DNA of 63,375 bases, the filler included, from Caldilineae bacterium (GTDB taxonomy: Bacteria; Chloroflexota; Anaerolineae; DTLA01), in assembly GCA_037446815.1 (NCBI GenBank). It is 18 parts of 18 records of this genome, joined end to end, with 100 filler letters (N's around TTAATTAATTAA, not from the genome) between each part and the next. Parts side by side here need not be neighbours in the genome. Positions count along the whole stretch, not along the records: positions 1 to 3,774 come from JBBIHX010000224.1; positions 3,875 to 7,573 come from JBBIHX010000225.1; positions 7,674 to 11,337 come from JBBIHX010000226.1; positions 11,438 to 15,096 come from JBBIHX010000227.1; positions 15,197 to 18,850 come from JBBIHX010000228.1; positions 18,951 to 22,589 come from JBBIHX010000229.1; positions 22,690 to 26,297 come from JBBIHX010000230.1; positions 26,398 to 29,962 come from JBBIHX010000231.1; 10 more parts are not named here. One strand, given 5' to 3'. Shown one piece after another: positions 1 to 63,375 of the stretch (within the stretch, counting starts at the first letter, position 1; every line of letters starts with the position of its first letter). A program made the position numbers and the translations under genes. The notes under the pieces are model-generated. The model was not told the DNA's origin. It made no database searches and saw nothing but the letters and a program-made list of their open reading frames with translations.

Positions 1-1
1 G

Positions 2-1042
2 ATGAAGGCCGTTGTGTACTACGAGAAGGCCCCCGGTGCGGTTGAGATTCGCGATGTGCCTGTCCCCACCTGTGGCCCCGACGAATGCCTGGTGAAGGTG
101 AAGTACTGCGGCATCTGCGGCACCGAGTTGCACCTGTACCACGGGCAGTTGGACGTCTTGGCGCGCCCCCCTGTGATCCTGGGCCACGAGTGGTGTGGCG
201 AGGTGGCGGAGGTGGGGGAGCGCGTGAAGGGATTTCGCCCAGGCGACCGGGTCGTGTCGGAGACCGCCGCCTACACTTGCGGCACGTGCGCCTATTGCCG
301 CTCGGGCGAGTACCACCTTTGCCCGGAGCGGCTGGGATTCGGATATGGTGTGGATGGGGCGTTCACCGCATACGTGCACGCGCGGGCTACGCTGCTGCAT
401 CACATCCCGCAGGGCGTGAGTTACGAAGCCGCGACCATGTGCGAGCCCATCTGCGTGGCCTATAACGCCCTGTTTGAGAAGAGCCGAATCCGACCAGGCG
501 ATACGGTAGTCGTCATCGGGCCGGGCCCCATCGGCCTGTTCGCGGTTCAACTGGCCAAGATCGCCGGGGCCGGTACAGTCATCGCAACAGGCACGGCGCG
601 AGACCGAGGGCGGCTGGAACTGGCCAGGCGACTCGGCGCGGACTTCGCTGTCGTGGTGCCGGAGGAGGACCCTGTGCGTCTCGTGCGGGGCATCGGCGAT
701 GGCTTGGGGGCGCACCTCGTGGTGGACTGTGCGGGAGTCCCGGCCGCCGTGAAGCAGGCGCTGGACCTGGTGCGCCCGAACGGGCAGATTACCAAGATTG
801 GCTTCGCGCTCAAGCCTCTGGACATGTCGCTGGATTCCCTTGTAACGCGGGGCATCACGCTGCAAGGCTCTTTCAGCCACAACTGGAAGACATGGGAGGC
901 GGTTCTGGAACTCCTGCGGCTGGGACGCATCCAGACTGAGCCGATGCTGAGCGGCATCATGCCCATCACGGCTTGGCGCGAGGCCTTTGAGCAGTTGGAA
1001 TCCCAGCAGGCGGTGAAGATTCTGCTCTACCCCGTGGATTGA
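2..1042 (+). CDS. Zinc-binding alcohol/sugar dehydrogenase (MDR family)
   Basis: CGTELH, GHEW, CxxCxxCx7C structural Zn site and GPGPIG Rossmann motif. Confidence 0.9.
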   Translation: MKAVVYYEKAPGAVEIRDVPVPTCGPDECLVKVKYCGICGTELHLYHGQLDVLARPPVILGHEWCGEVAEVGERVKGFRPGDRVVSETAAYTCGTCAYCRSGEYHLCPERLGFGYGVDGAFTAYVHARATLLHHIPQGVSYEAATMCEPICVAYNALFEKSRIRPGDTVVVIGPGPIGLFAVQLAKIAGAGTVIATGTARDRGRLELARRLGADFAVVVPEEDPVRLVRGIGDGLGAHLVVDCAGVPAAVKQALDLVRPNGQITKIGFALKPLDMSLDSLVTRGITLQGSFSHNWKTWEAVLELLRLGRIQTEPMLSGIMPITAWREAFEQLESQQAVKILLYPVD

Positions 1043-1093
1043 GGCCAGTGTTCACGGGTGCGCCGCTACAAATTGACATAATGGAGGAGATGG

Positions 1094-2548
1094 ATGGAAC
1101 CGAAGGTGCTGAAGAACTTCGTGGGCGGCGAGTGGGTTGCGTCGGAAGCAACCGAACTGCGCGATGTGGTGAACCCGGCCACGGCCGAGGTCCTGGCGCG
1201 GGTGCCCATGTCCACGCCGGAGGAGGCGAACCGGGCGGTGGAGGTCGCGCACGAGGCGTTCTGGGCATGGCGATGCACGCCGCCTATTACCCGCGCGCGG
1301 TATATGTTCCGCCTCAAGGCGCTGATGGAAGAGAACTTTGAGAAGATCGCCGAACTGAACACGATGGAGAACGGCAAGACCATTGATGAGTCGCGCGGGG
1401 AAGTACGCCGCGCCATTGAGAACGTGGACGTGGCCTGCGGGATTCCGTCGCTGATGATGGGCTACAATGCGGAAGACATCGCGGAAGGGATTGACTCCTT
1501 TGTGCTGAGGCAGCCGCTGGGCGTGTTCGTGCACCTGGCGCCCTTCAACTTTCCCGCCATGGTTCCCTACTGGTTTATCCCCTATGCGCTGGCCACCGGC
1601 AACACGTTTGTGCTCAAGCCGTCCAGCCAGACGCCCATGACGCAGAACTTCCTCGCCCGACTCATGGAAGAGACGGAGTTACCAGAGGGCGTGTTCAACC
1701 TTGTCAACGGTTCCGCGGAAGTCGCGGAGGCGCTGATGTCGCACCCCAAGGTCAAGGGAGTTACCTTCGTCGGCTCCACGCCGGTGGGCAAGCACGTGTA
1801 TGCCTTCAGCGCCCAGCACGGAAAACGCGCCATCGTCCAGGGCGGGGCCAAGAACTTCCTGGTGGTGATGCCCGACGCCGATATGCCGCGCACGGTCGCC
1901 GCCATCATGACCTCAGCGTTCGGATGCGCGGGCCAGCGGTGTCTTGCCGGGTCGGTGATTCTCGCCGTCGGCAAAGCGTATGACGCGCTGGTGCCGCCGC
2001 TGGTGGAGGCCGCGTCGCGCCTGAAGGTGGGCTATGGGCTGGATCAGGCGACGCAGATGGGGCCGGTGGTTTCCGCGGCAGCCAAGAAGAAGATCCTCGG
2101 GTACATTGATTCCGGCGTCGCGGAGGGTGCTCGCCTGCTGCTGGACGGGCGCGGCGTCGTGGTGCCTGGGTATGAGAAGGGCGCGTTCGTCGGCCCCACC
2201 ATCTTTGACGGCGTTACGCCCGACATGGCCATCGCGAAGGATGAGATTTTCGGGCCGGTTCTGGGCATCATGCAGGTGGACTCGCTAGAGGAGTGCTACG
2301 ACATCATCGCCGCGTCGCCCTTTGGGAACGCGGCCAGCGTGTTCACATCTAGCGGCCGTGCGGCGCGGGAGTTTGCCTATCGCGTGGAATGCGGGAACAT
2401 CGGCATCAACCTCGGCATCGCAGCGCCCATCGCCTTCTTCCCGTTCGGTGGGATGAGGGACTCCTTCTTCGGCGTGCTGCACGGGCAGGGGCAGGATGCC
2501 ATCCGCTTCTTTACGGACGACAAGGTGGTCCTAAGCCGTTGGTTCTAG
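1094..2548 (+). CDS. mmsA: CoA-acylating methylmalonate/malonate-semialdehyde dehydrogenase
   Basis: PFNFPAM, FVGSTPV, GGAKN, AGQRCLA and EIFGPV motifs; GGAGG RBS. Confidence 0.88.
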   Translation: MEPKVLKNFVGGEWVASEATELRDVVNPATAEVLARVPMSTPEEANRAVEVAHEAFWAWRCTPPITRARYMFRLKALMEENFEKIAELNTMENGKTIDESRGEVRRAIENVDVACGIPSLMMGYNAEDIAEGIDSFVLRQPLGVFVHLAPFNFPAMVPYWFIPYALATGNTFVLKPSSQTPMTQNFLARLMEETELPEGVFNLVNGSAEVAEALMSHPKVKGVTFVGSTPVGKHVYAFSAQHGKRAIVQGGAKNFLVVMPDADMPRTVAAIMTSAFGCAGQRCLAGSVILAVGKAYDALVPPLVEAASRLKVGYGLDQATQMGPVVSAAAKKKILGYIDSGVAEGARLLLDGRGVVVPGYEKGAFVGPTIFDGVTPDMAIAKDEIFGPVLGIMQVDSLEECYDIIAASPFGNAASVFTSSGRAAREFAYRVECGNIGINLGIAAPIAFFPFGGMRDSFFGVLHGQGQDAIRFFTDDKVVLSRWF

Positions 2549-2570
2549 CCTTCTGGGGGTGGGAGGGTTC

Positions 2571-3005
2571 ATGGAACTGGAGATCAGCAATTTCGGCGCG
2601 GTGCTGCAATATGGCATGTACCTGGAGCAGGAGTCGGCCCGCTTCTACACCGAGGCTGCGGGGAGGGCGCGCGATGAGGCGTTGCGTCAAACGCTCGCGG
2701 ACTTGGCCGCGGAGTCGGAGCGTCGGCTGAAGACCCTGGAGCGCATTCGGCGCGAGAACGTTACGGAGATGATCCTGACCCCCATCCACGACTTTCACAG
2801 CCGCGACTATGCGGCGGATTTTCGCACACCCGACGGCGACGGAGCGTTGCGGGATGCGGCCGTCGCCGTGGAGAGCGCGAAGGCTCGCTACTACGCGGAC
2901 GCGCGGGCACGCATAGAACTGGCCGAGGCGGGGCGGGCGCTGGGGCGACTCGCACGCGGAAGCCAGGAAGCCGCAGAAACCCTGGCGTCGCTGCCGCTGG
3001 GATAG
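2571..3005 (+). CDS. Ferritin-like/rubrerythrin-like four-helix protein
   Basis: ExxxxxFY...LAxE repeated halves; GGGAGGG RBS before ATG 2571. Confidence 0.6.
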   Translation: MELEISNFGAVLQYGMYLEQESARFYTEAAGRARDEALRQTLADLAAESERRLKTLERIRRENVTEMILTPIHDFHSRDYAADFRTPDGDGALRDAAVAVESAKARYYADARARIELAEAGRALGRLARGSQEAAETLASLPLG

Positions 3006-3078
3006 TTTGCCGCCTGGCTGCACAACCGTCTGTGCGATTACGCCGAGCAGGCTGGCCCTGCTCGGCTGTCGCATCGGC

Positions 3079-3459
3079 CTACTTGATGAGGTGATCCCTC
3101 CGGTACTTCTCCGGGATGAATGGCGGGGAGACGGCAGACAAGACCTTGAGGATCTCGGTGCCCTCGGTGTTGATGAGTTGGTGGACCGCACCCTCGGGGA
3201 CGTAGACGACCACGCCGGGCTCTAGGGCGATCTCTTCATCGTCCACGCGGATTCTGCCCCGTCCGGAGATGCAGTAGAAGATCTCTTCCTGATCCTCGTG
3301 CGCGTGGGGGTTGCTTGTGAATCCCGGGTCCACGGAACTGGTTCCCATCCAGAGGTGCTTGGTCCCCATGTTCCAGGGGGCAGCCAGGTGTCGGATGACT
3401 CGCTGGTGTGGTGGGCCGATGTAGTCCGCCTCGGCATCCTTCTCGTGGATGTACTTCAT
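3079..3459 (-). CDS. Cupin domain protein
   Basis: HAHEDQEEIFY and PEGAVHQLIN cupin motifs; GGAGG RBS. Confidence 0.85.
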   Translation of the reverse strand: MKYIHEKDAEADYIGPPHQRVIRHLAAPWNMGTKHLWMGTSSVDPGFTSNPHAHEDQEEIFYCISGRGRIRVDDEEIALEPGVVVYVPEGAVHQLINTEGTEILKVLSAVSPPFIPEKYRRDHLIK

Positions 3460-3516
3460 GGCAAACCTCCGCAATCCGAGTTGTGTATGGGGCGTCGCCT
3501 GCTGTCGCTGCTGGAT

Positions 3517-3545
3517 ATGATACCACTGCCCGCGCCGAATGTCAA
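3517..3545 (-). promoter_or_regulatory. sigma70-type promoter of cupin gene (TTGACA-17-TATCAT)
   Basis: Consensus -35, extended -10 (TG), 17-bp spacer. Confidence 0.7.
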
Positions 3546-3561
3546 CGTTGTAATTCTTGGG

Positions 3562-3671
3562 GAGTCGGCTCCAAACTGCGTTGGTGAGCCGAGTGCACAC
3601 TCCCGTGGGGATCGCTTCGGGCGCTCCGCGCCCTCGCAATGCCGGGTGCCAACAGACTTTGGAGCCGAACC
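3562..3671. mobile_element. MITE copy, internally shortened (type 1 cargo)
   Basis: GAGTCGGCTCCAAA...CCAACAGACTTTGGAGCCGAACC; flanks TTCTTGGG / TTCTTCGC (6/8). Confidence 0.7.
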
Positions 3672-3679
3672 TTCTTCGC

Positions 3680-3774
3680 GACTCGGTTCCATCTTGTGTT
3701 GGTCTGCCCCGCACACTGTCTCCCCGCTCTGTCATGCTGAGCCGAAGGCGATACGCCCTCGCCCTTCGGGAGAG
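3680..3774. mobile_element. MITE copy (type 2 cargo), truncated by gap
   Basis: GACTCGGTTCCATCTTGTGTTGGT end, 8 bp after the previous copy. Confidence 0.75.
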
Positions 3775-3972
3775 NNNNNNNNNNNNNNNNNNNNNNNNNN
3801 NNNNNNNNNNNNNNNNNNTTAATTAATTAANNNNNNNNNNNNNNNNNNNNNNNNNNNNNNNNNNNNNNNNNNNNCGGGAGAGGGCTGGGGTGAGGGCTTC
3901 GCTCGCGGAGGCCACTTCGGCCGCTATACGCCCTCGCAATGGCAGCCTCGCAACCACTCCATGTACATGAGG

Positions 3973-4007
3973 AACGTGCGATGCACCTCGCAGGTGCGTC
4001 GCACGTT
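3973..4007. repeat. Palindromic repeat AACGTGCGACGCACCT-N3-AGGTGCGTCGCACGTT, copy 1
   Basis: Also at 11544, 14762 and 18503. Confidence 0.85.
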
Positions 4008-4027
4008 GTACGACCGAGTCGCGGGCA

Positions 4028-4056
4028 TTGCCAAACGGCAGATGTGCGTGTATAAT
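4028..4056 (+). promoter_or_regulatory. sigma70-type promoter TTGCCA-17-TATAAT (leaderless transcript likely)
   Basis: ATG 6 nt after the -10 box, no RBS. Confidence 0.65.
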
Positions 4057-4062
4057 TGTCGT

Positions 4063-4848
4063 ATGGAAGGGAAGCCGCGCGAGACGTACCAACCTTGGAA
4101 GCCGAGGGACACGCGCCCAGGCCGCACGGGCCTGACGCTGGGGCAGATAGCGTTCCTCATCGTGGTGAACGCCGTTATCGCCCTGGGCATCAGCGTCGCC
4201 GTTACCCTCACCTTGGGCCGCACGACGCCGTCTGCGCCCGCGCCTTCGCCCACGCACGCGCCACCTGTGGCCTCGGCCGCCGCGCTCCCCACAACGCCCG
4301 CCCAGCCGACGACGTACACGGTGAAGCCCGGCGACAGCCTTTCTGCCATCGCGTTTCAGTATGGCATCTCGCTGCAGGAACTCATGGCCGCCAACGGCAT
4401 CACAGACCCCGATGTGCTCTTCGCGGGGCAGAAACTCATCATCCCCGTGCCGGGGAGCATCACCCCCATTCCCACGTCGGCTCCGACCGCCGCGCCGACG
4501 GGCGTCCCGACAGCAGCGCCGACCAACACGCCGCCAACCGGCCCGGACTTGCGCATAGAGTCGGTTCAGGCGTCGTCCGACGGAAAAGACTCGTGGGTAG
4601 TCATCACCAACTGGGGGATGTGGGCGCGGCTCAAGGGCTGGACGCTGGACGATGGGCAGGGGAATGTGTACACCTTCCCCGACCTGTCGCTGTTCCAGGG
4701 CGGCAGCGTGCGCGTGCATACCGCGGCGGGGAACAATACCGAGGTGGACCTGTACTGGGGCATCAACAAGGCCGTGTTCGTGTCGGGCCGCACGCTGACC
4801 CTGAAGGACACGGCGGGCAAGGTCATGGCGTCGTACACCGTGCCCTAG
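4063..4848 (+). CDS. Membrane-anchored LysM + lamin-tail (LTD)-like domain protein
   Basis: TM helix, Pro/Thr linkers, YTVKPGDSLSAIA LysM, C-terminal VVITN..LKGWTL..D LTD-like domain. Confidence 0.8.
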   Translation: MEGKPRETYQPWKPRDTRPGRTGLTLGQIAFLIVVNAVIALGISVAVTLTLGRTTPSAPAPSPTHAPPVASAAALPTTPAQPTTYTVKPGDSLSAIAFQYGISLQELMAANGITDPDVLFAGQKLIIPVPGSITPIPTSAPTAAPTGVPTAAPTNTPPTGPDLRIESVQASSDGKDSWVVITNWGMWARLKGWTLDDGQGNVYTFPDLSLFQGGSVRVHTAAGNNTEVDLYWGINKAVFVSGRTLTLKDTAGKVMASYTVP

Positions 4849-4861
4849 CAGGTGGCGACGC

Positions 4862-5485
4862 TCATCCTTCGTCCAGGCCCCGCAGGTGGCAGGTGTCGTT
4901 CAGGTAGATGAGGGAGCGGCGGCGCGAATCCCAGAAGAAAGCGTTGATGCAGGCGTTGTCCTGCGGCATGCGCCAGTAGGCCGAGAGCTCCATGCCGAGG
5001 ACGTGGAGCATGACGGCCTTGCATACGATCTCGTGGCTGAAGAGGGCCAGGGTCTGGCCCGAGTGGGCCTCGGTGAGTTCGTTGAGCATGGCCACCGCGC
5101 GCTCCAACGCGATGGGCAGCGACTCGCCGCCGGGAAATTGCACTTCGTGGGGCGCGTGGAGCCATTGCCGGTATAGGTCGGGCCAGAGTTCGCTGACTTC
5201 CTTGGGGGTGTGGCCCTGCCACTCGCCGTAGTCCACGGAGATAAGCCCGCGGTGTATGTGGACGGGCAGGCCCAGGGCATCGGCCAGGGGCTGCGCCGTC
5301 TGCACCGCCCGCAGGAGTGGACTGGAGTAAATCGCGCGAATCGGCTCGTGCTTGAGCCACTCGGCGACCCGCTGCGCCTGGGCGAATCCCAATTCGCTCA
5401 GGGGCAGGTCGGTTGTGCCGCGAAAGTGCAGGTCTTTGTTCCAGGCGGTCTGGCCGTGGCGAATCAGTAGAAAACGCGTTGCCAT
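4862..5485 (-). CDS. Histidine phosphatase family protein
   Basis: LIRHGQT, SSPLLRA and FSH motifs. Confidence 0.88.
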   Translation of the reverse strand: MATRFLLIRHGQTAWNKDLHFRGTTDLPLSELGFAQAQRVAEWLKHEPIRAIYSSPLLRAVQTAQPLADALGLPVHIHRGLISVDYGEWQGHTPKEVSELWPDLYRQWLHAPHEVQFPGGESLPIALERAVAMLNELTEAHSGQTLALFSHEIVCKAVMLHVLGMELSAYWRMPQDNACINAFFWDSRRRSLIYLNDTCHLRGLDEG

Positions 5486-5519
5486 TGTGTCGCTCCCCAA
5501 CGCGGATGGTGTCGCGCCG

Positions 5520-5547
5520 ATTATAGGCCGTGCAGGGGGAATGTCAA
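5520..5547 (-). promoter_or_regulatory. sigma70-type promoter TTGACA-16-TATAAT
   Basis: Perfect hexamers on the minus strand upstream of the phosphatase. Confidence 0.75.
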
Positions 5548-5549
5548 GA

Positions 5550-6065
5550 ATGCGCGAGATCTCGCTCCCGGACATAGACTGGAGCGCGTTGGTAGAGGAA
5601 CAAATCCAGGAGGCCATGCGCAAGGGGGCCTTTGAGAATCTCCCAGGCGCGGGCAAGCCCTTGCATCTGCCGCGGAACCCGTACCTGGCGCCGGATATGG
5701 AGATCGCCTTCAAGATTCTGCAAGACCACGGGTTCGCGCCCGAGTGGATAGAGGCGGACAAGGAGGTGCGGGGCCGCATCGCCCGTTGGCGCGACCGCCT
5801 CCTGCGCGAATGGGAATCGTACCGCCGCGCCCTGGCGATGTGCGAGCAGAAGCCCGAGCCGTGGCGCGGCATCCGCCGCCAGCAGGCCGATGACGCCTGG
5901 CAGAAACGCTGGTCGGCGCTCCAGCGCGAATTGGCCCGATTGAATCGCGACATAGATACCCTGAACCTGAAAATCCCCCTTGTCTGGCTCCATCGCCCGC
6001 GGCTGGACGCCGAGCGGGAGCTGGACAAGGTGCGCACGGGAGCGTGCCATGAACCCGAAGACTGA
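5550..6065 (+). CDS. DUF1992 (DnaJC28-like) domain protein
   Basis: VEEQIQEAMRKGAFENLPGAGKPL...GFAPEWIE signature; start could be 5541. Confidence 0.8.
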   Translation: MREISLPDIDWSALVEEQIQEAMRKGAFENLPGAGKPLHLPRNPYLAPDMEIAFKILQDHGFAPEWIEADKEVRGRIARWRDRLLREWESYRRALAMCEQKPEPWRGIRRQQADDAWQKRWSALQRELARLNRDIDTLNLKIPLVWLHRPRLDAERELDKVRTGACHEPED

Positions 6066-6282
6066 ACGCCCGACCGCGGACGAGGAGGACGTGCTCCACA
6101 GCGGCATCCGGCGCATCGTCCTGTCGCGCGAAATGGTGCCGCGCACGCCGCGCTGGAGCCGCGCCTTCCGCCGAACCCTGCTGCGGCTGGCGCGCACCAT
6201 CCGCGAGGCCGAGCCCTCCCATCCGCCCCAAGACGAAATCCCAACCCCACCATCGGAGGAATGCAACGATGACCAACGCTGA
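6049..6282 (+). CDS. Small hypothetical protein
   Basis: Fills the gap, overlapping both neighbours; GGAG RBS. Confidence 0.4.
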   Translation: MNPKTERPTADEEDVLHSGIRRIVLSREMVPRTPRWSRAFRRTLLRLARTIREAEPSHPPQDEIPTPPSEECNDDQR

Positions 6283-7252
6283 AGAACTGCACCGACGCTC
6301 CATCGTGATAGATGCCCACTGCGACACGGCGCTGCTGGCCGCCGAGGGCAACTACGACCTGGCCGAACGGCACGACACGCGCCACCTGGATTTCCCCCGC
6401 ATGCGCGAGGGCGGGGTTACGGCGCAGATCTTCGCCGTGTTCGTGGAGCAGCGACACCTGCCCGCCCAGGCCACCCGCCGCGCCCTCCAGGTGATAGACG
6501 CCGTTTACCGCCAGGTGGAGTCCAGCCAGGGCAGCGCGCGCCTGGTAACCCGCGCGGCGGACATTGAGGCCGCCAAGGCCGACGGCGCGCTGGGCGTCAT
6601 CCTCGGGCTGGAGGGCGCCGAGGCGCTGGAGGGCGATCTCGGCGTGCTGCGCACGTTCCACCGCCTGGGGGTGCGCAACATCGGCCTCACGTGGAACTTC
6701 CGCAACCAGGCTGCCGACGGCGTGGCCGAGGAGCGCACCGGCGGCGGCCTCACCACCTTCGGCGTGGCGCTGGTGGAGGAGATGAACCGCCTGGGCATCG
6801 TCGTGGACATCGCCCACCTGTCGCCCGCGGGCGTGGAGGACGTGCTCACGATTAGTCAAGCCCCTATCATCGCGTCGCACGCCAACGCGCGCGCCGTGTG
6901 CGATCACCGCCGCAACTTGACCGACGCCCAACTGGAGAAGATCGCCCGCAACGGCGGCGTGGTGGGCGTAACCTTCGTGCCCCCCTTCGTGGATGGCGCC
7001 GATGGCGGCGCGACGCTCCAGCGGGTGCTGGATCATGTGGACCACATGGTGCGCGTCATGGGCGATGACCACGTGGGCCTGGGGTCCGACTTTGACGGGT
7101 TCTTCGGCGAGGAGGGGACCGCCGGCCTGGAGGATGTGTCGCGGATGCCGGCCATCACCGCCGGCCTCTTGGAGCGCGGCTACTCCGAGGATTCGGTGCA
7201 GAAGATTCTGGGCGGCAACTTCTTGCGCGTGTTCCGCCAGGTGATGGGTTAG
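6269..7252 (+). CDS. Membrane dipeptidase (peptidase M19)
   Basis: DAHCD, LEG, DIAH, ASHAN and GLGSDFDG motifs. Confidence 0.9.
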   Translation: MTNAEELHRRSIVIDAHCDTALLAAEGNYDLAERHDTRHLDFPRMREGGVTAQIFAVFVEQRHLPAQATRRALQVIDAVYRQVESSQGSARLVTRAADIEAAKADGALGVILGLEGAEALEGDLGVLRTFHRLGVRNIGLTWNFRNQAADGVAEERTGGGLTTFGVALVEEMNRLGIVVDIAHLSPAGVEDVLTISQAPIIASHANARAVCDHRRNLTDAQLEKIARNGGVVGVTFVPPFVDGADGGATLQRVLDHVDHMVRVMGDDHVGLGSDFDGFFGEEGTAGLEDVSRMPAITAGLLERGYSEDSVQKILGGNFLRVFRQVMG

Positions 7253-7256
7253 GGCG

Positions 7257-7573
7257 ATGAAACTCCTCATGTTCCAGGCCAAGCGTTTCTGGTTCCGCTC
7301 GTTCTCCAAGACGCTGGAGTTCGTGGAGGACCAGGAGGTGGAGCAGGAGGTGCGGGACGCCGCCGTGATTTTCCTCCACGCGGAGGAGGGCGACGAAACC
7401 CAAGGCCCCGCGCTCCTCACCAAGGCGCTGAAGAACATCAAGTGGATTGCCAACAAGCGCGGGCTGAAGAACGTGGTGCTGCACTCGTTCACCCACCTGG
7501 CCGAGACCACGGCAAGCCCCGAGTACGCGCAGGGGGCGATAGACACCCTTGCGGCTCGCCTGCGCGAGGTGGG
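7257..7573 (+). CDS. Archaeal-type threonyl-tRNA synthetase editing domain protein (3' truncated by gap)
   Basis: MKLLMF..F.F...K.L.....VIFLHAE..D....VVLHSFTHL resembles the tRNA-Thr_ED family. Confidence 0.7.
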
Positions 7574-7708
7574 NNNNNNNNNNNNNNNNNNNNNNNNNNN
7601 NNNNNNNNNNNNNNNNNTTAATTAATTAANNNNNNNNNNNNNNNNNNNNNNNNNNNNNNNNNNNNNNNNNNNNTCCAAAACGCCCAGACGCGCCGAGAGT
7701 TACGCTCG

Positions 7709-7899
7709 GCCTCGGTTCCGTCTTACGTAGGGCAAATTGGCAATTTGCTCCACGAGATTCTTCGCGGCTTCGCCGCTCAGAACGACAGCCTTCTCGATGT
7801 CATGCCGAGCCGAAGGCGAAGCATCTCCGGTCTTGCGTCCACGGATAACACGGATTGCACCGATACGACAAAGTAGAGCAAATTGGCAATTTGCCCCAC
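7709..7899. repeat. Composite of repeat modules (two GTAG-type REPs, cruciform halves, CACGGATAA 9-mers)
   Basis: GTAGGGCAAATTGGCAATTTGCTCCAC at 7727 and a variant at 7873. Confidence 0.7.
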
Positions 7900-7930
7900 A
7901 TCTACGCTCGCAGCGCGCGATGCCGAGCCG

Positions 7931-10159
7931 TTATCCGCCCATCTGCTGCAGGCGCGCGCGGTACGTCTCCACATTCGGCGGGTTGAGCGCGATGAGTTCC
8001 CTCATGGCAGCCCGCGCCTGGTCCCGCTGCCCATTGTCCCACAGCAGGCGCGCGGCCAGGTCCAGTTCCTGCACCGCCTCGGCCATCTTCCCCGCGGCCA
8101 CATAGGCCTCGGCCAAAAGGCGGTGCAACTCCGGATTGTCGGGGCGCAGGTCCGACACCTCGCGCAGTACGCGAATCGTTCGGTTGTGATCGCCGCGCTC
8201 GCGGTACAGGCCGATGAGTTCGTTCAACTGCGCGAGGGCTTCCGCATCCTGGCCGAGTTTGTAGTGCAGGTCCACGAGGCGGATGCGGGCGCGCTCGTCG
8301 GTGGGCGACAGTGCCGCGATGTGCCGATAGGTCTCCAGCGCCGCCTTCCACTGCACCCGCCCCACCTGAATCTCGCCGACCTGATGCAAGACCGCCGCCT
8401 GCCATCGGGGGCCGAGGGCGCGCTCGCGGATAAGGGCCTGGGCCTCCTCTGCCAGAGCAAGGGCCTGCTCCACCTGCGCCACGCGCGCCAGCATCTGAAT
8501 CTGCGTGATGTACTCCTCCATGGCCTCCTCGTACTCGCCCTGCTGGACGAGGAGGCGGATGCAGGTCGCGCGGGCATCGGTGTCGGCGGCGTTGACCTGC
8601 AGCAGGCGACGGTAAACCGCCGCGGCGCGTTTCGTATCCCCGCGCAGGAGGTACAAATCGGCCACCAGCCGGTACTTGTCGGCGGCGCGGGAGATGTCCC
8701 CGGCGGCCAGCCACACGTCGGCCAATTTCAGGTGCGCGGGCAGCGAATCGGGAGCCAGCGCCACGGCTCGGTAGCACTCGTCGGCGGCGGCCGCCAGCAG
8801 ACCCCGCTTGAGATACTCCTGGCTCAGCGACAGGGCGCGGAGCACCTCGTCCGATTCCTCGGCTTCCAGCAGTTCCGCCATGCTGACGGTTACGCCTTCG
8901 CCGGCCCCGCCGAGCCGCTTGCGGGCCTCCCGCACCTTGTCCTGCCACCCCTTGCTGCTCAGGAACTGCACCAGCGAATCCGCGAATGATTTGGCCTTGT
9001 CTGCATCTCCCTGGGCCTGGTAACTCTCGGCCAGGTTCTCGTACAACTGGATGAGGTCATCAGCCTGGTCGCGGGCGACGGTCTCCAAGTCTACGATCTT
9101 GAGCACCTCCAGGAAGTGCTCAATGGACAGGCCCACCTGCCCCTGCGCGCGGTAGCACTGGCCCAGGGCGAAATGGCTGCCCAAACGGTACTCGGGGTCC
9201 TTGACCGAGCGCAGCAGGTGCTCAATGGCCTCCTCAAACTGCAACCGCTGCTGGAACAGCAAGCCGAGGTTGAAGTGGATGGCGGGGCGATCTTCGCCCA
9301 TCTTCAGCAGGCGCAGGTAACTGGAGATTGCCTCATCCACCAGGCCGCGCGTCTGGAAGTCAATGGCCTGGCTGATGAGCGCGTCCACCGATGCCCGGTC
9401 CGCCGCCTGAGCCGGAGCCTCGCCCTGCGGTTCAGCGGGGGCGCGGCTCTCCTCAAACAGCGCGCCCGCCAGTTCGGTGAGCGCCTTGCGCTGGGTTTCG
9501 GCGGCGGGGGTGAGGATTTCAGCGGCTGGCGCCTCCTGCGGCTCGGCAGGAGCGGTCGCCGGGGCCTCGGCCCCCTCGCGGAGCATCTCCATCACGTTGC
9601 GCGCGGCCAGGTTGGCGGGCGCAAGGCGCAGCGCCTCGCGGCACTGCTGGATGGCCTTCTCCACCTGGCCCATGCGCTGGAGGATGCCCGCCAACGCCAG
9701 GTGCTGCTCCACTGCCCGGTCCACCGCGCGGAGTTGGGCGTAGGCCGCGGCAAGCCTCTGGCGCGCGGCGATGTGGTCCGGCGCCAGGCGCACAGCCTGC
9801 TCCCACGCGCCCACGGCCTGACGGAGGTCGCCCGCGTTGCGGTGCAGTTCGGCCAGCGCCATGTACGTATCCACCGCCTGCTCCACATGGCCCTGCTCCG
9901 CCTCCAGTTGGGCCAGGTGGATGAGGGGCACGGGATCGCGCGGGGAAACGCGGGCCAGGATGCGATAGACCTCGGCGGCCTCGCTCCGCTTGCCGAGTTC
10001 GCGGTACGCCTGGGCCAGCGCCACCAGCGCGGGCGGCTCCTCGGGGAATTCGGCAAGGGCGAGGCGATACTGCTGCACCGCCTTGTCCCAGCGGCCATCC
10101 CAGGCGTAGTCGTGCCCTGCTTTCAGGTGCTTCTCGTAAACATTCCGTCGGCCTGCCAC
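7931..10159 (-). CDS. Tetratricopeptide repeat protein
   Basis: Many TPR-like helical repeats over 742 aa. Confidence 0.88.
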   Translation of the reverse strand: MAGRRNVYEKHLKAGHDYAWDGRWDKAVQQYRLALAEFPEEPPALVALAQAYRELGKRSEAAEVYRILARVSPRDPVPLIHLAQLEAEQGHVEQAVDTYMALAELHRNAGDLRQAVGAWEQAVRLAPDHIAARQRLAAAYAQLRAVDRAVEQHLALAGILQRMGQVEKAIQQCREALRLAPANLAARNVMEMLREGAEAPATAPAEPQEAPAAEILTPAAETQRKALTELAGALFEESRAPAEPQGEAPAQAADRASVDALISQAIDFQTRGLVDEAISSYLRLLKMGEDRPAIHFNLGLLFQQRLQFEEAIEHLLRSVKDPEYRLGSHFALGQCYRAQGQVGLSIEHFLEVLKIVDLETVARDQADDLIQLYENLAESYQAQGDADKAKSFADSLVQFLSSKGWQDKVREARKRLGGAGEGVTVSMAELLEAEESDEVLRALSLSQEYLKRGLLAAAADECYRAVALAPDSLPAHLKLADVWLAAGDISRAADKYRLVADLYLLRGDTKRAAAVYRRLLQVNAADTDARATCIRLLVQQGEYEEAMEEYITQIQMLARVAQVEQALALAEEAQALIRERALGPRWQAAVLHQVGEIQVGRVQWKAALETYRHIAALSPTDERARIRLVDLHYKLGQDAEALAQLNELIGLYRERGDHNRTIRVLREVSDLRPDNPELHRLLAEAYVAAGKMAEAVQELDLAARLLWDNGQRDQARAAMRELIALNPPNVETYRARLQQMGG

Positions 10160-10223
10160 ATCAAACCTCGCCTTTGATTTCAGCCCTCACCCTGACCCTG
10201 TTCCACAGGGCGAGGGGAAAGGC

Positions 10224-11147
10224 CTACAGGCCCGCAAGGAGAACGGCCAGGATAGCCTTCTGGGCGTGCATGCGGTTCTCGGCCTGGTCAAACAGCACCG
10301 AATGGGGCCCGTCCGCCACCTCGTCGGTGATTTCCTCGCCGCGATGGGCGGGCAGGCAGTGCTCCACGATGACATCGGGCTTGGCCAGGGCCACCAGCGC
10401 CGCGTTGACCTGATACGGCGGGAACACCTTGAGCCGCTCTTCGCGCTCCTTCTCCTGCCCCATGCTCGTCCACACGTCGGTGTAGATGACATCCGCGCCG
10501 CGCACGGCCTCGGTGGGGTCGTGGGTGGTGAGGATGCGGCTGCCGGTGCGTTGCGCGATGGCCTGCGCCTTCTCCACCACCGCCTGGGGCAATTCGTACC
10601 CGGGCGGCGTGGCGATGGCGAAGTTCATCCCCACCTGCGCCGTCGCGAAAGCCAGCGACGTGGCCACATTGTTGCCGTCGCCGACGAACGCCAGGGTGAG
10701 GCCCTTCAGGCGCCCCTTCTTCTCCATCACGGTGAGCAGGTCGGCCATGGCCTGGCACGGGTGATTGTAGTCCGAGAGGCCGTTGATGACCGGCACGCGG
10801 GAGTAGGCGGCGAGTTCCTCAATGTGCTTGTGGTCAAACACGCGGGCCATGATGCAGTCCACGTAGCGGCTCAAGACGCGGGCCACGTCGGCCACGCTCT
10901 CCCGCTTGCCCAGGCCGATTTCGTCGGGCGACAGGTAGAAGGCGTACCCGCCCAACTGATGCATGGCCATCTCAAACGAGACGCGGGTGCGGAGCGACGG
11001 CTTCTGGAACACCAGGGCCAGGGTCTTGCCGCTGAGGATGGGCCGGTTGCCCCCCTGCTTCCACTCGGCTTTGAGTTGGACCGCCACGTCCAAAATGTGC
11101 TGGATTTCCTCCGGCGTGAAGTCAGATATGGCGATAAAATGCTTCAT
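10224..11147 (-). CDS. argF: Ornithine carbamoyltransferase
   Basis: [17 protein letters not shown] and HCLP motifs. Confidence 0.95.
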
Positions 11148-11210
11148 TTCCACCCTCCTGGGCATAGTATAGCACACGGAGGCGCAGGGGCGCAATTGCG
11201 GAGGCGAGCC

Positions 11211-11337
11211 GAGTCGGTTCCGTCTTGTGTTGGTCTGCCTCGCGCGCCGCCTCCCCAGTCTGTCATGCTGAGCCGAAGGCGATACGCCCTCGCCCTTCGG
11301 GAGAGGGCTGGGGTGAGGGGCGAGATTCTTCGCGGCT
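11211..11337. mobile_element. MITE copy (type 2 with nested CCCTCACCCC module), truncated
   Basis: GAGTCGGTTCCGTCTTGTGTTGGT end, 15 bp from the argF -35 box. Confidence 0.75.
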
Positions 11338-11437
11338 NNNNNNNNNNNNNNNNNNNNNNNNNNNNNNNNNNNNNNNNNNNNTTAATTAATTAANNNNNNN
11401 NNNNNNNNNNNNNNNNNNNNNNNNNNNNNNNNNNNNN

Positions 11438-11538
11438 GGGTGAGGGCGTCGCCCCCTCGCCCGCTGGGAGAGGGCTGGGGTGAGGGCGTCGCTCGCGCTC
11501 TCGCACTGGCGGTTACCAACAGACTTTGGAACCGAGTC
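11438..11538. mobile_element. MITE end with CCCTCACCCC-type modules, truncated
   Basis: CCAACAGACTTTGGAACCGAGTC end. Confidence 0.7.
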
Positions 11539-11543
11539 TGACA

Positions 11544-11580
11544 CAACGTGCGACGCACCTCGGAGGTGCGTCGCACGTTG
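11544..11580. repeat. Perfect palindrome, copy 2
   Basis: 17-bp stem, 3-nt loop. Confidence 0.85.
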
Positions 11581-11744
11581 CGCCGTTGTAGGGGATGTTG
11601 TAGTGGGACAGGTCTCAGACCTTCCCCTACGGAGACCCACCCCTACGGCGGACCCCAGCCCGCAGGGCTTTATGCGCCTAGCCCGAGAACGGGCCAGGGG
11701 CGCGGGGATTTTTCAGGATGGCGCACGTATGGTACAATAGCCCC

Positions 11745-14689
<2,945 letters not shown>

Positions 14690-14761
14690 CAGACGTGTAA
14701 CGGGGCGCGCCGCCTGTCGGCGGGGCTTCCTCCGCGAAGGACGCGAATCTACGCGAAGATG

Positions 14762-14800
14762 ACAACGTGCGACGCACTTCGGAAGTGCGTCGCACGTTGT
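14762..14800. repeat. Perfect palindrome, copy 3 (downstream of gyrB)
   Basis: 18-bp stem, 3-nt loop. Confidence 0.85.
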
Positions 14801-15196
14801 TTGCGCCGTGGGTCAATGAGAGCGGAGCAGGAATATAACTGGCACATCCAACCAGGAGGCATAGTACACTTCCCAGGCCTGCTGTCTGCCGGAAGAGTAG
14901 CCGGTGGTTCATTCCACATTTCCCCACATTCTCGGCCGGCACAAAGCACCGATCAAGTGACCCCAAGTTGCCTGAGAGAATACAACTCGGCAGTTGCCTC
15001 TGGGAAGGTATCACCGCACCGGAGACGTGTAATACGTCTCACCGCCGAATACATCGCGCACCACTTCGAGCATGTCGAACTGGTAGTTTCCGGCCGNNNN
15101 NNNNNNNNNNNNNNNNNNNNNNNNNNNNNNNNNNNNNNNNTTAATTAATTAANNNNNNNNNNNNNNNNNNNNNNNNNNNNNNNNNNNNNNNNNNNN

Positions 15197-15347
15197 GACT
15201 CGGTTCCAAAGTCTGTTGGCATCTACCGTCATTCTGAGCGGCGAAGCCGCGAAGAATCTCGCTGACCGAGATGCTTCGCCTTCGGCTCAGCATGACAGAG
15301 CGGGGAGGCAGCGTGCGGGGCAGACCAACACAAGATGGAACCGAGTC
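15197..15347. mobile_element. Complete 151-bp MITE, type 2 cargo
   Basis: GACTCGGTTCCA...TGGAACCGAGTC perfect 12-bp terminal IR. Confidence 0.85.
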
Positions 15348-15362
15348 CCGCGGCAGCGGTTT

Positions 15363-15391
15363 TTGACGCCTCACGGCTTTACGCATATAAT
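15363..15391 (+). promoter_or_regulatory. rplY promoter TTGACG-17-TATAAT
   Basis: Near-consensus; 15 bp after the MITE end. Confidence 0.75.
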
Positions 15392-15426
15392 GCGCACTTG
15401 CAATTCGGGAAGGAGTGTTGGATTAG

Positions 15427-16080
15427 ATGGATCAATTGATACTGGATGCAGAACCCCGTACCGTCAAGGGGAAGCAGGTAAACCAATTGCGCCGCCAGGG
15501 ATTGGTGCCGGCGGTTGTGTACGGCAAGGCCATCGCGCCGGTGCATGTGCAACTGCTGCGGCGGCCGCTGGAACTGGCGCTGGAGAAGGCGGGCGAGTCC
15601 ACGCTCATCTCCCTGCGCGTCGCCGGGCGCCCCGAGCCGCTCACCGTGCTGGTGCGCGATCAGCAGCGCGACGTCCTGACCCAGGCGGTAACCCACGTGG
15701 ACTTCTACGCCGTCGTGATGACCGAGACCATCCGCGTCCACATCCCGCTGGTGTTGGAAGGCGAGCCGCCTGTGCTGCAGAAGTTCCAGGGGGTGCTCCT
15801 CCAACAGAAGGAAGAGGTAGAGGTGGAGTGCCTGCCCAAGGACCTGGTGCCGCACATCACGGTGGACGTGAGCGCGCTCCAGACCTTTGATGACGCCATC
15901 TATGTGAAGGACCTGGTGCTGCCCCCGGGGATTGAGGTGCTGGACGAGCCGGATGACCTGGTGGCGACGGTCAGCCCGGTGGCCGAGGAAGTGCCGGAGG
16001 CCGAGGCCGCGCCGGTGGAACCTGGCGAGGTAGAGGTCATCAAGAAGGGCAAGAAGGAAGAGGAAGAGGCCGAGGAATAG
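15427..16080 (+). CDS. rplY: 50S ribosomal protein L25/general stress protein Ctc
   Basis: LRRQGLVPAVVYG and HVDFY motifs, acidic tail. Confidence 0.95.
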   Translation: MDQLILDAEPRTVKGKQVNQLRRQGLVPAVVYGKAIAPVHVQLLRRPLELALEKAGESTLISLRVAGRPEPLTVLVRDQQRDVLTQAVTHVDFYAVVMTETIRVHIPLVLEGEPPVLQKFQGVLLQQKEEVEVECLPKDLVPHITVDVSALQTFDDAIYVKDLVLPPGIEVLDEPDDLVATVSPVAEEVPEAEAAPVEPGEVEVIKKGKKEEEEAEE

Positions 16081-16105
16081 TCTCCTCACCGGTTATGGCC
16101 ACGCG

Positions 16106-16139
16106 AAAAGCGGCGGAGCACATCCGCCGCTTTTGTTTT
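16106..16139. terminator. Bidirectional intrinsic terminator
   Basis: AAAAGCGGCGGA-gcaca-TCCGCCGCTTTTGTTTT between convergent genes. Confidence 0.85.
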
Positions 16140-16148
16140 GCCGTGCGG

Positions 16149-17405
16149 TCAGTTCAGGATGATCAGCGCCGGGGGCGGGCTGAAGTAGCGCCCGTTGCGA
16201 AGGGGGTCTAACCCGAACAGGTGGCGCGGGGTGAGCGGGTCGTTGTCGTAGCGCGCGGCGGTGAGGTAGTCGTTGGGCGGGAAGATCTTGATAGCGGGGT
16301 ACGCGCCGTTGCCGAAAAACGGGTACGCCCTGCGGTCGGTGATGCCGCGGTACTTGGACAGTTTGACCTCTTGGCTGTTCTCCGAGGGGCTGAACCCGTC
16401 GGCGTCAAAGATGAGGGTGATGCCCGGCGGGATGACGATGTCGGCTTTGTCCACGATCATCGTGCGCGTGTCCGTCGGGACGTTGAGGTCCTCAAACTGG
16501 TGCAGGCCCACGATGATCTCGCGGCGGATGCCCTTCTCCTGCATGAACTCGTGAATGCGGCGCAGGGCCGCGTTGACGTCGGCGGCGTCAATCCGCCCGG
16601 GCAGCGGACGCCCGGGGATGGTAACTTCGCCCGACTCGTACTGTTCCGGATAGACGTGGAACTCGGGGTCAAAGAAGAAGTGCACGTTGTCGTACTTCTC
16701 CAGATAGGGGAGCATGGCCTCGGTCTGGCTGAGCACGGTTGACAGGCCCAACTGATTGTCCAGGAAGACGAGCACGCCCTTCTCGGCTGCGGGCCGGATG
16801 TAGTCGTGCTCCAGGGACCCGCTGCCGGTGGCGTCCAGATACTCCTGCACGCTGATGAGATACGTGCCGCCGCCGTTTTCCTTTGTCCCCGACGCCAGTT
16901 GGAAGATGATGTCCATGGCGGGGATGACGCCCAAGTCGCCGTTGGCGGCGTCCACCTCGGCGCAGTACGAGATGACCTCGGTGTAGAAGTGGTCAAAGTT
17001 GTTGTAGTAGCCCAGCCTTCCCAGAATGGCGACCTTGTCCATGTGGTCATGGGGCGAGAAGGCCCTGCCGTAGAAGGCGACGATGGTGTGCGTGTCCATG
17101 ATGGAGGCGCGGACGCCCGGCGGGACCGGCGCGGGGGTTGGCGTTGGCGTGGGCGTCGCTGTGGGCGTGGGTGTGGGCGTCGGGGTAGGGGTCGGCGTGG
17201 GCGTGGGGGTGGCCGTAGGGGTCGGCGTCGGCGTGGGGGTGGGCGTGGAGGTGGGCGTGGGCGTTGCCGTAGCCGGGGACGGGGACCCGGGCCACGCAAA
17301 CGGGCGCTGCAGCGCCAGGAGTGTCATGCCCGCGGCCGCCGCCGCCAGCAGCAGCGAGGCGAGCAGGTTGTTCCGATTCGCGTAGGTGGCTTTGGCCCGT
17401 TCCAC
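16149..17405 (-). CDS. Exported Pro/Thr-linker protein with uncharacterised catalytic-looking domain
   Basis: N-terminal hydrophobic segment, long (PT)n tract, AFYG..LG, DPEFH, HQF and DADGF motifs; GTG start inferred. Confidence 0.7.
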   Translation of the reverse strand: MERAKATYANRNNLLASLLLAAAAAGMTLLALQRPFAWPGSPSPATATPTPTSTPTPTPTPTPTATPTPTPTPTPTPTPTPTATPTPTPTPAPVPPGVRASIMDTHTIVAFYGRAFSPHDHMDKVAILGRLGYYNNFDHFYTEVISYCAEVDAANGDLGVIPAMDIIFQLASGTKENGGGTYLISVQEYLDATGSGSLEHDYIRPAAEKGVLVFLDNQLGLSTVLSQTEAMLPYLEKYDNVHFFFDPEFHVYPEQYESGEVTIPGRPLPGRIDAADVNAALRRIHEFMQEKGIRREIIVGLHQFEDLNVPTDTRTMIVDKADIVIPPGITLIFDADGFSPSENSQEVKLSKYRGITDRRAYPFFGNGAYPAIKIFPPNDYLTAARYDNDPLTPRHLFGLDPLRNGRYFSPPPALIILN

Positions 17406-17453
17406 GTCGTGAACCCCCGTGTGTACAGATGCGTGCGAAATGAGCACGATGCG

Positions 17454-17603
17454 GAGTCGGTTTCATCGCGTGTTGGTGAACCGTAGGCGCACTCTCCTCG
17501 TGTGTCATTGCGAGCGCAGCGAAGCAATCGCACGCCTTGGAGATTGCTTCGGGCACTGCGTGCCCTCGCAATGACGGGTACCAACAGACTTTGGACCCGA
17601 CTC
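17454..17603. mobile_element. Complete 150-bp MITE, type 1 cargo
   Basis: Both ends present; flanks ACGATGCG / ACTATGCG (7/8 TSD). Confidence 0.85.
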
Positions 17604-17702
17604 ACTATGCGCGTGCCCTGGCTGAACAACGCACGCGGGGCATTGAGAGGTGCGGCATGCGCGAGACTCCGCCATATTCTACACCCGCGGCGCGCTGCGC
17701 GC

Positions 17703-17736
17703 AAAAGAAAAGCGGCGAGGATGCTCTCTCGCCGCT
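17703..17736 (-). terminator. Intrinsic terminator
   Basis: AGCGGCGAG stem followed by a T-tract on the minus strand. Confidence 0.7.
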
Positions 17737-17761
17737 GGTCTGTATTCGGTTGTCGTGGAGA

Positions 17762-18193
17762 TTACTGCTGTTCCAGCAGGTCGCAGATGCCGTTGCCATC
17801 GGCGTCCACGAAGTTGGCGCCGCGCATTCCGTAGCCGTGCCGCCCCGCGCCCTGGCCGTTGGAGGCGCTACGCGCAGCGCGCCCGTAGCCCATGCCCTGG
17901 CCCGCGTTGTCGCAGACCCCATCGCCGTCGGCATCCACGAAGCGGTCGTTGACGCCGTCGCCGTTCTCGTCCACGAAGCCCCAGGCGTGCCCGTTGCCCT
18001 GGCCGGCGTTATCACACACGCCGTCGCCGTCGGCGTCCACAAACCCGTAGGCGTGCCCGTTGCCGTTGCCCGAGAAGTCGCGGATGCCGTCGCGGGTTCC
18101 CGCGGGCCCCTGCGCGAAGGCCGCCGTGGCGATGACCATCGCCAGGGTCAGCGCCAACACCACTGCTACACCGATCACTACTGTCCGTTTCAT
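17762..18193 (-). CDS. Secreted small protein with four FVDxDGDGx(C/N)D repeats
   Basis: Signal peptide ending AFA-Q; AGGAGG RBS; DxDxDG loops. Confidence 0.8.
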   Translation of the reverse strand: MKRTVVIGVAVVLALTLAMVIATAAFAQGPAGTRDGIRDFSGNGNGHAYGFVDADGDGVCDNAGQGNGHAWGFVDENGDGVNDRFVDADGDGVCDNAGQGMGYGRAARSASNGQGAGRHGYGMRGANFVDADGNGICDLLEQQ

Positions 18194-18339
18194 GCTGAAA
18201 TCCTCCTGTGTGAGTTTCTTGTTTTCGTGTTGGACGGTGTCTGTGTCTCTCACCGTTCCGCAGGCAGGATACCACAGGAGTGTGAAGGGATTATGAAGAG
18301 GCGCTGAAGGTCTGATGTAGAATTCGGGGGACAAAAAGG

Positions 18340-18413
18340 TGAGCCGTGCGCGACTCGAACGCGCGACACCCTGCTTAAAAGGCAGGTGCTCTGCCATGCT
18401 GAGCTAACGGCCC
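18340..18413 (-). tRNA. tRNA-Lys (anticodon TTT), CCA not fully encoded
   Basis: GGGCCGTTAGCTCAGCATGGCAGAGCACCTGCCTTTTAAGCAGGGTGTCGCGCGTTCGAGTCGCGCACGGCTCA cloverleaf. Confidence 0.95.
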
Positions 18414-18421
18414 ACGCTTGC

Positions 18422-18450
18422 AGTATACCACAGCGGGGCGTGAGCGTCAA
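18422..18450 (-). promoter_or_regulatory. tRNA promoter TTGACG-17-TATACT
   Basis: Near-consensus with extended -10. Confidence 0.75.
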
Positions 18451-18466
18451 AAGCGGGTTGCGTCTG

Positions 18467-18535
18467 GACTCGGCTCCAACGCGGGTTGGGAACCGTCAAC
18501 TGACGTGCGACGCACCTCGGAGGTGCGTCGCACGT
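18467..18535. repeat. Degenerate MITE end followed by palindrome copy 4
   Basis: GACTCGGCTCCAA at 18467; palindrome at 18503-18535. Confidence 0.65.
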
Positions 18536-18565
18536 TGGTGGGCGCGGAGCGGCGAAGAATACTGC

Positions 18566-18727
18566 CCCTCACCCCGGCCCTCTCCCGGCGGGTGAGGGAG
18601 CGTGGCCCTCACCCCGGCCCTGTCCCGCGCGGGCGAGGGAGCGCGGCCCTCACCCCGGCCCTCTCCCGGTGGGCGAGGGAGCGTGGCCCTCACCCCGGCC
18701 CTGTCCCGCGCGGGCGAGGGAGCGTGG
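18566..18727. repeat. Tandem array of four 40/41-bp CCCTCACCCCGGCCCT(C/G)TCCC...GAGGG units
   Basis: Units start at 18566, 18606, 18647 and 18687. Confidence 0.9.
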
Positions 18728-18950
18728 CGGCGCGGGGCTGAAGCTGCCGCGCTGAGGGTGTGGAGCAAACTGGCAATTTGCCCAACTTGGCCCTATCCGT
18801 GTTATCCGTGGATACAACCCTGGAGATGCTTCGCCTTCGGCTCAGCATGANNNNNNNNNNNNNNNNNNNNNNNNNNNNNNNNNNNNNNNNNNNNTTAATT
18901 AATTAANNNNNNNNNNNNNNNNNNNNNNNNNNNNNNNNNNNNNNNNNNNN

Positions 18951-19003
18951 GGGCGCTCCGCGCCCTCGCAATGACAAATACCAACGGACTGTGGAACCGC
19001 GCC
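18951..19003. mobile_element. MITE end (type 1), truncated
   Basis: CCCTCGCAATGAC...CCAACGGACTGTGGAACCG. Confidence 0.7.
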
Positions 19004-19018
19004 CAGCGCCCGACGCGA

Positions 19019-19046
19019 TTGACAAACTGCGAAAAGGGGGTATACT
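19019..19046 (+). promoter_or_regulatory. sigma70-type promoter TTGACA-16-TATACT
   Basis: Consensus hexamers. Confidence 0.7.
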
Positions 19047-19115
19047 ATCTGTGTGGCAACCCTTTGGAGTGGCACGATTTTATGAATGTCTTCCGCCCAA
19101 TGGGCAGTATAGAAC

Positions 19116-19158
19116 AAGGACATCGGGGTGAAGTATGCCCTGGTGTCCTTTTGTTTTT
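19116..19158 (+). terminator. Intrinsic terminator within 5' leader (attenuator or sRNA end)
   Basis: AAGGACATCGGGG...CCCTGGTGTCCTT followed by TTGTTTTT. Confidence 0.75.
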
Positions 19159-19225
19159 CTGAGACCGGTCAGGGCAGCCGAATGCCCCAAAATACATGGC
19201 CCCGCGCGGGCACAGGAGGGGAGAC

Positions 19226-19489
19226 ATGGAGTCCGGGATGATCAGCAAGATTCAGAAGGCGAAGCGCTACGCCCAGGAGAAAGACCGCATTACCTTTGAG
19301 CAATTCCGTGTCCGGTTCAGAGGCGAACATGACACTTATACGTTGACGTTTGACGAAGGCAAGTGGACCTGCCAATGCAATTTCTTTCTCTCCCATGGGG
19401 TCTGCAGCCACACCATGGCGCTGGAGCGCATCTTGGGGGTGATGTTGCCCGCGGCCGCCAGCACAAAAGGCGTGCCGCAGGGAGCCTGA
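19226..19489 (+). CDS. Small SWIM zinc-finger protein
   Basis: CQC...CSH (CxCx8CxH); AGGAGGGG RBS. Confidence 0.8.
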   Translation: MESGMISKIQKAKRYAQEKDRITFEQFRVRFRGEHDTYTLTFDEGKWTCQCNFFLSHGVCSHTMALERILGVMLPAAASTKGVPQGA

Positions 19490-19575
19490 GCCTGGCCTAG
19501 AGGAGACCGGTCGGCCTGGCGGGCACCGAGGAAATCCGCCAGGCCGACTTTTTTGTACGCAGGGGGAGGGCAAGC

Positions 19576-20604
19576 GTGAGCGTATTCAAGCGATGGCAAT
19601 TCTGGCTCGGCGTCCTCATCAGTGCCGTGTTCCTGTACGATGTGGTGCGCAAATTGGATTTGGCCGAGGCCTGGGAGGCCGCCCGCACGGCCAACTACTG
19701 GTGGATACTCCCCGGCGTGGCGGTGTACTTCGTTGCCGTGTGGGCACGCACCTGGCGCTGGCACTACATGCTCCGCTCCGTCAAGCGCGTGCCGCTCATG
19801 CGCCTGTTTCCCGTCGTCGTTATCGGCTACATGGGCAACAACGTGTACCCCTTTCGCGCGGGCGAGTTGATTCGCGCCTACGTCCTGAAACGCAAGGAAG
19901 ACGTCAGCATCAGCGCCAGCCTGGCCACCATCATCGTGGAGCGCATCTTTGACGGCGTTACCATGCTCTTCTTCGTGTTCGTCGTCTTGCCCATCGCCCC
20001 CGAAGCGGCCGAGTGGCGCAGCATCGTCGTCTGGTTCAGCCTACTGTTCTTCGGCGTGCTGGGGATATTCTTCCTCATCGCCGCCTCGCCCCGCCGCTCA
20101 CAGGCCCTGGCCGGATGGTTCATCCAGCGCATCATCCCCGCGCGCTTCCGAGCCTCTGCCGAGGGGATCACCGCCCGCTTCCTTGAGGGCCTGCGGTTCC
20201 TCCGCAGCGGGACCGATGTCCTCATGATCTTCCTCACCTCGGTGGCCATCTGGCTCACCGAGACGACCAAGTACTGGTTCGTGATGCACAGCTTTGACTT
20301 TCGGGTATCGTTCTTCGTCCTGATGCTCATGACCGCCGTGGTGAACCTGGCGACCACGCTCCCATCTTCGCCGGGGTACGTGGGCACCTTTGACTGGCCG
20401 GGGATACGGATCCTCCAGGAGTTCCACGTGGATGGGGCCGTGGCCGCCAGTTACACGCTGGTGCTCCACGCAGCGCTGTGGCTGCCCATCACGCTGCTGG
20501 GGTTCTTCTATATGTGGCGTGAGAGCGTGAGTTGGAGCCAGTTCGCCGAGGCCGCCCGGCTCAAAGGGGGCGGCGCGCCGGAAGACGCTCCCCAAGAACC
20601 GTAG
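19576..20604 (+). CDS. Lysylphosphatidylglycerol synthase TM / flippase-like (UPF0104) protein
   Basis: NNVYPFRAGELIR, ERIFD and PSSPGYVG motifs. Confidence 0.88.
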   Translation: MSVFKRWQFWLGVLISAVFLYDVVRKLDLAEAWEAARTANYWWILPGVAVYFVAVWARTWRWHYMLRSVKRVPLMRLFPVVVIGYMGNNVYPFRAGELIRAYVLKRKEDVSISASLATIIVERIFDGVTMLFFVFVVLPIAPEAAEWRSIVVWFSLLFFGVLGIFFLIAASPRRSQALAGWFIQRIIPARFRASAEGITARFLEGLRFLRSGTDVLMIFLTSVAIWLTETTKYWFVMHSFDFRVSFFVLMLMTAVVNLATTLPSSPGYVGTFDWPGIRILQEFHVDGAVAASYTLVLHAALWLPITLLGFFYMWRESVSWSQFAEAARLKGGGAPEDAPQEP

Positions 20605-20617
20605 CGGAGACGCGGAC

Positions 20618-21865
20618 ATGCCCAAGACGGCGCTATTCGTGTGCAGCAATCAGACACACGCGCGCATGTTCAGCCCGGTGGCGCGCATCCTGGAGAGCGG
20701 GACACCAGACGGGCTTGCCATCCGGTGGCTGTCCTTGGATTCGTACTACCGTCACGGCGCAGAGGGAGCGTTGCGCGACCTCGGATGGCAGGAGCACAGT
20801 TCGCTCCCGCGGCCGCGCGGCGACACGGGCACGCCGTGGGAGGGCGGTCCGCTGACGCGCATGCGTATCTTCCGCCAGGGCAAGCGGGCGGTGCGCCAGG
20901 TGCTGCGAGACATCCGCCCGAGCGTCCTCGTGCTGGGCAACGACATCGGCCCGCTGGAACGGCTGCTGATTGGGCAAGGTCGCCAGATGGGTATTCCTTC
21001 ACTCCTGGTGCAGGATGGCGTCATTGCCCTTCGGCCCGTACCCGCTCCACCCGTACCTACGCCGACGCGCCTCTTGAGAGCCTTACTTGTAGCGCTCGGG
21101 CTGCGGCTGCCCGATGCTAAACCCTACGGCCAAAACGGTGCAGATCGCATCGCGGTCATGGGCGATGCCGTGGCCCGCTGGCTGGCGCAGCAGGGCGTAC
21201 CCGAGGATCGCATTACCGTTACAGGCCAGCCGCGCTACGATGTGATCCATGCGTTGCGGCATGGCATCGCCCCACCGGACAGTTTGGAATCCCTACGGCT
21301 ACCCAAAGGGCAGAAGATCATCCTGTTTTCATCCCAACCCTATCTTCGCTATGGCATGTTCCCTGAGGCAGAGGCTCGCGAAATCTGGAGAACGGTCGTC
21401 GCCGGCGTGAGAGGGCTAGGCGCGGGACACCACCTCGTTGCTAAACTGCACCCTGCCGAAGACCTGGAGCAGACGCGGCGTTGGCTTGGGAACGACTTTC
21501 CCTCTGAATGGACCTTGTGCCGCGATGTGGACATCTTCAGCCTGCTGTACCGCGCAGAGGCCCTCGTTACGTTTATCTCATCCACAGCCCTTGAGGCCCT
21601 CTGCCTAGGTAAGCCGGTGGTTCGGCTAGACATACGGAGCCTGCCGGAGCCCATCCCCTATGTTGAACAGGGCGTGGCGCTCCAGACAAGCAACGCCGCA
21701 GAACTCACCCAATGCCTCCGTAGTGTAATCTACGACGAGGCCACACGGGGGGGCCTGGCGCGCGCGTACCAGGCATTCCTACCGGCGTATGCAGGGCCTC
21801 TGGACGGCCAGGCATCGCTACGTGTGGCCCGCGAGATAGAGGCGCTGGCGCGAGGCAGCACATGA
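20618..21865 (+). CDS. GT-B fold surface-polysaccharide biosynthesis protein (CDP-glycerol transferase/epimerase-like)
   Basis: VTGQPRYD, KLHPAE and SSTALEALCLGKPV motifs. Confidence 0.7.
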   Translation: MPKTALFVCSNQTHARMFSPVARILESGTPDGLAIRWLSLDSYYRHGAEGALRDLGWQEHSSLPRPRGDTGTPWEGGPLTRMRIFRQGKRAVRQVLRDIRPSVLVLGNDIGPLERLLIGQGRQMGIPSLLVQDGVIALRPVPAPPVPTPTRLLRALLVALGLRLPDAKPYGQNGADRIAVMGDAVARWLAQQGVPEDRITVTGQPRYDVIHALRHGIAPPDSLESLRLPKGQKIILFSSQPYLRYGMFPEAEAREIWRTVVAGVRGLGAGHHLVAKLHPAEDLEQTRRWLGNDFPSEWTLCRDVDIFSLLYRAEALVTFISSTALEALCLGKPVVRLDIRSLPEPIPYVEQGVALQTSNAAELTQCLRSVIYDEATRGGLARAYQAFLPAYAGPLDGQASLRVAREIEALARGST

Positions 21866-22589
21866 GCGAGAACATCATCAACAAGACCATGGACCGCGCC
21901 GACCTGGACAGGCCCGAGGCTCGGCGTATCGTGGAGGAGTTGAACGCCCTCATCCGCCTCCTTCGGGCGCGGGGGCTTGCCGCCAGCACCTGGTACGGGA
22001 CGCTGGAGATGCCCCCCGGCCTCCAGGCCGTGGAACGGGTGAACCGAGGGCCGGGCTATCAACCGCTGCCCGATGCCGCCGACGACGCCCGTTACCCGTG
22101 GTTCCTGTACTGGGAAATCGCCTGGGTTGCGCTCCATGCCGACTTCCGGCCAGGCCAAACGGTACTGGACCTCGGCGGGAGTTCATCCCTGTTCTCGTAT
22201 TACCTGGCCAGCAAAGGGTTGCGCGTAACGGCAGTGGACCTGCAGGCGTCGCTGGTGGAAAACGCGAACCGCGTGGCGAAGGCGATGGGGTGGGCTCTGG
22301 AGAACCATGTGATGGACATGCGCGCGCTGTCGTTCGATCGCCAGTTTGACCACGTTACGTCCATCTGCGTCCTGGAGCACCTGAAGCCAGAAGACCGCAA
22401 GGCGGCCGTTGCCCAGGTGCGGAACGTCCTGCGCGCCGGCGGACGTTTCAGCATCACCTTTGACTACCGCAATCCGGCGCGCACCATGCGTATCGCCTCG
22501 CCGCAGGATGTGGAGGAGCAATTCGTCGTTCCGTCGGGCTTGCGGGTGCGGGGCAATCGCGTTTTTGACGACACCGGCCCGAATTACCT
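21862..22589 (+). CDS. Class I SAM-dependent methyltransferase (3' truncated)
   Basis: VLDLGG and SICVLEH motifs. Confidence 0.8.
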
Positions 22590-22716
22590 NNNNNNNNNNN
22601 NNNNNNNNNNNNNNNNNNNNNNNNNNNNNNNNNTTAATTAATTAANNNNNNNNNNNNNNNNNNNNNNNNNNNNNNNNNNNNNNNNNNNNGGGCTACCGCA
22701 AGAAGCGGGGGTTTTC

Positions 22717-22867
22717 GATTCGGTTCCAAAGTCTGTTGGCACCTGCTGTCATTCTGAGCGGCGAAGCCGCGAAGAATCTCGCTGACCGAGATGCTTCGCC
22801 TTCGGCTCAGCATGACAGAGTGGGGAGGCGGCGCGCGGGACAGACCAACACAAGATGAAACCGACTC
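22717..22867. mobile_element. Complete 151-bp MITE, type 2 cargo
   Basis: Both ends present; flanks GGGTTTTC / GGATTTTC (7/8 TSD). Confidence 0.85.
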
Positions 22868-22906
22868 GGATTTTCGCCACGGAGTCGTAGGGGGAAGGGG
22901 AAAACA

Positions 22907-23003
22907 GATTTCACCGCGGAGGCGTAGAGATTTCACCGCGGAGGCGCGGAGGGCGCAGAGAAAATCCAAATTCCTCTGCGTCCTCTCCGTTCTCCGCGCT
23001 GAA
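22907..23003. repeat. CACCGCGGAGGCGCGGAG / CTCTGCGTCCTCTCCG inverted 9-mer-type repeat
   Basis: Duplicated GATTTCACCGCGGAGGCG plus an inverted partner. Confidence 0.6.
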
Positions 23004-23026
23004 CGTTCCTGCGGTGCGATGCTGTC

Positions 23027-23428
23027 CTATGCGCCGCCGGCGACGACCATCGCCATGGCGTAGTCTTTGGTGTGCGTGAGGCTAATGGCCCACCGGTTCA
23101 GGCCCAGTTCATCGGCCCGTTTGCGGGCGCGGCCCAACAGCCGCACGATGGGCTTGCCCCGGAAATCGGCGAGAATCTCCATCTCCGTCCAGTCTATCCC
23201 CATCAGGCCGGTGCCGAGGGCCTTGGAGATGGCTTCCTTGCCGGCGAACCGCACGGCCAGTTCCGGGATGCGCCCATCGCACAGCGCGATCTCGTTCGCG
23301 GTGTACACGCGGCGCAGGAACCGCTCGCCCCAGCGTTCCACCGCGCGCGCGATGCGCGGAACCTCTATCAAATCCACGCCGACCGACAGCGCGCCGTCGG
23401 CCGTCGGCGGGAAGGGAAAGGCTCTCAT
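23027..23428 (-). CDS. acpS: Holo-[acyl-carrier-protein] synthase
   Basis: [21 protein letters not shown] and ISLTH motifs. Confidence 0.92.
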
Positions 23429-24756
23429 CGGTCGCGCACCAACCCGCCGTTGTGGCCGCGCCCCACGCCGCGGTAGATGAAGCCCAGTTCGCGCATGCGC
23501 GGCGGGTCGTAGATGTTGCGTCCATCCATCAGCACGGGCTGCTTCATGAGGTTCTTGATACGCTGCATGTCCAACTGCTTGAACTCGTTCCACTCGGTAA
23601 CGAGGATGAGCGCGTCGGCATCCTTGGCAACCTCGTAGGGGTCGTTGCAGTAGGTTACGGGCACGTCGGGCATGGCGCGCTTGGCCGACTCCATCGCCAC
23701 GGGGTCGTAGGCTTTCACCTGCGCGCCCTCGGCTACCAGAAGCCGCGCCAGCGTGATGGACGGCGCGTCGCGCATGTCATCCGTGTTGGGTTTGAACGCC
23801 AGCCCCAGCAGGCCCACAACCTTGCCCCGATAGGAGCCGAGGATGTCGCGCAGGTGGTTGATGATGCGCTTGCGCTGGTCGTAGTTGATCTCCATCACGG
23901 CGCGCAGGAGTTGGGGCCGCGTCCCGTGGGTAGTCGCCATGTGGATAAGCGCCTTGACGTCTTTGGGGAAGCAGGAGCCGCCCCAGCCGATGCCCGCGCC
24001 CAGGAACTGCGGGCCGATGCGCTTGTCGGTGCCCATGCCGCGCGCCACCTCTTTCACGTCGGCGCCAAGCGACTCGCAAATGGCAGCGATTTCGTTGATG
24101 AACGATATCTTGGTCGCCAGGAAGCAGTTGGAGGCGTACTTAATCATCTCGGCGGTGCGCAGGTCGGTGATGATGGTCTCGGCCTGGAGCGGGTAGTAGA
24201 GTTCGGCCACGCGCTCCGCGGCCTCGCGGCTCAGGGAACCCAGCACGATGCGGTCGGGGTTCATGAAGTCGTACACGCCCGAACCCTCGCGGAGGAACTC
24301 GGGGTTGGACACCACCCAGAAGGGGATGGACGGGTCGGGCATGTTCTCGCGGACGATGTCGGCGACCCAGTCGCCCGTGCCGATGGGCACGGTGCTCTTG
24401 TTGACGATGATGAGCGGGTGATCCAGCCGTTTGGCGATCTCCACCGCCGCGTCGTGCACGTGCTGGAGGTCGGCCTCGCCCTCAAGCCCCGACGGCGTCC
24501 CCACCGAGATGAAGACGAACTCCGCATCCTTCACGCCCTCGTCGTAGGACGTGGTGAAGAAGAGCCTGCCCGCCTCGCTGTTGCGGTGAACGATTTCCTC
24601 CAGCCCTGGCTCGTAGATGGGCAGGATACCCTTCCGCAGGTTGGCCGCCTTGCGCTCGTCTCGGTTCACGCACACTACGCGGTTGCCCAGGTCGGCCAGG
24701 CAAGCGCCCGTAACCAACCCCACATAGCCCACGCCGATCATGCAGATTCTCTTCAT
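23425..24756 (-). CDS. ugd: UDP-glucose/GDP-mannose dehydrogenase family, paralog 2
   Basis: [14 protein letters not shown] and GGSCFPKD motifs. Confidence 0.88.
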
Positions 24757-24831
24757 GCTCTTGCTCCTTTGCAGTGATGAGCGAATCGGCAGGCCGATGG
24801 CGTGGAGAGGCCGCGCGCCTGCGATCCGCGA

Positions 24832-26136
24832 TTACACACCGTAGCCGCGACCGACCCCGCGGTACAAGAAGCCCAACTGCCGCATCGTTTCGGGGTCGTA
24901 GATATTCCGCCCGTCCACAATGATGGGGCGGCGCATGGCTTCCTTGATCCACTTCAAATCCAGGTGCTTGAACTCGTTCCACTCGGTGCAGATGACCAGC
25001 GCGTCGGCTCCCTGCGCCGCTTCGTAGGCGTTCTCGCAGAAGATGACGCCGTCCAGCAGCGCCTTGGCGTTCTTCATGGCCACGGGGTCGTAGGCGCGGA
25101 TGATGGCGCCCTCGTTCTGCAAGAGGTGGATGATTTCCACGGCGGGCGCTTCGCGCATGTCGTCGGTGTTGGGCTTGAAGGCCAGGCCCAGCACGCCGAT
25201 GACCTGCTCGTCCAGCGAGCCGAGGATGTCGCGGAGTTTCTGCACCAGGCGGCGGCGCTGGTCGCGGTTGATTTCCAGCACGGCGCGCAGGAGTTGCGGG
25301 TGGCAGCCGTGGATGGCGGCCATGTGCGCCAGCGCCTTCACATCCTTGGGGAAACACGACCCGCCAAACCCGATGCCCGCGTCCAGGAACGCGGAGCCGA
25401 TGCGCTTGTCGTAGCCCATGCCGGCGGCCACTTCTTTGACATCCGCGCCCAGGGCCTCGCAGATGGACGCGATTTCGTTGATGAACGAGATGCGGTTGGC
25501 CAAGAAGGCGTTGGAGGCGTACTTGATCATCTCGGCCGTGCGCAGGTCGGTGATGACGATCGGCGCGCGGAGCGACAGGTACAGTTGGGCCACCTGCTCG
25601 GCGGCTTCACGGTTCAGCGACCCCAGCACCACGCGGTCGGGGTTCATGAAGTCGTGCACGGCAGACCCTTCGCGGAGGAATTCTGGGTTGGACACCACGG
25701 CGAACGGCACATCGTTCTTCTTGTGTTTGTTGACGATGTCGGCGACCCAGTCGCCCGTGCCGATGGGCACCGTGCTCTTGTTGACGATGATGAGCGGGTG
25801 ATTCATGACCTCGGCGATGGCTTCGGCGGCCTGGCGCACGTACCGCAAATCGGCCTCGCCTTCTGTGCCCGAGGGCGTGCCCACGGCGATGAAGACGAAC
25901 TCGGCCTCGCGGATGCCCTCGGCGTAGGACGTGGTGAAGCGCAGGCGGCCCGACTGGACGTTGCGGCGGATGATTTCCTCTAGCCCAGGCTCGTAGATGG
26001 GCATGATGGCCTGGCGGAGGTTTTCTACCTTGTGTTCGTCAATGTCTACGATGGTAACCAGGTTGCCGAGGTCTGCAAAGCATGTGCCTGTGGTCAGCCC
26101 CACATAACCGGCGCCGATGACGCAGATTTTCTTCAA
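24832..26136 (-). CDS. ugd: UDP-glucose 6-dehydrogenase, paralog 1 (TTG start)
   Basis: [18 protein letters not shown] and GGSCFPKD motifs. Confidence 0.9.
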
Positions 26137-26227
26137 TGAAACTCCACCTTCCCGACGAGATTTCCTTGCAAGCGGGCCACCGGAGACCCGTTACACATTA
26201 TAACCCTACCTGCCGGAGACCCCAAAC

Positions 26228-26297
26228 GACTCGGTTCTATGGTTCGGTTCCATCTTGTGTTGGTGAAACGCATGGACACTCTCCTCGTGTGTCGTTG
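26228..26297. mobile_element. MITE end(s), truncated by gap
   Basis: Partial end at 26228; full end GGTTCGGTTCCATCTTGTGTTGGT at 26241. Confidence 0.7.
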
Positions 26298-26484
26298 NNN
26301 NNNNNNNNNNNNNNNNNNNNNNNNNNNNNNNNNNNNNNNNNTTAATTAATTAANNNNNNNNNNNNNNNNNNNNNNNNNNNNNNNNNNNNNNNNNNNNTTC
26401 GTGGATGAAACCCTGTGCGATCGCCCTGCGCGCAATGACGGGCGGGGCCACAGGAGACCAGAACATGAGACCAGGAGGTGCGCC

Positions 26485-28371
26485 ATGGCAGAGGCAGAAC
26501 GGTTCGGCTACCACAACCGCATCCTGCGGGTCAACCTGACAACCGGCGACATTCGCGACGAACACCCAGGCGACGAGTTCTACCGGATGTACCTGGGGGG
26601 CCGCAACGTCATCGCCCACACGCTGCTGCGCGAAGTGGCCGGGGACGCCGACCCGCTGGGGCCGGACAATCGGCTGATTTTCGCCGCCGGCGTGATTACA
26701 GGCGCGCCCGTTGCAGGCGCGGGCCGCAACAGCGTTGGGGCGCGCTCGCCCCTCACCGGCGGGTACGGCGACGCCGAGGCGGGCGGATTCTGGGGCGCGG
26801 AACTCAAGCGCGCCGGGTTTGACGCCGTCATCGTGGAAGGCGCGGCGGAAAAGCCGGTCTACGTGTACATCCGCGACGGGCAGGCCGAAATCCGCTCGGC
26901 AGCGCACCTGTGGGGACTCCCCACCGCCGAGGCGCAGGACGCCATCCGCCGCGAGTTGGGCGAGCACGGCGTGCGCGTGGCCCAGATCGGCCCCGCGGGC
27001 GAGCGGCAGGTTCGCCTCGCCTGCATCGCCAACGACCTCACGCACTTCTACGGGCGCACCGGCTTGGGCGCGGTCATGGGCGCCAAGCGCCTGCGGGCGA
27101 TTGCCGTGCGGGGGACGGTTCCCGTGCCGCTCGCCAACCCCGACGGCGTGCGGGCCTTGGCGCGCTGGCTGGCCGCCAACGACGAGAAACTCAACGCCGG
27201 CTTCCGCGACACGGGAACCGCCGGCGGCGTGCAGTACCTGAACGCCAGCGGGGGATTGCCCACCCGCAACTTCCGACAAGGGCATTTTGAGGACGCCATC
27301 CGCATCGCGGGCGAGACCATGCGCGACGAGATTCTGGTGAATCGCGGATCGTGTTGGGCGTGCATCGTGCGTTGCAAGCGGATTGTGGGCGGGGTGCACG
27401 GGGCGCGCGTGTTGCATCCCACCTACGGCGGCCCTGAGTACGAATCGGTCGCGGCGCTGGGTTCGTGTTGTGGGGTCAGCGACCTGGCCGCCGTGGCCCT
27501 GGCCAACGAGCGGTGCGCGGCCCTGGGGCTGGACACCATCGGCACCGGCATGGCCATCGCCTTCGCCATGGAGTGCTACGAGAACGGCATCCTGACGCGG
27601 GCGGACGCGGACGGGCTAGACTTGCGCTTCGGCAACGCAGATGCCATGCTGGCGATGGTGGAGGCCATCGGCGCGCGGCGCGGGCTTGGGAACATCCTCG
27701 CCGAGGGCACGGAGCGGGCGGCCCGAATCATCGGGCGCGGGGCCGAGCGGTTCGTGATGACGGTCAAGGGGCAGGAGATTCCCATGCACGAACCTCGGTT
27801 CAAGCACGGCCTGGGCATCGGCTACGCCGTCTCGCCCACGGGCGCCGATCACATGCACAACATGCACGACGACGGGCTGTCCAGGATGGGCCGCTCGTTC
27901 CGAGAGCGGTTCGGCCCGCTGGGCATCCTGTCGCCGATGCCGGTCAACGACCTGAGCGAGCGCAAGGTGCGGGCCTTCTACTACGTGTCCACGTGGAACC
28001 ACCTGTACAACAGCCTGGGCCTGTGCCAGTTCATGCCCTATTCGCCGAATCAGGTTGTGGATTTGGTGCGGGACATCACGGGGTGGAACGCGAGTCTGTG
28101 GGAACTGATGAAGGCATCGGAGCGGGGGCAGCAGATGGCGCGCCTGTTCAACCTTCGGTGCGGCTTCGCTGCCGCCGACGACCGCCTGCCGCGCCGATTC
28201 CACGAGGCCTTCGCCGACGGGCCGTTGGCGGGCGTGGCGCTCAACCCCGGCGAGTTCAACCGCGCCCTGGCGCTCTACTACGGCATGATGGGTTGGGACG
28301 ACGAGGGGCGGCCCACGGCGGCGCGGCTGGCCGAGTTGGGCCTGGACTGGGCGCGAGGTGGCGATGCCTAG
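26485..28371 (+). CDS. aor: Aldehyde:ferredoxin oxidoreductase family (tungstopterin)
   Basis: ILRVNL, GPAGE, GRTGLGAVMGAK, CxxCxxxC, GPEYE and GLDTI motifs. Confidence 0.92.
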   Translation: MAEAERFGYHNRILRVNLTTGDIRDEHPGDEFYRMYLGGRNVIAHTLLREVAGDADPLGPDNRLIFAAGVITGAPVAGAGRNSVGARSPLTGGYGDAEAGGFWGAELKRAGFDAVIVEGAAEKPVYVYIRDGQAEIRSAAHLWGLPTAEAQDAIRRELGEHGVRVAQIGPAGERQVRLACIANDLTHFYGRTGLGAVMGAKRLRAIAVRGTVPVPLANPDGVRALARWLAANDEKLNAGFRDTGTAGGVQYLNASGGLPTRNFRQGHFEDAIRIAGETMRDEILVNRGSCWACIVRCKRIVGGVHGARVLHPTYGGPEYESVAALGSCCGVSDLAAVALANERCAALGLDTIGTGMAIAFAMECYENGILTRADADGLDLRFGNADAMLAMVEAIGARRGLGNILAEGTERAARIIGRGAERFVMTVKGQEIPMHEPRFKHGLGIGYAVSPTGADHMHNMHDDGLSRMGRSFRERFGPLGILSPMPVNDLSERKVRAFYYVSTWNHLYNSLGLCQFMPYSPNQVVDLVRDITGWNASLWELMKASERGQQMARLFNLRCGFAAADDRLPRRFHEAFADGPLAGVALNPGEFNRALALYYGMMGWDDEGRPTAARLAELGLDWARGGDA

Positions 28372-29038
28372 CGCGTCGCCCTGGAGAATTGTCCTGGCGT
28401 CCAGGAGTCCGCGCCGCAGGGATCTCTTCCGCCTGCTGGGGCTGGACTTCGCGGTGGATTCGTCCGATGCCGATGAGGACATCGCGGACGGGTTGACGCC
28501 CGCGGAGGCGGTGCGCGCCCTAAGTCGGCGCAAGGCTCGCGTGGTTGCAGCCCGCCACCCCGACGCGCTGGTCATCGGCGCGGACACCATCGTGGTGATA
28601 GACGGCGACATCCTCGGCAAGCCCGCCAACGCGGATGAGGCCGTGGCCATGTTGCGGCGCCTGCGTGGACGGGCCCACGACGTGTTGAGCGGCGTAACCC
28701 TCATCACGCCCACGGGCGTGGAGATCACCGGGTGCGCCGAGAGTCGCGTGGTCATGCGCCACTACACCGACGCGGAGATTCAGGCCTACGTGGACAGCGG
28801 CGACCCGATGGACAAGGCGGGCGCCTACGCCATCCAGAACCACGCCTTTCATCCGGTGGCCGAGATTCAGGGGTGCTACGCCAGCGTGATGGGGATGCCG
28901 CTGTGCCATCTGGCGCGCGCGTTCTGGCAGGTCGGCGCGCCGCTGGATGTGGATGTGCCCGCGTTGTGTCGGGCGGAGACCGGCTACCCGTGCGCGGTGT
29001 ACGCGCAATTCTGGCCCGGGCGCATGCCGCCGCGCTAG
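28364..29038 (+). CDS. maf: Maf-like nucleotide pyrophosphatase
   Basis: [14 protein letters not shown] and DKAGAYAIQ motifs. Confidence 0.92.
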   Translation: MPSASPWRIVLASRSPRRRDLFRLLGLDFAVDSSDADEDIADGLTPAEAVRALSRRKARVVAARHPDALVIGADTIVVIDGDILGKPANADEAVAMLRRLRGRAHDVLSGVTLITPTGVEITGCAESRVVMRHYTDAEIQAYVDSGDPMDKAGAYAIQNHAFHPVAEIQGCYASVMGMPLCHLARAFWQVGAPLDVDVPALCRAETGYPCAVYAQFWPGRMPPR

Positions 29039-29962
29039 GCCGGGCCGTGGAATGCCGGCCAAATGTAGAAGGCCCAAGCCACCGCATTCAGCGCCAGCAG
29101 CGCACCTCCGACGACGAGCGGCAGCCATCGCTTAGCCCCCGACGGGAGCCACCAGGCCCAACCCGCGACGAGGCAACAGGCGATGGGGCCGACGGCGGGG
29201 AGCAGATAGCGGCCCTGCTGGGGAATGCCCTGGGCGACCGCTGCTGCCGCGACCTGGAGCAGGGCGAGCGCCGCGGCTACGGCCACCAGCATCTGCGGCG
29301 GGGATAGTGGGCCGCGCGCGCTGCGGATGCCGCGAACCCACCCCAGCGCCGCCGCTCCCGTAAGGCACGCCAGGGCCGCGTACCACCCGACGCCCATCCG
29401 CACCGTGAGCCATCCGAACGCCCCCCAGAAACTGGCGAAGGCAATGCCCAGCGACCGCACGTATCCGGCCAATGCCGCGGGCGTCCAGGCGGCGGGCGAG
29501 AACGCGCGCGCCAGCCATTCCGCGCGGATGCCCAGCAGCCCGTCGGGCGAGGCGCCCGGGTAGGGCCAGCCCTGGCCCGGCGCGGCGAGGGGCGGGCGGA
29601 CAAGGGGCCACGCTGCCGGGAGGATGCACGCGAGGGCAACGGCAAGGCCCGCGCCAACGGCCCACGAGACCCGCCGGCGACTCCGGGCAGCCCCCGTCCG
29701 TCCGTTGAGGAGCAGGAACAGCGCCAGGGTGGGTATCAGGAACAGCGCGGTGCGCTTGGTGAGCAGCGCGCCAGCCACCAGCAGCCCTAACGCTGCCCCC
29801 CGCGCTGGCGTGATGGGCGCGCCGACCCAGCGGGCCATCGCCCAGAGGGATGCCGCGCCGAGCAGAGCGGCCAGCGCGTCGCTGTTGGCCCCCGCCGTCA
29901 TGTAAGCGCGCATGGGCAGGAGCGCGACGAAGGCAAGGGAAGCCCGCTGCAGGTGCGGCGAG
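29035..29962 (-). CDS. Polytopic membrane protein, GT-C/DUF2142-like (5' truncated)
   Basis: ANSD, LTK, SFWGAFGW and QGRYL motifs; many TMs. Confidence 0.6.
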
Positions 29963-30062
29963 NNNNNNNNNNNNNNNNNNNNNNNNNNNNNNNNNNNNNN
30001 NNNNNNTTAATTAATTAANNNNNNNNNNNNNNNNNNNNNNNNNNNNNNNNNNNNNNNNNNNN

Positions 30063-30561
30063 CCCAGAGCGGAACCTGCACCAGGAGCGGCTTGTCGCTG
30101 GCGGCGCGGAGGCAGGCAGCGGTCTCTGCGGCCTCGTCCGGGGGCAGGGCATCGGCGCGCCATTCCAGCGCCGCCACCTCTCGCACCTCCTCTAGGATCT
30201 CGGCGCACGCGGCCAACTCCGCGGGCGAGTCGCCGGCCACGTGGGCGATGACGGGCGGCCTGGCCCGTCGCCAGCGCGCGCCCCAGTGGCGCAGGGTCGT
30301 TCGCGCCGCTGTCGGCCCGCCGCCATCCATGACCACGCCCGCCGGCACCAGGGCGAAACGCGGCGGCCTGCCAGACGCCCGCGCGGCCAGCGGCAGGGTT
30401 ACCACCGCGCCGAGCGCCGAGGCGTCCACTACATCGGGCGCGGCCCCATATCCCGCCGCCCCGCTCCCCAGCAGAATCGGCGTGGACAGCGCCAGCCCCA
30501 TCTTGTGCCCAGGGGCCAGATCCACCGACAGGTTCACGGGCAACCGCGCCGTTTCGCTCAT
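30063..30561 (-). CDS. Degenerate dihydroorotate dehydrogenase-like protein (3' truncated)
   Basis: PILLGSG..GYG, LGAVVT, PPR and PVIA follow PyrD, but catalytic motifs are altered. Confidence 0.65.
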
Positions 30562-30563
30562 GC

Positions 30564-31319
30564 TCACACCACGTCGCGTAGGTCAAACACCGGGCCGTCG
30601 GCGCAGACGCGCGCGGAGCCGCGCCGCAGGCGGGTGCGACACTGCCCGCACACGCCCAATCCACACGCGATGGGGCGCCGCGCCAGCACCTGGCAGAATC
30701 CCCGTGCGTAGCGCAGCCGCACCCGCTGAACGGCCTCGGAGATGGCCAGGTACAGCGCAGGCGACCCCGCCGCACAGACCGCATCGGCCCAGCGCAGTGT
30801 TTCATCCAGCGCCGCCGCAAGCGCCTCCACGCCGACCGCCGAGCGGTATTCCGCCGCCGACGGCAACAGGCCGGGCGGCAAAAGCCCGGCGCGGCTGAAC
30901 GGGCTCCACGCCAGGGCCGATACCTCCAGCCGCCGCGCCGCCGCCTCCTGCACCAGCGCCAGCAGCGGAAGCCCGTCCATCCCCTCGGAGACCACCAGCA
31001 GATTGCGCGCCGCGGCGTTCAGCGCGAAGCCGTTGCCCAGGGGCCCCGTAACCTGAATCGGCCGCTCCGAGCCTAGCGTCGCCAGCCAGCGGTCGCGGTC
31101 GTCCATCTGGAGCAGGCACCCCAGGTCCTCTGCTGAGATGTGGGTGGGGAAAATCGGCGCGGGCAGGTACGGCTCCATGCGGTGCGGCTCGGCCACCGTG
31201 ATGAACTGCCCGGGCCGCAGGAAGGCCGCCACCTCGGGCGCGCGCACCCGAAGCCAGAGCAAATCCGGCTCCAGCACGCGAGCCTCGGCCACCTGCGCGC
31301 GGATCACCCGAGCGGCCAT
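30564..31319 (-). CDS. PyrK-like electron-transfer subunit (FAD/[2Fe-2S])
   Basis: RPGQF, GPLGNGF and ACGLGVCGQC...VCADGPVF motifs. Confidence 0.8.
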   Translation of the reverse strand: MAARVIRAQVAEARVLEPDLLWLRVRAPEVAAFLRPGQFITVAEPHRMEPYLPAPIFPTHISAEDLGCLLQMDDRDRWLATLGSERPIQVTGPLGNGFALNAAARNLLVVSEGMDGLPLLALVQEAAARRLEVSALAWSPFSRAGLLPPGLLPSAAEYRSAVGVEALAAALDETLRWADAVCAAGSPALYLAISEAVQRVRLRYARGFCQVLARRPIACGLGVCGQCRTRLRRGSARVCADGPVFDLRDVV

Positions 31320-31329
31320 GGCCCGCGCC

Positions 31330-32418
31330 TCACGCCGACAGGCTCTGGCGCAGCGCATCGGCCACGCGGAAGGGATCGCTGCTGACGACACTGGAGCCGA
31401 AGAATTCCATCGCGCCCACGTCCGACATCTTGCTATGGAGCGGGCCGCGATCCAGGATGCGGGCAATGACCGGGAAGCCTGTCCAGTCCTCGGGCACCGA
31501 ATCTATGGGATGCCACAGCAGGGCCAGGTTGAAACTTCGCACGCCCAGGTGGTGGATGTATGCCTGCAGCGCCCCGTAGATGCCGTGGACGAAGGCCGGC
31601 CCGATGCGGTTGGCGACGACCCAGACCTCCTTCTCCTTCTTGGGCGCCAGGTAGGCAAAGACGTGCGCGCCCTGGGTTTGCACGCCCAGGCCGAGCGCCT
31701 CGTGCACCGCGCACAGGTCCGCGAAGTAGTCCGCGCCGTGGCCGATGCGGTACAGGAGCGCCGCGCGCCGCAACGCCTCCACCTGCGCGTAGTGTATGCC
31801 CTTGCCCAGCACCGCCTGCATGTGGCCGTGCACCCGCGAAGCCGCCGCCCGCCACAGACAGTTCCAGAACAGCGTGAAGTAGCGCGCGTCGGCGTCGGCG
31901 GAATGGGCCAGCCGCGCCCAGGTCAGGGCCGTTTCCAGCGCGTCGGCGATGGCCGCCTCGGTGAAGGCCAGCGGGTCGTGCTCGTCAAAGATGATGACGG
32001 AGTGGAAGCGTTCAATGGGCACAAGGTTGGCCGCCGTTACCGAATGCGCCCCGCGCACCCGCCCGAACGAGTTCTCGGTCGTCCGCTCCAGCGGCGCGCA
32101 GAACGGGTCATCCGGGCCTGGCCCGGGAATCTCCGCCTGAGCCGCACCGCGCTCATCATGGGGGCGGCGCTGGCGCAGCGGGTTGAACAGCGTGCCGTCC
32201 AGGGTGATGAGGTTGGTAACCCGCACCAATGTTTGGCGCAGCACCGGCTCCACCCCGCCGAACAGCGCCTCCACCTCGGCCCTCATCGTCGGGGGAATCA
32301 CCACGTCGGCGGTATCCGTCGCCACGAGGAAGATGCGGGCAAAGCGCTCGCGTTCGGCCTCCGGCAGGGCGGCCACAAGGGACTCCAGGTCAGCAATGGT
32401 GCGTTCGCGTTCGGTCAT
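31330..32418 (-). CDS. GalT/HIT-superfamily nucleotidyltransferase-like protein
   Basis: RxxRP, DPFC and WN..AAS..HGHMQ (HxHxQ) motifs. Confidence 0.7.
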   Translation of the reverse strand: MTERERTIADLESLVAALPEAERERFARIFLVATDTADVVIPPTMRAEVEALFGGVEPVLRQTLVRVTNLITLDGTLFNPLRQRRPHDERGAAQAEIPGPGPDDPFCAPLERTTENSFGRVRGAHSVTAANLVPIERFHSVIIFDEHDPLAFTEAAIADALETALTWARLAHSADADARYFTLFWNCLWRAAASRVHGHMQAVLGKGIHYAQVEALRRAALLYRIGHGADYFADLCAVHEALGLGVQTQGAHVFAYLAPKKEKEVWVVANRIGPAFVHGIYGALQAYIHHLGVRSFNLALLWHPIDSVPEDWTGFPVIARILDRGPLHSKMSDVGAMEFFGSSVVSSDPFRVADALRQSLSA

Positions 32419-32436
32419 GTTCTCCTCGCCTGTCGT

Positions 32437-33450
32437 CTAGTACCCCACGGTCTTGTCCACCAGGTTCAGCAGCGGCTCGCCGGCCAGATAGCGCCGCAGG
32501 TTCTCGGCGAACAGGTCGGTGGCGCGGTCATTGTAGGCGGCCGTCGCGCCCGAAACGTGCGGCGTCAGGATGACGTTGGGCAGGTCGTACAGGGGGCTGT
32601 CGGGCGGAAGCGGCTCCTGCCAGAAAACATCCAGCCCCGCCCCGGCGATGCGGCCCTCCCGCAAGGCGCGGATGAGCGCCTCTTCGTCCACCACCTCGCC
32701 CCGCGAGATGTTCACGAAGTACGCCGTGGGCTTCATGGCGCGGATGACCGACTCGCTTACGATGCCCCGCGTCTCCGGCGTGAGCGGCAGCGCCACCACC
32801 ACATAGTCGCAGGCCGAGACCATCTCCTCCAGTTGGCGCGGCCCGAAAACCTCGTCCACGTACTCCATCTTCGCGTCGCCCGCGCCCGGTACCCGATAGC
32901 CGCCGTCCTCACGCTTGGCGGGGTCGCGCTTGGAGGCCAGCACCCGCATGCCAAACGCCTTGGCGAGCCGCCCGATTTCGCGCCCGATGCTCCCGTAGCC
33001 GATGATGCCGAGGGTCGCGCCGCGCAGTTCCGCGCCCAGCAGGGCCGACCAGCGCCCCTTGGGCCATTCGTGCTTCTGCTGCATGGGAAGATACACGTGG
33101 AACCGACGGGCGAAGGCCAGCATGGAGCCGAAGACGTACTCGGCGATGGGGATGGCGTGGATGCCGCTGGCCGTCGTGATGGCGATGTCCGACCGCATGA
33201 TGGGCTTGTCCAGCACGTGATCGGCGCCCGCGCTGGACAGTTGCACCCACTTGAGGTGCGGCGCCTGCTCAGGCGAGAAGTCCGCGTGGTACGTGTACAG
33301 GACTTCCGGCTCGCCCAGGAGGGGCAGCATGTCTTCGGGCGTCTTGCAGGTAACCTGCGCCACCTCCAGGCGTGGCGAGACGGCCCGCAGGCGCTGGAGT
33401 TGCTCCTCCGAGAGTTTCATCACGCTGAGTACTTTGACCTTGTCCGTCAT
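32437..33450 (-). CDS. D-2-hydroxyacid dehydrogenase family
   Basis: GYGSIG, NISRG, LDVF..EP and TPH motifs. Confidence 0.92.
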   Translation of the reverse strand: MTDKVKVLSVMKLSEEQLQRLRAVSPRLEVAQVTCKTPEDMLPLLGEPEVLYTYHADFSPEQAPHLKWVQLSSAGADHVLDKPIMRSDIAITTASGIHAIPIAEYVFGSMLAFARRFHVYLPMQQKHEWPKGRWSALLGAELRGATLGIIGYGSIGREIGRLAKAFGMRVLASKRDPAKREDGGYRVPGAGDAKMEYVDEVFGPRQLEEMVSACDYVVVALPLTPETRGIVSESVIRAMKPTAYFVNISRGEVVDEEALIRALREGRIAGAGLDVFWQEPLPPDSPLYDLPNVILTPHVSGATAAYNDRATDLFAENLRRYLAGEPLLNLVDKTVGY

Positions 33451-33479
33451 CGTCGCGCTCCGTGGGAAGATTCCGTATC

Positions 33480-33508
33480 AGTATAACAACACAGGGCGTT
33501 CTCGTCCA
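33480..33508 (-). promoter_or_regulatory. Promoter TGGACG-17-TATACT; contig ends 15 bp beyond the -35 box
   Basis: Extended -10 TGTTATACT. Confidence 0.6.
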
Positions 33509-33623
33509 GAATCGCCCGCCGCGNNNNNNNNNNNNNNNNNNNNNNNNNNNNNNNNNNNNNNNNNNNNTTAATTAATTAANNNNNNNNNNNNNNNNNNNNN
33601 NNNNNNNNNNNNNNNNNNNNNNN

Positions 33624-33773
33624 GACTCGGTTCCATCTTGTGTTGGTGAAACGCATGGACACTCTCCTCGTGTGTCGTTGCGAGCGAAGCGAAGCAACCT
33701 CACGCCCCGGCGATTGCTTCGGGCGCTGCGCGCCCTCGCAATGACAAACACCAACAGACTTTGGAACCGAATG
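33624..33773. mobile_element. Complete 150-bp MITE, type 1 cargo
   Basis: Both ends present; 15 bp before TTGGTC-17-TACAAT. Confidence 0.85.
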
Positions 33774-33854
33774 ACCCAACGGCCTCGCTTGGTCTCTGGG
33801 CGCCATGGTGGTACAATGGGCGCAGTATCGCACGGGAGGAGAAAACAGAAGCGT

Positions 33855-34220
33855 ATGGTCCAAGTGCTCCTGTATGTGCTTCTCGGCCTGGTGGCCGGAG
33901 TGTTGAGCGGGGTGGTGGGGATCGGAGGCGGCACGATTATCATCCCCACGCTGGTCTTCCTGTTCGGCTTCACCCAGCACAAGGCCCAGGGCACGACCCT
34001 GGCCCTCATGGTGCCGCCCATCGGCATCCTGGCCGCGTGGACCTACTACAAGCAGGGGTTTGTGGACATCCGCGCGGCGGTGCTTATCGTGCTGGGCTTC
34101 TTTGTGGGCGGGTTGCTTGGCGCGCGTTGGGCGGTGGGCATCCCCGACGCCGTGCTGCGCAAGGTGTTCGGGGTGTATCTGCTCATCGTCGCCGCGCAGA
34201 TGTTCTTCGGGAAGAAATAG
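33855..34220 (+). CDS. Sulfite exporter TauE/SafE family protein (half-size)
   Basis: GIGGG..P and AQGTTL motifs; four TMs. Confidence 0.85.
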   Translation: MVQVLLYVLLGLVAGVLSGVVGIGGGTIIIPTLVFLFGFTQHKAQGTTLALMVPPIGILAAWTYYKQGFVDIRAAVLIVLGFFVGGLLGARWAVGIPDAVLRKVFGVYLLIVAAQMFFGKK

Positions 34221-34223
34221 TCC

Positions 34224-34991
34224 GTGAAACGAAAGCGATATCCCATCCTGGAGTTTGACCCCACGAGCGAGGCGGTGATTCATCCCAGCAACGTGGTCGC
34301 GCCTGCCGATGTGCCGGAGCGGTGCGTGCTGTGCTTCTTCCGCGAGGTGCTCGTCGGGCTGGAGCAGGGCGGGCAGGCCCGCCGTGTGGCCTGCATGAGG
34401 AGCGAAATCGGCGAGGTGCCTGTGTACGCGGTGGACGTGGGGGGCGTAAGCGTTGCCGCGTTCCAGCCGGGAGTTGGCGCGGCGTTAGCGGCGGTGCTGC
34501 TGGAGCAGGTTGTCGCGATGGGATGCCGTAAGTTCATCGCGTGCGGGGGCGCGGGCGTGCTCCGACGCGACATCGCCGTAGGGCATCTAGTGGTGCCCAC
34601 CTCCGCCGTGCGGGACGAGGGGACATCGTACCATTACCTGCCGCCTGCGCGCGAGGTGTCGGCCAGCCCGGAGGCGGTGGCGGCCGTTGAGCGCGTGCTG
34701 CAGCGGCGGGGCGTGGCGTACCTCACCGGCAAGACGTGGACGACGGACGCGCCTTTCCGCGAGACGCGCGAGAAGGTGCGAATGCGCCGCGCCGAGGGGT
34801 GCCTGACGGTGGAGATGGAAGCGGCGGCTTTCTTCGCCGTGGCGCAGTTCCGAGGTGTGCCCTTCGCGCACATCCTGTACGGCGGCGACGACGTGAGCGG
34901 CCTTGAGTGGGATCCCCGAGGCTGGCACAAGCGCACGACGGTGCGCGAGGCCCTGTTCTGGCTCGCCGCGGAGGCGTGCGCGGAGATGTAG
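34224..34991 (+). CDS. Nucleoside phosphorylase family (PNP/UDP)
   Basis: RDEGTSYHY, WTTDAPFRET and VEMEAA motifs. Confidence 0.88.
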   Translation: MKRKRYPILEFDPTSEAVIHPSNVVAPADVPERCVLCFFREVLVGLEQGGQARRVACMRSEIGEVPVYAVDVGGVSVAAFQPGVGAALAAVLLEQVVAMGCRKFIACGGAGVLRRDIAVGHLVVPTSAVRDEGTSYHYLPPAREVSASPEAVAAVERVLQRRGVAYLTGKTWTTDAPFRETREKVRMRRAEGCLTVEMEAAAFFAVAQFRGVPFAHILYGGDDVSGLEWDPRGWHKRTTVREALFWLAAEACAEM

Positions 34992-35024
34992 CCCTTGCCC
35001 CGGGTTGCGGCGCCCTTACGCATG

Positions 35025-35696
35025 CTAGATGAGCGCCGAACGCTTGCGCCTCGGCTGCGCGGCGGTCTCGCCCGTTAGGGAAGCCCCGCAGCGGGTGCAG
35101 AACCGCTTGTTCCAGGGGAGCAGGTAGCCGCACTTGGGGCAGGTGATGGGCTGGTACTCGCCCAGGGGCGCTCCGCACGCCGAGCACTTGGGCTGCCCGA
35201 TGGGGTTGCCGACGCCGCAATAGGGGCAGACGACCTGCTTGAGCGCCTCGGGAATGCCCAAACTCCCGCCAACCGCCTCGCAGTACTGGTCAATCACCTC
35301 CCACACCTGGTTGCGCAGGTTGAGCCAATCCACATTGCGCGCCACGTTGTCCAGTTCGTTGAGCAGATACCAGGGGTTGATGAGCGCCATGAGGCCGGTC
35401 CGCGCCAGGTCTGCGGCGATGCCGATCCACTTCTGGCGCCCCATGGTAACGGTGATGCTGTCGGTGTCCTGGACGATGCCAACCGTGAGGGCTGTGGTCG
35501 GGTCCGAGTACTCCACCTGGCGGTTGGCGATCTGGACGAGGATGCGGGTGCCGTCGCCGGTCATCTGGGCGCGCGAGGTGGGCGTGTTGAAGTGGGCGAC
35601 GAGGGCGCGAGCCAATCCATCGGCGGAGATCTTGCCCCAGTAGGTGCGGGTGTCGGGCTGTTTGTCAGTTCCCAGCAGCGAACGCATGTCTTCCAT
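35025..35696 (-). CDS. Zinc-ribbon domain protein (double zinc ribbon C-terminus)
   Basis: Four CxxC pairs; TTGACG-16-TATACT 6 nt upstream of ATG. Confidence 0.82.
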   Translation of the reverse strand: MEDMRSLLGTDKQPDTRTYWGKISADGLARALVAHFNTPTSRAQMTGDGTRILVQIANRQVEYSDPTTALTVGIVQDTDSITVTMGRQKWIGIAADLARTGLMALINPWYLLNELDNVARNVDWLNLRNQVWEVIDQYCEAVGGSLGIPEALKQVVCPYCGVGNPIGQPKCSACGAPLGEYQPITCPKCGYLLPWNKRFCTRCGASLTGETAAQPRRKRSALI

Positions 35697-35747
35697 GGCC
35701 GTAGTATAGCGCGAATTCGCGGGGCGTCAATATCCCCCGAGAGGTGG

Positions 35748-35896
35748 GAGTCGGTTTCATCTTGTGTTGGTGAACCGTGGGCGCACTCTCCTTGTGTGTC
35801 ATTGCGAGTGAAGCGAAGCAGTCGCGCCCCCCGGAGATTGCTTCGGGCGCTCCGCGCCCTCGCAATGACAGCGCCAACAGACTTTGGAACCGAGCG
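35748..35896. mobile_element. Complete ~149-bp MITE, type 1 cargo, between divergent promoters
   Basis: Both ends present; 17 bp and 15 bp from the two -35 boxes; no TSD. Confidence 0.85.
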
Positions 35897-36061
35897 CCGT
35901 CGCCGCCGGATTTGGGTTTCCAGCGGTTTGGGTGTATCATGGGTGCACAGCGGCAGCGCCTATGTTTTCCAGCGGTTGACGCCCATCCGGTCCAAGCCGG
36001 ATGGGTTTTGATTGCCCCGTGCCCGTCCACGCTACCGCAAGACCAAAGAGGGAGAAATTCC

Positions 36062-36925
36062 ATGCACATCGTAACTGACCGGGGGATGGACCTCATGCCT
36101 GAACAGACGGAGGGCCTGGGCATTCATTTCATTCCGCTGACCCTGACGCTGGGCGGCAAGTCGTACCGTTCGGGCGAGGACATCCAGCCCGACGAGTTCT
36201 ATCGCCTGTTGGAGGCGGATGGGGGATTCCCGACGACGTCCCAGCCGTCGCCGGGGGTGTTCGCCGACCTGTACCGCCGACTGGCCGCGTCCGATCCGGA
36301 CATCTTGTCCATTCACATCTCCTCCGGACTGAGTGGGACCATCAACGCCGCACGGCTCGGCGCGCAGATGGTGCCCGAGGCCAACGTTACCATCGTGGAC
36401 ACCAAGACGCTGTCGGGGGCGCAGGGGTGGCAAGTGGCTGCTGCCGCGCGGGCGGCGAAGGCCGGTTGGGCCAAGGAACGGATTGTCGCGCTTCTGGATC
36501 GCATTCGGGCGGCGACCGATACCGTTTACACGTTGAGCACGTTGCGCTACCTGATCCACGGCGGGCGCATCAGCCACCTGAAGGGATTGCTGGGGTCGGT
36601 GCTCAACCTCAAGCCCATCATCGGCGTGGAGAAGGCGGGGGGAACCTACGTGCAGCACGGCGCCGCCCGCACGCTCCGAGGGGCGATCCTGCGCATCGCC
36701 GACCTGGTGGCGGAACAGCACGCGCTCGGGAGCCGGCTGCGCGTGCAGGTGCTGCATGCGGCGAATCCGGAAGGGGCTGCGCTGCTGCGAGAGCGACTGG
36801 ATGCGCTGTTCGCGTGCGAATGGCTGCCCACGGGCCCCATCGCGCCGGTGCTGGGCGCGCACACCGGGCCTGGGCTGGTGGGCTTGGCCTATGCTCCTGT
36901 GGCCGCGCTCGGCGAGGGGTTCTAG
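36062..36925 (+). CDS. DegV family fatty-acid-binding protein
   Basis: IVTD, TSQPS, ISSGLSGT, GGRI and HTGPG motifs. Confidence 0.92.
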   Translation: MHIVTDRGMDLMPEQTEGLGIHFIPLTLTLGGKSYRSGEDIQPDEFYRLLEADGGFPTTSQPSPGVFADLYRRLAASDPDILSIHISSGLSGTINAARLGAQMVPEANVTIVDTKTLSGAQGWQVAAAARAAKAGWAKERIVALLDRIRAATDTVYTLSTLRYLIHGGRISHLKGLLGSVLNLKPIIGVEKAGGTYVQHGAARTLRGAILRIADLVAEQHALGSRLRVQVLHAANPEGAALLRERLDALFACEWLPTGPIAPVLGAHTGPGLVGLAYAPVAALGEGF

Positions 36926-36940
36926 GAATTCCCCGCGGCA

Positions 36941-36995
36941 GATTCGGTTCCAAAGTCTGTTGGTATTTGTCATTGCGAGGGCGCGGAGCGCCCGA
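36941..36995. mobile_element. MITE end (type 1), truncated
   Basis: GATTCGGTTCCAAAGTCTGTTGG. Confidence 0.75.
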
Positions 36996-37119
36996 NNNNN
37001 NNNNNNNNNNNNNNNNNNNNNNNNNNNNNNNNNNNNNNNTTAATTAATTAANNNNNNNNNNNNNNNNNNNNNNNNNNNNNNNNNNNNNNNNNNNNAAAAG
37101 TCAACCCGTCTCGGGCGGT

Positions 37120-37269
37120 GATTCGGTTCCAAAGTCTGTTGGTATTTGTCGTTGCGAGGGCGCGGAGCGCCCGAAGCAATCCCTGGGACGTGGGGTTGCT
37201 TCGCTTCGCTCGCAACGACACACGAGGAGAGTGCGCCTACGGTTCACCAACACAAGATGAGACCGACTC
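37120..37269. mobile_element. Complete 150-bp MITE, type 1 cargo, perfect 8-bp TSD
   Basis: CGGGCGGT at both 37112-37119 and 37270-37277. Confidence 0.9.
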
Positions 37270-37393
37270 CGGGCGGTGAAAAGGGCCTTGCGCGCAACGC
37301 CGTGTCAAGTCAACTGATCATGTTACCGAGCGCGGATTTGACAGAATGGGTGGCGTGCGATAATGTGGCCTACCACCTGGAGGCACGAAGGTC

Positions 37394-38338
37394 ATGCGAT
37401 TGCGCACCCACACATGGCTACTCGCGGCGATGGTCTGCGTCGCGGCATTCTCGGCGTGCAGCGCCGCATCCCTGCAGTCGGCGACGCCCACGGCCACGGC
37501 CACTCCCCTGCCGACGGCCACGGCGACCCAGCCACCACCCACGGCCACGCCGGCCCCCACGTGTACGCCCTGCCCGTCGCCCGCGCCCACGGATACGCCG
37601 ATCCCGACGCCCACGGCGACGCCCTGGCCCACGCCCGACGGCACGCCCCGCACGGCCTACGTGCCGATTCTGATGTATCACTACATCTCCGTGCCGCCGA
37701 GGAACGCGGACGCCATCCGCCGCGACCTGTCCGTGTCGCCCGAAAACTTTGAGCAGCAGTTGCGCTACCTCAAGGACAACGGTTACCAGGCCGTCAGCCT
37801 GTACGACCTGACCCGCCATTTGCAGCGCGGCGACCCCCTGCCCGAAAAGCCCGTCATCCTCACGTTTGACGACGGCTATCGCGACAACTTCGTCTATGCG
37901 TTCCCGCTCTTGGTGAAATACGGCTTCACGGGGACCTTCTTCCTCGTGACGGAGCCCATTGACCGCGGCGACGAGGCCTACCTCACCTGGCCGCAGGTAA
38001 CGGCGATGAGTCGCATGGGCATGGACATGGAGCCGCATACGTACACCCACGCCGATCTCACCAACAAGCCGCTGGACTACATCGTGTGGCAGGTCATTGG
38101 CTCCAAGGAGGCCATTGAGGAGCGCACTGGCAAGACGTGTCGCTTCTTCGCCTATCCGTCGGGGCAATATGACCCGACCGTTGTGGATGTGCTGAAGTCG
38201 GCCTACTTCTGGGGCGCGGTCGTGTCGGAGGCCGGCGCAACCCACACGTCCGACGGGATGTTCCACCTCAAGCGGGTCAGGATTCGTGGCTCCGACTCGT
38301 TGGAGCAATTCGCCCAGAAACTGACGCTGGACTGGTAG
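37394..38338 (+). CDS. Polysaccharide deacetylase (CE4), probable lipoprotein
   Basis: Lipobox-like FSAC, PT linker, PILMYH, TFDDG, HTYTH and FAYPSG motifs. Confidence 0.9.
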   Translation: MRLRTHTWLLAAMVCVAAFSACSAASLQSATPTATATPLPTATATQPPPTATPAPTCTPCPSPAPTDTPIPTPTATPWPTPDGTPRTAYVPILMYHYISVPPRNADAIRRDLSVSPENFEQQLRYLKDNGYQAVSLYDLTRHLQRGDPLPEKPVILTFDDGYRDNFVYAFPLLVKYGFTGTFFLVTEPIDRGDEAYLTWPQVTAMSRMGMDMEPHTYTHADLTNKPLDYIVWQVIGSKEAIEERTGKTCRFFAYPSGQYDPTVVDVLKSAYFWGAVVSEAGATHTSDGMFHLKRVRIRGSDSLEQFAQKLTLDW

Positions 38339-38339
38339 G

Positions 38340-40031
38340 ATGTACTTTGACGCGCTGACGCTCGCGGCGGTTGTGCAGGAGATTCGGGCGCGGGCATTGG
38401 GCGGGCGCGTGCAGTCGGTTGTCCAGCCCGACGCGCTGACCATCGCCTTGGAACTCTACGCAGGGCAAGCCCGCCACGACCTGGTGCTCTCGGCCCAGCC
38501 TTCCCATCCCCGCGTCCACTTCGCCGCAGACAAGCCTCGGCGGGGCACCGAGACCCCATCCCCGCTCCTGTTGCAGTTGCGGAAACTGCTCGTCGGCGCA
38601 AGGTTGGCCGATGCGTATCAGCCCGGGTGGGAGCGCATCCTGCATTTGCGGTTTGAGCGTGGGGACGAGGTGTTTACCCTCGTCGCCGAAATCATGGGCA
38701 AGCACAGCAACGTCGTGCTTGTGGCCGCCGACGGCGCGATTCTGGAGTGCGTCAAGCGCGTGGGGCCCGACGTGAACCGCTACCGCGTGGTGCTGCCCAA
38801 CCGCCTGTATGTGCCGCCGCCCGCGCAGAATCGCCTGCCCCTGCCTGCGTGGGGCGAGGAGCGGCTCGCGCGCCTGCTCCGCGAACGCGGCGATGTGTCG
38901 GTGGAGCGGGCGCTGGTCGGCGCGGTGCAGGGGTTGAGCCCGATGGCGGCGCGCGAGGCGATGGCGCGGGCGGGCGTGGCCGAGGCCGGCCCTTTGCTGC
39001 GCGCGCTGCGGGAACTGTTCGCGCCCATGGACACCGGCGGCTGGTCGCCGAGCGTCGGACTGCGGGGCGGCGTCGCGGTTGCCTACGCGCCCTACGCGCT
39101 CACCCACCTGGGCGACTGGCGGCCCGTGCTTTCCATGAGCGCCGCGATAGAGGTGTACCGCGCGGCCCAGGAGACCGCCGACCCCTACGCGGCGGCGCGG
39201 GCGGCGGTGCAAAGCCTCATCGCCGAGGCCGCGAAGACCCTGGCGCGCCGACGGCAGGCCCTGGAGCGGGAGATGCCGCCGCCCGAGGAGGTCAACCGCC
39301 TGCTGGAATGCGGCCAGGTCTTGCTCAATCACCTGCACGAGATTCGCAAGGGCCAGACCCGCGTAACGCTGCCCGGCCTGTCGGGGCAGATGCTAGCCAT
39401 TGACCTGAACGCGGACGAAACCCCTTCGGAGAACGCGCAGCGGTACTTCCGGATGTACCAGAAGGCGCGCGCCGCGCTGGAAGAAGTCCCCCAGCGGCTG
39501 GAGACGCTGGCGGCAGAGGAGGCGTACCTGGCCCAGTTGGGCGCAGACCTGGCCATGGCGACGACGCGGCCGGAGATAGACGAGGTGGCGGCTGCCCTAG
39601 CAGAGGCTGGCTACGCTCGCGAACGCCGGGTGTCGCGGGCCGTGCGGCATACGTCCAGGCCGCTCTCGGTTCGCTCGCCGGATGGGTGGACGGTGCTTGT
39701 GGGGCGGAACAGCCGCCAGAACGAAGAGGTTACCTTCAAGATGGCCGCGCCCGATGACGTGTGGCTCCACGTTCGCGGCCTGCCCGGCGCGCACGTGGTC
39801 ATCCGCTGCGGCGGGCGCGCCGTGCCCGAGGCCACGCTGGAGTTCGCTGCACGGCTGGCGGCTTACCACTCGGCGGCACGCGGGGATCGCGCCGTCCAGG
39901 TGGATTGGACGCTGCGGAAGCACGTGCGCCGACTCCCAGGCGGCAGGCCCGGCATGGTGCAGTATTCCCACGAGGAGTCGGTCGTCGTCCCGGCGACCCT
40001 GGCCGATGAGGATGCTGAGCCTGCGGTGTAG
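38340..40031 (+). CDS. rqcH: Ribosome quality control protein RqcH (NFACT/FbpA family)
   Basis: EIMGKHSN, NAQRYF, VGRNSRQNE and WLHVRGLPGAHV motifs. Confidence 0.9.
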   Translation: MYFDALTLAAVVQEIRARALGGRVQSVVQPDALTIALELYAGQARHDLVLSAQPSHPRVHFAADKPRRGTETPSPLLLQLRKLLVGARLADAYQPGWERILHLRFERGDEVFTLVAEIMGKHSNVVLVAADGAILECVKRVGPDVNRYRVVLPNRLYVPPPAQNRLPLPAWGEERLARLLRERGDVSVERALVGAVQGLSPMAAREAMARAGVAEAGPLLRALRELFAPMDTGGWSPSVGLRGGVAVAYAPYALTHLGDWRPVLSMSAAIEVYRAAQETADPYAAARAAVQSLIAEAAKTLARRRQALEREMPPPEEVNRLLECGQVLLNHLHEIRKGQTRVTLPGLSGQMLAIDLNADETPSENAQRYFRMYQKARAALEEVPQRLETLAAEEAYLAQLGADLAMATTRPEIDEVAAALAEAGYARERRVSRAVRHTSRPLSVRSPDGWTVLVGRNSRQNEEVTFKMAAPDDVWLHVRGLPGAHVVIRCGGRAVPEATLEFAARLAAYHSAARGDRAVQVDWTLRKHVRRLPGGRPGMVQYSHEESVVVPATLADEDAEPAV

Positions 40032-40125
40032 GGCAGGGCGGGGGAAAGCAAAGCACACCCGCGATGGGGTGTGCTGCTGACCCAATGAACCCGATGTGCG
40101 CTGTTGGGGTTGCGGGCGCGCTCGG

Positions 40126-40347
40126 CTATTCCACCTTGATTTGCGTGCGCTTCTTGGGGACTTCCTCGGTGCGCTCAATGGCCGCGTCAATCAGGCTGCG
40201 GTAGGCCAGGAGCGCCTCCTTGCGGGCCGCTCGGATGTGCTTGTGAAACTCCTCCGGCAGGAAGGCCTTGCGGCTTCGTCGAATCCCCCGGATGCCTTCG
40301 CGCACCCAGTCCTCAAAGACGAACTCTTTCTCTTTTGCTTCCGCCAT
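40126..40347 (-). CDS. Small hypothetical protein (73 aa)
   Basis: GGAGG RBS; amphipathic helical sequence. Confidence 0.65.
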   Translation of the reverse strand: MAEAKEKEFVFEDWVREGIRGIRRSRKAFLPEEFHKHIRAARKEALLAYRSLIDAAIERTEEVPKKRTQIKVE

Positions 40348-40544
40348 GGCACCCACCTCCATCTCGTTCAGACCCGTCCAGGACGGTTCAGGCACCTTTC
40401 CGACAACTCTATTGTACTCCAAAAACGGGTTTCGCGCAAGAGGGNNNNNNNNNNNNNNNNNNNNNNNNNNNNNNNNNNNNNNNNNNNNTTAATTAATTAA
40501 NNNNNNNNNNNNNNNNNNNNNNNNNNNNNNNNNNNNNNNNNNNN

Positions 40545-41695
40545 TGCCGATAGTACTCATGCTGAATCAGCAGGTCCATGATCTCGTTGGTGCCGGTCCA
40601 GATCATCACTAGGCGCACGTCGCGCAACATGCGCTCAATGGGGTACACGTTGGTGTAGCCGATGCCGCCCATGATTTGCATGGCGTGGTTGACGGCGAGC
40701 CATGCGGTCTCGGTGGCGTACTTCTTGGCCTCGGAGACCATGCGGCGGACAAGGCCCGGCTCCTGGCCCGAGTCAATGGCGCGGGCGGCGGCGTACACCA
40801 GGCCGCGGGCGGCGTCCAACTGGGTGAGGGCGTCGGCCACCTTGAACGAGACGGCCTGGAAGCGGCGGATCTTCTGGCCGAAGGCGGTGCGCAGGTCCGA
40901 GTAGCGGGCGGCGACTTCCAGGGCGGCGCGGCCCATGCCGATGGCCCCGGCCGCCGAGGTCATCCGCTCGGGGATCATCATGCGCCAGAAGATGTCGGCG
41001 GCGCCGTTCTCCTGGCCGACCAGGTTCTCGGCGGGAACGCGGGCGTCGCGGAAGTAGATGCGGCCCGTGCCGCCGCCGCGCGTGCCCATGAGGCCGTACA
41101 CGTGCTCCACGTCCACGCCGGGCCCGCGCTCCACGATGAAGGCGCTCAGCGATTCCTGGCCCGGGCCTTCGGGGCGCGTGCGGGCGTAGACGAAGAAGTA
41201 GTCGGCCCCCTCGGCCCCCACGACGAACCGCTTCTGGCCGTTGAGGATGTAGGCGTCCCCCTCGCGGCGCGCTTGGCACGTGCTGCCGAAGAAGTCGGAG
41301 CCGCCGCGCGGTTCCGTGAGCGCTTCGGCGCAGGTCAGACGGCCTTCCAGCGTCGCGCGCAGGTATTTCTCCTTCTGCCCGGGCGTGCCGAACACGGCGA
41401 TGGCCTCGCCCACGATGCTGGGAAGGGAGTACAGGCACGCGAGCGAGGTGCCCAGCACGCCCACCTCCTCCAGCGCGATGATTTCGTCCTCCCAGCACAG
41501 GCCGCGCCCGCCGTACTCCGCGGGGAAGCGCAGACCCAGCAGGTTGCGCTCCGCGGCCCAGCGGATGTACTCGCGGGGATAGCGCACCTGGTCCGCGTCC
41601 ATGTCCAGGATGAGTTGGCGGGGGACGGCGCGCACGAAGTCGCGCACCTCTTCCTGTAGCCGTTTTTGCTCTGCCGTGAGCATCCAGTCAAACAT
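40545..41695 (-). CDS. Acyl-CoA dehydrogenase family (3' truncated)
   Basis: [14 protein letters not shown] and QIMGGIGY motifs. Confidence 0.9.
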
Positions 41696-41777
41696 CGCAT
41701 GCCTCCTCGCATGAATAATAGAGCCGTCAGCGGTCAGCCTGTCCCGCGGGTGTCCCCTTGCGTGCCCCTGGGCGCGT

Positions 41778-42734
41778 TCACCAGTGGTCTGCTGCGGCGC
41801 GCCCCTGCCTTCGGCGGGAGGGCCGCGTGAGTTCGGCGTGCGCGCCCTCATCGGCCAGGGGAGCGACCAGCGCCTTGCCCGTAACATCGCGTTCGCGCGC
41901 TGCGCGGGCCATGGCCTCGGCGACCGCCGGGGCGTCCTCGCGGCACAGGGCGATGATGGTGGAGCCCGCGCCGCTGAGGAAGACGCCCAGCGCTCCCGCC
42001 TGCCGCGCCGCGTCAAACAGCGCCGGCATGGCCGGGAAAATGGCCTCGCGATAGGGCTGGTGCAGGCGATCGCGCGTCGCCGCATCCAGCAAGTCGTAGC
42101 GGCGGCGGGCCATGGCCGCGACGAGCAGGGCCACGCGCCCCATGTTGAACACGGCATCGGCGCGCGACACCTGGGCCGGCAGAACTCGCCGCGCTTCGGC
42201 GGTCGGCATGGGAAAATCGGGCACGAACAGCGCGGCCCGCAGGTCCGAGGGCACCGCCAGCCGCTCGTAGATGAGCCCGCGCTCATCCTGCACCGCGATG
42301 ACCAGCCCGCCCAGGAGCGCCGGGGCTACATTGTCGGGATGCCCCTCCAACTGCGTGGCCAGGGCCAGCAGGCGGTCGTTGGAGAGGGGGCTGCCGCACA
42401 GGACATTGCCCGCGACCAGCCCGCCTACCGTCGCGGCGGCGCTAGAGCCCAGCCCGCGCCCGAGGGGTATCTCATTCTGCAACTCAATGGACAGGCCGGG
42501 CAGGCGCTCACCTGCCTCCTGGAAGGCGAGCCGCATGGCGCGCAAGACGCGGTTCTCCTCGCCCCAGCGCAGGTCCTCGGCCCCCTCGCCCTCAATGCGG
42601 ACGCTCAACCCGCCCGTGGTGGCGTGGACGGTTACCGTGTTGTACAGCGCCAGGGCCATCCCCAGGCAATCAAACCCGGGGCCGAGGTTGGCGGTGGTGG
42701 CCGGCACCCGCACGACGACCTTGCTCCCTACCAT
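41778..42734 (-). CDS. thrB: Homoserine kinase
   Basis: [19 protein letters not shown] and EGHPDN motifs. Confidence 0.95.
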
Positions 42735-43774
42735 CCCAGCGCCTCCTCAACCTCGGCGAGGTCTGGCGCGACCTCGGTGGGCCTGGGCGCGGCGGCGAGG
42801 GCAATGTCGGGATCCTTGAGGCCGCTGCCGGTGAGGACGCAGACGATGCGGGTGCGTGGGGGAACGTGTCCCTGGGCGGCCAGTTTCAGCACGCCCGCGA
42901 CCGACGCCGCCGAGGCCGGCTCGCAGAAGATGCCCTCGGTCTGGGCCAGCAGGCGCTGCGCGGCGAGGATTTCGTCGTCGCTAACGGCGGCTATTAGCCC
43001 GCCGGATTCATCGCGGGCGGCGACGGCTCCCTGCCACGACGCGGGGTTGCCGATGCGGATGGCCGTGGCGACGGTGCGCGGCTCGGCGACCGGCTCGCCC
43101 CGGACGATGGGGGCGGCGCCCTCGGCCTGGAACCCCCACATGCGCGGGAGCGTGCGGATGTACCCGGCGTCGCGCCACTGGCGGAAGCCGCGCCAGTAGG
43201 CGGTGATGTTGCCCGCGTTGCCCACCGGAATGGCCAGGATGTCGGGCGCTTTCCCCAGCGCCTCGCAAATCTCAAAGGCGGCGGTCTTCTGCCCCTCTAT
43301 TCGGTAGGGGTTCACGGAGTTTACCAGTGCCACCGAATGCCGCTCCACCAGTTGGCGCACGATGGCGAGCGCCTGGTCAAAGTTACCGCGGATGGCCAGC
43401 ACGCGCGCGCCGTGCATCAGCGCCTGGGCCAGTTTGCCCAGCGCGATGTTGCCCGCGGGAACGACGACGATGGCGCGCAGGCCGGCGCGGGCGGCGTAGG
43501 CGGCGGCCGACGCGGCCGTGTTGCCCGTGGAGGCGCAGATGACGGCCTTGGCGCCCTCCTCCAGCGCCTTGGAGACGGCCACCACCATGCCGCGATCCTT
43601 GAACGAGCCGGTGGGGTTGCACCCCTCTACCTTGAGCCAGATGTCGGCGTGGAGTGCCTCGCTCAGGGCGGGCGCGGGGACGAGGGGCGTGGCGCCTTCG
43701 CCCAGCGAGAGCGGCGGCGTGAGGCGCGTGAACGGCAGGTAGTCGCGATAGCGCAGCAAGATGCCCGGGTTCAT
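42728..43774 (-). CDS. thrC: Threonine synthase
   Basis: [16 protein letters not shown] and PVGNAGN motifs. Confidence 0.95.
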
Positions 43775-43855
43775 GGGTTCCTCCTTGCGGCGCATTGTAC
43801 CCGCACGGTGGCCGAGCCGTCAAGACGTGGTTCCGCCGCCCCGCGGGCGGGGCCC

Positions 43856-43878
43856 GAGTCGGTTCCAAAGTCTGTTGG
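43856..43878. mobile_element. MITE end, truncated
   Basis: GAGTCGGTTCCAAAGTCTGTTGG. Confidence 0.7.
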
Positions 43879-44027
43879 NNNNNNNNNNNNNNNNNNNNNN
43901 NNNNNNNNNNNNNNNNNNNNNNTTAATTAATTAANNNNNNNNNNNNNNNNNNNNNNNNNNNNNNNNNNNNNNNNNNNNGCAATGACGGCCACCCGCAGAC
44001 GCTGGAGCCGAATGCGGGGCGCCATCG

Positions 44028-44055
44028 CGTAGGGGCGACCGATCGGTCGCCCCTA
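44028..44055. repeat. GTAG-type REP palindrome
   Basis: GTAGGGGCGACCGATCGGTCGCCCCTAC perfect palindrome. Confidence 0.8.
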
Positions 44056-44099
44056 CTCTCCCCAATCCCCGCAATCCGTGCCATCCGTGGATGCACCCC

Positions 44100-44222
44100 A
44101 ACCCTGTTCGCGTGGATTCGCGTTATTGACGGTTGCACTCCTCCGAAGTTGCCTCGTGTCGTGCGGCATTGTGCGCGACGCCAAGCCGCGTGAACTGCAC
44201 CAACACTTTTTGGAACCGAATG
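44100..44222. mobile_element. MITE variant with third cargo type (one end only)
   Basis: Highly similar to 47441-47563; ends CCAACACTTTTTGGAACCGAAT. Confidence 0.7.
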
Positions 44223-44230
44223 GCGGCGCG

Positions 44231-44405
44231 GATTCGGTTCCAAATTCTGTTGGCATCTACCGTCATTCTGAGCGGCGGAGCCGCGAAGAATCTCGCCCCT
44301 CACCCCAGCCCTCTCCCAGCGGGCGAGGGCGTATCGCCTTCGGCTCAGCATGACAGAGTGGGGAGGCGGCGTCCGGGACAGACCGACACAAGATGGAACC
44401 GAATT
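44231..44405. mobile_element. Complete 175-bp MITE, type 2 with nested CCCTCACCCC module
   Basis: Both ends present; 8 bp after the previous copy; 15 bp before TTGACG-17-TATCCT. Confidence 0.85.
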
Positions 44406-44504
44406 CGCATGGCCCTGGGTTTGACGCGCGGGGAGACCCGCGGTATCCTTGCCCGCAGCGCGCCCCCAAGACACCCCAACACGGGCGCAAGGAGCAGATG
44501 AGTT

Positions 44505-45374
44505 ATGGAGGCTCTCGCCGAAGTGCGCATACCCGCCTTTGAGGGCGTTCACCTGCACGCCGTAAACGCCGGGCCGGAGACAGGCCCGCTGGCGGTGCTC
44601 CTGCACGGGTTCCCGGAATTCTGGCATTCGTGGCGGCGGCAGATACCGGTGCTGGCCCAGGCCGGTTTCCGCGTCGTCGCGCCCGACCAGCGCGGCTACA
44701 ATCTGAGCGACAAGCCGCCGGGGGTGTACGCCTACCGCCTGGACGCGCTGACCGCCGACGTGGCCGCGATTCTGGATTGGGCCGGGCGCGAGCGCGCCGT
44801 CGTCGTGGGGCACGACTGGGGCGGGGCGGTGGCCTGGCGCTTTGCCATGGACTACCCCCACCGCGTGGAGCGCCTGGTCATCATGAACGCGCCGCACCCG
44901 GTGGCTTTCGCGCGGGAGATGCGGCACTGGCCCCAGCGGCGGCGCAGTTGGTACATGTTCTTCTTCCAGATTCCGTGGCTGCCGGAGGCGCTGTTGTCCC
45001 TGTCGCCCATGCGGACGGCCCGCCTGTTCTTCCGAAAGGCGGCCTATCGCAAGAACGCCTTCTCGGACGACGACTTGCGGGCCTTCGCCGAGGCCATGGC
45101 CCAGCCCGGCGCGCTTCGCTCCATGATTCACTGGTACCGCGCCGCATTCCGATACCCGCCCGCCCAACGGGTGAGGCCGATAGAAGCCCCGACGCTCCTC
45201 GTCTGGGGCGTGGAGGACATCGCGCTGGGCGTGGAGTTGACGCGCGGCCTGGACAAATGGGTGCCGAACCTGACGGTTCACTACGTCCAGGAGTGCGGCC
45301 ATTGGGTGCAGAACGAGGCGCCGGACGAGGTCAATGCGGCGCTGGCCGCGTTTCTGGCCAGGCCTGCGCCATGA
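44505..45374 (+). CDS. Alpha/beta hydrolase, epoxide hydrolase-like
   Basis: HGFPE, DQRGY, GHDWGG and GHW motifs. Confidence 0.9.
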   Translation: MEALAEVRIPAFEGVHLHAVNAGPETGPLAVLLHGFPEFWHSWRRQIPVLAQAGFRVVAPDQRGYNLSDKPPGVYAYRLDALTADVAAILDWAGRERAVVVGHDWGGAVAWRFAMDYPHRVERLVIMNAPHPVAFAREMRHWPQRRRSWYMFFFQIPWLPEALLSLSPMRTARLFFRKAAYRKNAFSDDDLRAFAEAMAQPGALRSMIHWYRAAFRYPPAQRVRPIEAPTLLVWGVEDIALGVELTRGLDKWVPNLTVHYVQECGHWVQNEAPDEVNAALAAFLARPAP

Positions 45375-45439
45375 CATCGCCCGTGGCCGCGCAACATAAA
45401 GCAAACGCACTTACAACCCAACACGGAGAGGCTTTGTCC

Positions 45440-47185
45440 ATGGCATCGCTAAAATGGTGGCAGAAGGCGGTCTTCTACCAGGTATACCCGCGGAGTTTTG
45501 CCGACGGCAACGGCGATGGCATCGGCGACATCCCCGGCATCATCGCCAAACTGGACTACCTGCGCGACCTGGGGATTGACGCGATTTGGCTTTCCCCCCA
45601 CTACCCCTCGCCGCTGTTTGACTGCGGCTACGACATCTCGGACTACACGGACGTCGCCCCCGAATACGGCACGCTGGACGACTTCCGGCGGTTCCTGGAC
45701 GAGGCGCATCGGCGCGGCATGCGCGTCATCCTGGATCTGGTGCTGAACCACACGTCTGACCGGCATCCGTGGTTCCTGGAGTCGGCATCCAGCCGCCACA
45801 ACCCCAAGGCCGACTGGTACGTGTGGCGCGATGGCAGGGGCGATGGCCCGCCCAACAACTGGCAGTCCACCTTCGGCGGCCCTGCTTGGGAATACGTCCC
45901 CGCCCGCGGTCAGTACTACTACCACTTTTTCTTCAAACAGCAGCCTGACTTGAACTGGCGCAACCCCGAGGTGAAAGACGCCATGTTCCGCGCCGTGCGC
46001 TTCTGGCTGGATATGGGGGTGGACGGCTTCCGGCTGGACGCCATCGGGACGATCTTTGAGCATCCCGACCTGCCCAACCATCCCGTGCCGATGACCATCG
46101 GCCAGTTGCGGCATCTGGGGGAGACGGCGCAGACCGACGCGGAGCGGGCAGAGTGCGCCCGCCTGTGGAACGACATGTTTCAGTATCAGCATAGCCGCCC
46201 CGAGGTGCACGACCTGATGCGCGAGTTGCGGGCGCTGGTGGACACCTACGGCGGCGACCGCGTGCTGGTGGGCGAGGACGACAACTTGGCCTATTGCCGC
46301 GATGGCGAACTGCACATGGTGTTCAACTTTCCCCTGATGCGCACCGAGCGGCTCACGCCCGCCTGGGTGCGGAAGAATCAGCGCGAACGGCTGCGGGCCC
46401 TCGCCGAAATCTCGCCCAACGCCTGGCCGTGCAACACCCTGGGCAACCACGACTCGCCCCGCGTGTACAACCGCTATGGCGATGGCGTCCACGACGCCGA
46501 ACTGGCGCGGCTGCACCTCGTCCTGCTGCTGACCCTGCGCGGCACGCCCTTCCTGTACAACGGCGAGGAAATCGGCATGACCGACCTGATGCTGACGGAC
46601 ATCGGCCAATTCCGCGATGTGCTGGGCATCTGGTTCTACCAGGCGCAGGTGGACGAACTGGGCGTGCCGCCGGATGTGGCGCTAGACCGGGCCGCGCGTC
46701 TCACCCGCGACAAGTGCCGCACGCCCATGCAGTGGGCCAACGCGCCCAACGGCGGCTTCTGCCCCGCGGACGTGGCGCCGTGGCTGCCGGTGAATCCGAA
46801 CTACGCGCGGGGGGTGAACGTCGCCGAGCAGGACGGAGACCCCGCCTCGCTGCTGAACTTCTACCGGCGGGCGCTACGCCTGCGCCGGGATGCGCCCGCG
46901 CTGGTGGAGGGCGATTACGTGCCGGTTTTCCCCCACGCGCGGGACTACCTGGCGTTTCTCAGGCATACGGTAGGCCAGACGTGCCTGGTTGTGCTCAACT
47001 TCTCGGAGCGGCGAGTGCTGTTGCGCGGGGCAGCGCCGGCGTGGATGATCCTGTCCACCAGCACGGCGAGGCCAACTAGGCCGAAGCCGCTTCCGGGCGG
47101 GGAATGCGTCATCCAGCCCTACGAGGGCATCATCCTGGAGTGGGGCGGCGCGGCGCCACCCATTCGGCTCCGGGCGGTGGATTGA
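45440..47185 (+). CDS. GH13 alpha-glucosidase / oligo-1,6-glucosidase
   Basis: YQVYPRSF, DLVLNHTS, GFRLDA, NHD and RTPMQW motifs. Confidence 0.92.
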   Translation: MASLKWWQKAVFYQVYPRSFADGNGDGIGDIPGIIAKLDYLRDLGIDAIWLSPHYPSPLFDCGYDISDYTDVAPEYGTLDDFRRFLDEAHRRGMRVILDLVLNHTSDRHPWFLESASSRHNPKADWYVWRDGRGDGPPNNWQSTFGGPAWEYVPARGQYYYHFFFKQQPDLNWRNPEVKDAMFRAVRFWLDMGVDGFRLDAIGTIFEHPDLPNHPVPMTIGQLRHLGETAQTDAERAECARLWNDMFQYQHSRPEVHDLMRELRALVDTYGGDRVLVGEDDNLAYCRDGELHMVFNFPLMRTERLTPAWVRKNQRERLRALAEISPNAWPCNTLGNHDSPRVYNRYGDGVHDAELARLHLVLLLTLRGTPFLYNGEEIGMTDLMLTDIGQFRDVLGIWFYQAQVDELGVPPDVALDRAARLTRDKCRTPMQWANAPNGGFCPADVAPWLPVNPNYARGVNVAEQDGDPASLLNFYRRALRLRRDAPALVEGDYVPVFPHARDYLAFLRHTVGQTCLVVLNFSERRVLLRGAAPAWMILSTSTARPTRPKPLPGGECVIQPYEGIILEWGGAAPPIRLRAVD

Positions 47186-47386
47186 GGGGGAGGTTGCCGC
47201 ACTTCGCCCGCAAGGACAGGTGGGGAGTGTCATTGCGAGGGCGCGGAGCGCCTTGAGCAATCCCCCTCACCCCAGCCCTCTCCCGGNNNNNNNNNNNNNN
47301 NNNNNNNNNNNNNNNNNNNNNNNNNNNNNNTTAATTAATTAANNNNNNNNNNNNNNNNNNNNNNNNNNNNNNNNNNNNNNNNNNNN

Positions 47387-47563
47387 ACGCCCTCACCCCC
47401 GGCCCTGTCCCAGCGGGCGAGGGAGCGACGCCCTCACCCCAACCGTATTCGCGTGGATTTGCGTTATTGGCGGCTGCACTCCTCCGAAGTCGCTTCGTGT
47501 CGTGCGGCATTGCGCGCGACGCCAAGCCGCGCGAACTGCACCAACACAGTTTGAAACCGACTC
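47387..47563. mobile_element. CCCTCACCCC modules plus third-cargo MITE end
   Basis: Ends CCAACACAGTTTGAAACCGACTC, 16 bp before TTGACC-17-TATAAT. Confidence 0.7.
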
Positions 47564-47660
47564 TGCACCAAATGTCCCATTGACCCTACGGGGATAGCGT
47601 GTTATAATGGGGGCGCAGGGCTGGCCCCCGAATCTACACAGCCCGCGCGGGGTGGTAGCC

Positions 47661-48398
47661 ATGCGGACTCTGGACCTGAGCGCCTGGAGCCAGCAGGAAC
47701 TGACGTACCTTCTGATCGCCACATTTCTCGCGATCATCTTCCTCATTGTGGCCCTTTTGGTCTACCTGCGCCGCACCCGCCCGCAGCCGCCGCGTGCCGA
47801 AGAGGGCGAGATAGCCCCGCCGCCGGAGATTGTCCTGCGCCGCCGAGGATGGGCGGGCCGCATGGAGGTGGTCATCGGCGGGCGCACGTACCGGCGCATG
47901 AAGGATGTGGACGATGCGGCCACGCGCCGCGCGCTGATGTTGGCCGCGGGCGACCTCGTCGCCTTTGTGGAGCCGACGGCCGCGCAGCCCCCTCCGTCCC
48001 AGCCCAGCCCAGCGCCAGCACCCGCCGAGGCGCCCAGCACCGGCAAGTACTACGCGCCGGCGCGGGAACTGGCCCAGCAGGCCTTTCTCGCCCAACTGGA
48101 GGCGGCCAACCTCGCCACGCCCCCGAGCGGCGGCTGGCTGGCGGCGCTCGGCAGGGGGCTTGGCTCGCGCACCACGGGCGGGTCGGCAGGCTCTTTTGTG
48201 GAGGACATTGAGAAGATTATCCAGCGAAGGTGCAAGGAGCAAGGCATTGACATGTCCGTTCACCTCCGCACCGATGGACAGGGAATCGTCCGTGTGGAGG
48301 TGGACGGCGTCCTGTACGACAGTCCGGGCGATATCCCCGAGATCGCCGTCCGCGAGTTGATCCGCGCTGCTGTGGGAGAGTGGGAGGCGCGTTTCTGA
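47661..48398 (+). CDS. Single-pass membrane hypothetical protein
   Basis: N-terminal TM; two similar V..GG/DG..Y....D/E.....R domains. Confidence 0.7.
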   Translation: MRTLDLSAWSQQELTYLLIATFLAIIFLIVALLVYLRRTRPQPPRAEEGEIAPPPEIVLRRRGWAGRMEVVIGGRTYRRMKDVDDAATRRALMLAAGDLVAFVEPTAAQPPPSQPSPAPAPAEAPSTGKYYAPARELAQQAFLAQLEAANLATPPSGGWLAALGRGLGSRTTGGSAGSFVEDIEKIIQRRCKEQGIDMSVHLRTDGQGIVRVEVDGVLYDSPGDIPEIAVRELIRAAVGEWEARF

Positions 48399-48471
48399 TC
48401 CCGCGTGCCCGCGCGCCGACGCTGTGGCATGCGCCCGCTCCGACTGCAGTCCAGACGAAAGGAGAAGGGAC

Positions 48472-50570
48472 ATGGGCACCAGTATGTTGCGTCCGCCCGG
48501 GCTCCGTCGCCGCGTGCTGACCTGGGTGTGTGGGGTCGTCGGCATTGCCCTGATGCTGGGGCTGGCCGCCGAAGCGATGAGTCCCCCCGCGCCGCAGGCC
48601 CCGGCCGAGCCGGAAATCGTGTTTCAGCAAGCGCCTCTCGCGCCCCCCGAACCCTACGAGCCGCATCCCCAAGGCGGCTATATCCCGCCAGCGGTTGACC
48701 TGTCGCACTTCCACGCATCGTGGGACGGCCCTGCCCCCGCCGCCAACCTGTCGCGCTTTGACTGGCGCACGACGGGCAAGGTAACGTCGGTCAAGAATCA
48801 GGGCGCCTGCGGCGCGTGCTACGCCTTCGCCAGCCTCGGCGCCTTTGAGTCCAAAGTGCTCATAGACAACGCGGGCACATGGGACTTCTCCGAGAACAAC
48901 GCCAAGGAGTGCGACTTCTACGCAGGATCATGCGGGGGCGGCAACTACTTCCGCATGGCGAGTTTCTTCTCGCAGGGGGGCACCATATTGGAATCGTGCG
49001 ACCCCTACGTGGCCTCGGACGTGGCCTGCAAGACAACATGTCCCTATCAGAAGACGCTTCTCGGCTGGGGCATCATATCTGGCGCGTCCATGCCCGACAC
49101 CAACGTGCTCAAGAACTACATCATGACCTATGGCCCGGTGATGACGACGATGTACGCGGGCAGTTCCAACAACGCCTGGCAGCAGGAGTTCAACGCCTAC
49201 AATGGATCGTATACGCTGTACTACACCGGCGCGGGAACTCCCAACCACGGCGTGCTCATCGTGGGGTGGGACGACTCGCTGACCCACGCGGGCGGCACGG
49301 GCGCGTGGATTGTCAAGAACTCGTGGGGCACCAACTGGGGCGGGACGTGCGGCTTCGGCTCCGAGCGCGGCTACTTCACCATCGCCTACAGGTCGGCCAA
49401 GATCGGGTACAACTCCGCCTTCGTGTACGACTGGCAGGACTACGACACGAACGGCGGCATCCTGTACTACGACGAGGCGGGCTGGCAGGGCAGCGCCTGG
49501 GGCGTGGGGAACACCACCCTGTGGGGCCTCGCCAAGTTCTACCCGCCCGCCAACACCAACGTAACCCGCGTGGAGTTCTGGACGACGGATGCGACCACCG
49601 ACGTGGACGTGTATCTGTACGGCGGCTTCAACGGGACGACCCTGAGCAACCTGCTGGCCCAGAAGTTGAACAACACCTTCGCGGAGCCTGGGTACCATTC
49701 GGTGCTCCTGGACACGCCGGTGCCGGTTACTGCGGGCGACGACGTGATCGCCGTGGTCAAGTTCACCAACGCGTCGTACACGTATCCCGTCGCCGCTGAT
49801 CGGGACGGGCCGCACGAGACCGGCCGCACGTACATTAGCGCCAACGGCACATCGTGGACCGACCTGGGCGCCCAGTACTCGCAGGACGTGGCCATCCGCA
49901 TCCGCACGTCGCCCCAGGTGGCGACCACTACGACGCCCACGGCCACCGCCACGCGGACTGCAACGCCATCGGGCGGCGCGCCGGCGGTGGGCCCCTGGTC
50001 GGGCACCACCAGCCGAGGCCAGCCCATGTCGTTTGACGTGCAGGGAGGCGGCGCGCAGTGGGCCAACTTCCGGCTGAAGACGGACTTCGTGGCGACCACC
50101 TGCGGCAACGCCACCGGCACGACGGAGATTACGCTGTCGGGTCCGGGGAGTATCACCGGCGGGCAGTTCAGCGGGGGCACCAGCACCTTCTCATTCACCG
50201 GGCAATTCTCTTCGCCGACGGCGGCCACGGGGACCTATGCGTTCACCAATTACCAGATCATCGTAGGGCTGCCGTATCCGCCCTACATTTGCTACTACTA
50301 CCTGACCCAGTCGGGGACGTGGAGCGCGACGTCTGGGAGCGCGGGCACGGCCACGCCCACGCCGATAGCTACCCGCACCCCGACGCGCACGCCGACGCGC
50401 ACCGCCACCCGCACGCCCACGCGGGCGGCGACGCACACGCCGACCGCAACGCCCGGTGGGATGCCGCCAGGCCTCCATGTTTTGTACAACCATTCCCACT
50501 ACGTGGACGTCGTGAATTGGCTGCACGTCGTGGGCGAGGTGTTCAACAACACGACCGACGACCTCTGGCT
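48472..50570 (+). CDS. Secreted papain-like (C1A) cysteine peptidase with accessory beta domains (3' truncated)
   Basis: QGACGACYAF, NHGVLIVGW and KNSWG motifs; signal peptide; PT/RT repeats. Confidence 0.9.
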
Positions 50571-50685
50571 NNNNNNNNNNNNNNNNNNNNNNNNNNNNNN
50601 NNNNNNNNNNNNNNTTAATTAATTAANNNNNNNNNNNNNNNNNNNNNNNNNNNNNNNNNNNNNNNNNNNNCGTGAAAACCCGAAC

Positions 50686-50714
50686 TTGCCAAACCCGCGC
50701 CTTTCGCGTATACT
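50686..50714 (+). promoter_or_regulatory. tup operon promoter TTGCCA-17-TATACT
   Basis: Near-consensus; contig begins 15 bp upstream. Confidence 0.7.
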
Positions 50715-50743
50715 GTGTCGCGCAAACCGAATATCGGCCAGGC

Positions 50744-50862
50744 TCTCCGAGCTGCGCAGCCTAAGGGCATCGGCCTATGGCGCGCAGCCGCAGCGCCCGG
50801 GTGCAGGCCCGGGCCAACGGTGCGGATGGAAACATCCGCGCCCCCCGTGCTCGGAAAGGAGA
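50744..50862 (+). ncRNA. Moco-family riboswitch with P3 stem
   Basis: P1 TCTCC/GGAGA, P2 with CCTAAG..TATGG, P3 GCCCGGGT-GCAG-GCCCGGGC, P4 GAAA tetraloop, CCCG-TGCT-CGGAAAGGAGA; upstream of tupB. Confidence 0.85.
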
Positions 50863-50882
50863 ACCGCAGTCCAACGCGCATG

Positions 50883-50916
50883 TCGGCTGCTCCCTTCCGG
50901 GCAGCCGATTCGTTTT
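50883..50916 (+). terminator. Terminator-like expression platform
   Basis: TCGGCTGC...GCAGCCGA followed by TTCGTTTT. Confidence 0.6.
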
Positions 50917-50974
50917 GCTATCGGAGCGGATCCCGTTGGGGTGAATCGTGCATTCGCCCCCGAGGAGGTGCACC

Positions 50975-51682
50975 ATCGGCGAAATCTGGGAGGGGCTCAA
51001 ACAAGCCGCGCTGCTTCTCTGGCATCTGGACCCCGAGGTGCTGAACATCGTAGCCGTCTCGCTGCGGGTGTCTGGAACGGCCTTGGTCTTCAGCGCCGCC
51101 ATCGGCATCCCGCTGGGCGCGTGGCTGGGATTCTCCCGCTTCCTGGGCCGCAGACTCCTCGTCGCGCTGCTGTACACAGGCATGGGATTCCCGCCCGTGG
51201 TCGTCGGCCTGTTCGTCTACTTGCTCCTGTCGCAGAGCGGCCCCCTGGGGAGTCTGAACGTCGCGTGGATTCCCCGCCTGTTCACCGTCGGCGCGATGAT
51301 CGTGGCCCAGGTCATCATCTCGTTTCCCCTGGTGGCGGGGTTCACCATGGCCGCCGTCAAGGGCGTGGACCCCAACCTACGCCAGCAGTTGATCTCCCTG
51401 GGCGCGACCCCATGGCAGGCGACGCTCGCCATCCTGCGCGAAGCGCGCTTCGGCGTCATCGTCTCCATCATCGCGGGCTTTGGGAGCATCATCTCCGAGG
51501 TGGGCGCGGTCATGCTGGTCGGCGGCAACATCCAGGGCTCCACCCGCGTGCTCACCACCGCCATCGTGCTTGAGACGCGTCGGGGCGACTTCAGTCTCGC
51601 CATCGCGCTCGCCATCATCCTCCTGGGCCTGTCGTTCGTCAGCAACATCCTCATGCTCCGCCTGCAGGGGAAGACCGCATGA
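50975..51682 (+). CDS. tupB: Tungstate ABC transporter permease (probable ATC start)
   Basis: PPVVVGL, ISEVGAVMLVGGNI and TRVLTTAI motifs; GAGGAGGT RBS 5 nt before ATC. Confidence 0.9.
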   Translation: MGEIWEGLKQAALLLWHLDPEVLNIVAVSLRVSGTALVFSAAIGIPLGAWLGFSRFLGRRLLVALLYTGMGFPPVVVGLFVYLLLSQSGPLGSLNVAWIPRLFTVGAMIVAQVIISFPLVAGFTMAAVKGVDPNLRQQLISLGATPWQATLAILREARFGVIVSIIAGFGSIISEVGAVMLVGGNIQGSTRVLTTAIVLETRRGDFSLAIALAIILLGLSFVSNILMLRLQGKTA

Positions 51683-52410
51683 GCGATTGGGCGTACATGG
51701 GCGAGGGGATCCGCGTAACCTACGGGCGGCGCACCGTGCTGCGCGTGGAGCAACTCACCGTGAGGGCGGGCGACCTGCTGGGCATCGTCGGCCCCAGCGG
51801 CGCGGGCAAGAGCACCCTCCTGCGCGTGCTGGCCCTGCTGGAACCGCCGACCGCGGGCGTGCTGTATTTCGGCGGGAACACCGAACCCGTGCACTGGCCC
51901 CCGCCGCTGGACGTGCGGCGGCGCGTTACCATGGTCTTCCAGCGCCCGCTCCTGCTGACCGACAACGTATTCCGCAACGTGGCCTTCGGGTTGCGCGCCC
52001 GCGGAGCCGACAACATCCGCCCGCGCGTGGAGCAGGCGCTGGAGATGGTTGGCCTGGGCCACATGGCCCACGCGCCCGCTCACACTCTCTCGGGCGGCGA
52101 ACTCCAGCGGGTGGCCCTGGCCCGCGCCCTGGTGCTGGAGCCCGAGGTGCTCCTCCTGGACGAGCCGACGGCCAACCTGGACCCCTACAACGTGTCGGTC
52201 ATAGAAGAGGCCCTCAAGCGCCTGCGCCACCACAACCACACCACCATCGTGCTGGTTACGCACAACGTCTTCCAGGCCCGCCGTCTGGCCGACAGGGTCA
52301 TGTTCCTGCTGGACGGCGAGTGCGTGGAGACCGCCGATACCGAGACGTTCTTTGAATCGCCGAACGACCCGCGGACGCGAGCGTTCGTTCGCGGGGAAAT
52401 GGTGTACTGA
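51679..52410 (+). CDS. tupC: Tungstate ABC transporter ATPase
   Basis: GPSGAGKS, LSGGE and DEPTANLD motifs; operon context. Confidence 0.88.
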   Translation: MSDWAYMGEGIRVTYGRRTVLRVEQLTVRAGDLLGIVGPSGAGKSTLLRVLALLEPPTAGVLYFGGNTEPVHWPPPLDVRRRVTMVFQRPLLLTDNVFRNVAFGLRARGADNIRPRVEQALEMVGLGHMAHAPAHTLSGGELQRVALARALVLEPEVLLLDEPTANLDPYNVSVIEEALKRLRHHNHTTIVLVTHNVFQARRLADRVMFLLDGECVETADTETFFESPNDPRTRAFVRGEMVY

Positions 52411-52416
52411 GTCCTG

Positions 52417-52519
52417 TTCTCCGACTTCGTGAGCCTAAAGGCGCCACGCAGCGCCCATGGCGGCGAAGCAGTAGGGTAAGGCTGGAAACGGCCTTGCCTC
52501 CCGTGCTTGGAAAGGAGAG
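52417..52519 (+). ncRNA. Moco-family riboswitch lacking P3 (Tuco/Wco-type)
   Basis: TTCTCCGA..GCCTAAAG..CATGG..GGTAAGGCTG-GAAA-CGGCCTTGCC-TCCCGTGCTTGGAAAGGAGAG. Confidence 0.85.
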
Positions 52520-52626
52520 GCGGAAATGCAGAAACACGGCTTTCTTACGTGCGCTCCGCCATCTCCGCAGCAGCAAGGAGGTGATGCGGAGCGCATGGTT
52601 TGCTGTTGACCCCCAACGGCACGTTG

Positions 52627-52768
52627 GAGTCGTCCCCAGCCCATGTTGGCAAACAACACGCTCGCCACGTGCGTCATTGCAAGCACAGCGGAGCAATCTC
52701 GCCCCGCAGGGGGTCTCGGGCGGCCGCTCCTTGCAACGGCATTTGCCAGCAACGTTCCGAACCGAATC
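52627..52768. mobile_element. Degenerate MITE relic (type 1)
   Basis: GAGTCG...TGTTGG, GTCATTGCAAGC..GCAATCTC, ...GAACCGAATC. Confidence 0.55.
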
Positions 52769-52805
52769 CCAAAACGACCACCATTCACACCTGTAGGAGG
52801 TTACC

Positions 52806-53675
52806 ATGAGGAGGCTCATCACACTCGGTTTGGCCATTGGGATCCTGCTCAGCGTCGGCGCTTGCGGCGCAAAACCTACCCCGACGCCGCTCCCGCCCCA
52901 GAAACTCATCCTCGCCACCACCACCAGCACCGCCGACTCGGGCCTGCTGGATTTCCTCCTGCCCGATTTTGAGGCGAAGTACAACTGCGACGTGCAGATC
53001 ATCGCCGTGGGCACGGGCCAGGCGCTGGCCACCGGCGCGAAGGGCGACGCCGACGTGGTGCTCGTTCACGCGCGCAGCCAGGAGGACAAGTTCGTCGCCG
53101 ACGGCGATGGCGTGAACCGACAGGATGTGATGTACAACGATTTCATCATCGTCGGCCCGCCGAGCGACCCCGCCGGCATTCAGGGCCTGCCATCGGCCGC
53201 AGACGCGTTCGCCAAGATTGCCCAGGCCAAGGCCCCGTTCGCATCCAGAGGCGACGGTTCGGGCACGGAAACCAAGGAGAAGGCCATCTGGAAGGCGGCG
53301 GGAATCACCCCAGACCCGCAATCGGGCTGGTACTTCTCGCTGGGCCAGGGCATGGGCGACACCCTGCTGTTCGCCAGCGAGAAGGGCGCGTACACGCTTG
53401 CCGACCGCGGCACGTACCTGAGCATGCGTGGCAAACTGAACCTGGCCATCCTGGTGGGCGGCGAGAGCATTGACCAGAACGCGGACAAGACGCTGCTGAA
53501 CCCCTACGGCGTCATCGCCGTGAATCCCGCCAAGCATCCGAACGTGAACTACGACCTGGCGATGAAGTTCATAGACTGGCTCACTTCCGTGGAGACCCAG
53601 AAGCGGATTCTGGAGTTCACCGTGGGCGGGCAGCCGCTGTTCTACCCCGACTCCGCCGCATGGAGGGCGCGGTAG
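52806..53675 (+). CDS. tupA: Tungstate ABC transporter substrate-binding lipoprotein
   Basis: Lipobox VGAC; LATTTS..DSGLL, VGTGQAL, MYNDF and SRGDxSGT motifs. Confidence 0.93.
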   Translation: MRRLITLGLAIGILLSVGACGAKPTPTPLPPQKLILATTTSTADSGLLDFLLPDFEAKYNCDVQIIAVGTGQALATGAKGDADVVLVHARSQEDKFVADGDGVNRQDVMYNDFIIVGPPSDPAGIQGLPSAADAFAKIAQAKAPFASRGDGSGTETKEKAIWKAAGITPDPQSGWYFSLGQGMGDTLLFASEKGAYTLADRGTYLSMRGKLNLAILVGGESIDQNADKTLLNPYGVIAVNPAKHPNVNYDLAMKFIDWLTSVETQKRILEFTVGGQPLFYPDSAAWRAR

Positions 53676-53698
53676 GGCGAATCCCGTAGTCGCCCCGC

Positions 53699-53799
53699 GG
53701 TTCGGCTCCAAAGTCCGTTGGTAACCGCCATTGCGAGAGCACGGGCGACGCCCTCACCCCGGCCCTCTCCCGGCGGGCGAGGGAGCGTCGCCCTCACCC
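53699..53799. mobile_element. MITE end with CCCTCACCCC modules, truncated
   Basis: TTCGGCTCCAAAGTCCGTTGG; similar to the reverse of 11438-11538. Confidence 0.65.
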
Positions 53800-53899
53800 N
53801 NNNNNNNNNNNNNNNNNNNNNNNNNNNNNNNNNNNNNNNNNNNTTAATTAATTAANNNNNNNNNNNNNNNNNNNNNNNNNNNNNNNNNNNNNNNNNNNN

Positions 53900-54004
53900 G
53901 ATTGCTTCGGGCGCTCCGCGCCCTCGCAATGACAAATACCAACAGACTTTAGAACCGGCTCAAGAGCACACACCGCGTAGGGACAGGTCTCAGACCTGCC
54001 CCTA
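53900..54004. repeat. MITE end (type 1) plus GTAG REP
   Basis: CCAACAGACTTTAGAACCGG; GTAGGGACAGGTCTCAGACCTGCCCCTA. Confidence 0.65.
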
Positions 54005-54070
54005 GCGACCCGCCCCCAGCGGCGTGGCAATATTCCAGATGCTGCGGTGAATCGCAGCCGTTGCGCCGCG

Positions 54071-54811
54071 CTACCCCAAATCACCGTACGCGAACAGAAT
54101 GGCCGAGGCCGCCACGAGGCCCGCCGTCTCGGCGCGGAGAATGCGCGGCCCCAGGTGCACCGGCACCACGCCCGCCTGCCGCGCCACGGCGATCTCCGAC
54201 TCGTCAAAGCCGCCCTCCGGCCCCACGAACAGGCTCACCGAGAAGGGCCGCCGCGCCCGATCCAGGGCCTCGCGCAGGCTCGTGCGCGCCTCGCCCTCCC
54301 ACGGGATGAGCGCGAGTTGGCCCGCGCGAGTGGCCCGCAGACACGCCTCGCGGAAAAACAGCGCCGGCGCCAGGTCTGGAAGCCGCCCACGCCGCGACTG
54401 CTCCGCCGCCTCGCGGATGATCTTCTCCCAGCGCCCCGCCTTCCGCGCCGCGGCATCCAGGCTGGACACCACGCACCGCGCGCTGATGACCGGCACGAAC
54501 TCCACGATCCCCAACTCGGTGCCCTTTTGCAGCACAAATTCAAACCGCTGCCCTTTTAGAAAAGACTGGTAGAGGGTGATCTTGGTGCGGGGTTCGGTGT
54601 CGCTGAGCGAGCGGGACACGATGGCGCCGCTGGCCGCCTGCGGGGAGAGTTCCGCGAGTTCCACCTCGTACTCCCAGCCGGAATTGTCCAGCACAATGAT
54701 GCGGTCGCCCGGCGACATGCGGAGCACATGCCGCAATTGGTGCGCGATGTCGGCAGGCAGCGCAACGCGCCCCCCGTCAATGGCCTCTCGCGAAACGAAG
54801 AAGCGATGCAT
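54071..54811 (-). CDS. rsmE: 16S rRNA m3U1498 methyltransferase
   Basis: HVLRM, KGTELG, EAAEQS, GPEGGF and RILRAETA motifs. Confidence 0.95.
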   Translation of the reverse strand: MHRFFVSREAIDGGRVALPADIAHQLRHVLRMSPGDRIIVLDNSGWEYEVELAELSPQAASGAIVSRSLSDTEPRTKITLYQSFLKGQRFEFVLQKGTELGIVEFVPVISARCVVSSLDAAARKAGRWEKIIREAAEQSRRGRLPDLAPALFFREACLRATRAGQLALIPWEGEARTSLREALDRARRPFSVSLFVGPEGGFDESEIAVARQAGVVPVHLGPRILRAETAGLVAASAILFAYGDLG

Positions 54812-54843
54812 TCAGCGCCTCCACACACCGCGCGGGTCGGCGT

Positions 54844-55740
54844 CTATTCGGGCACCTTGACGGCCCAAAGGAGCACCCAGTCCTTCTCCTGCCGCTTCTC
54901 AACAAGCCGCAGCGAGTGGACGGCGAAGGAACGCAGCACGTCCTCGGCCTGGGTATCCAGAATGCCGGCGGCGATGAAGTAGCCGCCCGGCCGCAGGTGC
55001 CGCGCCAAATCGTGCGCCAGCATGTCCTGAATCACGTGGGCCAGGATGTTGACGACAATGAGGTCAAACTCCCCGGAGACCGCCTCCAACGAGCCGAGTT
55101 TGACCTCCACGCGGCTGCGCAGCCCGTTGGCGAGCACGTTCTCGGTCGCGGCCTTCACGGCGATAGGGTCGTTGTCAACGGCGGTAACGCGCTCGGCGCC
55201 GAGGAGCGCCGCTGCGATGGCCAGGATGCCCGACCCCGTCCCCATGTCCAGGGCGATGATGCCCGGGCGCACCGCGTCTTCCAGCGCCTGCACGCACAGC
55301 CGCGTGGACGGGTGCAGGCCGGTGCCGAAGGCCATCCCCGGATCCAGCGTGATGACGATGTCATCGGCCTGCGGCTCATAGGTGCGCCACGACGGGCGAA
55401 TCACAATGCGGCGGCCGATGCGCAGGACGTGGTAATGCTCCTGCCAGGCGCGCTCCCAGTCCTTGTCTTCAAGGCGAACAATCTGGAGGTCGGGCAAGGG
55501 ATGAATCTGTGAGAGGTGCCATAGCCCCTGCTGAATCCGCAGGAGCACTTCCACCTGCTCGTCGCTGGGGGCAAGATAGGCGCGAATGCGGGTAACGGGC
55601 GTGGGAAGAGGCTCGCCGCCGTCTTCGGTGCCCACCTGCTGCTCCACCACCGGGCTGCCCCGGCAGTAGCGGCTGAACAGTTCCACCACCGCCTCGGCGG
55701 AGTCCTCATCCACCTCCTGGGTCAGTTCAAGCCAACCCAC
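54844..55740 (-). CDS. prmA: Ribosomal protein L11 methyltransferase
   Basis: DPGMAFGTGLHPST and DMGTGSGIL motifs; dnaJ-prmA-rsmE order. Confidence 0.95.
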   Translation of the reverse strand: MGWLELTQEVDEDSAEAVVELFSRYCRGSPVVEQQVGTEDGGEPLPTPVTRIRAYLAPSDEQVEVLLRIQQGLWHLSQIHPLPDLQIVRLEDKDWERAWQEHYHVLRIGRRIVIRPSWRTYEPQADDIVITLDPGMAFGTGLHPSTRLCVQALEDAVRPGIIALDMGTGSGILAIAAALLGAERVTAVDNDPIAVKAATENVLANGLRSRVEVKLGSLEAVSGEFDLIVVNILAHVIQDMLAHDLARHLRPGGYFIAAGILDTQAEDVLRSFAVHSLRLVEKRQEKDWVLLWAVKVPE

Positions 55741-55749
55741 GCCGCCCTC

Positions 55750-56883
55750 CTACCCCGAGCCGAATGCATCCTCAAAGGCGTCGCGCACCTTCTCAAAGAA
55801 TCCCTTGCCGTTGCTCGGGGCTACTCGCTCGCGGCCGAGGGATTGCGCGAGTTTCTCAAACAGCGCGCGCTGCTCCGCGGTCAGGTCTGTGGGGATGGCA
55901 ACGTGGATGGTAACCAGTTGGTCGCCCCGGCCGTTGCGCCGCAGGTAGGGCACCCCTTTCCCGCGCAGGCGGTACACCTTGCCATTCTGGGTGCCCGGCG
56001 CGATGGTCAGCGTCTCGTCGCCATCCAGCGTTGGCACGCGAACCGTGTCGCCCAGGGTTGCCTGAGCCACATTGATGTACAGGTCCAGCAGGATGTCGTT
56101 CTCCCGCCGCTTGAAGATGGGATGCGGCTTGACGCTGATGACGACGTACAGGTTGCCCGGCGGCCCGCCGTACTGCCCCGGCTCGCCCTCGCCGGCCAGA
56201 CGAATCTGCGTCCCCTCGTCCACGCCCGCCGGGATGCGCACGTGAATCTTGCGCGCGACCCGCACCTGTTTCTGGCCGCGGCACTCGGCGCACGGCGTGT
56301 TGACAATCTCGCCCTCGCCGCCGCAGCGCGGGCAGGTTACCACGCTGACGAACGAGCCGAGAATGGACTGCTGCACGCGGCGCACCTCGCCGGAGCCGCC
56401 GCATTCGGGGCAACGGATGGGCGAGGTGCCGGGTTCGGCTCCGCTCCCCCCGCACCGCTTGCACGTCTCCAGGCGGGGCACTTCCAAGTCCTTCTCCGCG
56501 CCGAAGACGGCTTCTTCAAACGAGATGGTGAGGTCATAGCGCAAGTCCGCGCCGCGCCGAGGCGAACGGCGGCCTGCCGTGCCCCGCGTGAACCCCGAGA
56601 AGAAACTCTCAAACAGGTCAAACGGGTCGGTGAACCCGCCGAAATCGGCGAACCCGCCCTGGAACCCCGCGTGCCCGTAGCGGTCGTATGCCGCCCGCTT
56701 CTCGTCGTCGCTGAGCACCTCATAGGCCTCGTTGATTTCCTTGAAGCGGGCTTCGGCGTCGGGCGCCTTGTTCAGGTCGGGATGATATTCCCGGGCCAGT
56801 CGCCGGTACGCTTTCTTGATTTCTTCCTTTGTCGCGCTTCGGCCTACGCCGAGCACCTCATAGTAATCGCGCTTCTCAGCCAT
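55750..56883 (-). CDS. dnaJ: Chaperone DnaJ
   Basis: HPD J-domain, G/F region, four CxxCxGxG-type repeats. Confidence 0.97.
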
Positions 56884-56968
56884 TCCTCACGTCCGAAGGC
56901 ACGGAACGGATTGCAGTCGGCACAGTATACACCCACGGCGCGCATCCGGCCAAACGCCCCTGCCGCCG

Positions 56969-57014
56969 CAGTCGGTTTCATCTTGTGTTGGTGAAACGCA
57001 TGGACACTCTCCTC
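56969..57014. mobile_element. MITE end (type 1), truncated
   Basis: CAGTCGGTTTCATCTTGTGTTGGT, 15 bp from the dnaJ -35 box. Confidence 0.75.
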
Positions 57015-57113
57015 NNNNNNNNNNNNNNNNNNNNNNNNNNNNNNNNNNNNNNNNNNNNTTAATTAATTAANNNNNNNNNNNNNNNNNNNNNNNNNNNNNN
57101 NNNNNNNNNNNNN

Positions 57114-57240
57114 NGCCGCGAGGAATCTCGCAAACCGAGACCCTTCGCTCCGCTCAGGGTGACAGGCTGCCATTAGCCGCTAGCCATTAGCCGTTAGCCG
57201 CCAGCCCACCCCCGTGGGGCAAGTTGTCAACTTGCCCTAC
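57114..57240. repeat. Cruciform fragment, GCC(A/G)(T/C)TA heptamer array (57169-57206) and REP (57214-57240)
   Basis: Directly visible tandem 7-mers and palindrome. Confidence 0.7.
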
Positions 57241-57362
57241 ACCCACACCGCGGCGGCTTTAGCCCCACGCGGCCCACGCTGCCCGCGCCAGCGCTCGCCT
57301 GCGCTGCCGCCGCATGGTATAATGCGCGCGAACAATGGCCTGTACCGAAAGGGGGACACGTC

Positions 57363-58781
57363 ATGCCCAGGACAAAGATCGTTTGCACGTTGGGGCCCGC
57401 CACCGACTCGCCGGACGTGCTGCGGGCAATCCTGCAGGCGGGCGCGCGGGTGTTGCGCCTGAACTACTCGCACGGCACCCAGGCCCAGCAGGCCGCCCGC
57501 GCCGAGACCGCCCGCGCCATCGCGCGCGAACTCGGCATCCACATCGGCATACTGGCAGACCTCCAGGGGCCGAAGATGCGCATCGGCGACATCGCCGGCG
57601 GCAGCATCACCCTGCGCCAGGGTGCGACCGTCGTCCTCACAGCGAAGCCGACGCCCGGCGCCGAGGGCGAAATCCCCTTCGCCGAGCCGCAAGTCCTGGC
57701 CGACATCCGTCCGGGCGCGCGCATTCTGCTGGACGATGGCGCGCTGGAACTGCGGGCGGTGCGCGCCGAGGGGGACGAGGTGCAGGCCGAGGTGGTCGTG
57801 GGCGGGGAACTGTCCTCGCGCAAGGGCGTTACGCTTCCCGGTACAGAGGTGCGCATGGCGTCGCTGACGGCAAAGGATCGCGACGATGCCCGCGCAGCGG
57901 TGGCAGCGGGCGTGGACTTCATCGCCCTGTCGTTCGTGCGTTCGGCGGCGGATGTGCAAGCCCTGCGCGCGCTCCTGCGCTCCCTGGACGCCGAGGACAT
58001 GCCCATCGTCGCCAAGATTGAGAAGCGCGAGGCGCTCGCCCAATTTCCGGCCATCCTGGACGCCGCCGACGCCATCATGGTGGCGCGGGGCGACCTGGGC
58101 GTGGAGATTCCGCCCGAGGATGTGCCCATCCATCAGAAGGCTATCGTGCGGCAGTGCAATGCGGCAGGGAAGCCGGTCATCATCGCCACACAGATGCTCC
58201 AGTCCATGATAGAGAACCCGCGCCCAACCCGCGCCGAGGCCAGCGACGTGGCCAACGCGATCCTGGACGGCGCCGACGCGGTCATGCTGTCGGGCGAGAC
58301 GGCGGTCGGGCGCTATCCGGTGGAGGCGGTGGCGATGATGGGCAAGATCGCGCGGGCCACCGAGGCCCACTTCCCCTACGGCGCGCGCCTGCGGGACGCT
58401 GCCGACGTCCGCGCTGCCACCATCACCGACGCCATCAGCCAGGCCACGTGCGAGATCGCCCAGGAGTTGGGCGCCCAGGCCATCATCGCCTCCACGCGCT
58501 CCGGCCACACGGCGCGCATGGTGTCCAAGTACCGACCGCAGACGCCCATCCTAGCGCCTACGCCCGACCCCAAAGTGGCCGCGCGCCTGGCGTTGGCATG
58601 GGGGGTGGAGCCGCTCCTCGTGCCGCAGTTTGACACCACCGACGAGATGATCGCCCGGGCGGTGGACGCGGCGAAAGGGCGCGGGTTGGTGCGCGCGGGC
58701 GACTTGGTGGTCATCACCGCAGGCGTGCCCATCGGCGGCACGGGGCGCACCAACATGCTCAAGGTGCACGTGGTGGAGTAG
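57363..58781 (+). CDS. pyk: Pyruvate kinase
   Basis: TKIVCTLGP, DLQGPK, AKIE, MVARGDLG and MLSGET motifs. Confidence 0.96.
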   Translation: MPRTKIVCTLGPATDSPDVLRAILQAGARVLRLNYSHGTQAQQAARAETARAIARELGIHIGILADLQGPKMRIGDIAGGSITLRQGATVVLTAKPTPGAEGEIPFAEPQVLADIRPGARILLDDGALELRAVRAEGDEVQAEVVVGGELSSRKGVTLPGTEVRMASLTAKDRDDARAAVAAGVDFIALSFVRSAADVQALRALLRSLDAEDMPIVAKIEKREALAQFPAILDAADAIMVARGDLGVEIPPEDVPIHQKAIVRQCNAAGKPVIIATQMLQSMIENPRPTRAEASDVANAILDGADAVMLSGETAVGRYPVEAVAMMGKIARATEAHFPYGARLRDAADVRAATITDAISQATCEIAQELGAQAIIASTRSGHTARMVSKYRPQTPILAPTPDPKVAARLALAWGVEPLLVPQFDTTDEMIARAVDAAKGRGLVRAGDLVVITAGVPIGGTGRTNMLKVHVVE

Positions 58782-58928
58782 GGTGCTTCCTATCGGCGTC
58801 GGCGCTGCGCGCTGGCAACCGCAAACGTCGCCCCCATGGGCAGGCCAGGTTGCCATATCTGGCGCCAACCGTCTCCGTATCGGACAGCGGTGTAGACCGT
58901 GCAACGCCCTGGGACAAGGAGCGATGAA

Positions 58929-59348
58929 CTAGCGTACCAGCAGTACCGGGCACTTGGCGTGTGCGGCTACCTTCTGGCTTTGGCTTCCGACGAGCAGCCC
59001 TGCCAGCCTTCCCAGGCCACGGGTGCCCATAACGATGAGATCTACGCCATGCGCATCCGCAACCGCGAGAATCGCCTCGGCCGGTGGCCCCTCCAGCACC
59101 TCTGTCGTCAGCGCGCCGGAGATTTCGCCCACCACATCCCGCGCGCGCCCGAGGATTTCGTTCGCTTGCCGCACGCGTTCGGCGATGACTTCCTGGAGGG
59201 AGGCATCCCCAAGCCACCTGGGCACTTCCTCAAAAGACACCACGATCCACAGGTCGGCCCCCATGTGTCGGGCTAGGTCGCCCGCGACTCTGGCCGCTTT
59301 GTAACCGTGCTCAGATCCGTCTACTCCCACAAGAATCCGCCTGAACAT
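58929..59348 (-). CDS. Universal stress protein
   Basis: ILVGVDGS, DLIVMGTRG and LVGS..CPVL motifs. Confidence 0.92.
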   Translation of the reverse strand: MFRRILVGVDGSEHGYKAARVAGDLARHMGADLWIVVSFEEVPRWLGDASLQEVIAERVRQANEILGRARDVVGEISGALTTEVLEGPPAEAILAVADAHGVDLIVMGTRGLGRLAGLLVGSQSQKVAAHAKCPVLLVR

Positions 59349-59554
59349 GACACACCTCCCTGCCGCCTCCGCGTCCCATTTCCGACAACTGACGCCCTCA
59401 CTCCGGCGCGTACAGTGAAGGACTACGTGGCGCGCCTGCACTGCACGGTGGGGGTGCCGCGCAGCTGTCCGTGCGCGTTTGCAGTCGCGGTTTCGTTCCA
59501 CCCTCTTGGTGGAAGCCCCATCCGCTCCCCTCGCCTCTGTTCAGTGCACCACCT

Positions 59555-60103
59555 CTAGCCAGCGTGCAGTTTGGCGCGGTCGCCCAGCGCACGCCGCACC
59601 ATGTCGCGGAAGCGCGCCATCTGCTCCTGGGACGCAAAGCACGTTTTGGGCAGAAACACGCCCCCCTGCCGCGGCAGGAGCAGCAGGAACTCGTGGGGCG
59701 TCTCCAGCACTTTGGCGAAGGTATCCCAGCGACCCGAGTGCTCGTTGCGCCCGTGATCCGAATCCACCCGCTGCACGAACCCGTCGTCGGAGAAGGTGTA
59801 GAAGATGCGCTCGTTGTTGGCGCGCTGACGGGCGATGATGCGCGCCCCCTGCCGCCGCAGGGAGAACCACAGCACAACCGGAACGAGGATGAATAGCAGG
59901 ATGGGAGCCTGGGCGAACAGCGCCTGGCCAAAGCCCATGTTGGCGGCATCGCGGATGGCCACGTACATGGCGTAGACGATGGCGGCTGCGGTTAGGGTGA
60001 GGATGGCGACGAAGGTGGGCTGGGTGAACAACAGGCGCGTGGTCGCGCGGATGTAGTCGGACAGGTCAAAGCGGAGTTCTACCTCTACGCTTTCGGCTGG
60101 CAT
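59555..60103 (-). CDS. YcxB-like membrane protein
   Basis: Two TMs then a W...VLET...LPK..F C-terminal domain. Confidence 0.7.
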   Translation of the reverse strand: MPAESVEVELRFDLSDYIRATTRLLFTQPTFVAILTLTAAAIVYAMYVAIRDAANMGFGQALFAQAPILLFILVPVVLWFSLRRQGARIIARQRANNERIFYTFSDDGFVQRVDSDHGRNEHSGRWDTFAKVLETPHEFLLLLPRQGGVFLPKTCFASQEQMARFRDMVRRALGDRAKLHAG

Positions 60104-60296
60104 CGGGCCTCCTCGTGTGCGATGTCCCGCGCAGGGCGAATCCCCGGCGGGGCATGGGTATTGTACCAGCGGCTGCGGCGGGCGTCAATTCGCCGTNNNN
60201 NNNNNNNNNNNNNNNNNNNNNNNNNNNNNNNNNNNNNNNNTTAATTAATTAANNNNNNNNNNNNNNNNNNNNNNNNNNNNNNNNNNNNNNNNNNNN

Positions 60297-62243
60297 GCGC
60301 CGATGGCCTACATCCTATGGGATCGCTTCCTGAAACACAACCCCCGCAATCCCCTGTGGCCCGACCGAGACCGTTTTGTCCTGTCCGCGGGACACGCGTC
60401 CATGCTCCTCTACTCGCTGCTCCATCTGACCGGCTACGACCTGTCGCTGGAGGACATCCTCAACTTCCGCCAGTGGGGCACCAAGACGCCCGGCCACCCG
60501 GAATTCGGCCACACCCCGGGCGTGGAGGCGACGACAGGCCCCCTCGGCCAGGGGATTAGCCACGCGGTGGGAATGGCCATCGCCGAAGCGCACTTGGCCG
60601 CGCGTTTCAATCGGCCCGGCTACCCCATCGTGGACCACCACACCTACGTCCTGGCCAGCGACGGCGACCTCATGGAGGGCGTAGCGTCAGAAGCCTGCTC
60701 CCTGGCGGGGCATCTGCGGCTCGGAAAACTCATCGTCCTGTACGATGCCAACCGCATCTCCCTAGCCGGTTCCACCGACCTCGCGTTCACCGAAGACGTT
60801 GCCAAACGCTTCCGCGCCTACGGCTGGCACGTCCAGCGTGTGGATGACGGCAACGACCTGGCGGCGATAGAGCACGCCCTCCGCAGGGCCAGAGCGCACC
60901 GCGCTCGCCCGTCTCTCATCATCGTGCGGACCATCCTGGGATATGGCGCACCCCGTAAGCAGAACACCTTTGAAGCCCATGGCGCGCCCCTCGGCGCCGA
61001 CGAACTCCGCGCGGCCAAAGAAGCCCTCGGCTGGCCCCTGGAGCCTTTCCACATCCCGCCCGACGCCCTGGCGCGCCTGCGTTCCGCCGTGCTCCGCGGA
61101 CACGAAGCCGAAACCCGTTGGCAGGCCTTGTTCGCGCGATACGCGAGACGGTACCCGGACCAGGCCGCCGAATTCACCCGTCGCATGGCAGGCGAGTTGC
61201 CCCGGGGCTGGGAGGCGGACCTGCCCGTCTTCCCGCCCGACGCCAAGGGCCTGCCGACCCGTAAGGCATCGGAAACCGTGCTCCAGCATCTGGCCACCGC
61301 CATTCCCGAACTCGTGGGGGGCTCCGCGGACCTGAACCCGTCCACTTTCACATGGCTCAAGGGCCACGGCGATTTGCAGAGTCCATCGCACAACCCCGAA
61401 GACCGACAGGGAGCGGTTGGGGGACCCTGGGGATACGACGGGCGAAACATCCACTTCGGCGTCCGCGAGCATGCCATGGGAGCCATCGCCAACGGCATGG
61501 CCCTCCACGGCGGCATCATCCCCTACACCGCCACCTTCGCCGTATTCGCCGACTACATGCGCCCGCCCATGCGCCTCGCGGCCCTGATGGGCATCCGCGT
61601 CACCTACGTCTTCACGCACGACAGCATCGCCGTCGGCGAGGATGGGCCAACCCACCAGCCCGTGGAGCAGATCGCCAACCTGCGGGCCGTGCCAAATCTC
61701 ACGGTCATCCGCCCGGCCGACGCGGCCGAAACCGTGGAGGCCTGGCGCATGGCGCTCCTCAACACCCGCGGCCCAACCGCCCTGTTCCTCACGCGGCAGA
61801 ATGTACCGACCCTGGATCGCTCGCAGGTGGCACCTGCCGAGGGCCTTCGGCGGGGAGCCTATACCCTCTGGCAGTCACGAGACGGAATCCCCGAGGCCAT
61901 CCTCATCGGGACGGGATCGGAGACCCATCTGGCCCTCGCCGCCGCACAGCAACTGGCCGACGCGGGAATCCATGTCCGAGTTGTGTCCATGCCCTCATGG
62001 GAGTTGTTTGAGCAACAGCCTCAAGCGTACAAGGACGACGTCTTGCCGCCCGCCGTGCGCGCGCGGGTCGCCGTGGAAGCAGGCGTGCCCTTGGGCTGGG
62101 AACGGTATGTCGGCGACCGTGGCGCGGTCATCGGCCTGGAGCGATTCGGAGCCAGCGCGCCCGGGCCAATCGTGTACGCCAACCTCGGGTTCACGCCCGA
62201 GAACGTGGCGGAGCAGGTGCGCCAAGTGCTTGCGCGGGTTTGA
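60297..62243 (+). CDS. tkt: Transketolase (5' truncated)
   Basis: [30 protein letters not shown] and EDGPTHQP motifs. Confidence 0.95.
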
Positions 62244-62339
62244 GTTTTCACGTAAGCAAGAACACACCGCGAGAGGCCCAGACTTTGGAATGTTCTCAGC
62301 GTTCTCCCTGTCTCTGCGCTGAGAAAAGCAGCCGCAAGA

Positions 62340-63251
62340 TCAGCGTGCGGCCAGTATCGCCGCGCACAGAATCACCGCGCCGCCCACGGCCTGCCACAGG
62401 CCAATCGTCTGCCCCAGGAACAGCGTGGACATCGCGATGACGCTGATGGGCTCCACCAGCAGCAGCACGCTGGCCGTGGCCGCCTCGGTGCGGTGCAGGC
62501 CCGCGTACATTAGGCTGTAGGGAATCGCCGTGCCGAAGATGGCAATGCCGAGGAAATCGCCCACGGTGCGCGGCGTAACGGCCCGCGGCAGCCCCAAGAA
62601 GACCTCCCCTCCCCAGCCGGCTAGCCCCATGACCGCCCCCGCCAGGCTCAGCCAGCCCAACCCGAGCACGAACGACCACATGGTGAGCGCCAGCGGGCGG
62701 ATTCCCTCCCGCACGCTCCCGCGCCGCCCCAGCACCACCACGCCCGCGTACACCAGGCTATTGGACAACGCGAAGAAGTCTCCCAGACGGATCTCGCCTA
62801 GACTTCGGATTGCCCAGAATTCCACCATGATCGCGGCGCCGGCGACGCCGATTACGATGCCGAGACCCCTGCGCCACGTCAGCCGCTCGCCGAGCACGCG
62901 CGAACCCAGCAAAGCCACAAACACGGGATAGAGGTACACGAGCAGAATCGCCTTGGCCGGTGGCGTGCCCAGCGATATGGACAGCACGTAGGTGGTGAAC
63001 GCCGACACCATGAGAAACCCATTCACGGCCACAAGCGCCCACTGGCGAGGTGTCCTCAGCCCCGCATTCCCAGGCGACACCCGCAGCAGAATGAAGGCGA
63101 AAACCGCAATGGACACCACCAGGCGCACCACGACCTGCACCAGCACGCCCACCCCGGCCTCGGTGAGCCATGTGATGAACAGCGGAAGTGCGCCGAACGA
63201 TACGCCGGACAGAACCGTGAGAAACGTCCCTGACCATTCGCGTCGTGCCAT
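62340..63251 (-). CDS. EamA/DMT family transporter
   Basis: Ten TMs in two EamA repeats. Confidence 0.85.
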   Translation of the reverse strand: MARREWSGTFLTVLSGVSFGALPLFITWLTEAGVGVLVQVVVRLVVSIAVFAFILLRVSPGNAGLRTPRQWALVAVNGFLMVSAFTTYVLSISLGTPPAKAILLVYLYPVFVALLGSRVLGERLTWRRGLGIVIGVAGAAIMVEFWAIRSLGEIRLGDFFALSNSLVYAGVVVLGRRGSVREGIRPLALTMWSFVLGLGWLSLAGAVMGLAGWGGEVFLGLPRAVTPRTVGDFLGIAIFGTAIPYSLMYAGLHRTEAATASVLLLVEPISVIAMSTLFLGQTIGLWQAVGGAVILCAAILAAR

Positions 63252-63341
63252 GGAGTGCTCCTGTGCATCCCAAGTGAAGCAAGGGGGCAACGGCGAGATT
63301 GTAATCGCACAGGCCTCTTGGCACAAATACCCGCGCGCCGC

Positions 63342-63375
63342 CATTCGGCTCCAAACCGAGCGCTGCAACCGTCAT
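63342..63375. mobile_element. Degenerate MITE end at window edge
   Basis: CATTCGGCTCCAAA, 15 bp from TTGTGC-17-TACAAT (minus strand). Confidence 0.5.

Follow-up and report, generated by a model that had tools for sequence, protein, structure and literature searches.

A miniature transposable element family lying at a fixed distance upstream of predicted sigmaA promoters in a Chloroflexota genome, with a candidate partner transposase

Why should a short repeat in the genome of a Caldilineae bacterium (assembly GCA_037446815.1) lie so often at nearly the same distance from the -35 box of a promoter? The question arises in a stretch of 63,375 nt, here called the window, made of 18 contigs of 3.0-3.8 kb each, linked by N44-TTAATTAATTAA-N44 spacers. 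The motif GANTCGGTTYCA, with at most one mismatch, occurs 26 times there, against 1.47 expected (100 shuffles, largest 5); the full end of 23 nt is GANTCGGTTYCA-N5-TGTTGG, and it was found at every coordinate that the sequence-only reading had named. The elements so bounded have imperfect 23-bp inverted ends, a length of 110-175 bp and 8-bp target duplications; conservation across subfamilies is limited to the ends, and folded copies form long hairpins (z -4.9 to -5.9). Complete copies of 149-151 bp, the length first given for them, lie at 15197-15347, 17454-17603, 22717-22867, 33624-33773, 35748-35896 and 37120-37269. The duplications were also reproduced: 8/8 at 37120 (CGGGCGGT), 7/8 at 17454 and 22717, and 6/8 at 3562 (TTCTTGGG / TTCTTCGC); the flanks of 35748, compared in the same way, have no recognisable 8-bp duplication. 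Among 42 paired elements, including the IS-length copies L102 and L121, the duplication is perfect in 15, 7/8 in 2 and 6/8 in 2, whereas shifted flanks reach 5/8 at most. The repeat is a genuine family of MITEs, small and non-coding, spread through a Chloroflexota genome.

The relation to promoters was scored with a -35/-10 weight matrix (threshold at least 10 bits) on the outward flanks of 27 MITE ends, of which 25 are scorable and two have flanks that enter gaps. A predicted promoter stands 15-17 nt from the end in 12 of these 25: at 15 nt for ends 11211, 15347, 19003, 26241, 33773, 35896, 44405 and 56969 (n=8), at 16 nt for 3562, 18467 and 47563, and at 17 nt for 35748. One further site, at offset 15, belongs to the diverged end at 63342. 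The whole window holds 32 such sites on both strands, or 2.6e-4 per position and strand, from which about 0.02 hits would be expected for 25 ends and three offsets; conversely, 13 of the 32 have a neighbour at 15-17 nt, an element end in 11 cases and a contig break in two. Either end may face the promoter, about 7 being A-type and 6 B-type. The remaining scorable ends comprise 43856, with a site at offset 32, and 12 with no site at all; about half of the ends lack an adjoining promoter, as do some whole elements (17454, 36941, 53699).

The copies can be followed along the window. An outward-reading promoter (TTGACA, 17 nt, TATCAT; -35 beginning at 3545, - strand) lies 16 nt outside the left end of the short MITE at 3562..3671 (110 bp); 8 nt past this MITE, as the other member of a tandem pair, is a B-type end (3680..3774) truncated at the contig end. 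Another truncated B-type element (11211..11337) has outside it, at 15 nt, a promoter that drives into argF (OTCase, 10224-11153, - strand), and an A-type tail without adjoining promoter follows at 11438..11538. The subfamily 1 copy at 15197..15347 (151 bp) ends 15 nt from the promoter (TTGACG, 17 nt, TATAAT) of rplY (15427-16080, + strand); that of subfamily 2 at 17454..17603 (150 bp) has a promoter on neither side. The tRNA-Lys gene (18338-18413, - strand) has its promoter 16 nt from an end that is joined to an array of GC-rich hairpin repeats (18467..18850, truncated at the contig end), and the A-type tail at 18951..19003 lies 15 nt from TTGACA, 16 nt, TATACT. Two complete copies, at 22717..22867 (151 bp, subfamily 1) and 37120..37269 (150 bp), have TTGCGG and TTGACT, respectively, 15 nt outside the left end; in both the -10 position falls in a gap.

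A UDP-glucose dehydrogenase gene (24832-26136, - strand) has its promoter 15 nt from the truncated B-type element at 26241..26297, just outside which there is an extra end fragment (26228-26239). At a contig start, the complete copy at 33624..33773 ends 15 nt from the promoter (TTGGTC, 17 nt, TACAAT) of a TauE-family gene. The copy at 35748..35896 (149 bp) is flanked by divergent promoters, that of a zinc-ribbon gene at 17 nt and that of degV at 15 nt. Truncated ends at 36941..36995 (A-type) and 53699..53799 have no promoter, nor has the tail at 53900..53961; at 43856..43878, also truncated, the closest is at 32 nt. Tails of one or two third-subfamily elements (43979..44222, ends at 44014 and 44222) are followed after 8 nt by a complete 175-bp element (44231..44405), which belongs to subfamily 1 but has an additional hairpin module and whose right end is 15 nt from TTGACG, 17 nt, TATCCT. 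A third-subfamily tail (47387..47563) is 16 nt from TTGACC, 17 nt, TATAAT; a truncated B-type end (56969..57014) is 15 nt from the promoter of dnaJ (55750-56883, - strand); and the diverged end at 63342..63375, at the window's end, has at 15 nt the promoter of an EamA-family gene (62340-63290, - strand). Genes begin 34-100 nt downstream of most of these promoters (L25, OTCase, DnaJ, DegV, tRNA-Lys). The sequence-only reading had already recorded this register, the indifference to orientation, the two hexamers before gaps, the four exceptions (17454, 36941, 43856, 53699) and the housekeeping genes rplY, tRNA, dnaJ and argF, and in all of this it held up.

So did its observation that two contigs break at the same register. 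A contig end (33503..33523, - strand) lies exactly 15 nt upstream of the -35 of TGGACG, 17 nt, TATACT, with a 2-hydroxyacid dehydrogenase gene downstream, as expected if an unassembled MITE copy begins there; a contig start (50671..50691, + strand) stands exactly 15 nt upstream of TTGCCA, 17 nt, TATACT.

Does the element find these promoters, or bring them? A constant distance between promoter-like sites and element ends would also be produced by a mobile promoter, carried as cargo. The promoters and linkers vary between copies, however, and neither belongs to the target duplication. Relatives that lack the element conserve the degV and zinc-ribbon promoters: the promoter(s) are retained in degV relatives L127 and L172, and of 80 related loci searched for the MITE end motif none contains it. 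A contig of a relative, 90-95% alike and present in runs X3 and X4, passes from 35735 to 35901 without the element, as read from the two joined points. In a second class of insertions, taken up below, the empty site rebuilt from the duplication already contains a full -35. The comparison, of predicted promoters in each case, shows them to pre-exist insertion; since they are kept in relatives without the element, the MITE would target promoters rather than carry them, and the cargo explanation is scarcely credible. Among these relatives, at 75-82% protein identity, and the one contig joint, no exact empty allele carrying the 8-mer once was observed.

The family can also be followed in other genomes, where a predicted promoter lies within 40 nt of 47 of 119 ends, against 3.2% of 19,975 random positions drawn from the same loci. 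Distances to the -35 there have peaks at 5 and 15 nt; the peak at 5 nt is a second register within the same family. Among -35-like hexamers next to ends, 22 of 26 have a -10 at 16-18 nt, against 88 of 1281 (6.9%) among all such hexamers; on the evidence of these predicted promoters, both -35 and -10 are required at the target.

What might move such elements? No transposase gene is found in the window by tblastn (best E 0.34), as first reported, and three MITE-bearing genomes (G006, G078, G055) searched for one gave no match. Related Anaerolineae MAGs do contain a partner IS of 1.52-1.55 kb with the same 23-bp ends, of which L005 (46-1593) and L002 (154-1673) are full-length examples and L102 has a perfect 8-bp duplication. 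Intact ORFs between the shared ends (437 aa in L005, 428 aa in L002) encode a Mutator-superfamily DDE transposase of 428-437 aa, which scores 35-36 bits against Pfam Transposase_mut (PF00872; gathering score 21). Residues C37, C40, C71, C74, D180, D243, E363 and H267 are invariant; with near-invariant C264, H267 forms a C-x2-H motif. An AF2 model (pLDDT 90.3) finds its best PDB match in the IS256-family transposase of ISCth4 (E 3.4e-10, TM about 0.5, some 400 columns), and on this model the fold is IS256-like and the predicted catalytic residues are identified. One end of the L005 element lies 15 nt from a promoter-like site of 14.9 bits, and its other end 14 nt from a weak site of 6.5 bits. 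These elements support the earlier view that the MITEs derive, as non-autonomous forms, from a Mutator-like DDE transposon guided by promoters in Chloroflexota.

We put at roughly three in four the probability that the MITEs derive from this Anaerolineae IS and that its transposase, acting in trans, inserts them upstream of sigmaA -35 boxes at a fixed register. The MITEs would be non-coding forms, internally deleted or re-filled, of the 1.5-kb element, whose single IS256-like transposase has an N-terminal four-cysteine zinc finger. Supplied in trans, this protein would bind the common 23-bp inverted ends and insert by an 8-bp staggered cut, in the window genome 15-17 nt upstream of the -35 of active sigmaA-type promoters; movement may be copy-out/paste-in via a circle, by analogy with IS256 relatives. 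The register would be read from promoter-bound RNA polymerase holoenzyme, or from DNA distorted by the polymerase, and not from sequence alone. Copies would persist and accumulate because core promoter and coding sequence are left undamaged, giving a high-copy family that breaks up the assembly.

A transposase that reads promoter DNA directly (the -35, perhaps with the -10) through its zinc finger or another DNA-binding part, RNA polymerase having no role, is an unlikely account, though one with points in its favor. The four-cysteine N-terminal domain is invariant, ISH6 relatives select a sequence motif, AANATNTT (PMC3942029), and for copies at 5 nt the duplicated 8 bp share bases with the TTG of a near-consensus TTGACA (L017 TGATTTGA, L027 GTGAATTG, L094 CCTTTTTG). 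At the 15-nt register, however, TTG is the sole constant part of the -35, and no base is conserved in the 15-nt linker; moreover, the properly spaced -10 that accompanies the adjoining -35 boxes is 22-45 nt from the cut, far for one transposase. Short intergenic regions, and the half of ends that lack a promoter, might instead suggest near-random, AT-seeking or bend-seeking insertion, with selection leaving copies in neutral intergenic spots upstream of promoters. We consider this very improbable: selection cannot yield a sharpness of 1-2 nt, and 12 of 13 promoter-adjacent ends in the window have offsets of 15-17; it would not give peaks at 5 and 15 nt elsewhere, and the 8-mers that insertions of the 15-nt class duplicate are rich in GC, not in AT.

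Other Mutator-like families, namely TnGBS, ISLre2 and the ISKra4 group (ISKra2/4/5/6 included), are established as targeting promoters 13-17 bp from the -35 and making 8-9-bp duplications (Guerillot et al. 2014, PMC3942029). The sequence-only reading took such targeting to be mainly a matter of Firmicutes; this was too narrow, as the ISKra4 group (p-MULT 4) also targets promoters and Chloroflexi are among the phyla listed with p-MULT 4 elements (PMC3942029). Its assignment to a TnGBS/ISLre2-type system stood as far as the Mutator-like DDE enzyme, and failed as to family: the partner scores at most 22 bits with the NCBIfam ISLre2 model (cut-off 200), without a Pfam UPF0236 match, and at most 15 bits with the ISKra4 model (cut-off 205), so that membership of ISLre2/TnGBS and of ISKra4 was rejected. 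True ISKra4 genes in G002 and G062, genomes of the same class, score 233 and 223 bits with the latter model, which finds nothing at partner-family loci.

The likenesses are close all the same. The ISKra4 group has a Mutator-superfamily DDE transposase and 8-9-bp duplications, inserts 13-17 bp upstream of sigmaA -35 boxes, and may have the promoter at either end when its inverted repeats are nearly symmetrical (PMC3942029); the present family differs in its transposase, its amplified MITE form and its second register of about 5 nt. ISLre2 and TnGBS likewise combine a Mutator-like DDE enzyme with 8-9-bp duplications and insertion, oriented or unoriented, 15-17 bp upstream of the -35 (PMC3942029), whereas the window MITEs have no orientation bias; and ISLre2 is described as almost confined to Firmicutes (PMC9208149), in contrast to a family of Anaerolineae-class genomes. 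IS256 (ISCth4; PDB 6xg8, 6xgw, 6xgx) is the best sequence-model and structural match, sharing the D..D..E triad, a long helical insert, C-x2-H after the second Asp, and 8-bp duplications. Even so, the partner reaches only 26-63 bits with the NCBIfam IS256 model (cut-off 150), falls below the cut-off of every NCBIfam IS-family model, is 12-15% identical to ISCth4 and has the zinc finger; and for IS256 (p-MULT 1) Guerillot et al. (PMC3942029) report no position-specific promoter enrichment, whereas the present family is strongly directed to promoters. The transposase lineage, its amplified MITE form and the second insertion register look new.

Classical bacterial MITEs, such as Correia/NEMIS of Neisseria, are short, non-coding, hairpin-forming, multi-copy and intergenic, with terminal inverted repeats and target duplications, and the window MITEs have the same make-up. 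Some carry promoter parts of their own, whereas here the promoter belongs to the host, and to our knowledge none keeps a fixed register to pre-existing -35 boxes. A literature search found no published MITE form of promoter-targeting transposons. Promoter-homing, known from a few transposons, would here appear in miniature form and with an unnamed transposase family.

The window has roughly one MITE every 3 kb, a density that reflects ascertainment and not a genome-wide value, because contig breaks cluster at the repeat: of about 35 contig ends, at least 20 lie within it or next to it. Contig depth in run X1, added up over every organism present, comes to about 4000 for the MITE, compared with 6-12 for unique sequence.

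The 63,375-base window consists of 18 contigs of 3.0–3.8 kb, placed in order of size with N44-TTAATTAATTAA-N44 between them, and is not one genomic stretch. By our own reading of it, at least 20 of the ~35 contig ends lie in or beside the MITE repeat; the contigs exist as such because the assembler broke at that repeat, and copy density in the window therefore overstates genomic density. The repeat family put forward in the sequence-only reading was borne out: the end motif occurs 26 times in the window against 1.47 expected. The full end, 23 nt long, is GANTCGGTTYCA followed by five variable bases (AAGTC at the A end, TCTTG at the B end) and TGTTGG; the two ends form an imperfect 23-bp inverted pair, written 5'-GA...TC-3'. 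Six complete copies measure 149–151 bp, with one further copy of 110 bp and one of 175 bp, and ~14 more ends are truncated by contig ends. With lengths of 110–175 bp, no coding capacity and terminal inverted repeats, these copies have the ends and the size (less than ~300 bp) of MITEs, and being so short they cannot hold a ~430-aa transposase.

The earlier expectation of a ~15-nt spacing to promoters has held as well. Promoters were scored on the outward flank of each end with a weight matrix (-35, 16–18-nt spacer, -10; threshold at least 10 bits). A predicted promoter begins 15, 16 or 17 nt from the end in 12 of the 25 scorable cases and 32 nt away in one; the remaining 12 have none. One more, at an offset of 15 nt, faces the diverged end at 63342. 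Only 32 sites in the whole window, both strands together, reach 10 bits, and therefore ~0.02 ends would be expected at 15–17 nt by chance. Conversely, at 13 of those 32 strong promoter-like sites the sequence 15–17 nt upstream holds an element end (11 cases) or breaks off with the contig (2 cases); the two breaks, each exactly 15 nt upstream of a -35, had been singled out from the sequence and stand. Either end can face the promoter (~7 A, ~6 B), again as had been proposed. Promoter targeting is recognized by enrichment of sigmaA promoters at a fixed distance, 13–17 bp, from the inverted repeat, and such enrichment is found here. A -10 lies at the right spacing behind 22 of 26 -35-like hexamers adjoining ends, versus 88 of 1281 such hexamers in general; it is the whole promoter that is chosen, beyond a mere hexamer. 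The repeat and its promoter register are confirmed as real.

Real genes lie downstream of the predicted promoters, with starts 34–100 nt after the -35 in most cases: those for ribosomal protein L25, ornithine carbamoyltransferase, DnaJ, DegV, a TauE-family protein, UDP-glucose dehydrogenase, an EamA-family transporter and tRNA-Lys. At 35696 (- strand), 4063 (+ strand) and 63290 (- strand), the gene begins 34–36 nt downstream of where the predicted -35 starts, so that its start codon coincides with the expected transcription start or lies a few bases from it; the mRNAs of these three genes would be leaderless. Two tandem paralogous segments, ~1.38 kb apart and 71–79% identical, occupy 23504-26031; the right-hand one is the UDP-glucose/GDP-mannose dehydrogenase gene (24832-26136, - strand).

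A fixed distance between element and promoter could arise if the element carried the promoter with it. That account was rejected: linkers and promoters vary in sequence from copy to copy and lie outside the duplication, and promoters persist at related loci that have no element. The end motif is absent from all 80 metagenome loci encoding relatives of the DegV gene beside the 35748 copy. One of the loci without the element (L127) keeps the degV promoter (TTGGAT, then TATCAT), and another (L172) keeps both divergent promoters. At these loci the promoters are present without the element; an exact empty allele with a single 8-mer was not seen, the protein identity of the best DegV relatives reaching no more than 82%. 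In runs X3 and X4, sequencing runs outside the window, a contig from a relative (90–95% alike) passes from 35735 straight to 35901, leaving out the element, a joint known from coordinates only. Selection alone, acting on where insertions persist, was likewise rejected as an account of the promoter placement.

Insertion leaves a duplication of fixed length, as is usual for MITEs. Among the 42 paired elements of the window and related loci, the two flanking 8-mers agree fully in 15, at 7/8 in two and at 6/8 in two, and a control shifted by 3 nt gives at most 5/8 in every case; rare 7-bp and 9-bp duplications occur at loci L038 and L080. The duplicated 8-mer of the 37120 copy is CGGGCGGT. Tandem pairs of MITEs, head to tail, at 3671/3680 and 44222/44231, have spacers of exactly 8 nt, the length of the duplication. 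Repeated hits on one target, considered as the source of such pairs, fit the copy at 3562 (6/8) but not that at 44231, where the spacer GCGGCGCG does not match the flank CGCATGGC. Several more MITE-MITE junction contigs appear in run X1, each with a different spacer (9–11 letters, counted from 2–3 nt inside the end) and at single-copy depth. Circle or dimer junctions of IS256 type have spacers of 6–10 bp (PMC3942029).

No transposase is encoded in the window (tblastn with the partner transposase), as had been noted from the sequence. A full-length IS with the same ends, the search for which had been recommended, exists in other genomes. An end-pattern scan of one genome per species gave at least 40 loci, mostly in Chloroflexota MAGs; among the matches listed, the end pairs are 1.3–1.55 kb apart at three. 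L005 (46-1593) has an intact ORF of 437 aa; L002 (154-1673) has an intact ORF of 428 aa and, like the MITE, one A-type and one B-type end; the transposase ORF of L007 is frameshifted. Together with L102, L005 and L002 are elements of 1.52–1.55 kb with the ends of the MITE and an intact ORF of ~430 aa, and they supply, from genomes other than that of the window, the transposase-encoding autonomous element whose ends a MITE shares. The transposase family is compact in spite of its size, with at least 1664 relatives among 8000 candidates scored, nearly all of ~429 aa, most on contigs of ~1.5 kb and annotated only as ‘transposase’; 422 cluster representatives match at E <= 0.001. A tblastn search of the plasmid collection gave no match to the partner transposase.

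The protein is Mutator-like. Pfam Transposase_mut (PF00872) matches at 34.8 and 36.0 bits, above the gathering score of 21, and is precomputed for most of the 120 relatives listed. An alignment of 38 members shows an invariant CxxC...CxxC zinc finger, invariant D180, D243 and E363, and, after the second Asp, a nearly invariant C264 and an invariant H267 (C264-x2-H267); the AF2 model (pLDDT 90.3) predicts helices over 265-346. The hallmarks of the Mutator-like group (Guerillot et al., PMC3942029) are thereby all represented: a DDE triad, a long helical insert that separates its second D from the E, and a C/D(2)H signature after that second D. The same group has inverted repeats of 18–39 bp with a conserved terminal C and duplications of 8–9 bp (PMC3942029); the elements described here agree with this, having 23-bp ends of the form 5'-GA...TC-3' and duplications of 8 bp, rarely 7 and 9 bp.

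To which named family the partner belongs is less simply answered; the IS found is Mutator-like, but the cut-offs of all four families suggested beforehand (IS256, ISKra4, ISLre2, ISH6) stay out of reach. The IS256 model (NCBIfam NF033543) scores 25.8–63 bits in 14 of 15 family proteins scanned, below its cut-off of 150, and does not match the fifteenth, P0169. The modelled fold is nevertheless closest to IS256: the best solved-structure match of the AF2 model is the transposase of the IS256-family element ISCth4 (E 3.4e-10, TM ~0.5, 13% identity), an entry that the sequence profile reaches at E 0.027 only. The ISKra4 model (NF033572, cut-off 205) has no match in the query proteins at E <= 1, and its highest score in any relative of the partner is 15.4 bits; as a positive control, it finds genuine ISKra4 genes at 233 and 223 bits in two genomes (G002, G062), and nothing at partner-family loci. 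Those two genes (L207, L208), from genomes of the Anaerolineae class, each appear split over two frames, with model positions 24-105 in one and 99-422 in the other, which may reflect a frameshift. For ISLre2/TnGBS, NF033529 gives at most 22.4 bits (cut-off 200), and Pfam UPF0236 has no match in the partner proteins. The ISH6 model (NF041731) gives 23.5–49.7 bits where it matches (cut-off 240); ISH6 elements choose AANATNTT as target (PMC3942029), a motif that the duplicated 8-mers lack.

Beyond the window, the promoter register proved to be double. Among 400 sampled genomes of the class, the exact MITE end is present in 18, against one match for the reversed control, and the partner transposase in 16. 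A predicted promoter lies within 40 nt of 47 of 119 distinct ends, versus 3.2% of 19,975 positions drawn at random from those loci. The peak foreseen near 15 nt recurs (14 of the 119 ends at 13–17 nt, nine of them at exactly 15; control 0.46%), but it is accompanied by a larger group that had not been foreseen: 29 ends at 2–10 nt, with a peak of 13 at 5 nt (control 0.68%). The duplicated 8 bp of the 5-nt group overlap the -35 at its TTG, and the full hexamer is already present in the empty site reconstructed from the duplication. Registers sort by genome (short:long 10:0 in G001, 5:0 in G397, 3:0 in G004 and G092, 0:5 in G006 and G078, all long in the window); G066 became mixed after more sampling, with offsets of 15 and 16 and a single one of 7. 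Registers are not clade-pure on a tree of 24 transposases, where L107, from G066, groups as the sister of L105 and L108. At position 17 of the end, 80% of the 5-nt class carry G, and most of the 15-nt class carry C or T; end sequence does not predict register, and the window has both states. A distant relative (L115, 32% identity) likewise lies 14 nt from a strong predicted promoter.

Few safe-haven strategies are known for bacterial transposons, and homing to the upstream edge of promoters is among them. Five prokaryotic Mutator-like families were defined by Guerillot et al. in 2014 (PMC3942029), and Chloroflexi are listed there among the phyla with p-MULT 4 elements. Promoter targeting was shown for TnGBS/ISLre2 and for 13 ISs of the ISKra4 group, including ISKra2/4/5/6, with 8–9-bp duplications and with the promoter at either end when the repeats are nearly symmetrical (PMC3942029). 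ISLre2 and ISKra4 have also been noted 50–250 bp from genes (PMC9208149). The second, ~5-nt register is new relative to the part of PMC3942029 available to us, in which it is not described. Literature on ISKra4, ISLre2, Anaerolineae elements and promoter-upstream insertion yielded no MITE form of promoter-targeting elements. None of the TnGBS papers from 2015 on, among the matches listed, addresses mechanism; they survey streptococcal elements or use the term for something unrelated.

The sequence-only reading is supported: the family is a promoter-homing Mutator-like element of an apparently unnamed, IS256-like lineage, amplified as MITEs. A fuller reading, to which we give a probability of roughly 0.3 and which is accordingly tentative, is that an unnamed IS256-like Mutator branch evolved promoter homing independently, or kept it, and inserts in two discrete registers, ~5 and ~15 nt upstream of the -35, which lie one helical turn apart, are set lineage by lineage and are the same for an IS and its MITEs. 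From the 10-nt gap, one turn, we infer docking on one face of the polymerase-bound promoter as the mode by which the transposase would recognize promoters. Contact with the polymerase initiation complex has been proposed by analogy with Ty3, and the mechanism of promoter homing has been a hypothesis ever since it was put forward for TnGBS (PMC3942029). If the two-register reading is true, the transpososome would dock on a single face of the RNA polymerase holoenzyme bound at the promoter (sigma region 4, the alpha C-terminal domain, or DNA that these bend), and a one-turn shift of the cut would follow from a small change in either the transposase or the host polymerase; in that case the family would offer a natural variant pair for learning how a DDE transposase reads an active promoter.

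This family adds a third transposase lineage with promoter homing, closest to IS256, a family whose members insert with no position preference relative to promoters, as far as the available part of PMC3942029 goes. It adds a miniature form as well, multiplied to 13 of the 32 strongest promoter-like sites of the contigs and breaking the assembly there; and two sharp registers in one family provide a built-in comparison for experiments. The elements would mark active promoters of uncultured Chloroflexota to the base, and would explain the fragmentation of some MAGs at gene starts.

Between their ends, the MITE copies differ. Only the ends are common to all; the interiors fall into at least three unrelated subfamilies of GC-rich hairpin modules, and long hairpins result when whole copies are folded (z -4.9 to -5.9). 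GC-rich units of ~40 nt, of the CCCTCACCCC...GGTGAGGG type, are tandemly repeated inside some copies (18551-18712, 11438-11490, 44282-44330, 47387-47440 and 53736-53799) and look like insertable modules that compose the variable interiors. Runs X1-X4 were compared as contigs, and no sequencing run shares half or more of the window's words. In X1 the MITE family is very abundant: summed contig depth is ~4000 over MITE parts versus 6–12 over unique parts, a depth that sums all organisms in the run and cannot be read as a copy number. A separate palindromic repeat of ~40 nt (ACAACGTGCGACGCACC...GGTGCGTCGCACGTTG) adjoins element ends in two contigs (11545-11585, 3975-4015). The contig end at 60188-60196 lies 8 nt upstream of a strong -35 (TTGACG, 17 nt, TACAAT), either by chance or perhaps because a different repeat family docks there at a register of its own.

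Follow-up and report, generated by a model that had tools for sequence, protein, structure and literature searches.

Two different Moco/Wco riboswitch versions in one operon for tungstate/molybdate uptake from an uncultured member of the Anaerolineae

In the genome of an uncultured Anaerolineae bacterium (G000, the genome under study), the tungstate/molybdate uptake operon was found to carry two different versions of the Moco/Wco riboswitch, in the order copy 1 (with P3), tupB, tupC, copy 2 (without P3) and tupA. On balance, we lean towards the reading that these are two genuine members of the family that work on one mRNA as serial OFF switches and probably respond to different inputs. As described by Regulski et al. 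(2008; PMC2408646), the Moco RNA motif (RF01055) comprises a P3-containing class, typified by E. coli moaA, and a P3-lacking 'Tuco/Wco' class. That paper tied the P3-containing RNAs exclusively to Moco/MPT genes, treated tupA and tupB as tungsten markers, and reported that the P3-bearing moaA RNA of E. coli responds to Moco supply and not to tungstate; Chloroflexota are not among the groups named in its abstract. The ligand evidence given there for RF01055 RNAs is genetic, and our literature search found no in vitro report of direct ligand binding for either class. Because ligand instability puts routine binding assays out of reach, discrimination between the Mo and W cofactors by the two classes has been an open question since 2008.

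Layout of the operon and its leader riboswitch

The window, i.e., the whole stretch of 63,375 bases that was analyzed, consists of short MAG contigs strung together via N linker blocks, and the operon contig (C239; 3,129 bases) occupies positions 50671-53799. A cmscan search of the window against Rfam, at the gathering threshold, returned three matches, of which one was a tRNA and two were RF01055. The features of the operon contig are as follows.

50686..50714, + strand: promoter-like site TTGCCA-17-TATACT (scan; 10 of 12 consensus positions)
50733..50875, + strand: riboswitch copy 1, RF01055 with P3 (67.0 bits, E 6e-14)
50795-50814, + strand: P3 hairpin of copy 1 (8 bp)
50882..50919, + strand: intrinsic terminator T1 (11-bp hairpin at 50882-50909, tail TCGTTTTGCT)
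50948..51682, + strand: tupB-like permease (NF038017, NF041773; likely true start at 50975)
51679..52410, + strand: tupC-like ABC ATPase (PF00005, E 1e-30; 4-nt overlap with tupB)
52407..52533, + strand: riboswitch copy 2, RF01055 without P3, intercistronic (73.1 bits, E 9.5e-16)
52551..52609, + strand: hairpin T2 (arms 52551-52566 and 52577-52594) with weak U-tract ATGGTTTGCTGTTGA
52627..52776, + strand: decayed copy of a MITE-like repeat (blastn within the genome; full-length element about 175 nt)
52806..53675, + strand: tupA-like lipoprotein, tungstate/molybdate-binding protein (NF041772, PF12849, PDB relatives)

The initial annotation had described two motif copies with common P1, P2, GAAA-capped P4 and 3' end, the one before tupBC bearing a P3 hairpin and the one a few nucleotides past the tupC stop lacking it, and all of these descriptions were indeed borne out. 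Both copies score well above the RF01055 gathering score of 36 bits, and, as in the 2008 Moco family, they match the model end to end (positions 1-135 in each alignment), one with P3 and one without. P1, P2, the GAAA-capped P4 and the CCCGU..GGAAAGGAG 3' end are common to the two alignments, and the short 3' helix, the GAAA tetraloop and the receptor-like CCUAA..AUGG bulge of P2 are likewise present in both. At the P3 position, copy 1 has a 24-nt insert relative to the model that forms the 8-bp hairpin, the outer part of which varies in sequence and length across the five genus genomes with its pairing retained. In copy 2 the P3 columns are deleted, and its P1 5' strand begins at 52417, 7 nt after the tupC stop codon (52408-52410). 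The two matches are separated by 1,531 nt and two genes and are thus not a strict tandem within one shared leader.

The tupB-tupC-tupA gene names proposed at the outset hold at the family level, on the strength of NCBIfam, Pfam and PDB matches. The TupB-like permease scores 248 bits with NF038017, over the cut-off of 100, and 168 bits with NF041773, under the equivalog cut-off of 320. Judging from the sequence alignment of the genus, its translation probably begins at a conserved ATC (50975): the arrangement GGAGGTG-6 nt-ATC is kept in all five genomes, and the upstream GTG is not conserved, with indels there that are not multiples of three. The tupC gene shares 88-92% identity with its positional counterparts in the four genus relatives. 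The TupA-like protein, which is the only TupA found in G000, scores 224.7 bits with NF041772 (equivalog cut-off, 400) and matches PF12849 with an E value of 1e-49; its best PDB relative is the tungstate-binding protein 3LR1 (E 1e-78), with 5MY5 also matched (E 4e-62). It shares with the TupABC transporter (3LR1, 5MY5; PMC5517513) the TTTS motif, the SRGD arginine (Arg118-equivalent), the PBP_like_2 fold family, and permease and ATPase neighbors; it differs in that the G000 scores lie under the NCBI equivalog cut-offs and in the gene order tupB-tupC-tupA.

The promoter-like site ahead of copy 1 was the only one that the consensus scan found on the operon contig, and both of its hexamer regions are kept in all five genus genomes. 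Behind the aptamer, the T1 stem of 11 pairs, seven of them GC, followed by the U-run tail TCGTTTTGCT, was scored as an intrinsic terminator by the terminator scan. The T1 hairpin has an energy of -19.8 kcal/mol, and the competing duplex between the 3' strand of the copy 1 aptamer (50849-50861) and positions 50890-50902 has one of -25.3 kcal/mol; this antiterminator pairing is present in the MFE of the leader. T1 is nearly invariant over the five genomes, with a single 1-nt indel in the loop, and the module as a whole (promoter-like site, aptamer and terminator) is kept in all five. With a promoter-like site upstream and a terminator downstream, copy 1 can gate the whole operon. The folding models suggest OFF-type platforms for both G000 copies, built, as in the 2008 Moco family, on competition between the 3' strand of P1 and a hairpin further downstream.

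The intercistronic copy, its hairpin and its spacer

Copy 2 is the top-scoring RF01055 copy of the genome and, lying between tupC and tupA with a hairpin of its own, it can gate tupA only. This hairpin, T2, has 16 bp and an energy of -35.8 kcal/mol, and its inner part was detected by the terminator scan. The 5' arm shows complementarity to the copy 2 aptamer tail (52513-52524), with a duplex energy of -23.2 kcal/mol; since T2 is far more stable than this antiterminator, any switching would need to be under kinetic control. It is uncertain that T2 terminates transcription, because the U-run behind the hairpin is weak and the homologous hairpins of G021, G011 and G007 have no U-tract, although a hairpin of the same kind in G105 is followed by a run of eight T. 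In G011, L143 and G007, a long-range RBS helix appears in the automatic hairpin/duplex table, which lumps large domains. The SD-like 3' arm of T2 was considered as a genuine ribosome site and was rejected, as it has no conserved start codon downstream.

An open reading frame of 27 codons (52527-52610) starts 8 nt past the GGAG of the aptamer, at the same position as the tupA start in G113 and G105. A start codon is found there in G021 (GTG) and G059 (TTG), and is absent from G011 and G007. It was rejected as a gene, since the peptides are unrelated among relatives, there is no NCBIfam match, and one strain variant is missing a single nucleotide within the frame. Its translation may nevertheless have a role in coupling.

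The initial annotation had asked whether the dual layout is conserved in relatives, and the answer is divided. The split recurs in other Anaerolineae families, as detailed below, but the internal copy is absent from all four of the other same-genus genomes, where the gap between the tupC stop and the tupA start is about 15 nt, so that it is dispensable in close relatives. Either a gain in G000 or a loss in the other four would account for this distribution. Within the genus, a stretch of about 380 nt is private to G000 and includes the MITE-like repeat, for which blastn against the genome gave 81 rows, the C239 self-match included, spread over 69 contigs, and a per-position peak of 80 over the spacer with the self-match excluded; full copies bear terminal inverted repeats. 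Most of the long distance to tupA is taken up by the decayed copy. Besides the aptamer and this repeat, nothing similar to the insert was found among the 220 loci compared or in the genome. An assembly chimera was considered and rejected, since identity to the genus is 84-85% on either flank and the insert is bridged by an independent contig: this 1,629-nt contig (run X2, from another study) covers 52250-53000 with 19 differences and one gap (97.5% identity), and it is on this ground that the insert is taken to be real.

Such a private stretch, containing a repeat dispersed over 69 contigs, is what would be expected if copy 2 were a recent passenger that arrived by recombination with the mobile repeat and has no regulatory role in the operon. 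We regard this as very improbable, given that copy 2 outscores the other RF01055 copies of the genome, that a P3-less copy occupies the same tupC-tupA position in G021 and G011, and that, across strains of other studies, conservation is higher in its core and in the T2 stem than in the adjoining coding sequence. In the latter contigs, the genes flanking copy 2 differ by 2-6% and the spacer varies as well, whereas the aptamer core has one change in X2 and none in the covered part of X3, and changes in T2 are limited to one loop base and one bulge base; aptamer core and T2 stem are thus unchanged or nearly so.

It is also conceivable that copy 2 and tupA form a transcription unit of their own, driven from a promoter inside the 3' end of tupC, in which case there would be no serial logic on tupA. 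The corresponding units do lie apart elsewhere: G059 has them in divergent orientation, in G105 a distance of about 3 kb separates them, and in G113 they sit on two contig ends. In addition, tupC of G021 is followed by a strong hairpin ahead of the second riboswitch, and in G011 there are 140 nt between tupC and that riboswitch. These separate or spaced units suggest that the riboswitch-tupA module is self-contained, and a promoter within tupC may possibly lie beyond the reach of a consensus scan. In G000, however, only 7 nt separate the tupC stop from P1, the scan found no promoter-like site on the contig besides that at 50686, and there is no terminator after tupC. We therefore consider a separate unit rather unlikely here.

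P3 status and gene context across the class

The association of the two riboswitch types with gene families was surveyed in the 150 best RF01055 hits, which came from 73 of the 151 class genomes searched; for 30 of these hits, P3 status was read by eye. Among these hits, AOR-first units had 17 P3-less copies against one with P3, and four AOR-type ferredoxin-first units were P3-less. Units beginning with tupB showed the opposite tendency (25 with P3 versus 6 without), those beginning with tupA had 3 with P3 versus 9 without, and FmdE-first units had 5 and 0, respectively. Thus, the association of P3-less copies with tungsten-cofactor genes, which had been taken as established, stands for AOR; it is blurred by P3-less copies that also precede genes of the sulfite-oxidase family (5), the xanthine-dehydrogenase family (3) and MPT/Moco synthesis (6). 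Contrary to the 2008 rule, 28 of the 150 best hits are P3-bearing copies before tup genes (25 tupB-first and 3 tupA-first), and copy 1 of G000 itself heads tupB-tupC-tupA rather than the Moco/MPT or Moco-using genes to which P3 was thought restricted. The P3-lacking class behaves as described, in that copy 2 precedes tupA and a third, P3-less copy on contig C54 precedes an AOR gene; the latter has a GCAA loop and no receptor, as PMC2408646 describes for GCAA copies. Overall, there is no clean mapping of P3 status to metal use in the class.

The split arrangement, nonetheless, recurs in other Anaerolineae families (G021, G105, G113, G007 and L143), with a P3-bearing copy before tupBC or another first gene, such as a small unknown one, and a P3-less copy before tupA. 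By Rfam alignment, G021 reads P3-bearing copy, orfX, tupB, tupC, P3-less copy, tupA; in G007 the mixed aptamers are directly adjacent, 29 nt apart, in the order P3-bearing copy, terminator, P3-less copy, lipoprotein gene; and the mixed pairs of G105 and G113 were likewise confirmed. L143 has a P3-bearing copy, orfX, a P3-less copy and tupABC.

It may be asked whether both copies sense the same ligand or ligands, P3 being a peripheral element with no effect on specificity and copy 2 serving to sharpen the response or to trim binding-protein levels against those of the pump. Tandem and triple Moco or Wco riboswitches are known from Syntrophomonas wolfei and Geobacter metallireducens (Regulski et al. 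2008, PMC2408646; Sherlock et al. 2022, PMC9481103); same-type tandems and triples are documented in the former source, and the latter lists 13 Moco doublets and two triplets in addition to Wco tandems, a term search of it finding Moco and Wco only among same-ligand arrangements. Deletion of P3 from the E. coli RNA abolished regulation and produced no switch in specificity, according to PMC2408646. Within the class, P3 status separates Mo from W genes imperfectly, and there are P3-less copies with sequence features typical of P3-bearing ones in G059, and the reverse in G035. Set against this are the 17-to-1 bias of AOR units to P3-less copies and the 25-to-6 bias of tupB units to P3-bearing ones within the same genomes, and the repetition of the order P3-bearing then P3-less, in series before tupA, in G000, G021, G007 and L143, which is unexpected for redundant sensors. 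A common ligand is, on this evidence, unlikely, if still the foremost of the alternatives to be kept in mind. The G000 copies resemble the tandems described in those sources in that several family aptamers, each with its own putative platform, probably lie on one transcript, with terminators in some cases and much spacer ahead of the first gene; unlike those same-type, back-to-back copies in one leader, they differ in type and stand 1.5 kb and two genes apart, so that they would gate different subsets of the operon. Closer in gene content is Eubacterium limosum, in which Tuco riboswitches precede tupABC, WOR1 and iron transporters (PMC11725836). It shares with our case P3-less RF01055 copies before a tungstate-uptake gene and a tungsten oxidoreductase, and a mixture of terminator-type and RBS-sequestering platforms; in contrast to G000, the five copies described there are all P3-less and each heads an operon, with no internal copy and no P3-bearing partner.

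Proposed serial control and its significance

In the two-switch reading that we favor, transcription would start at the promoter-like site (50686-50714), and copy 1, the form linked to the molybdenum cofactor, would decide at T1 on transcription of all of tupB-tupC-tupA. In the absence of ligand, its 3' strand would pair with the 5' side of T1 and allow readthrough; when ligand is bound, P1 would retain this strand and T1 would form. Copy 2, the form linked to the tungsten cofactor, would then decide at T2, by the same strand-competition design, on continuation into tupA. The binding protein would accordingly need both signals to be low, while the permease and ATPase would need only the first to be low. 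The ligand identities of the two copies, termination at T2 and co-transcription of tupB-tupC-tupA are what we infer in this scheme. The initial proposal of serial two-input control thus fares well on anatomy, and the recurring split and the 17-to-1 AOR association of P3-less copies argue for two different inputs; it fares less well on conservation, as the dual layout is missing from the four closest species.

The scheme is best viewed in light of the metal economy of the organism. G000 encodes 10 AOR loci (AFOR_N), five loci of the xanthine-dehydrogenase family and two of the sulfite-oxidase family, so that the suggested presence of a tungsten-type AOR elsewhere in the bin is amply confirmed, one such locus lying behind the P3-less copy on C54. 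ModA was found in none of the five genus genomes, and WtpA was not found in the one genus genome searched; these searches gave no second Mo/W-binding protein that could share TupBC, and the SBP_bac_11 match on C11 is part of a generic ABC system. For a characterized TupA, PMC5517513 gives affinities of 6.3 pM for tungstate and 6.1 nM for molybdate. Considering that tungsten-type and molybdenum-type enzymes are both encoded and that the genus searches turned up neither ModA nor WtpA, the Tup system probably imports both metals. It is probably the organism's only importer of group-6 oxyanions, with a likely role in molybdate uptake as well, and a dual-metal Tup would account for the presence of a sensor of the molybdenum type on a 'tungstate' transporter. 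It is to be noted that the logic would be awkward if TupA is the sole binding protein: abundant tungsten cofactor would then also restrain the uptake of molybdate, and abundant Moco would stop that of tungstate.

The class pattern corrects a rule of thumb, as tup operons of Anaerolineae often have a P3-bearing copy at their head, the simplest account being that Tup is their sole importer of both metals; the use of riboswitch type as a predictor of metal use in uncultured organisms is affected in consequence. An operon with one copy of each class would also constitute an internally controlled test, in the same cell, on the same mRNA and from the same promoter, and each G000 copy would have its own readable output in the form of 3' ends at T1 or T2 and the levels of tupBC versus tupA. 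It could well be, although we stop just short of favoring it, that Anaerolineae operate a two-input circuit in which Moco-sensing P3-bearing and Wco-sensing P3-less riboswitches act in series on one importer, with the pump answering to one cofactor pool and the binding protein, which chooses the metal, answering to both. In that case Mo and W would be told apart by the two classes within a single cell and along a single mRNA, and G000, G021, G007 and L143 would offer ready matched pairs for the proof.

Two RF01055 matches in one tup operon

Rfam at gathering threshold gave three matches in the whole window, one tRNA and two to RF01055, the Moco/Wco riboswitch, the latter both lying in a 3,129-b contig (C239, window 50671-53799), one of the short MAG contigs chained by N/linker blocks from a genome of 3.19 Mb in 265 contigs (93.6% complete).

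Features of the operon contig (window coordinates)
50733-50875, plus strand: copy 1, RF01055, 67.0 bits; 24-nt insert at the P3 position; model positions 1-135
50948-51682, plus strand: TupB-like permease; TupB equivalog model 168 bits, curated cut-off 320
51679-52410, plus strand: ABC ATPase (tupC)
52407-52533, plus strand: copy 2, RF01055, 73.1 bits; P3 columns deleted; model positions 1-135
52806-53675, plus strand: TupA-like lipoprotein; TupA equivalog model 224.7 bits, curated cut-off 400

The observation in the initial annotation, namely a copy with the P3 hairpin (P3+) before tupB-tupC, a P3-less copy before tupA, and a tungsten-type aldehyde:ferredoxin oxidoreductase (AOR) elsewhere in the bin, was correct on every checkable point: the RF01055 alignments bear out both P3 assignments, both copies pass the covariance model with the scores listed, and the genome holds 10 AFOR_N loci. 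The third and last RF01055 copy of the genome, on contig C54 (49.7 bits), is P3-less with a GCAA loop, and an AOR gene lies directly downstream of it. The TupA and TupB equivalog scores are both under the curated cut-offs; the best solved relative of the TupA-like protein is the tungstate-binding protein 3LR1 (E 1e-78), and two ligand-site features named for D. alaskensis TupA in PMC5517513, the TTTS motif and the SRGD Arg, are both present in the protein. It is to be noted that tupB apparently starts at a conserved ATC, 6 nt past GGAGGTG (window 50962-50977), in all five genus genomes; the in-frame upstream GTG is not kept in the genus, the indels before it are not multiples of three, and the TupB model alignment also begins at about the residue of the ATC start.

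Upstream of copy 1 is the sole promoter-like site that a consensus scan found in the contig (TTGCCA-17-TATACT, 50686-50714), and downstream is T1, an 11-bp hairpin with a TCGTTTTGCT tail (50882-50919). The aptamer 3' strand (50849-50861) can pair with 50890-50902 inside terminator T1, a pairing seen in the leader MFE structure and computed at -25.3 kcal/mol vs -19.8 for the terminator; copy 1 thus has a classic OFF design. All five genus genomes keep the promoter, the aptamer and the terminator, and the outer part of P3 varies across the genus in sequence and length with its pairing retained.

Copy 2 starts 7 nt from the tupC stop and is followed by T2, a 16-bp hairpin (52551-52594; -35.8 kcal/mol, computed) whose 5' arm is complementary to the copy 2 tail (52513-52524) and whose U-run is weak. 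Related platform hairpins have an eight-T run in one relative (G105) and no T-run in three (G021, G011, G007); these three have, past the aptamer, a stretch that is complementary to the tupA ribosome site instead. In the leaders before tupA of G011 (L017:2100-2445), locus L143 (L143:2695-2850) and G007 (L009:1-213), the segment just past the P3-less aptamer reads GTCTTCCTC, complementary to GAGGAAGAC, the ribosome binding site of tupA, ~120 nt downstream. The predicted long-range helix would have the platform hairpin inside it, pointing to a relay to RBS sequestration, not termination.

The spacer before tupA in the window is 272 nt long because a decayed MITE-like repeat sits there, filling most of the gap (about 52627-52776). 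The full repeat is ~175 nt, with terminal inverted repeats of about 23 nt and an internal palindrome; with the spacer as blastn query, the genome returned 81 rows in 69 contigs, the C239 self-match included, and spacer coverage peaked at 80 with the self-match excluded. The tupA-leader copy is old, roughly 70% like the others in an alignment judged by eye; other copies lie, for example, at C200:350-482 and C159:6496-6609.

The internal copy in the genus and in metagenomes

Four other species of the genus have the order P3+ riboswitch, tupB, tupC, tupA, with about 15 nt from the tupC stop to the tupA start. Positions 1-1740 and 2224-3006 of C239 align to these relatives at about 84-85%, and the stretch between 1740 and 2224 has no counterpart in their aligned operons. 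Judged from these alignments, copy 2, its platform and the MITE form a roughly 380-nt indel private to this genome within the genus. Conservation of the dual layout in relatives, a check proposed in the initial annotation, was found only in part: the layout is absent from 4/4 same-genus genomes, but the P3+/P3-less split recurs in other Anaerolineae, e.g. G021.

That copy 2 is an assembly artefact was ruled out, since a single 1,629-nt contig from a separate study, a sediment metagenome (X2), spans 52250-53000 with 19 differences and one gap; contigs of a hot-spring metagenome (X3) cover 52250-52431 and 52469-53000.

Differences in the strain-level metagenome contigs
Aptamer core (copy 2): X2, 1; X3, 0 (covered part)
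T2 stem: X2, 0; X3, 0
Spacer: X2, 5; X3, 12
tupC (161 nt compared): X2, 6; X3, 9
tupA (195 nt compared): X2, 6; X3, 4

The lone aptamer-core change in X2 brings back the usual receptor sequence, and the T2 hairpin variants are confined to the loop and a bulge. In this small sample, the variation is patterned as a functional element at copy 2 and T2 would show.

P3 classes and their genes in relatives

Of 151 class genomes sampled, 79 had an RF01055 match. The survey set comprised the 150 best hits, each with 3.2 kb downstream; P3 was classed by script (anchors and RNAfold), with 30 of the 150 read by eye, and the first downstream gene was named via BLAST to the proteins of the genome under study and Pfam. 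Of these hits, 69 were P3+ and 81 P3-less; because the source genomes are related and the hits non-independent, the counts carry no statistics.

First downstream gene among the 150 best hits
tupB: P3+ 25; P3-less 6
tupA: P3+ 3; P3-less 9
AOR: P3+ 1; P3-less 17, plus 4 before AOR-type ferredoxins
MPT/Moco synthesis: P3+ 14; P3-less 6
FmdE: P3+ 5; P3-less 0
Sulfite-oxidase family: P3+ 3; P3-less 5
Xanthine-dehydrogenase family: P3+ 0; P3-less 3

P3-less copies also precede non-tungsten aldehyde/alcohol dehydrogenases (Aldedh, Zn-ADH and AKR, five cases; SDR then MoaD, three), which may be AOR alternatives switched by tungsten-cofactor supply. Both classes also commonly target Peripla_BP_2 and ABC_cobalt-type transporter genes. 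The P4-closing pair follows class: most P3-less copies have G.U there, and P3+ copies before tup have C.C or A.C; the exceptions are two P3-less G059 copies of A.C type (L010:1521-1643, 7123-7245) and P3+ copies with G.U in G035 (L014:3800-3939) and about 19 others. RF01055 may hold more than two sequence subclasses.

Riboswitch-led tupB and riboswitch-led tupA occur together in six genomes of the survey, with P3+ on tupB and P3-less on tupA in four (the genome under study, G021, G105 and G113); the exceptions are G019, P3+ on both, and G059, P3-less throughout. For the pairs in G021, G007, G105 and G113, the P3 assignments are borne out by Rfam's own alignments. The closest analogue is G021, of another family, with the order P3+, orfX, tupB, tupC, P3-less, tupA; its TupA homologue (L008:1388-2290, minus strand) has an N-terminal extension past the signal peptide that looks by eye like a LysM-type repeat. 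In G011 a P3-less moaA leader lies upstream of tupB, tupC, P3-less, tupA, and G007 has a direct mixed tandem of P3+, terminator and P3-less ahead of a lipoprotein gene that the contig end truncates. In a species-level genome collection, RF01055 lay within 3 kb at 17 of 80 TupA loci, and three TupA loci (L143, L166, which is G059, and L186) had two same-strand copies before tupA, the order at L143 being P3+, terminator, orfX, P3-less, tupABC.

The orfX product, a ~130-residue protein with two repeats (LPC..A ... CQLG[L/C]F), belongs to no Pfam or NCBIfam family, and its Atlas clusters are labelled 'hypothetical protein'. It is the first gene after RF01055, mostly after P3+ copies, in many Anaerolineae loci (L143, L145, L104, L010/L166, L111, L120, L072, L008, L092, L163, L091), often with tupB, tupA or moaA directly after it; coordinates include L143:2189-2572, L010:1687-2079 and L008:4406-4795 (minus strand). 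The homologue in the genome under study (C4:51714-52106) lies away from any riboswitch. The protein is a candidate Mo/W-related protein.

Inputs and logic of the two copies

A 2008 report (PMC2408646) links P3-containing RNAs to Moco/MPT genes alone and takes tupA and tupB as markers of tungsten, a rule that fails here. ModA was found in none of the five genus genomes (93.6-98% complete) and WtpA had no match in the genome under study, which has a single TupA together with five xanthine-dehydrogenase-family proteins, two sulfite-oxidase-family proteins and 10 AORs; characterised TupA proteins bind tungstate with picomolar and molybdate with nanomolar affinity (PMC5517513). Taken together, these points argue that Tup probably imports both metals, the simplest reconciliation of a P3+ copy with a tungstate transporter.

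Already in print are the RNA family and its classes, both terminator and RBS platforms, and tandems of a single type; the literature searched yielded no case of a mixed P3+/P3-less series within one transcript, of an internal RF01055 copy splitting a transporter operon, or of tup genes being frequently under P3+ control. The locus would constitute a series of two OFF switches: at T1, copy 1 would gate the entire operon, and at T2, a candidate terminator with a weak U-run, copy 2 would gate tupA; this serial interpretation is plausible but unproven. Since the classes segregate within single genomes and the order of P3+ then P3-less recurs before tupA, we argue that the two copies would have different inputs, of which the ligands are putative. 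Were TupA the sole binding protein, the physiological logic would be untidy; the best account on offer is that total demand is controlled in a multiplicative, leaky way. The pair of copy 1 and copy 2 is a good experimental object.
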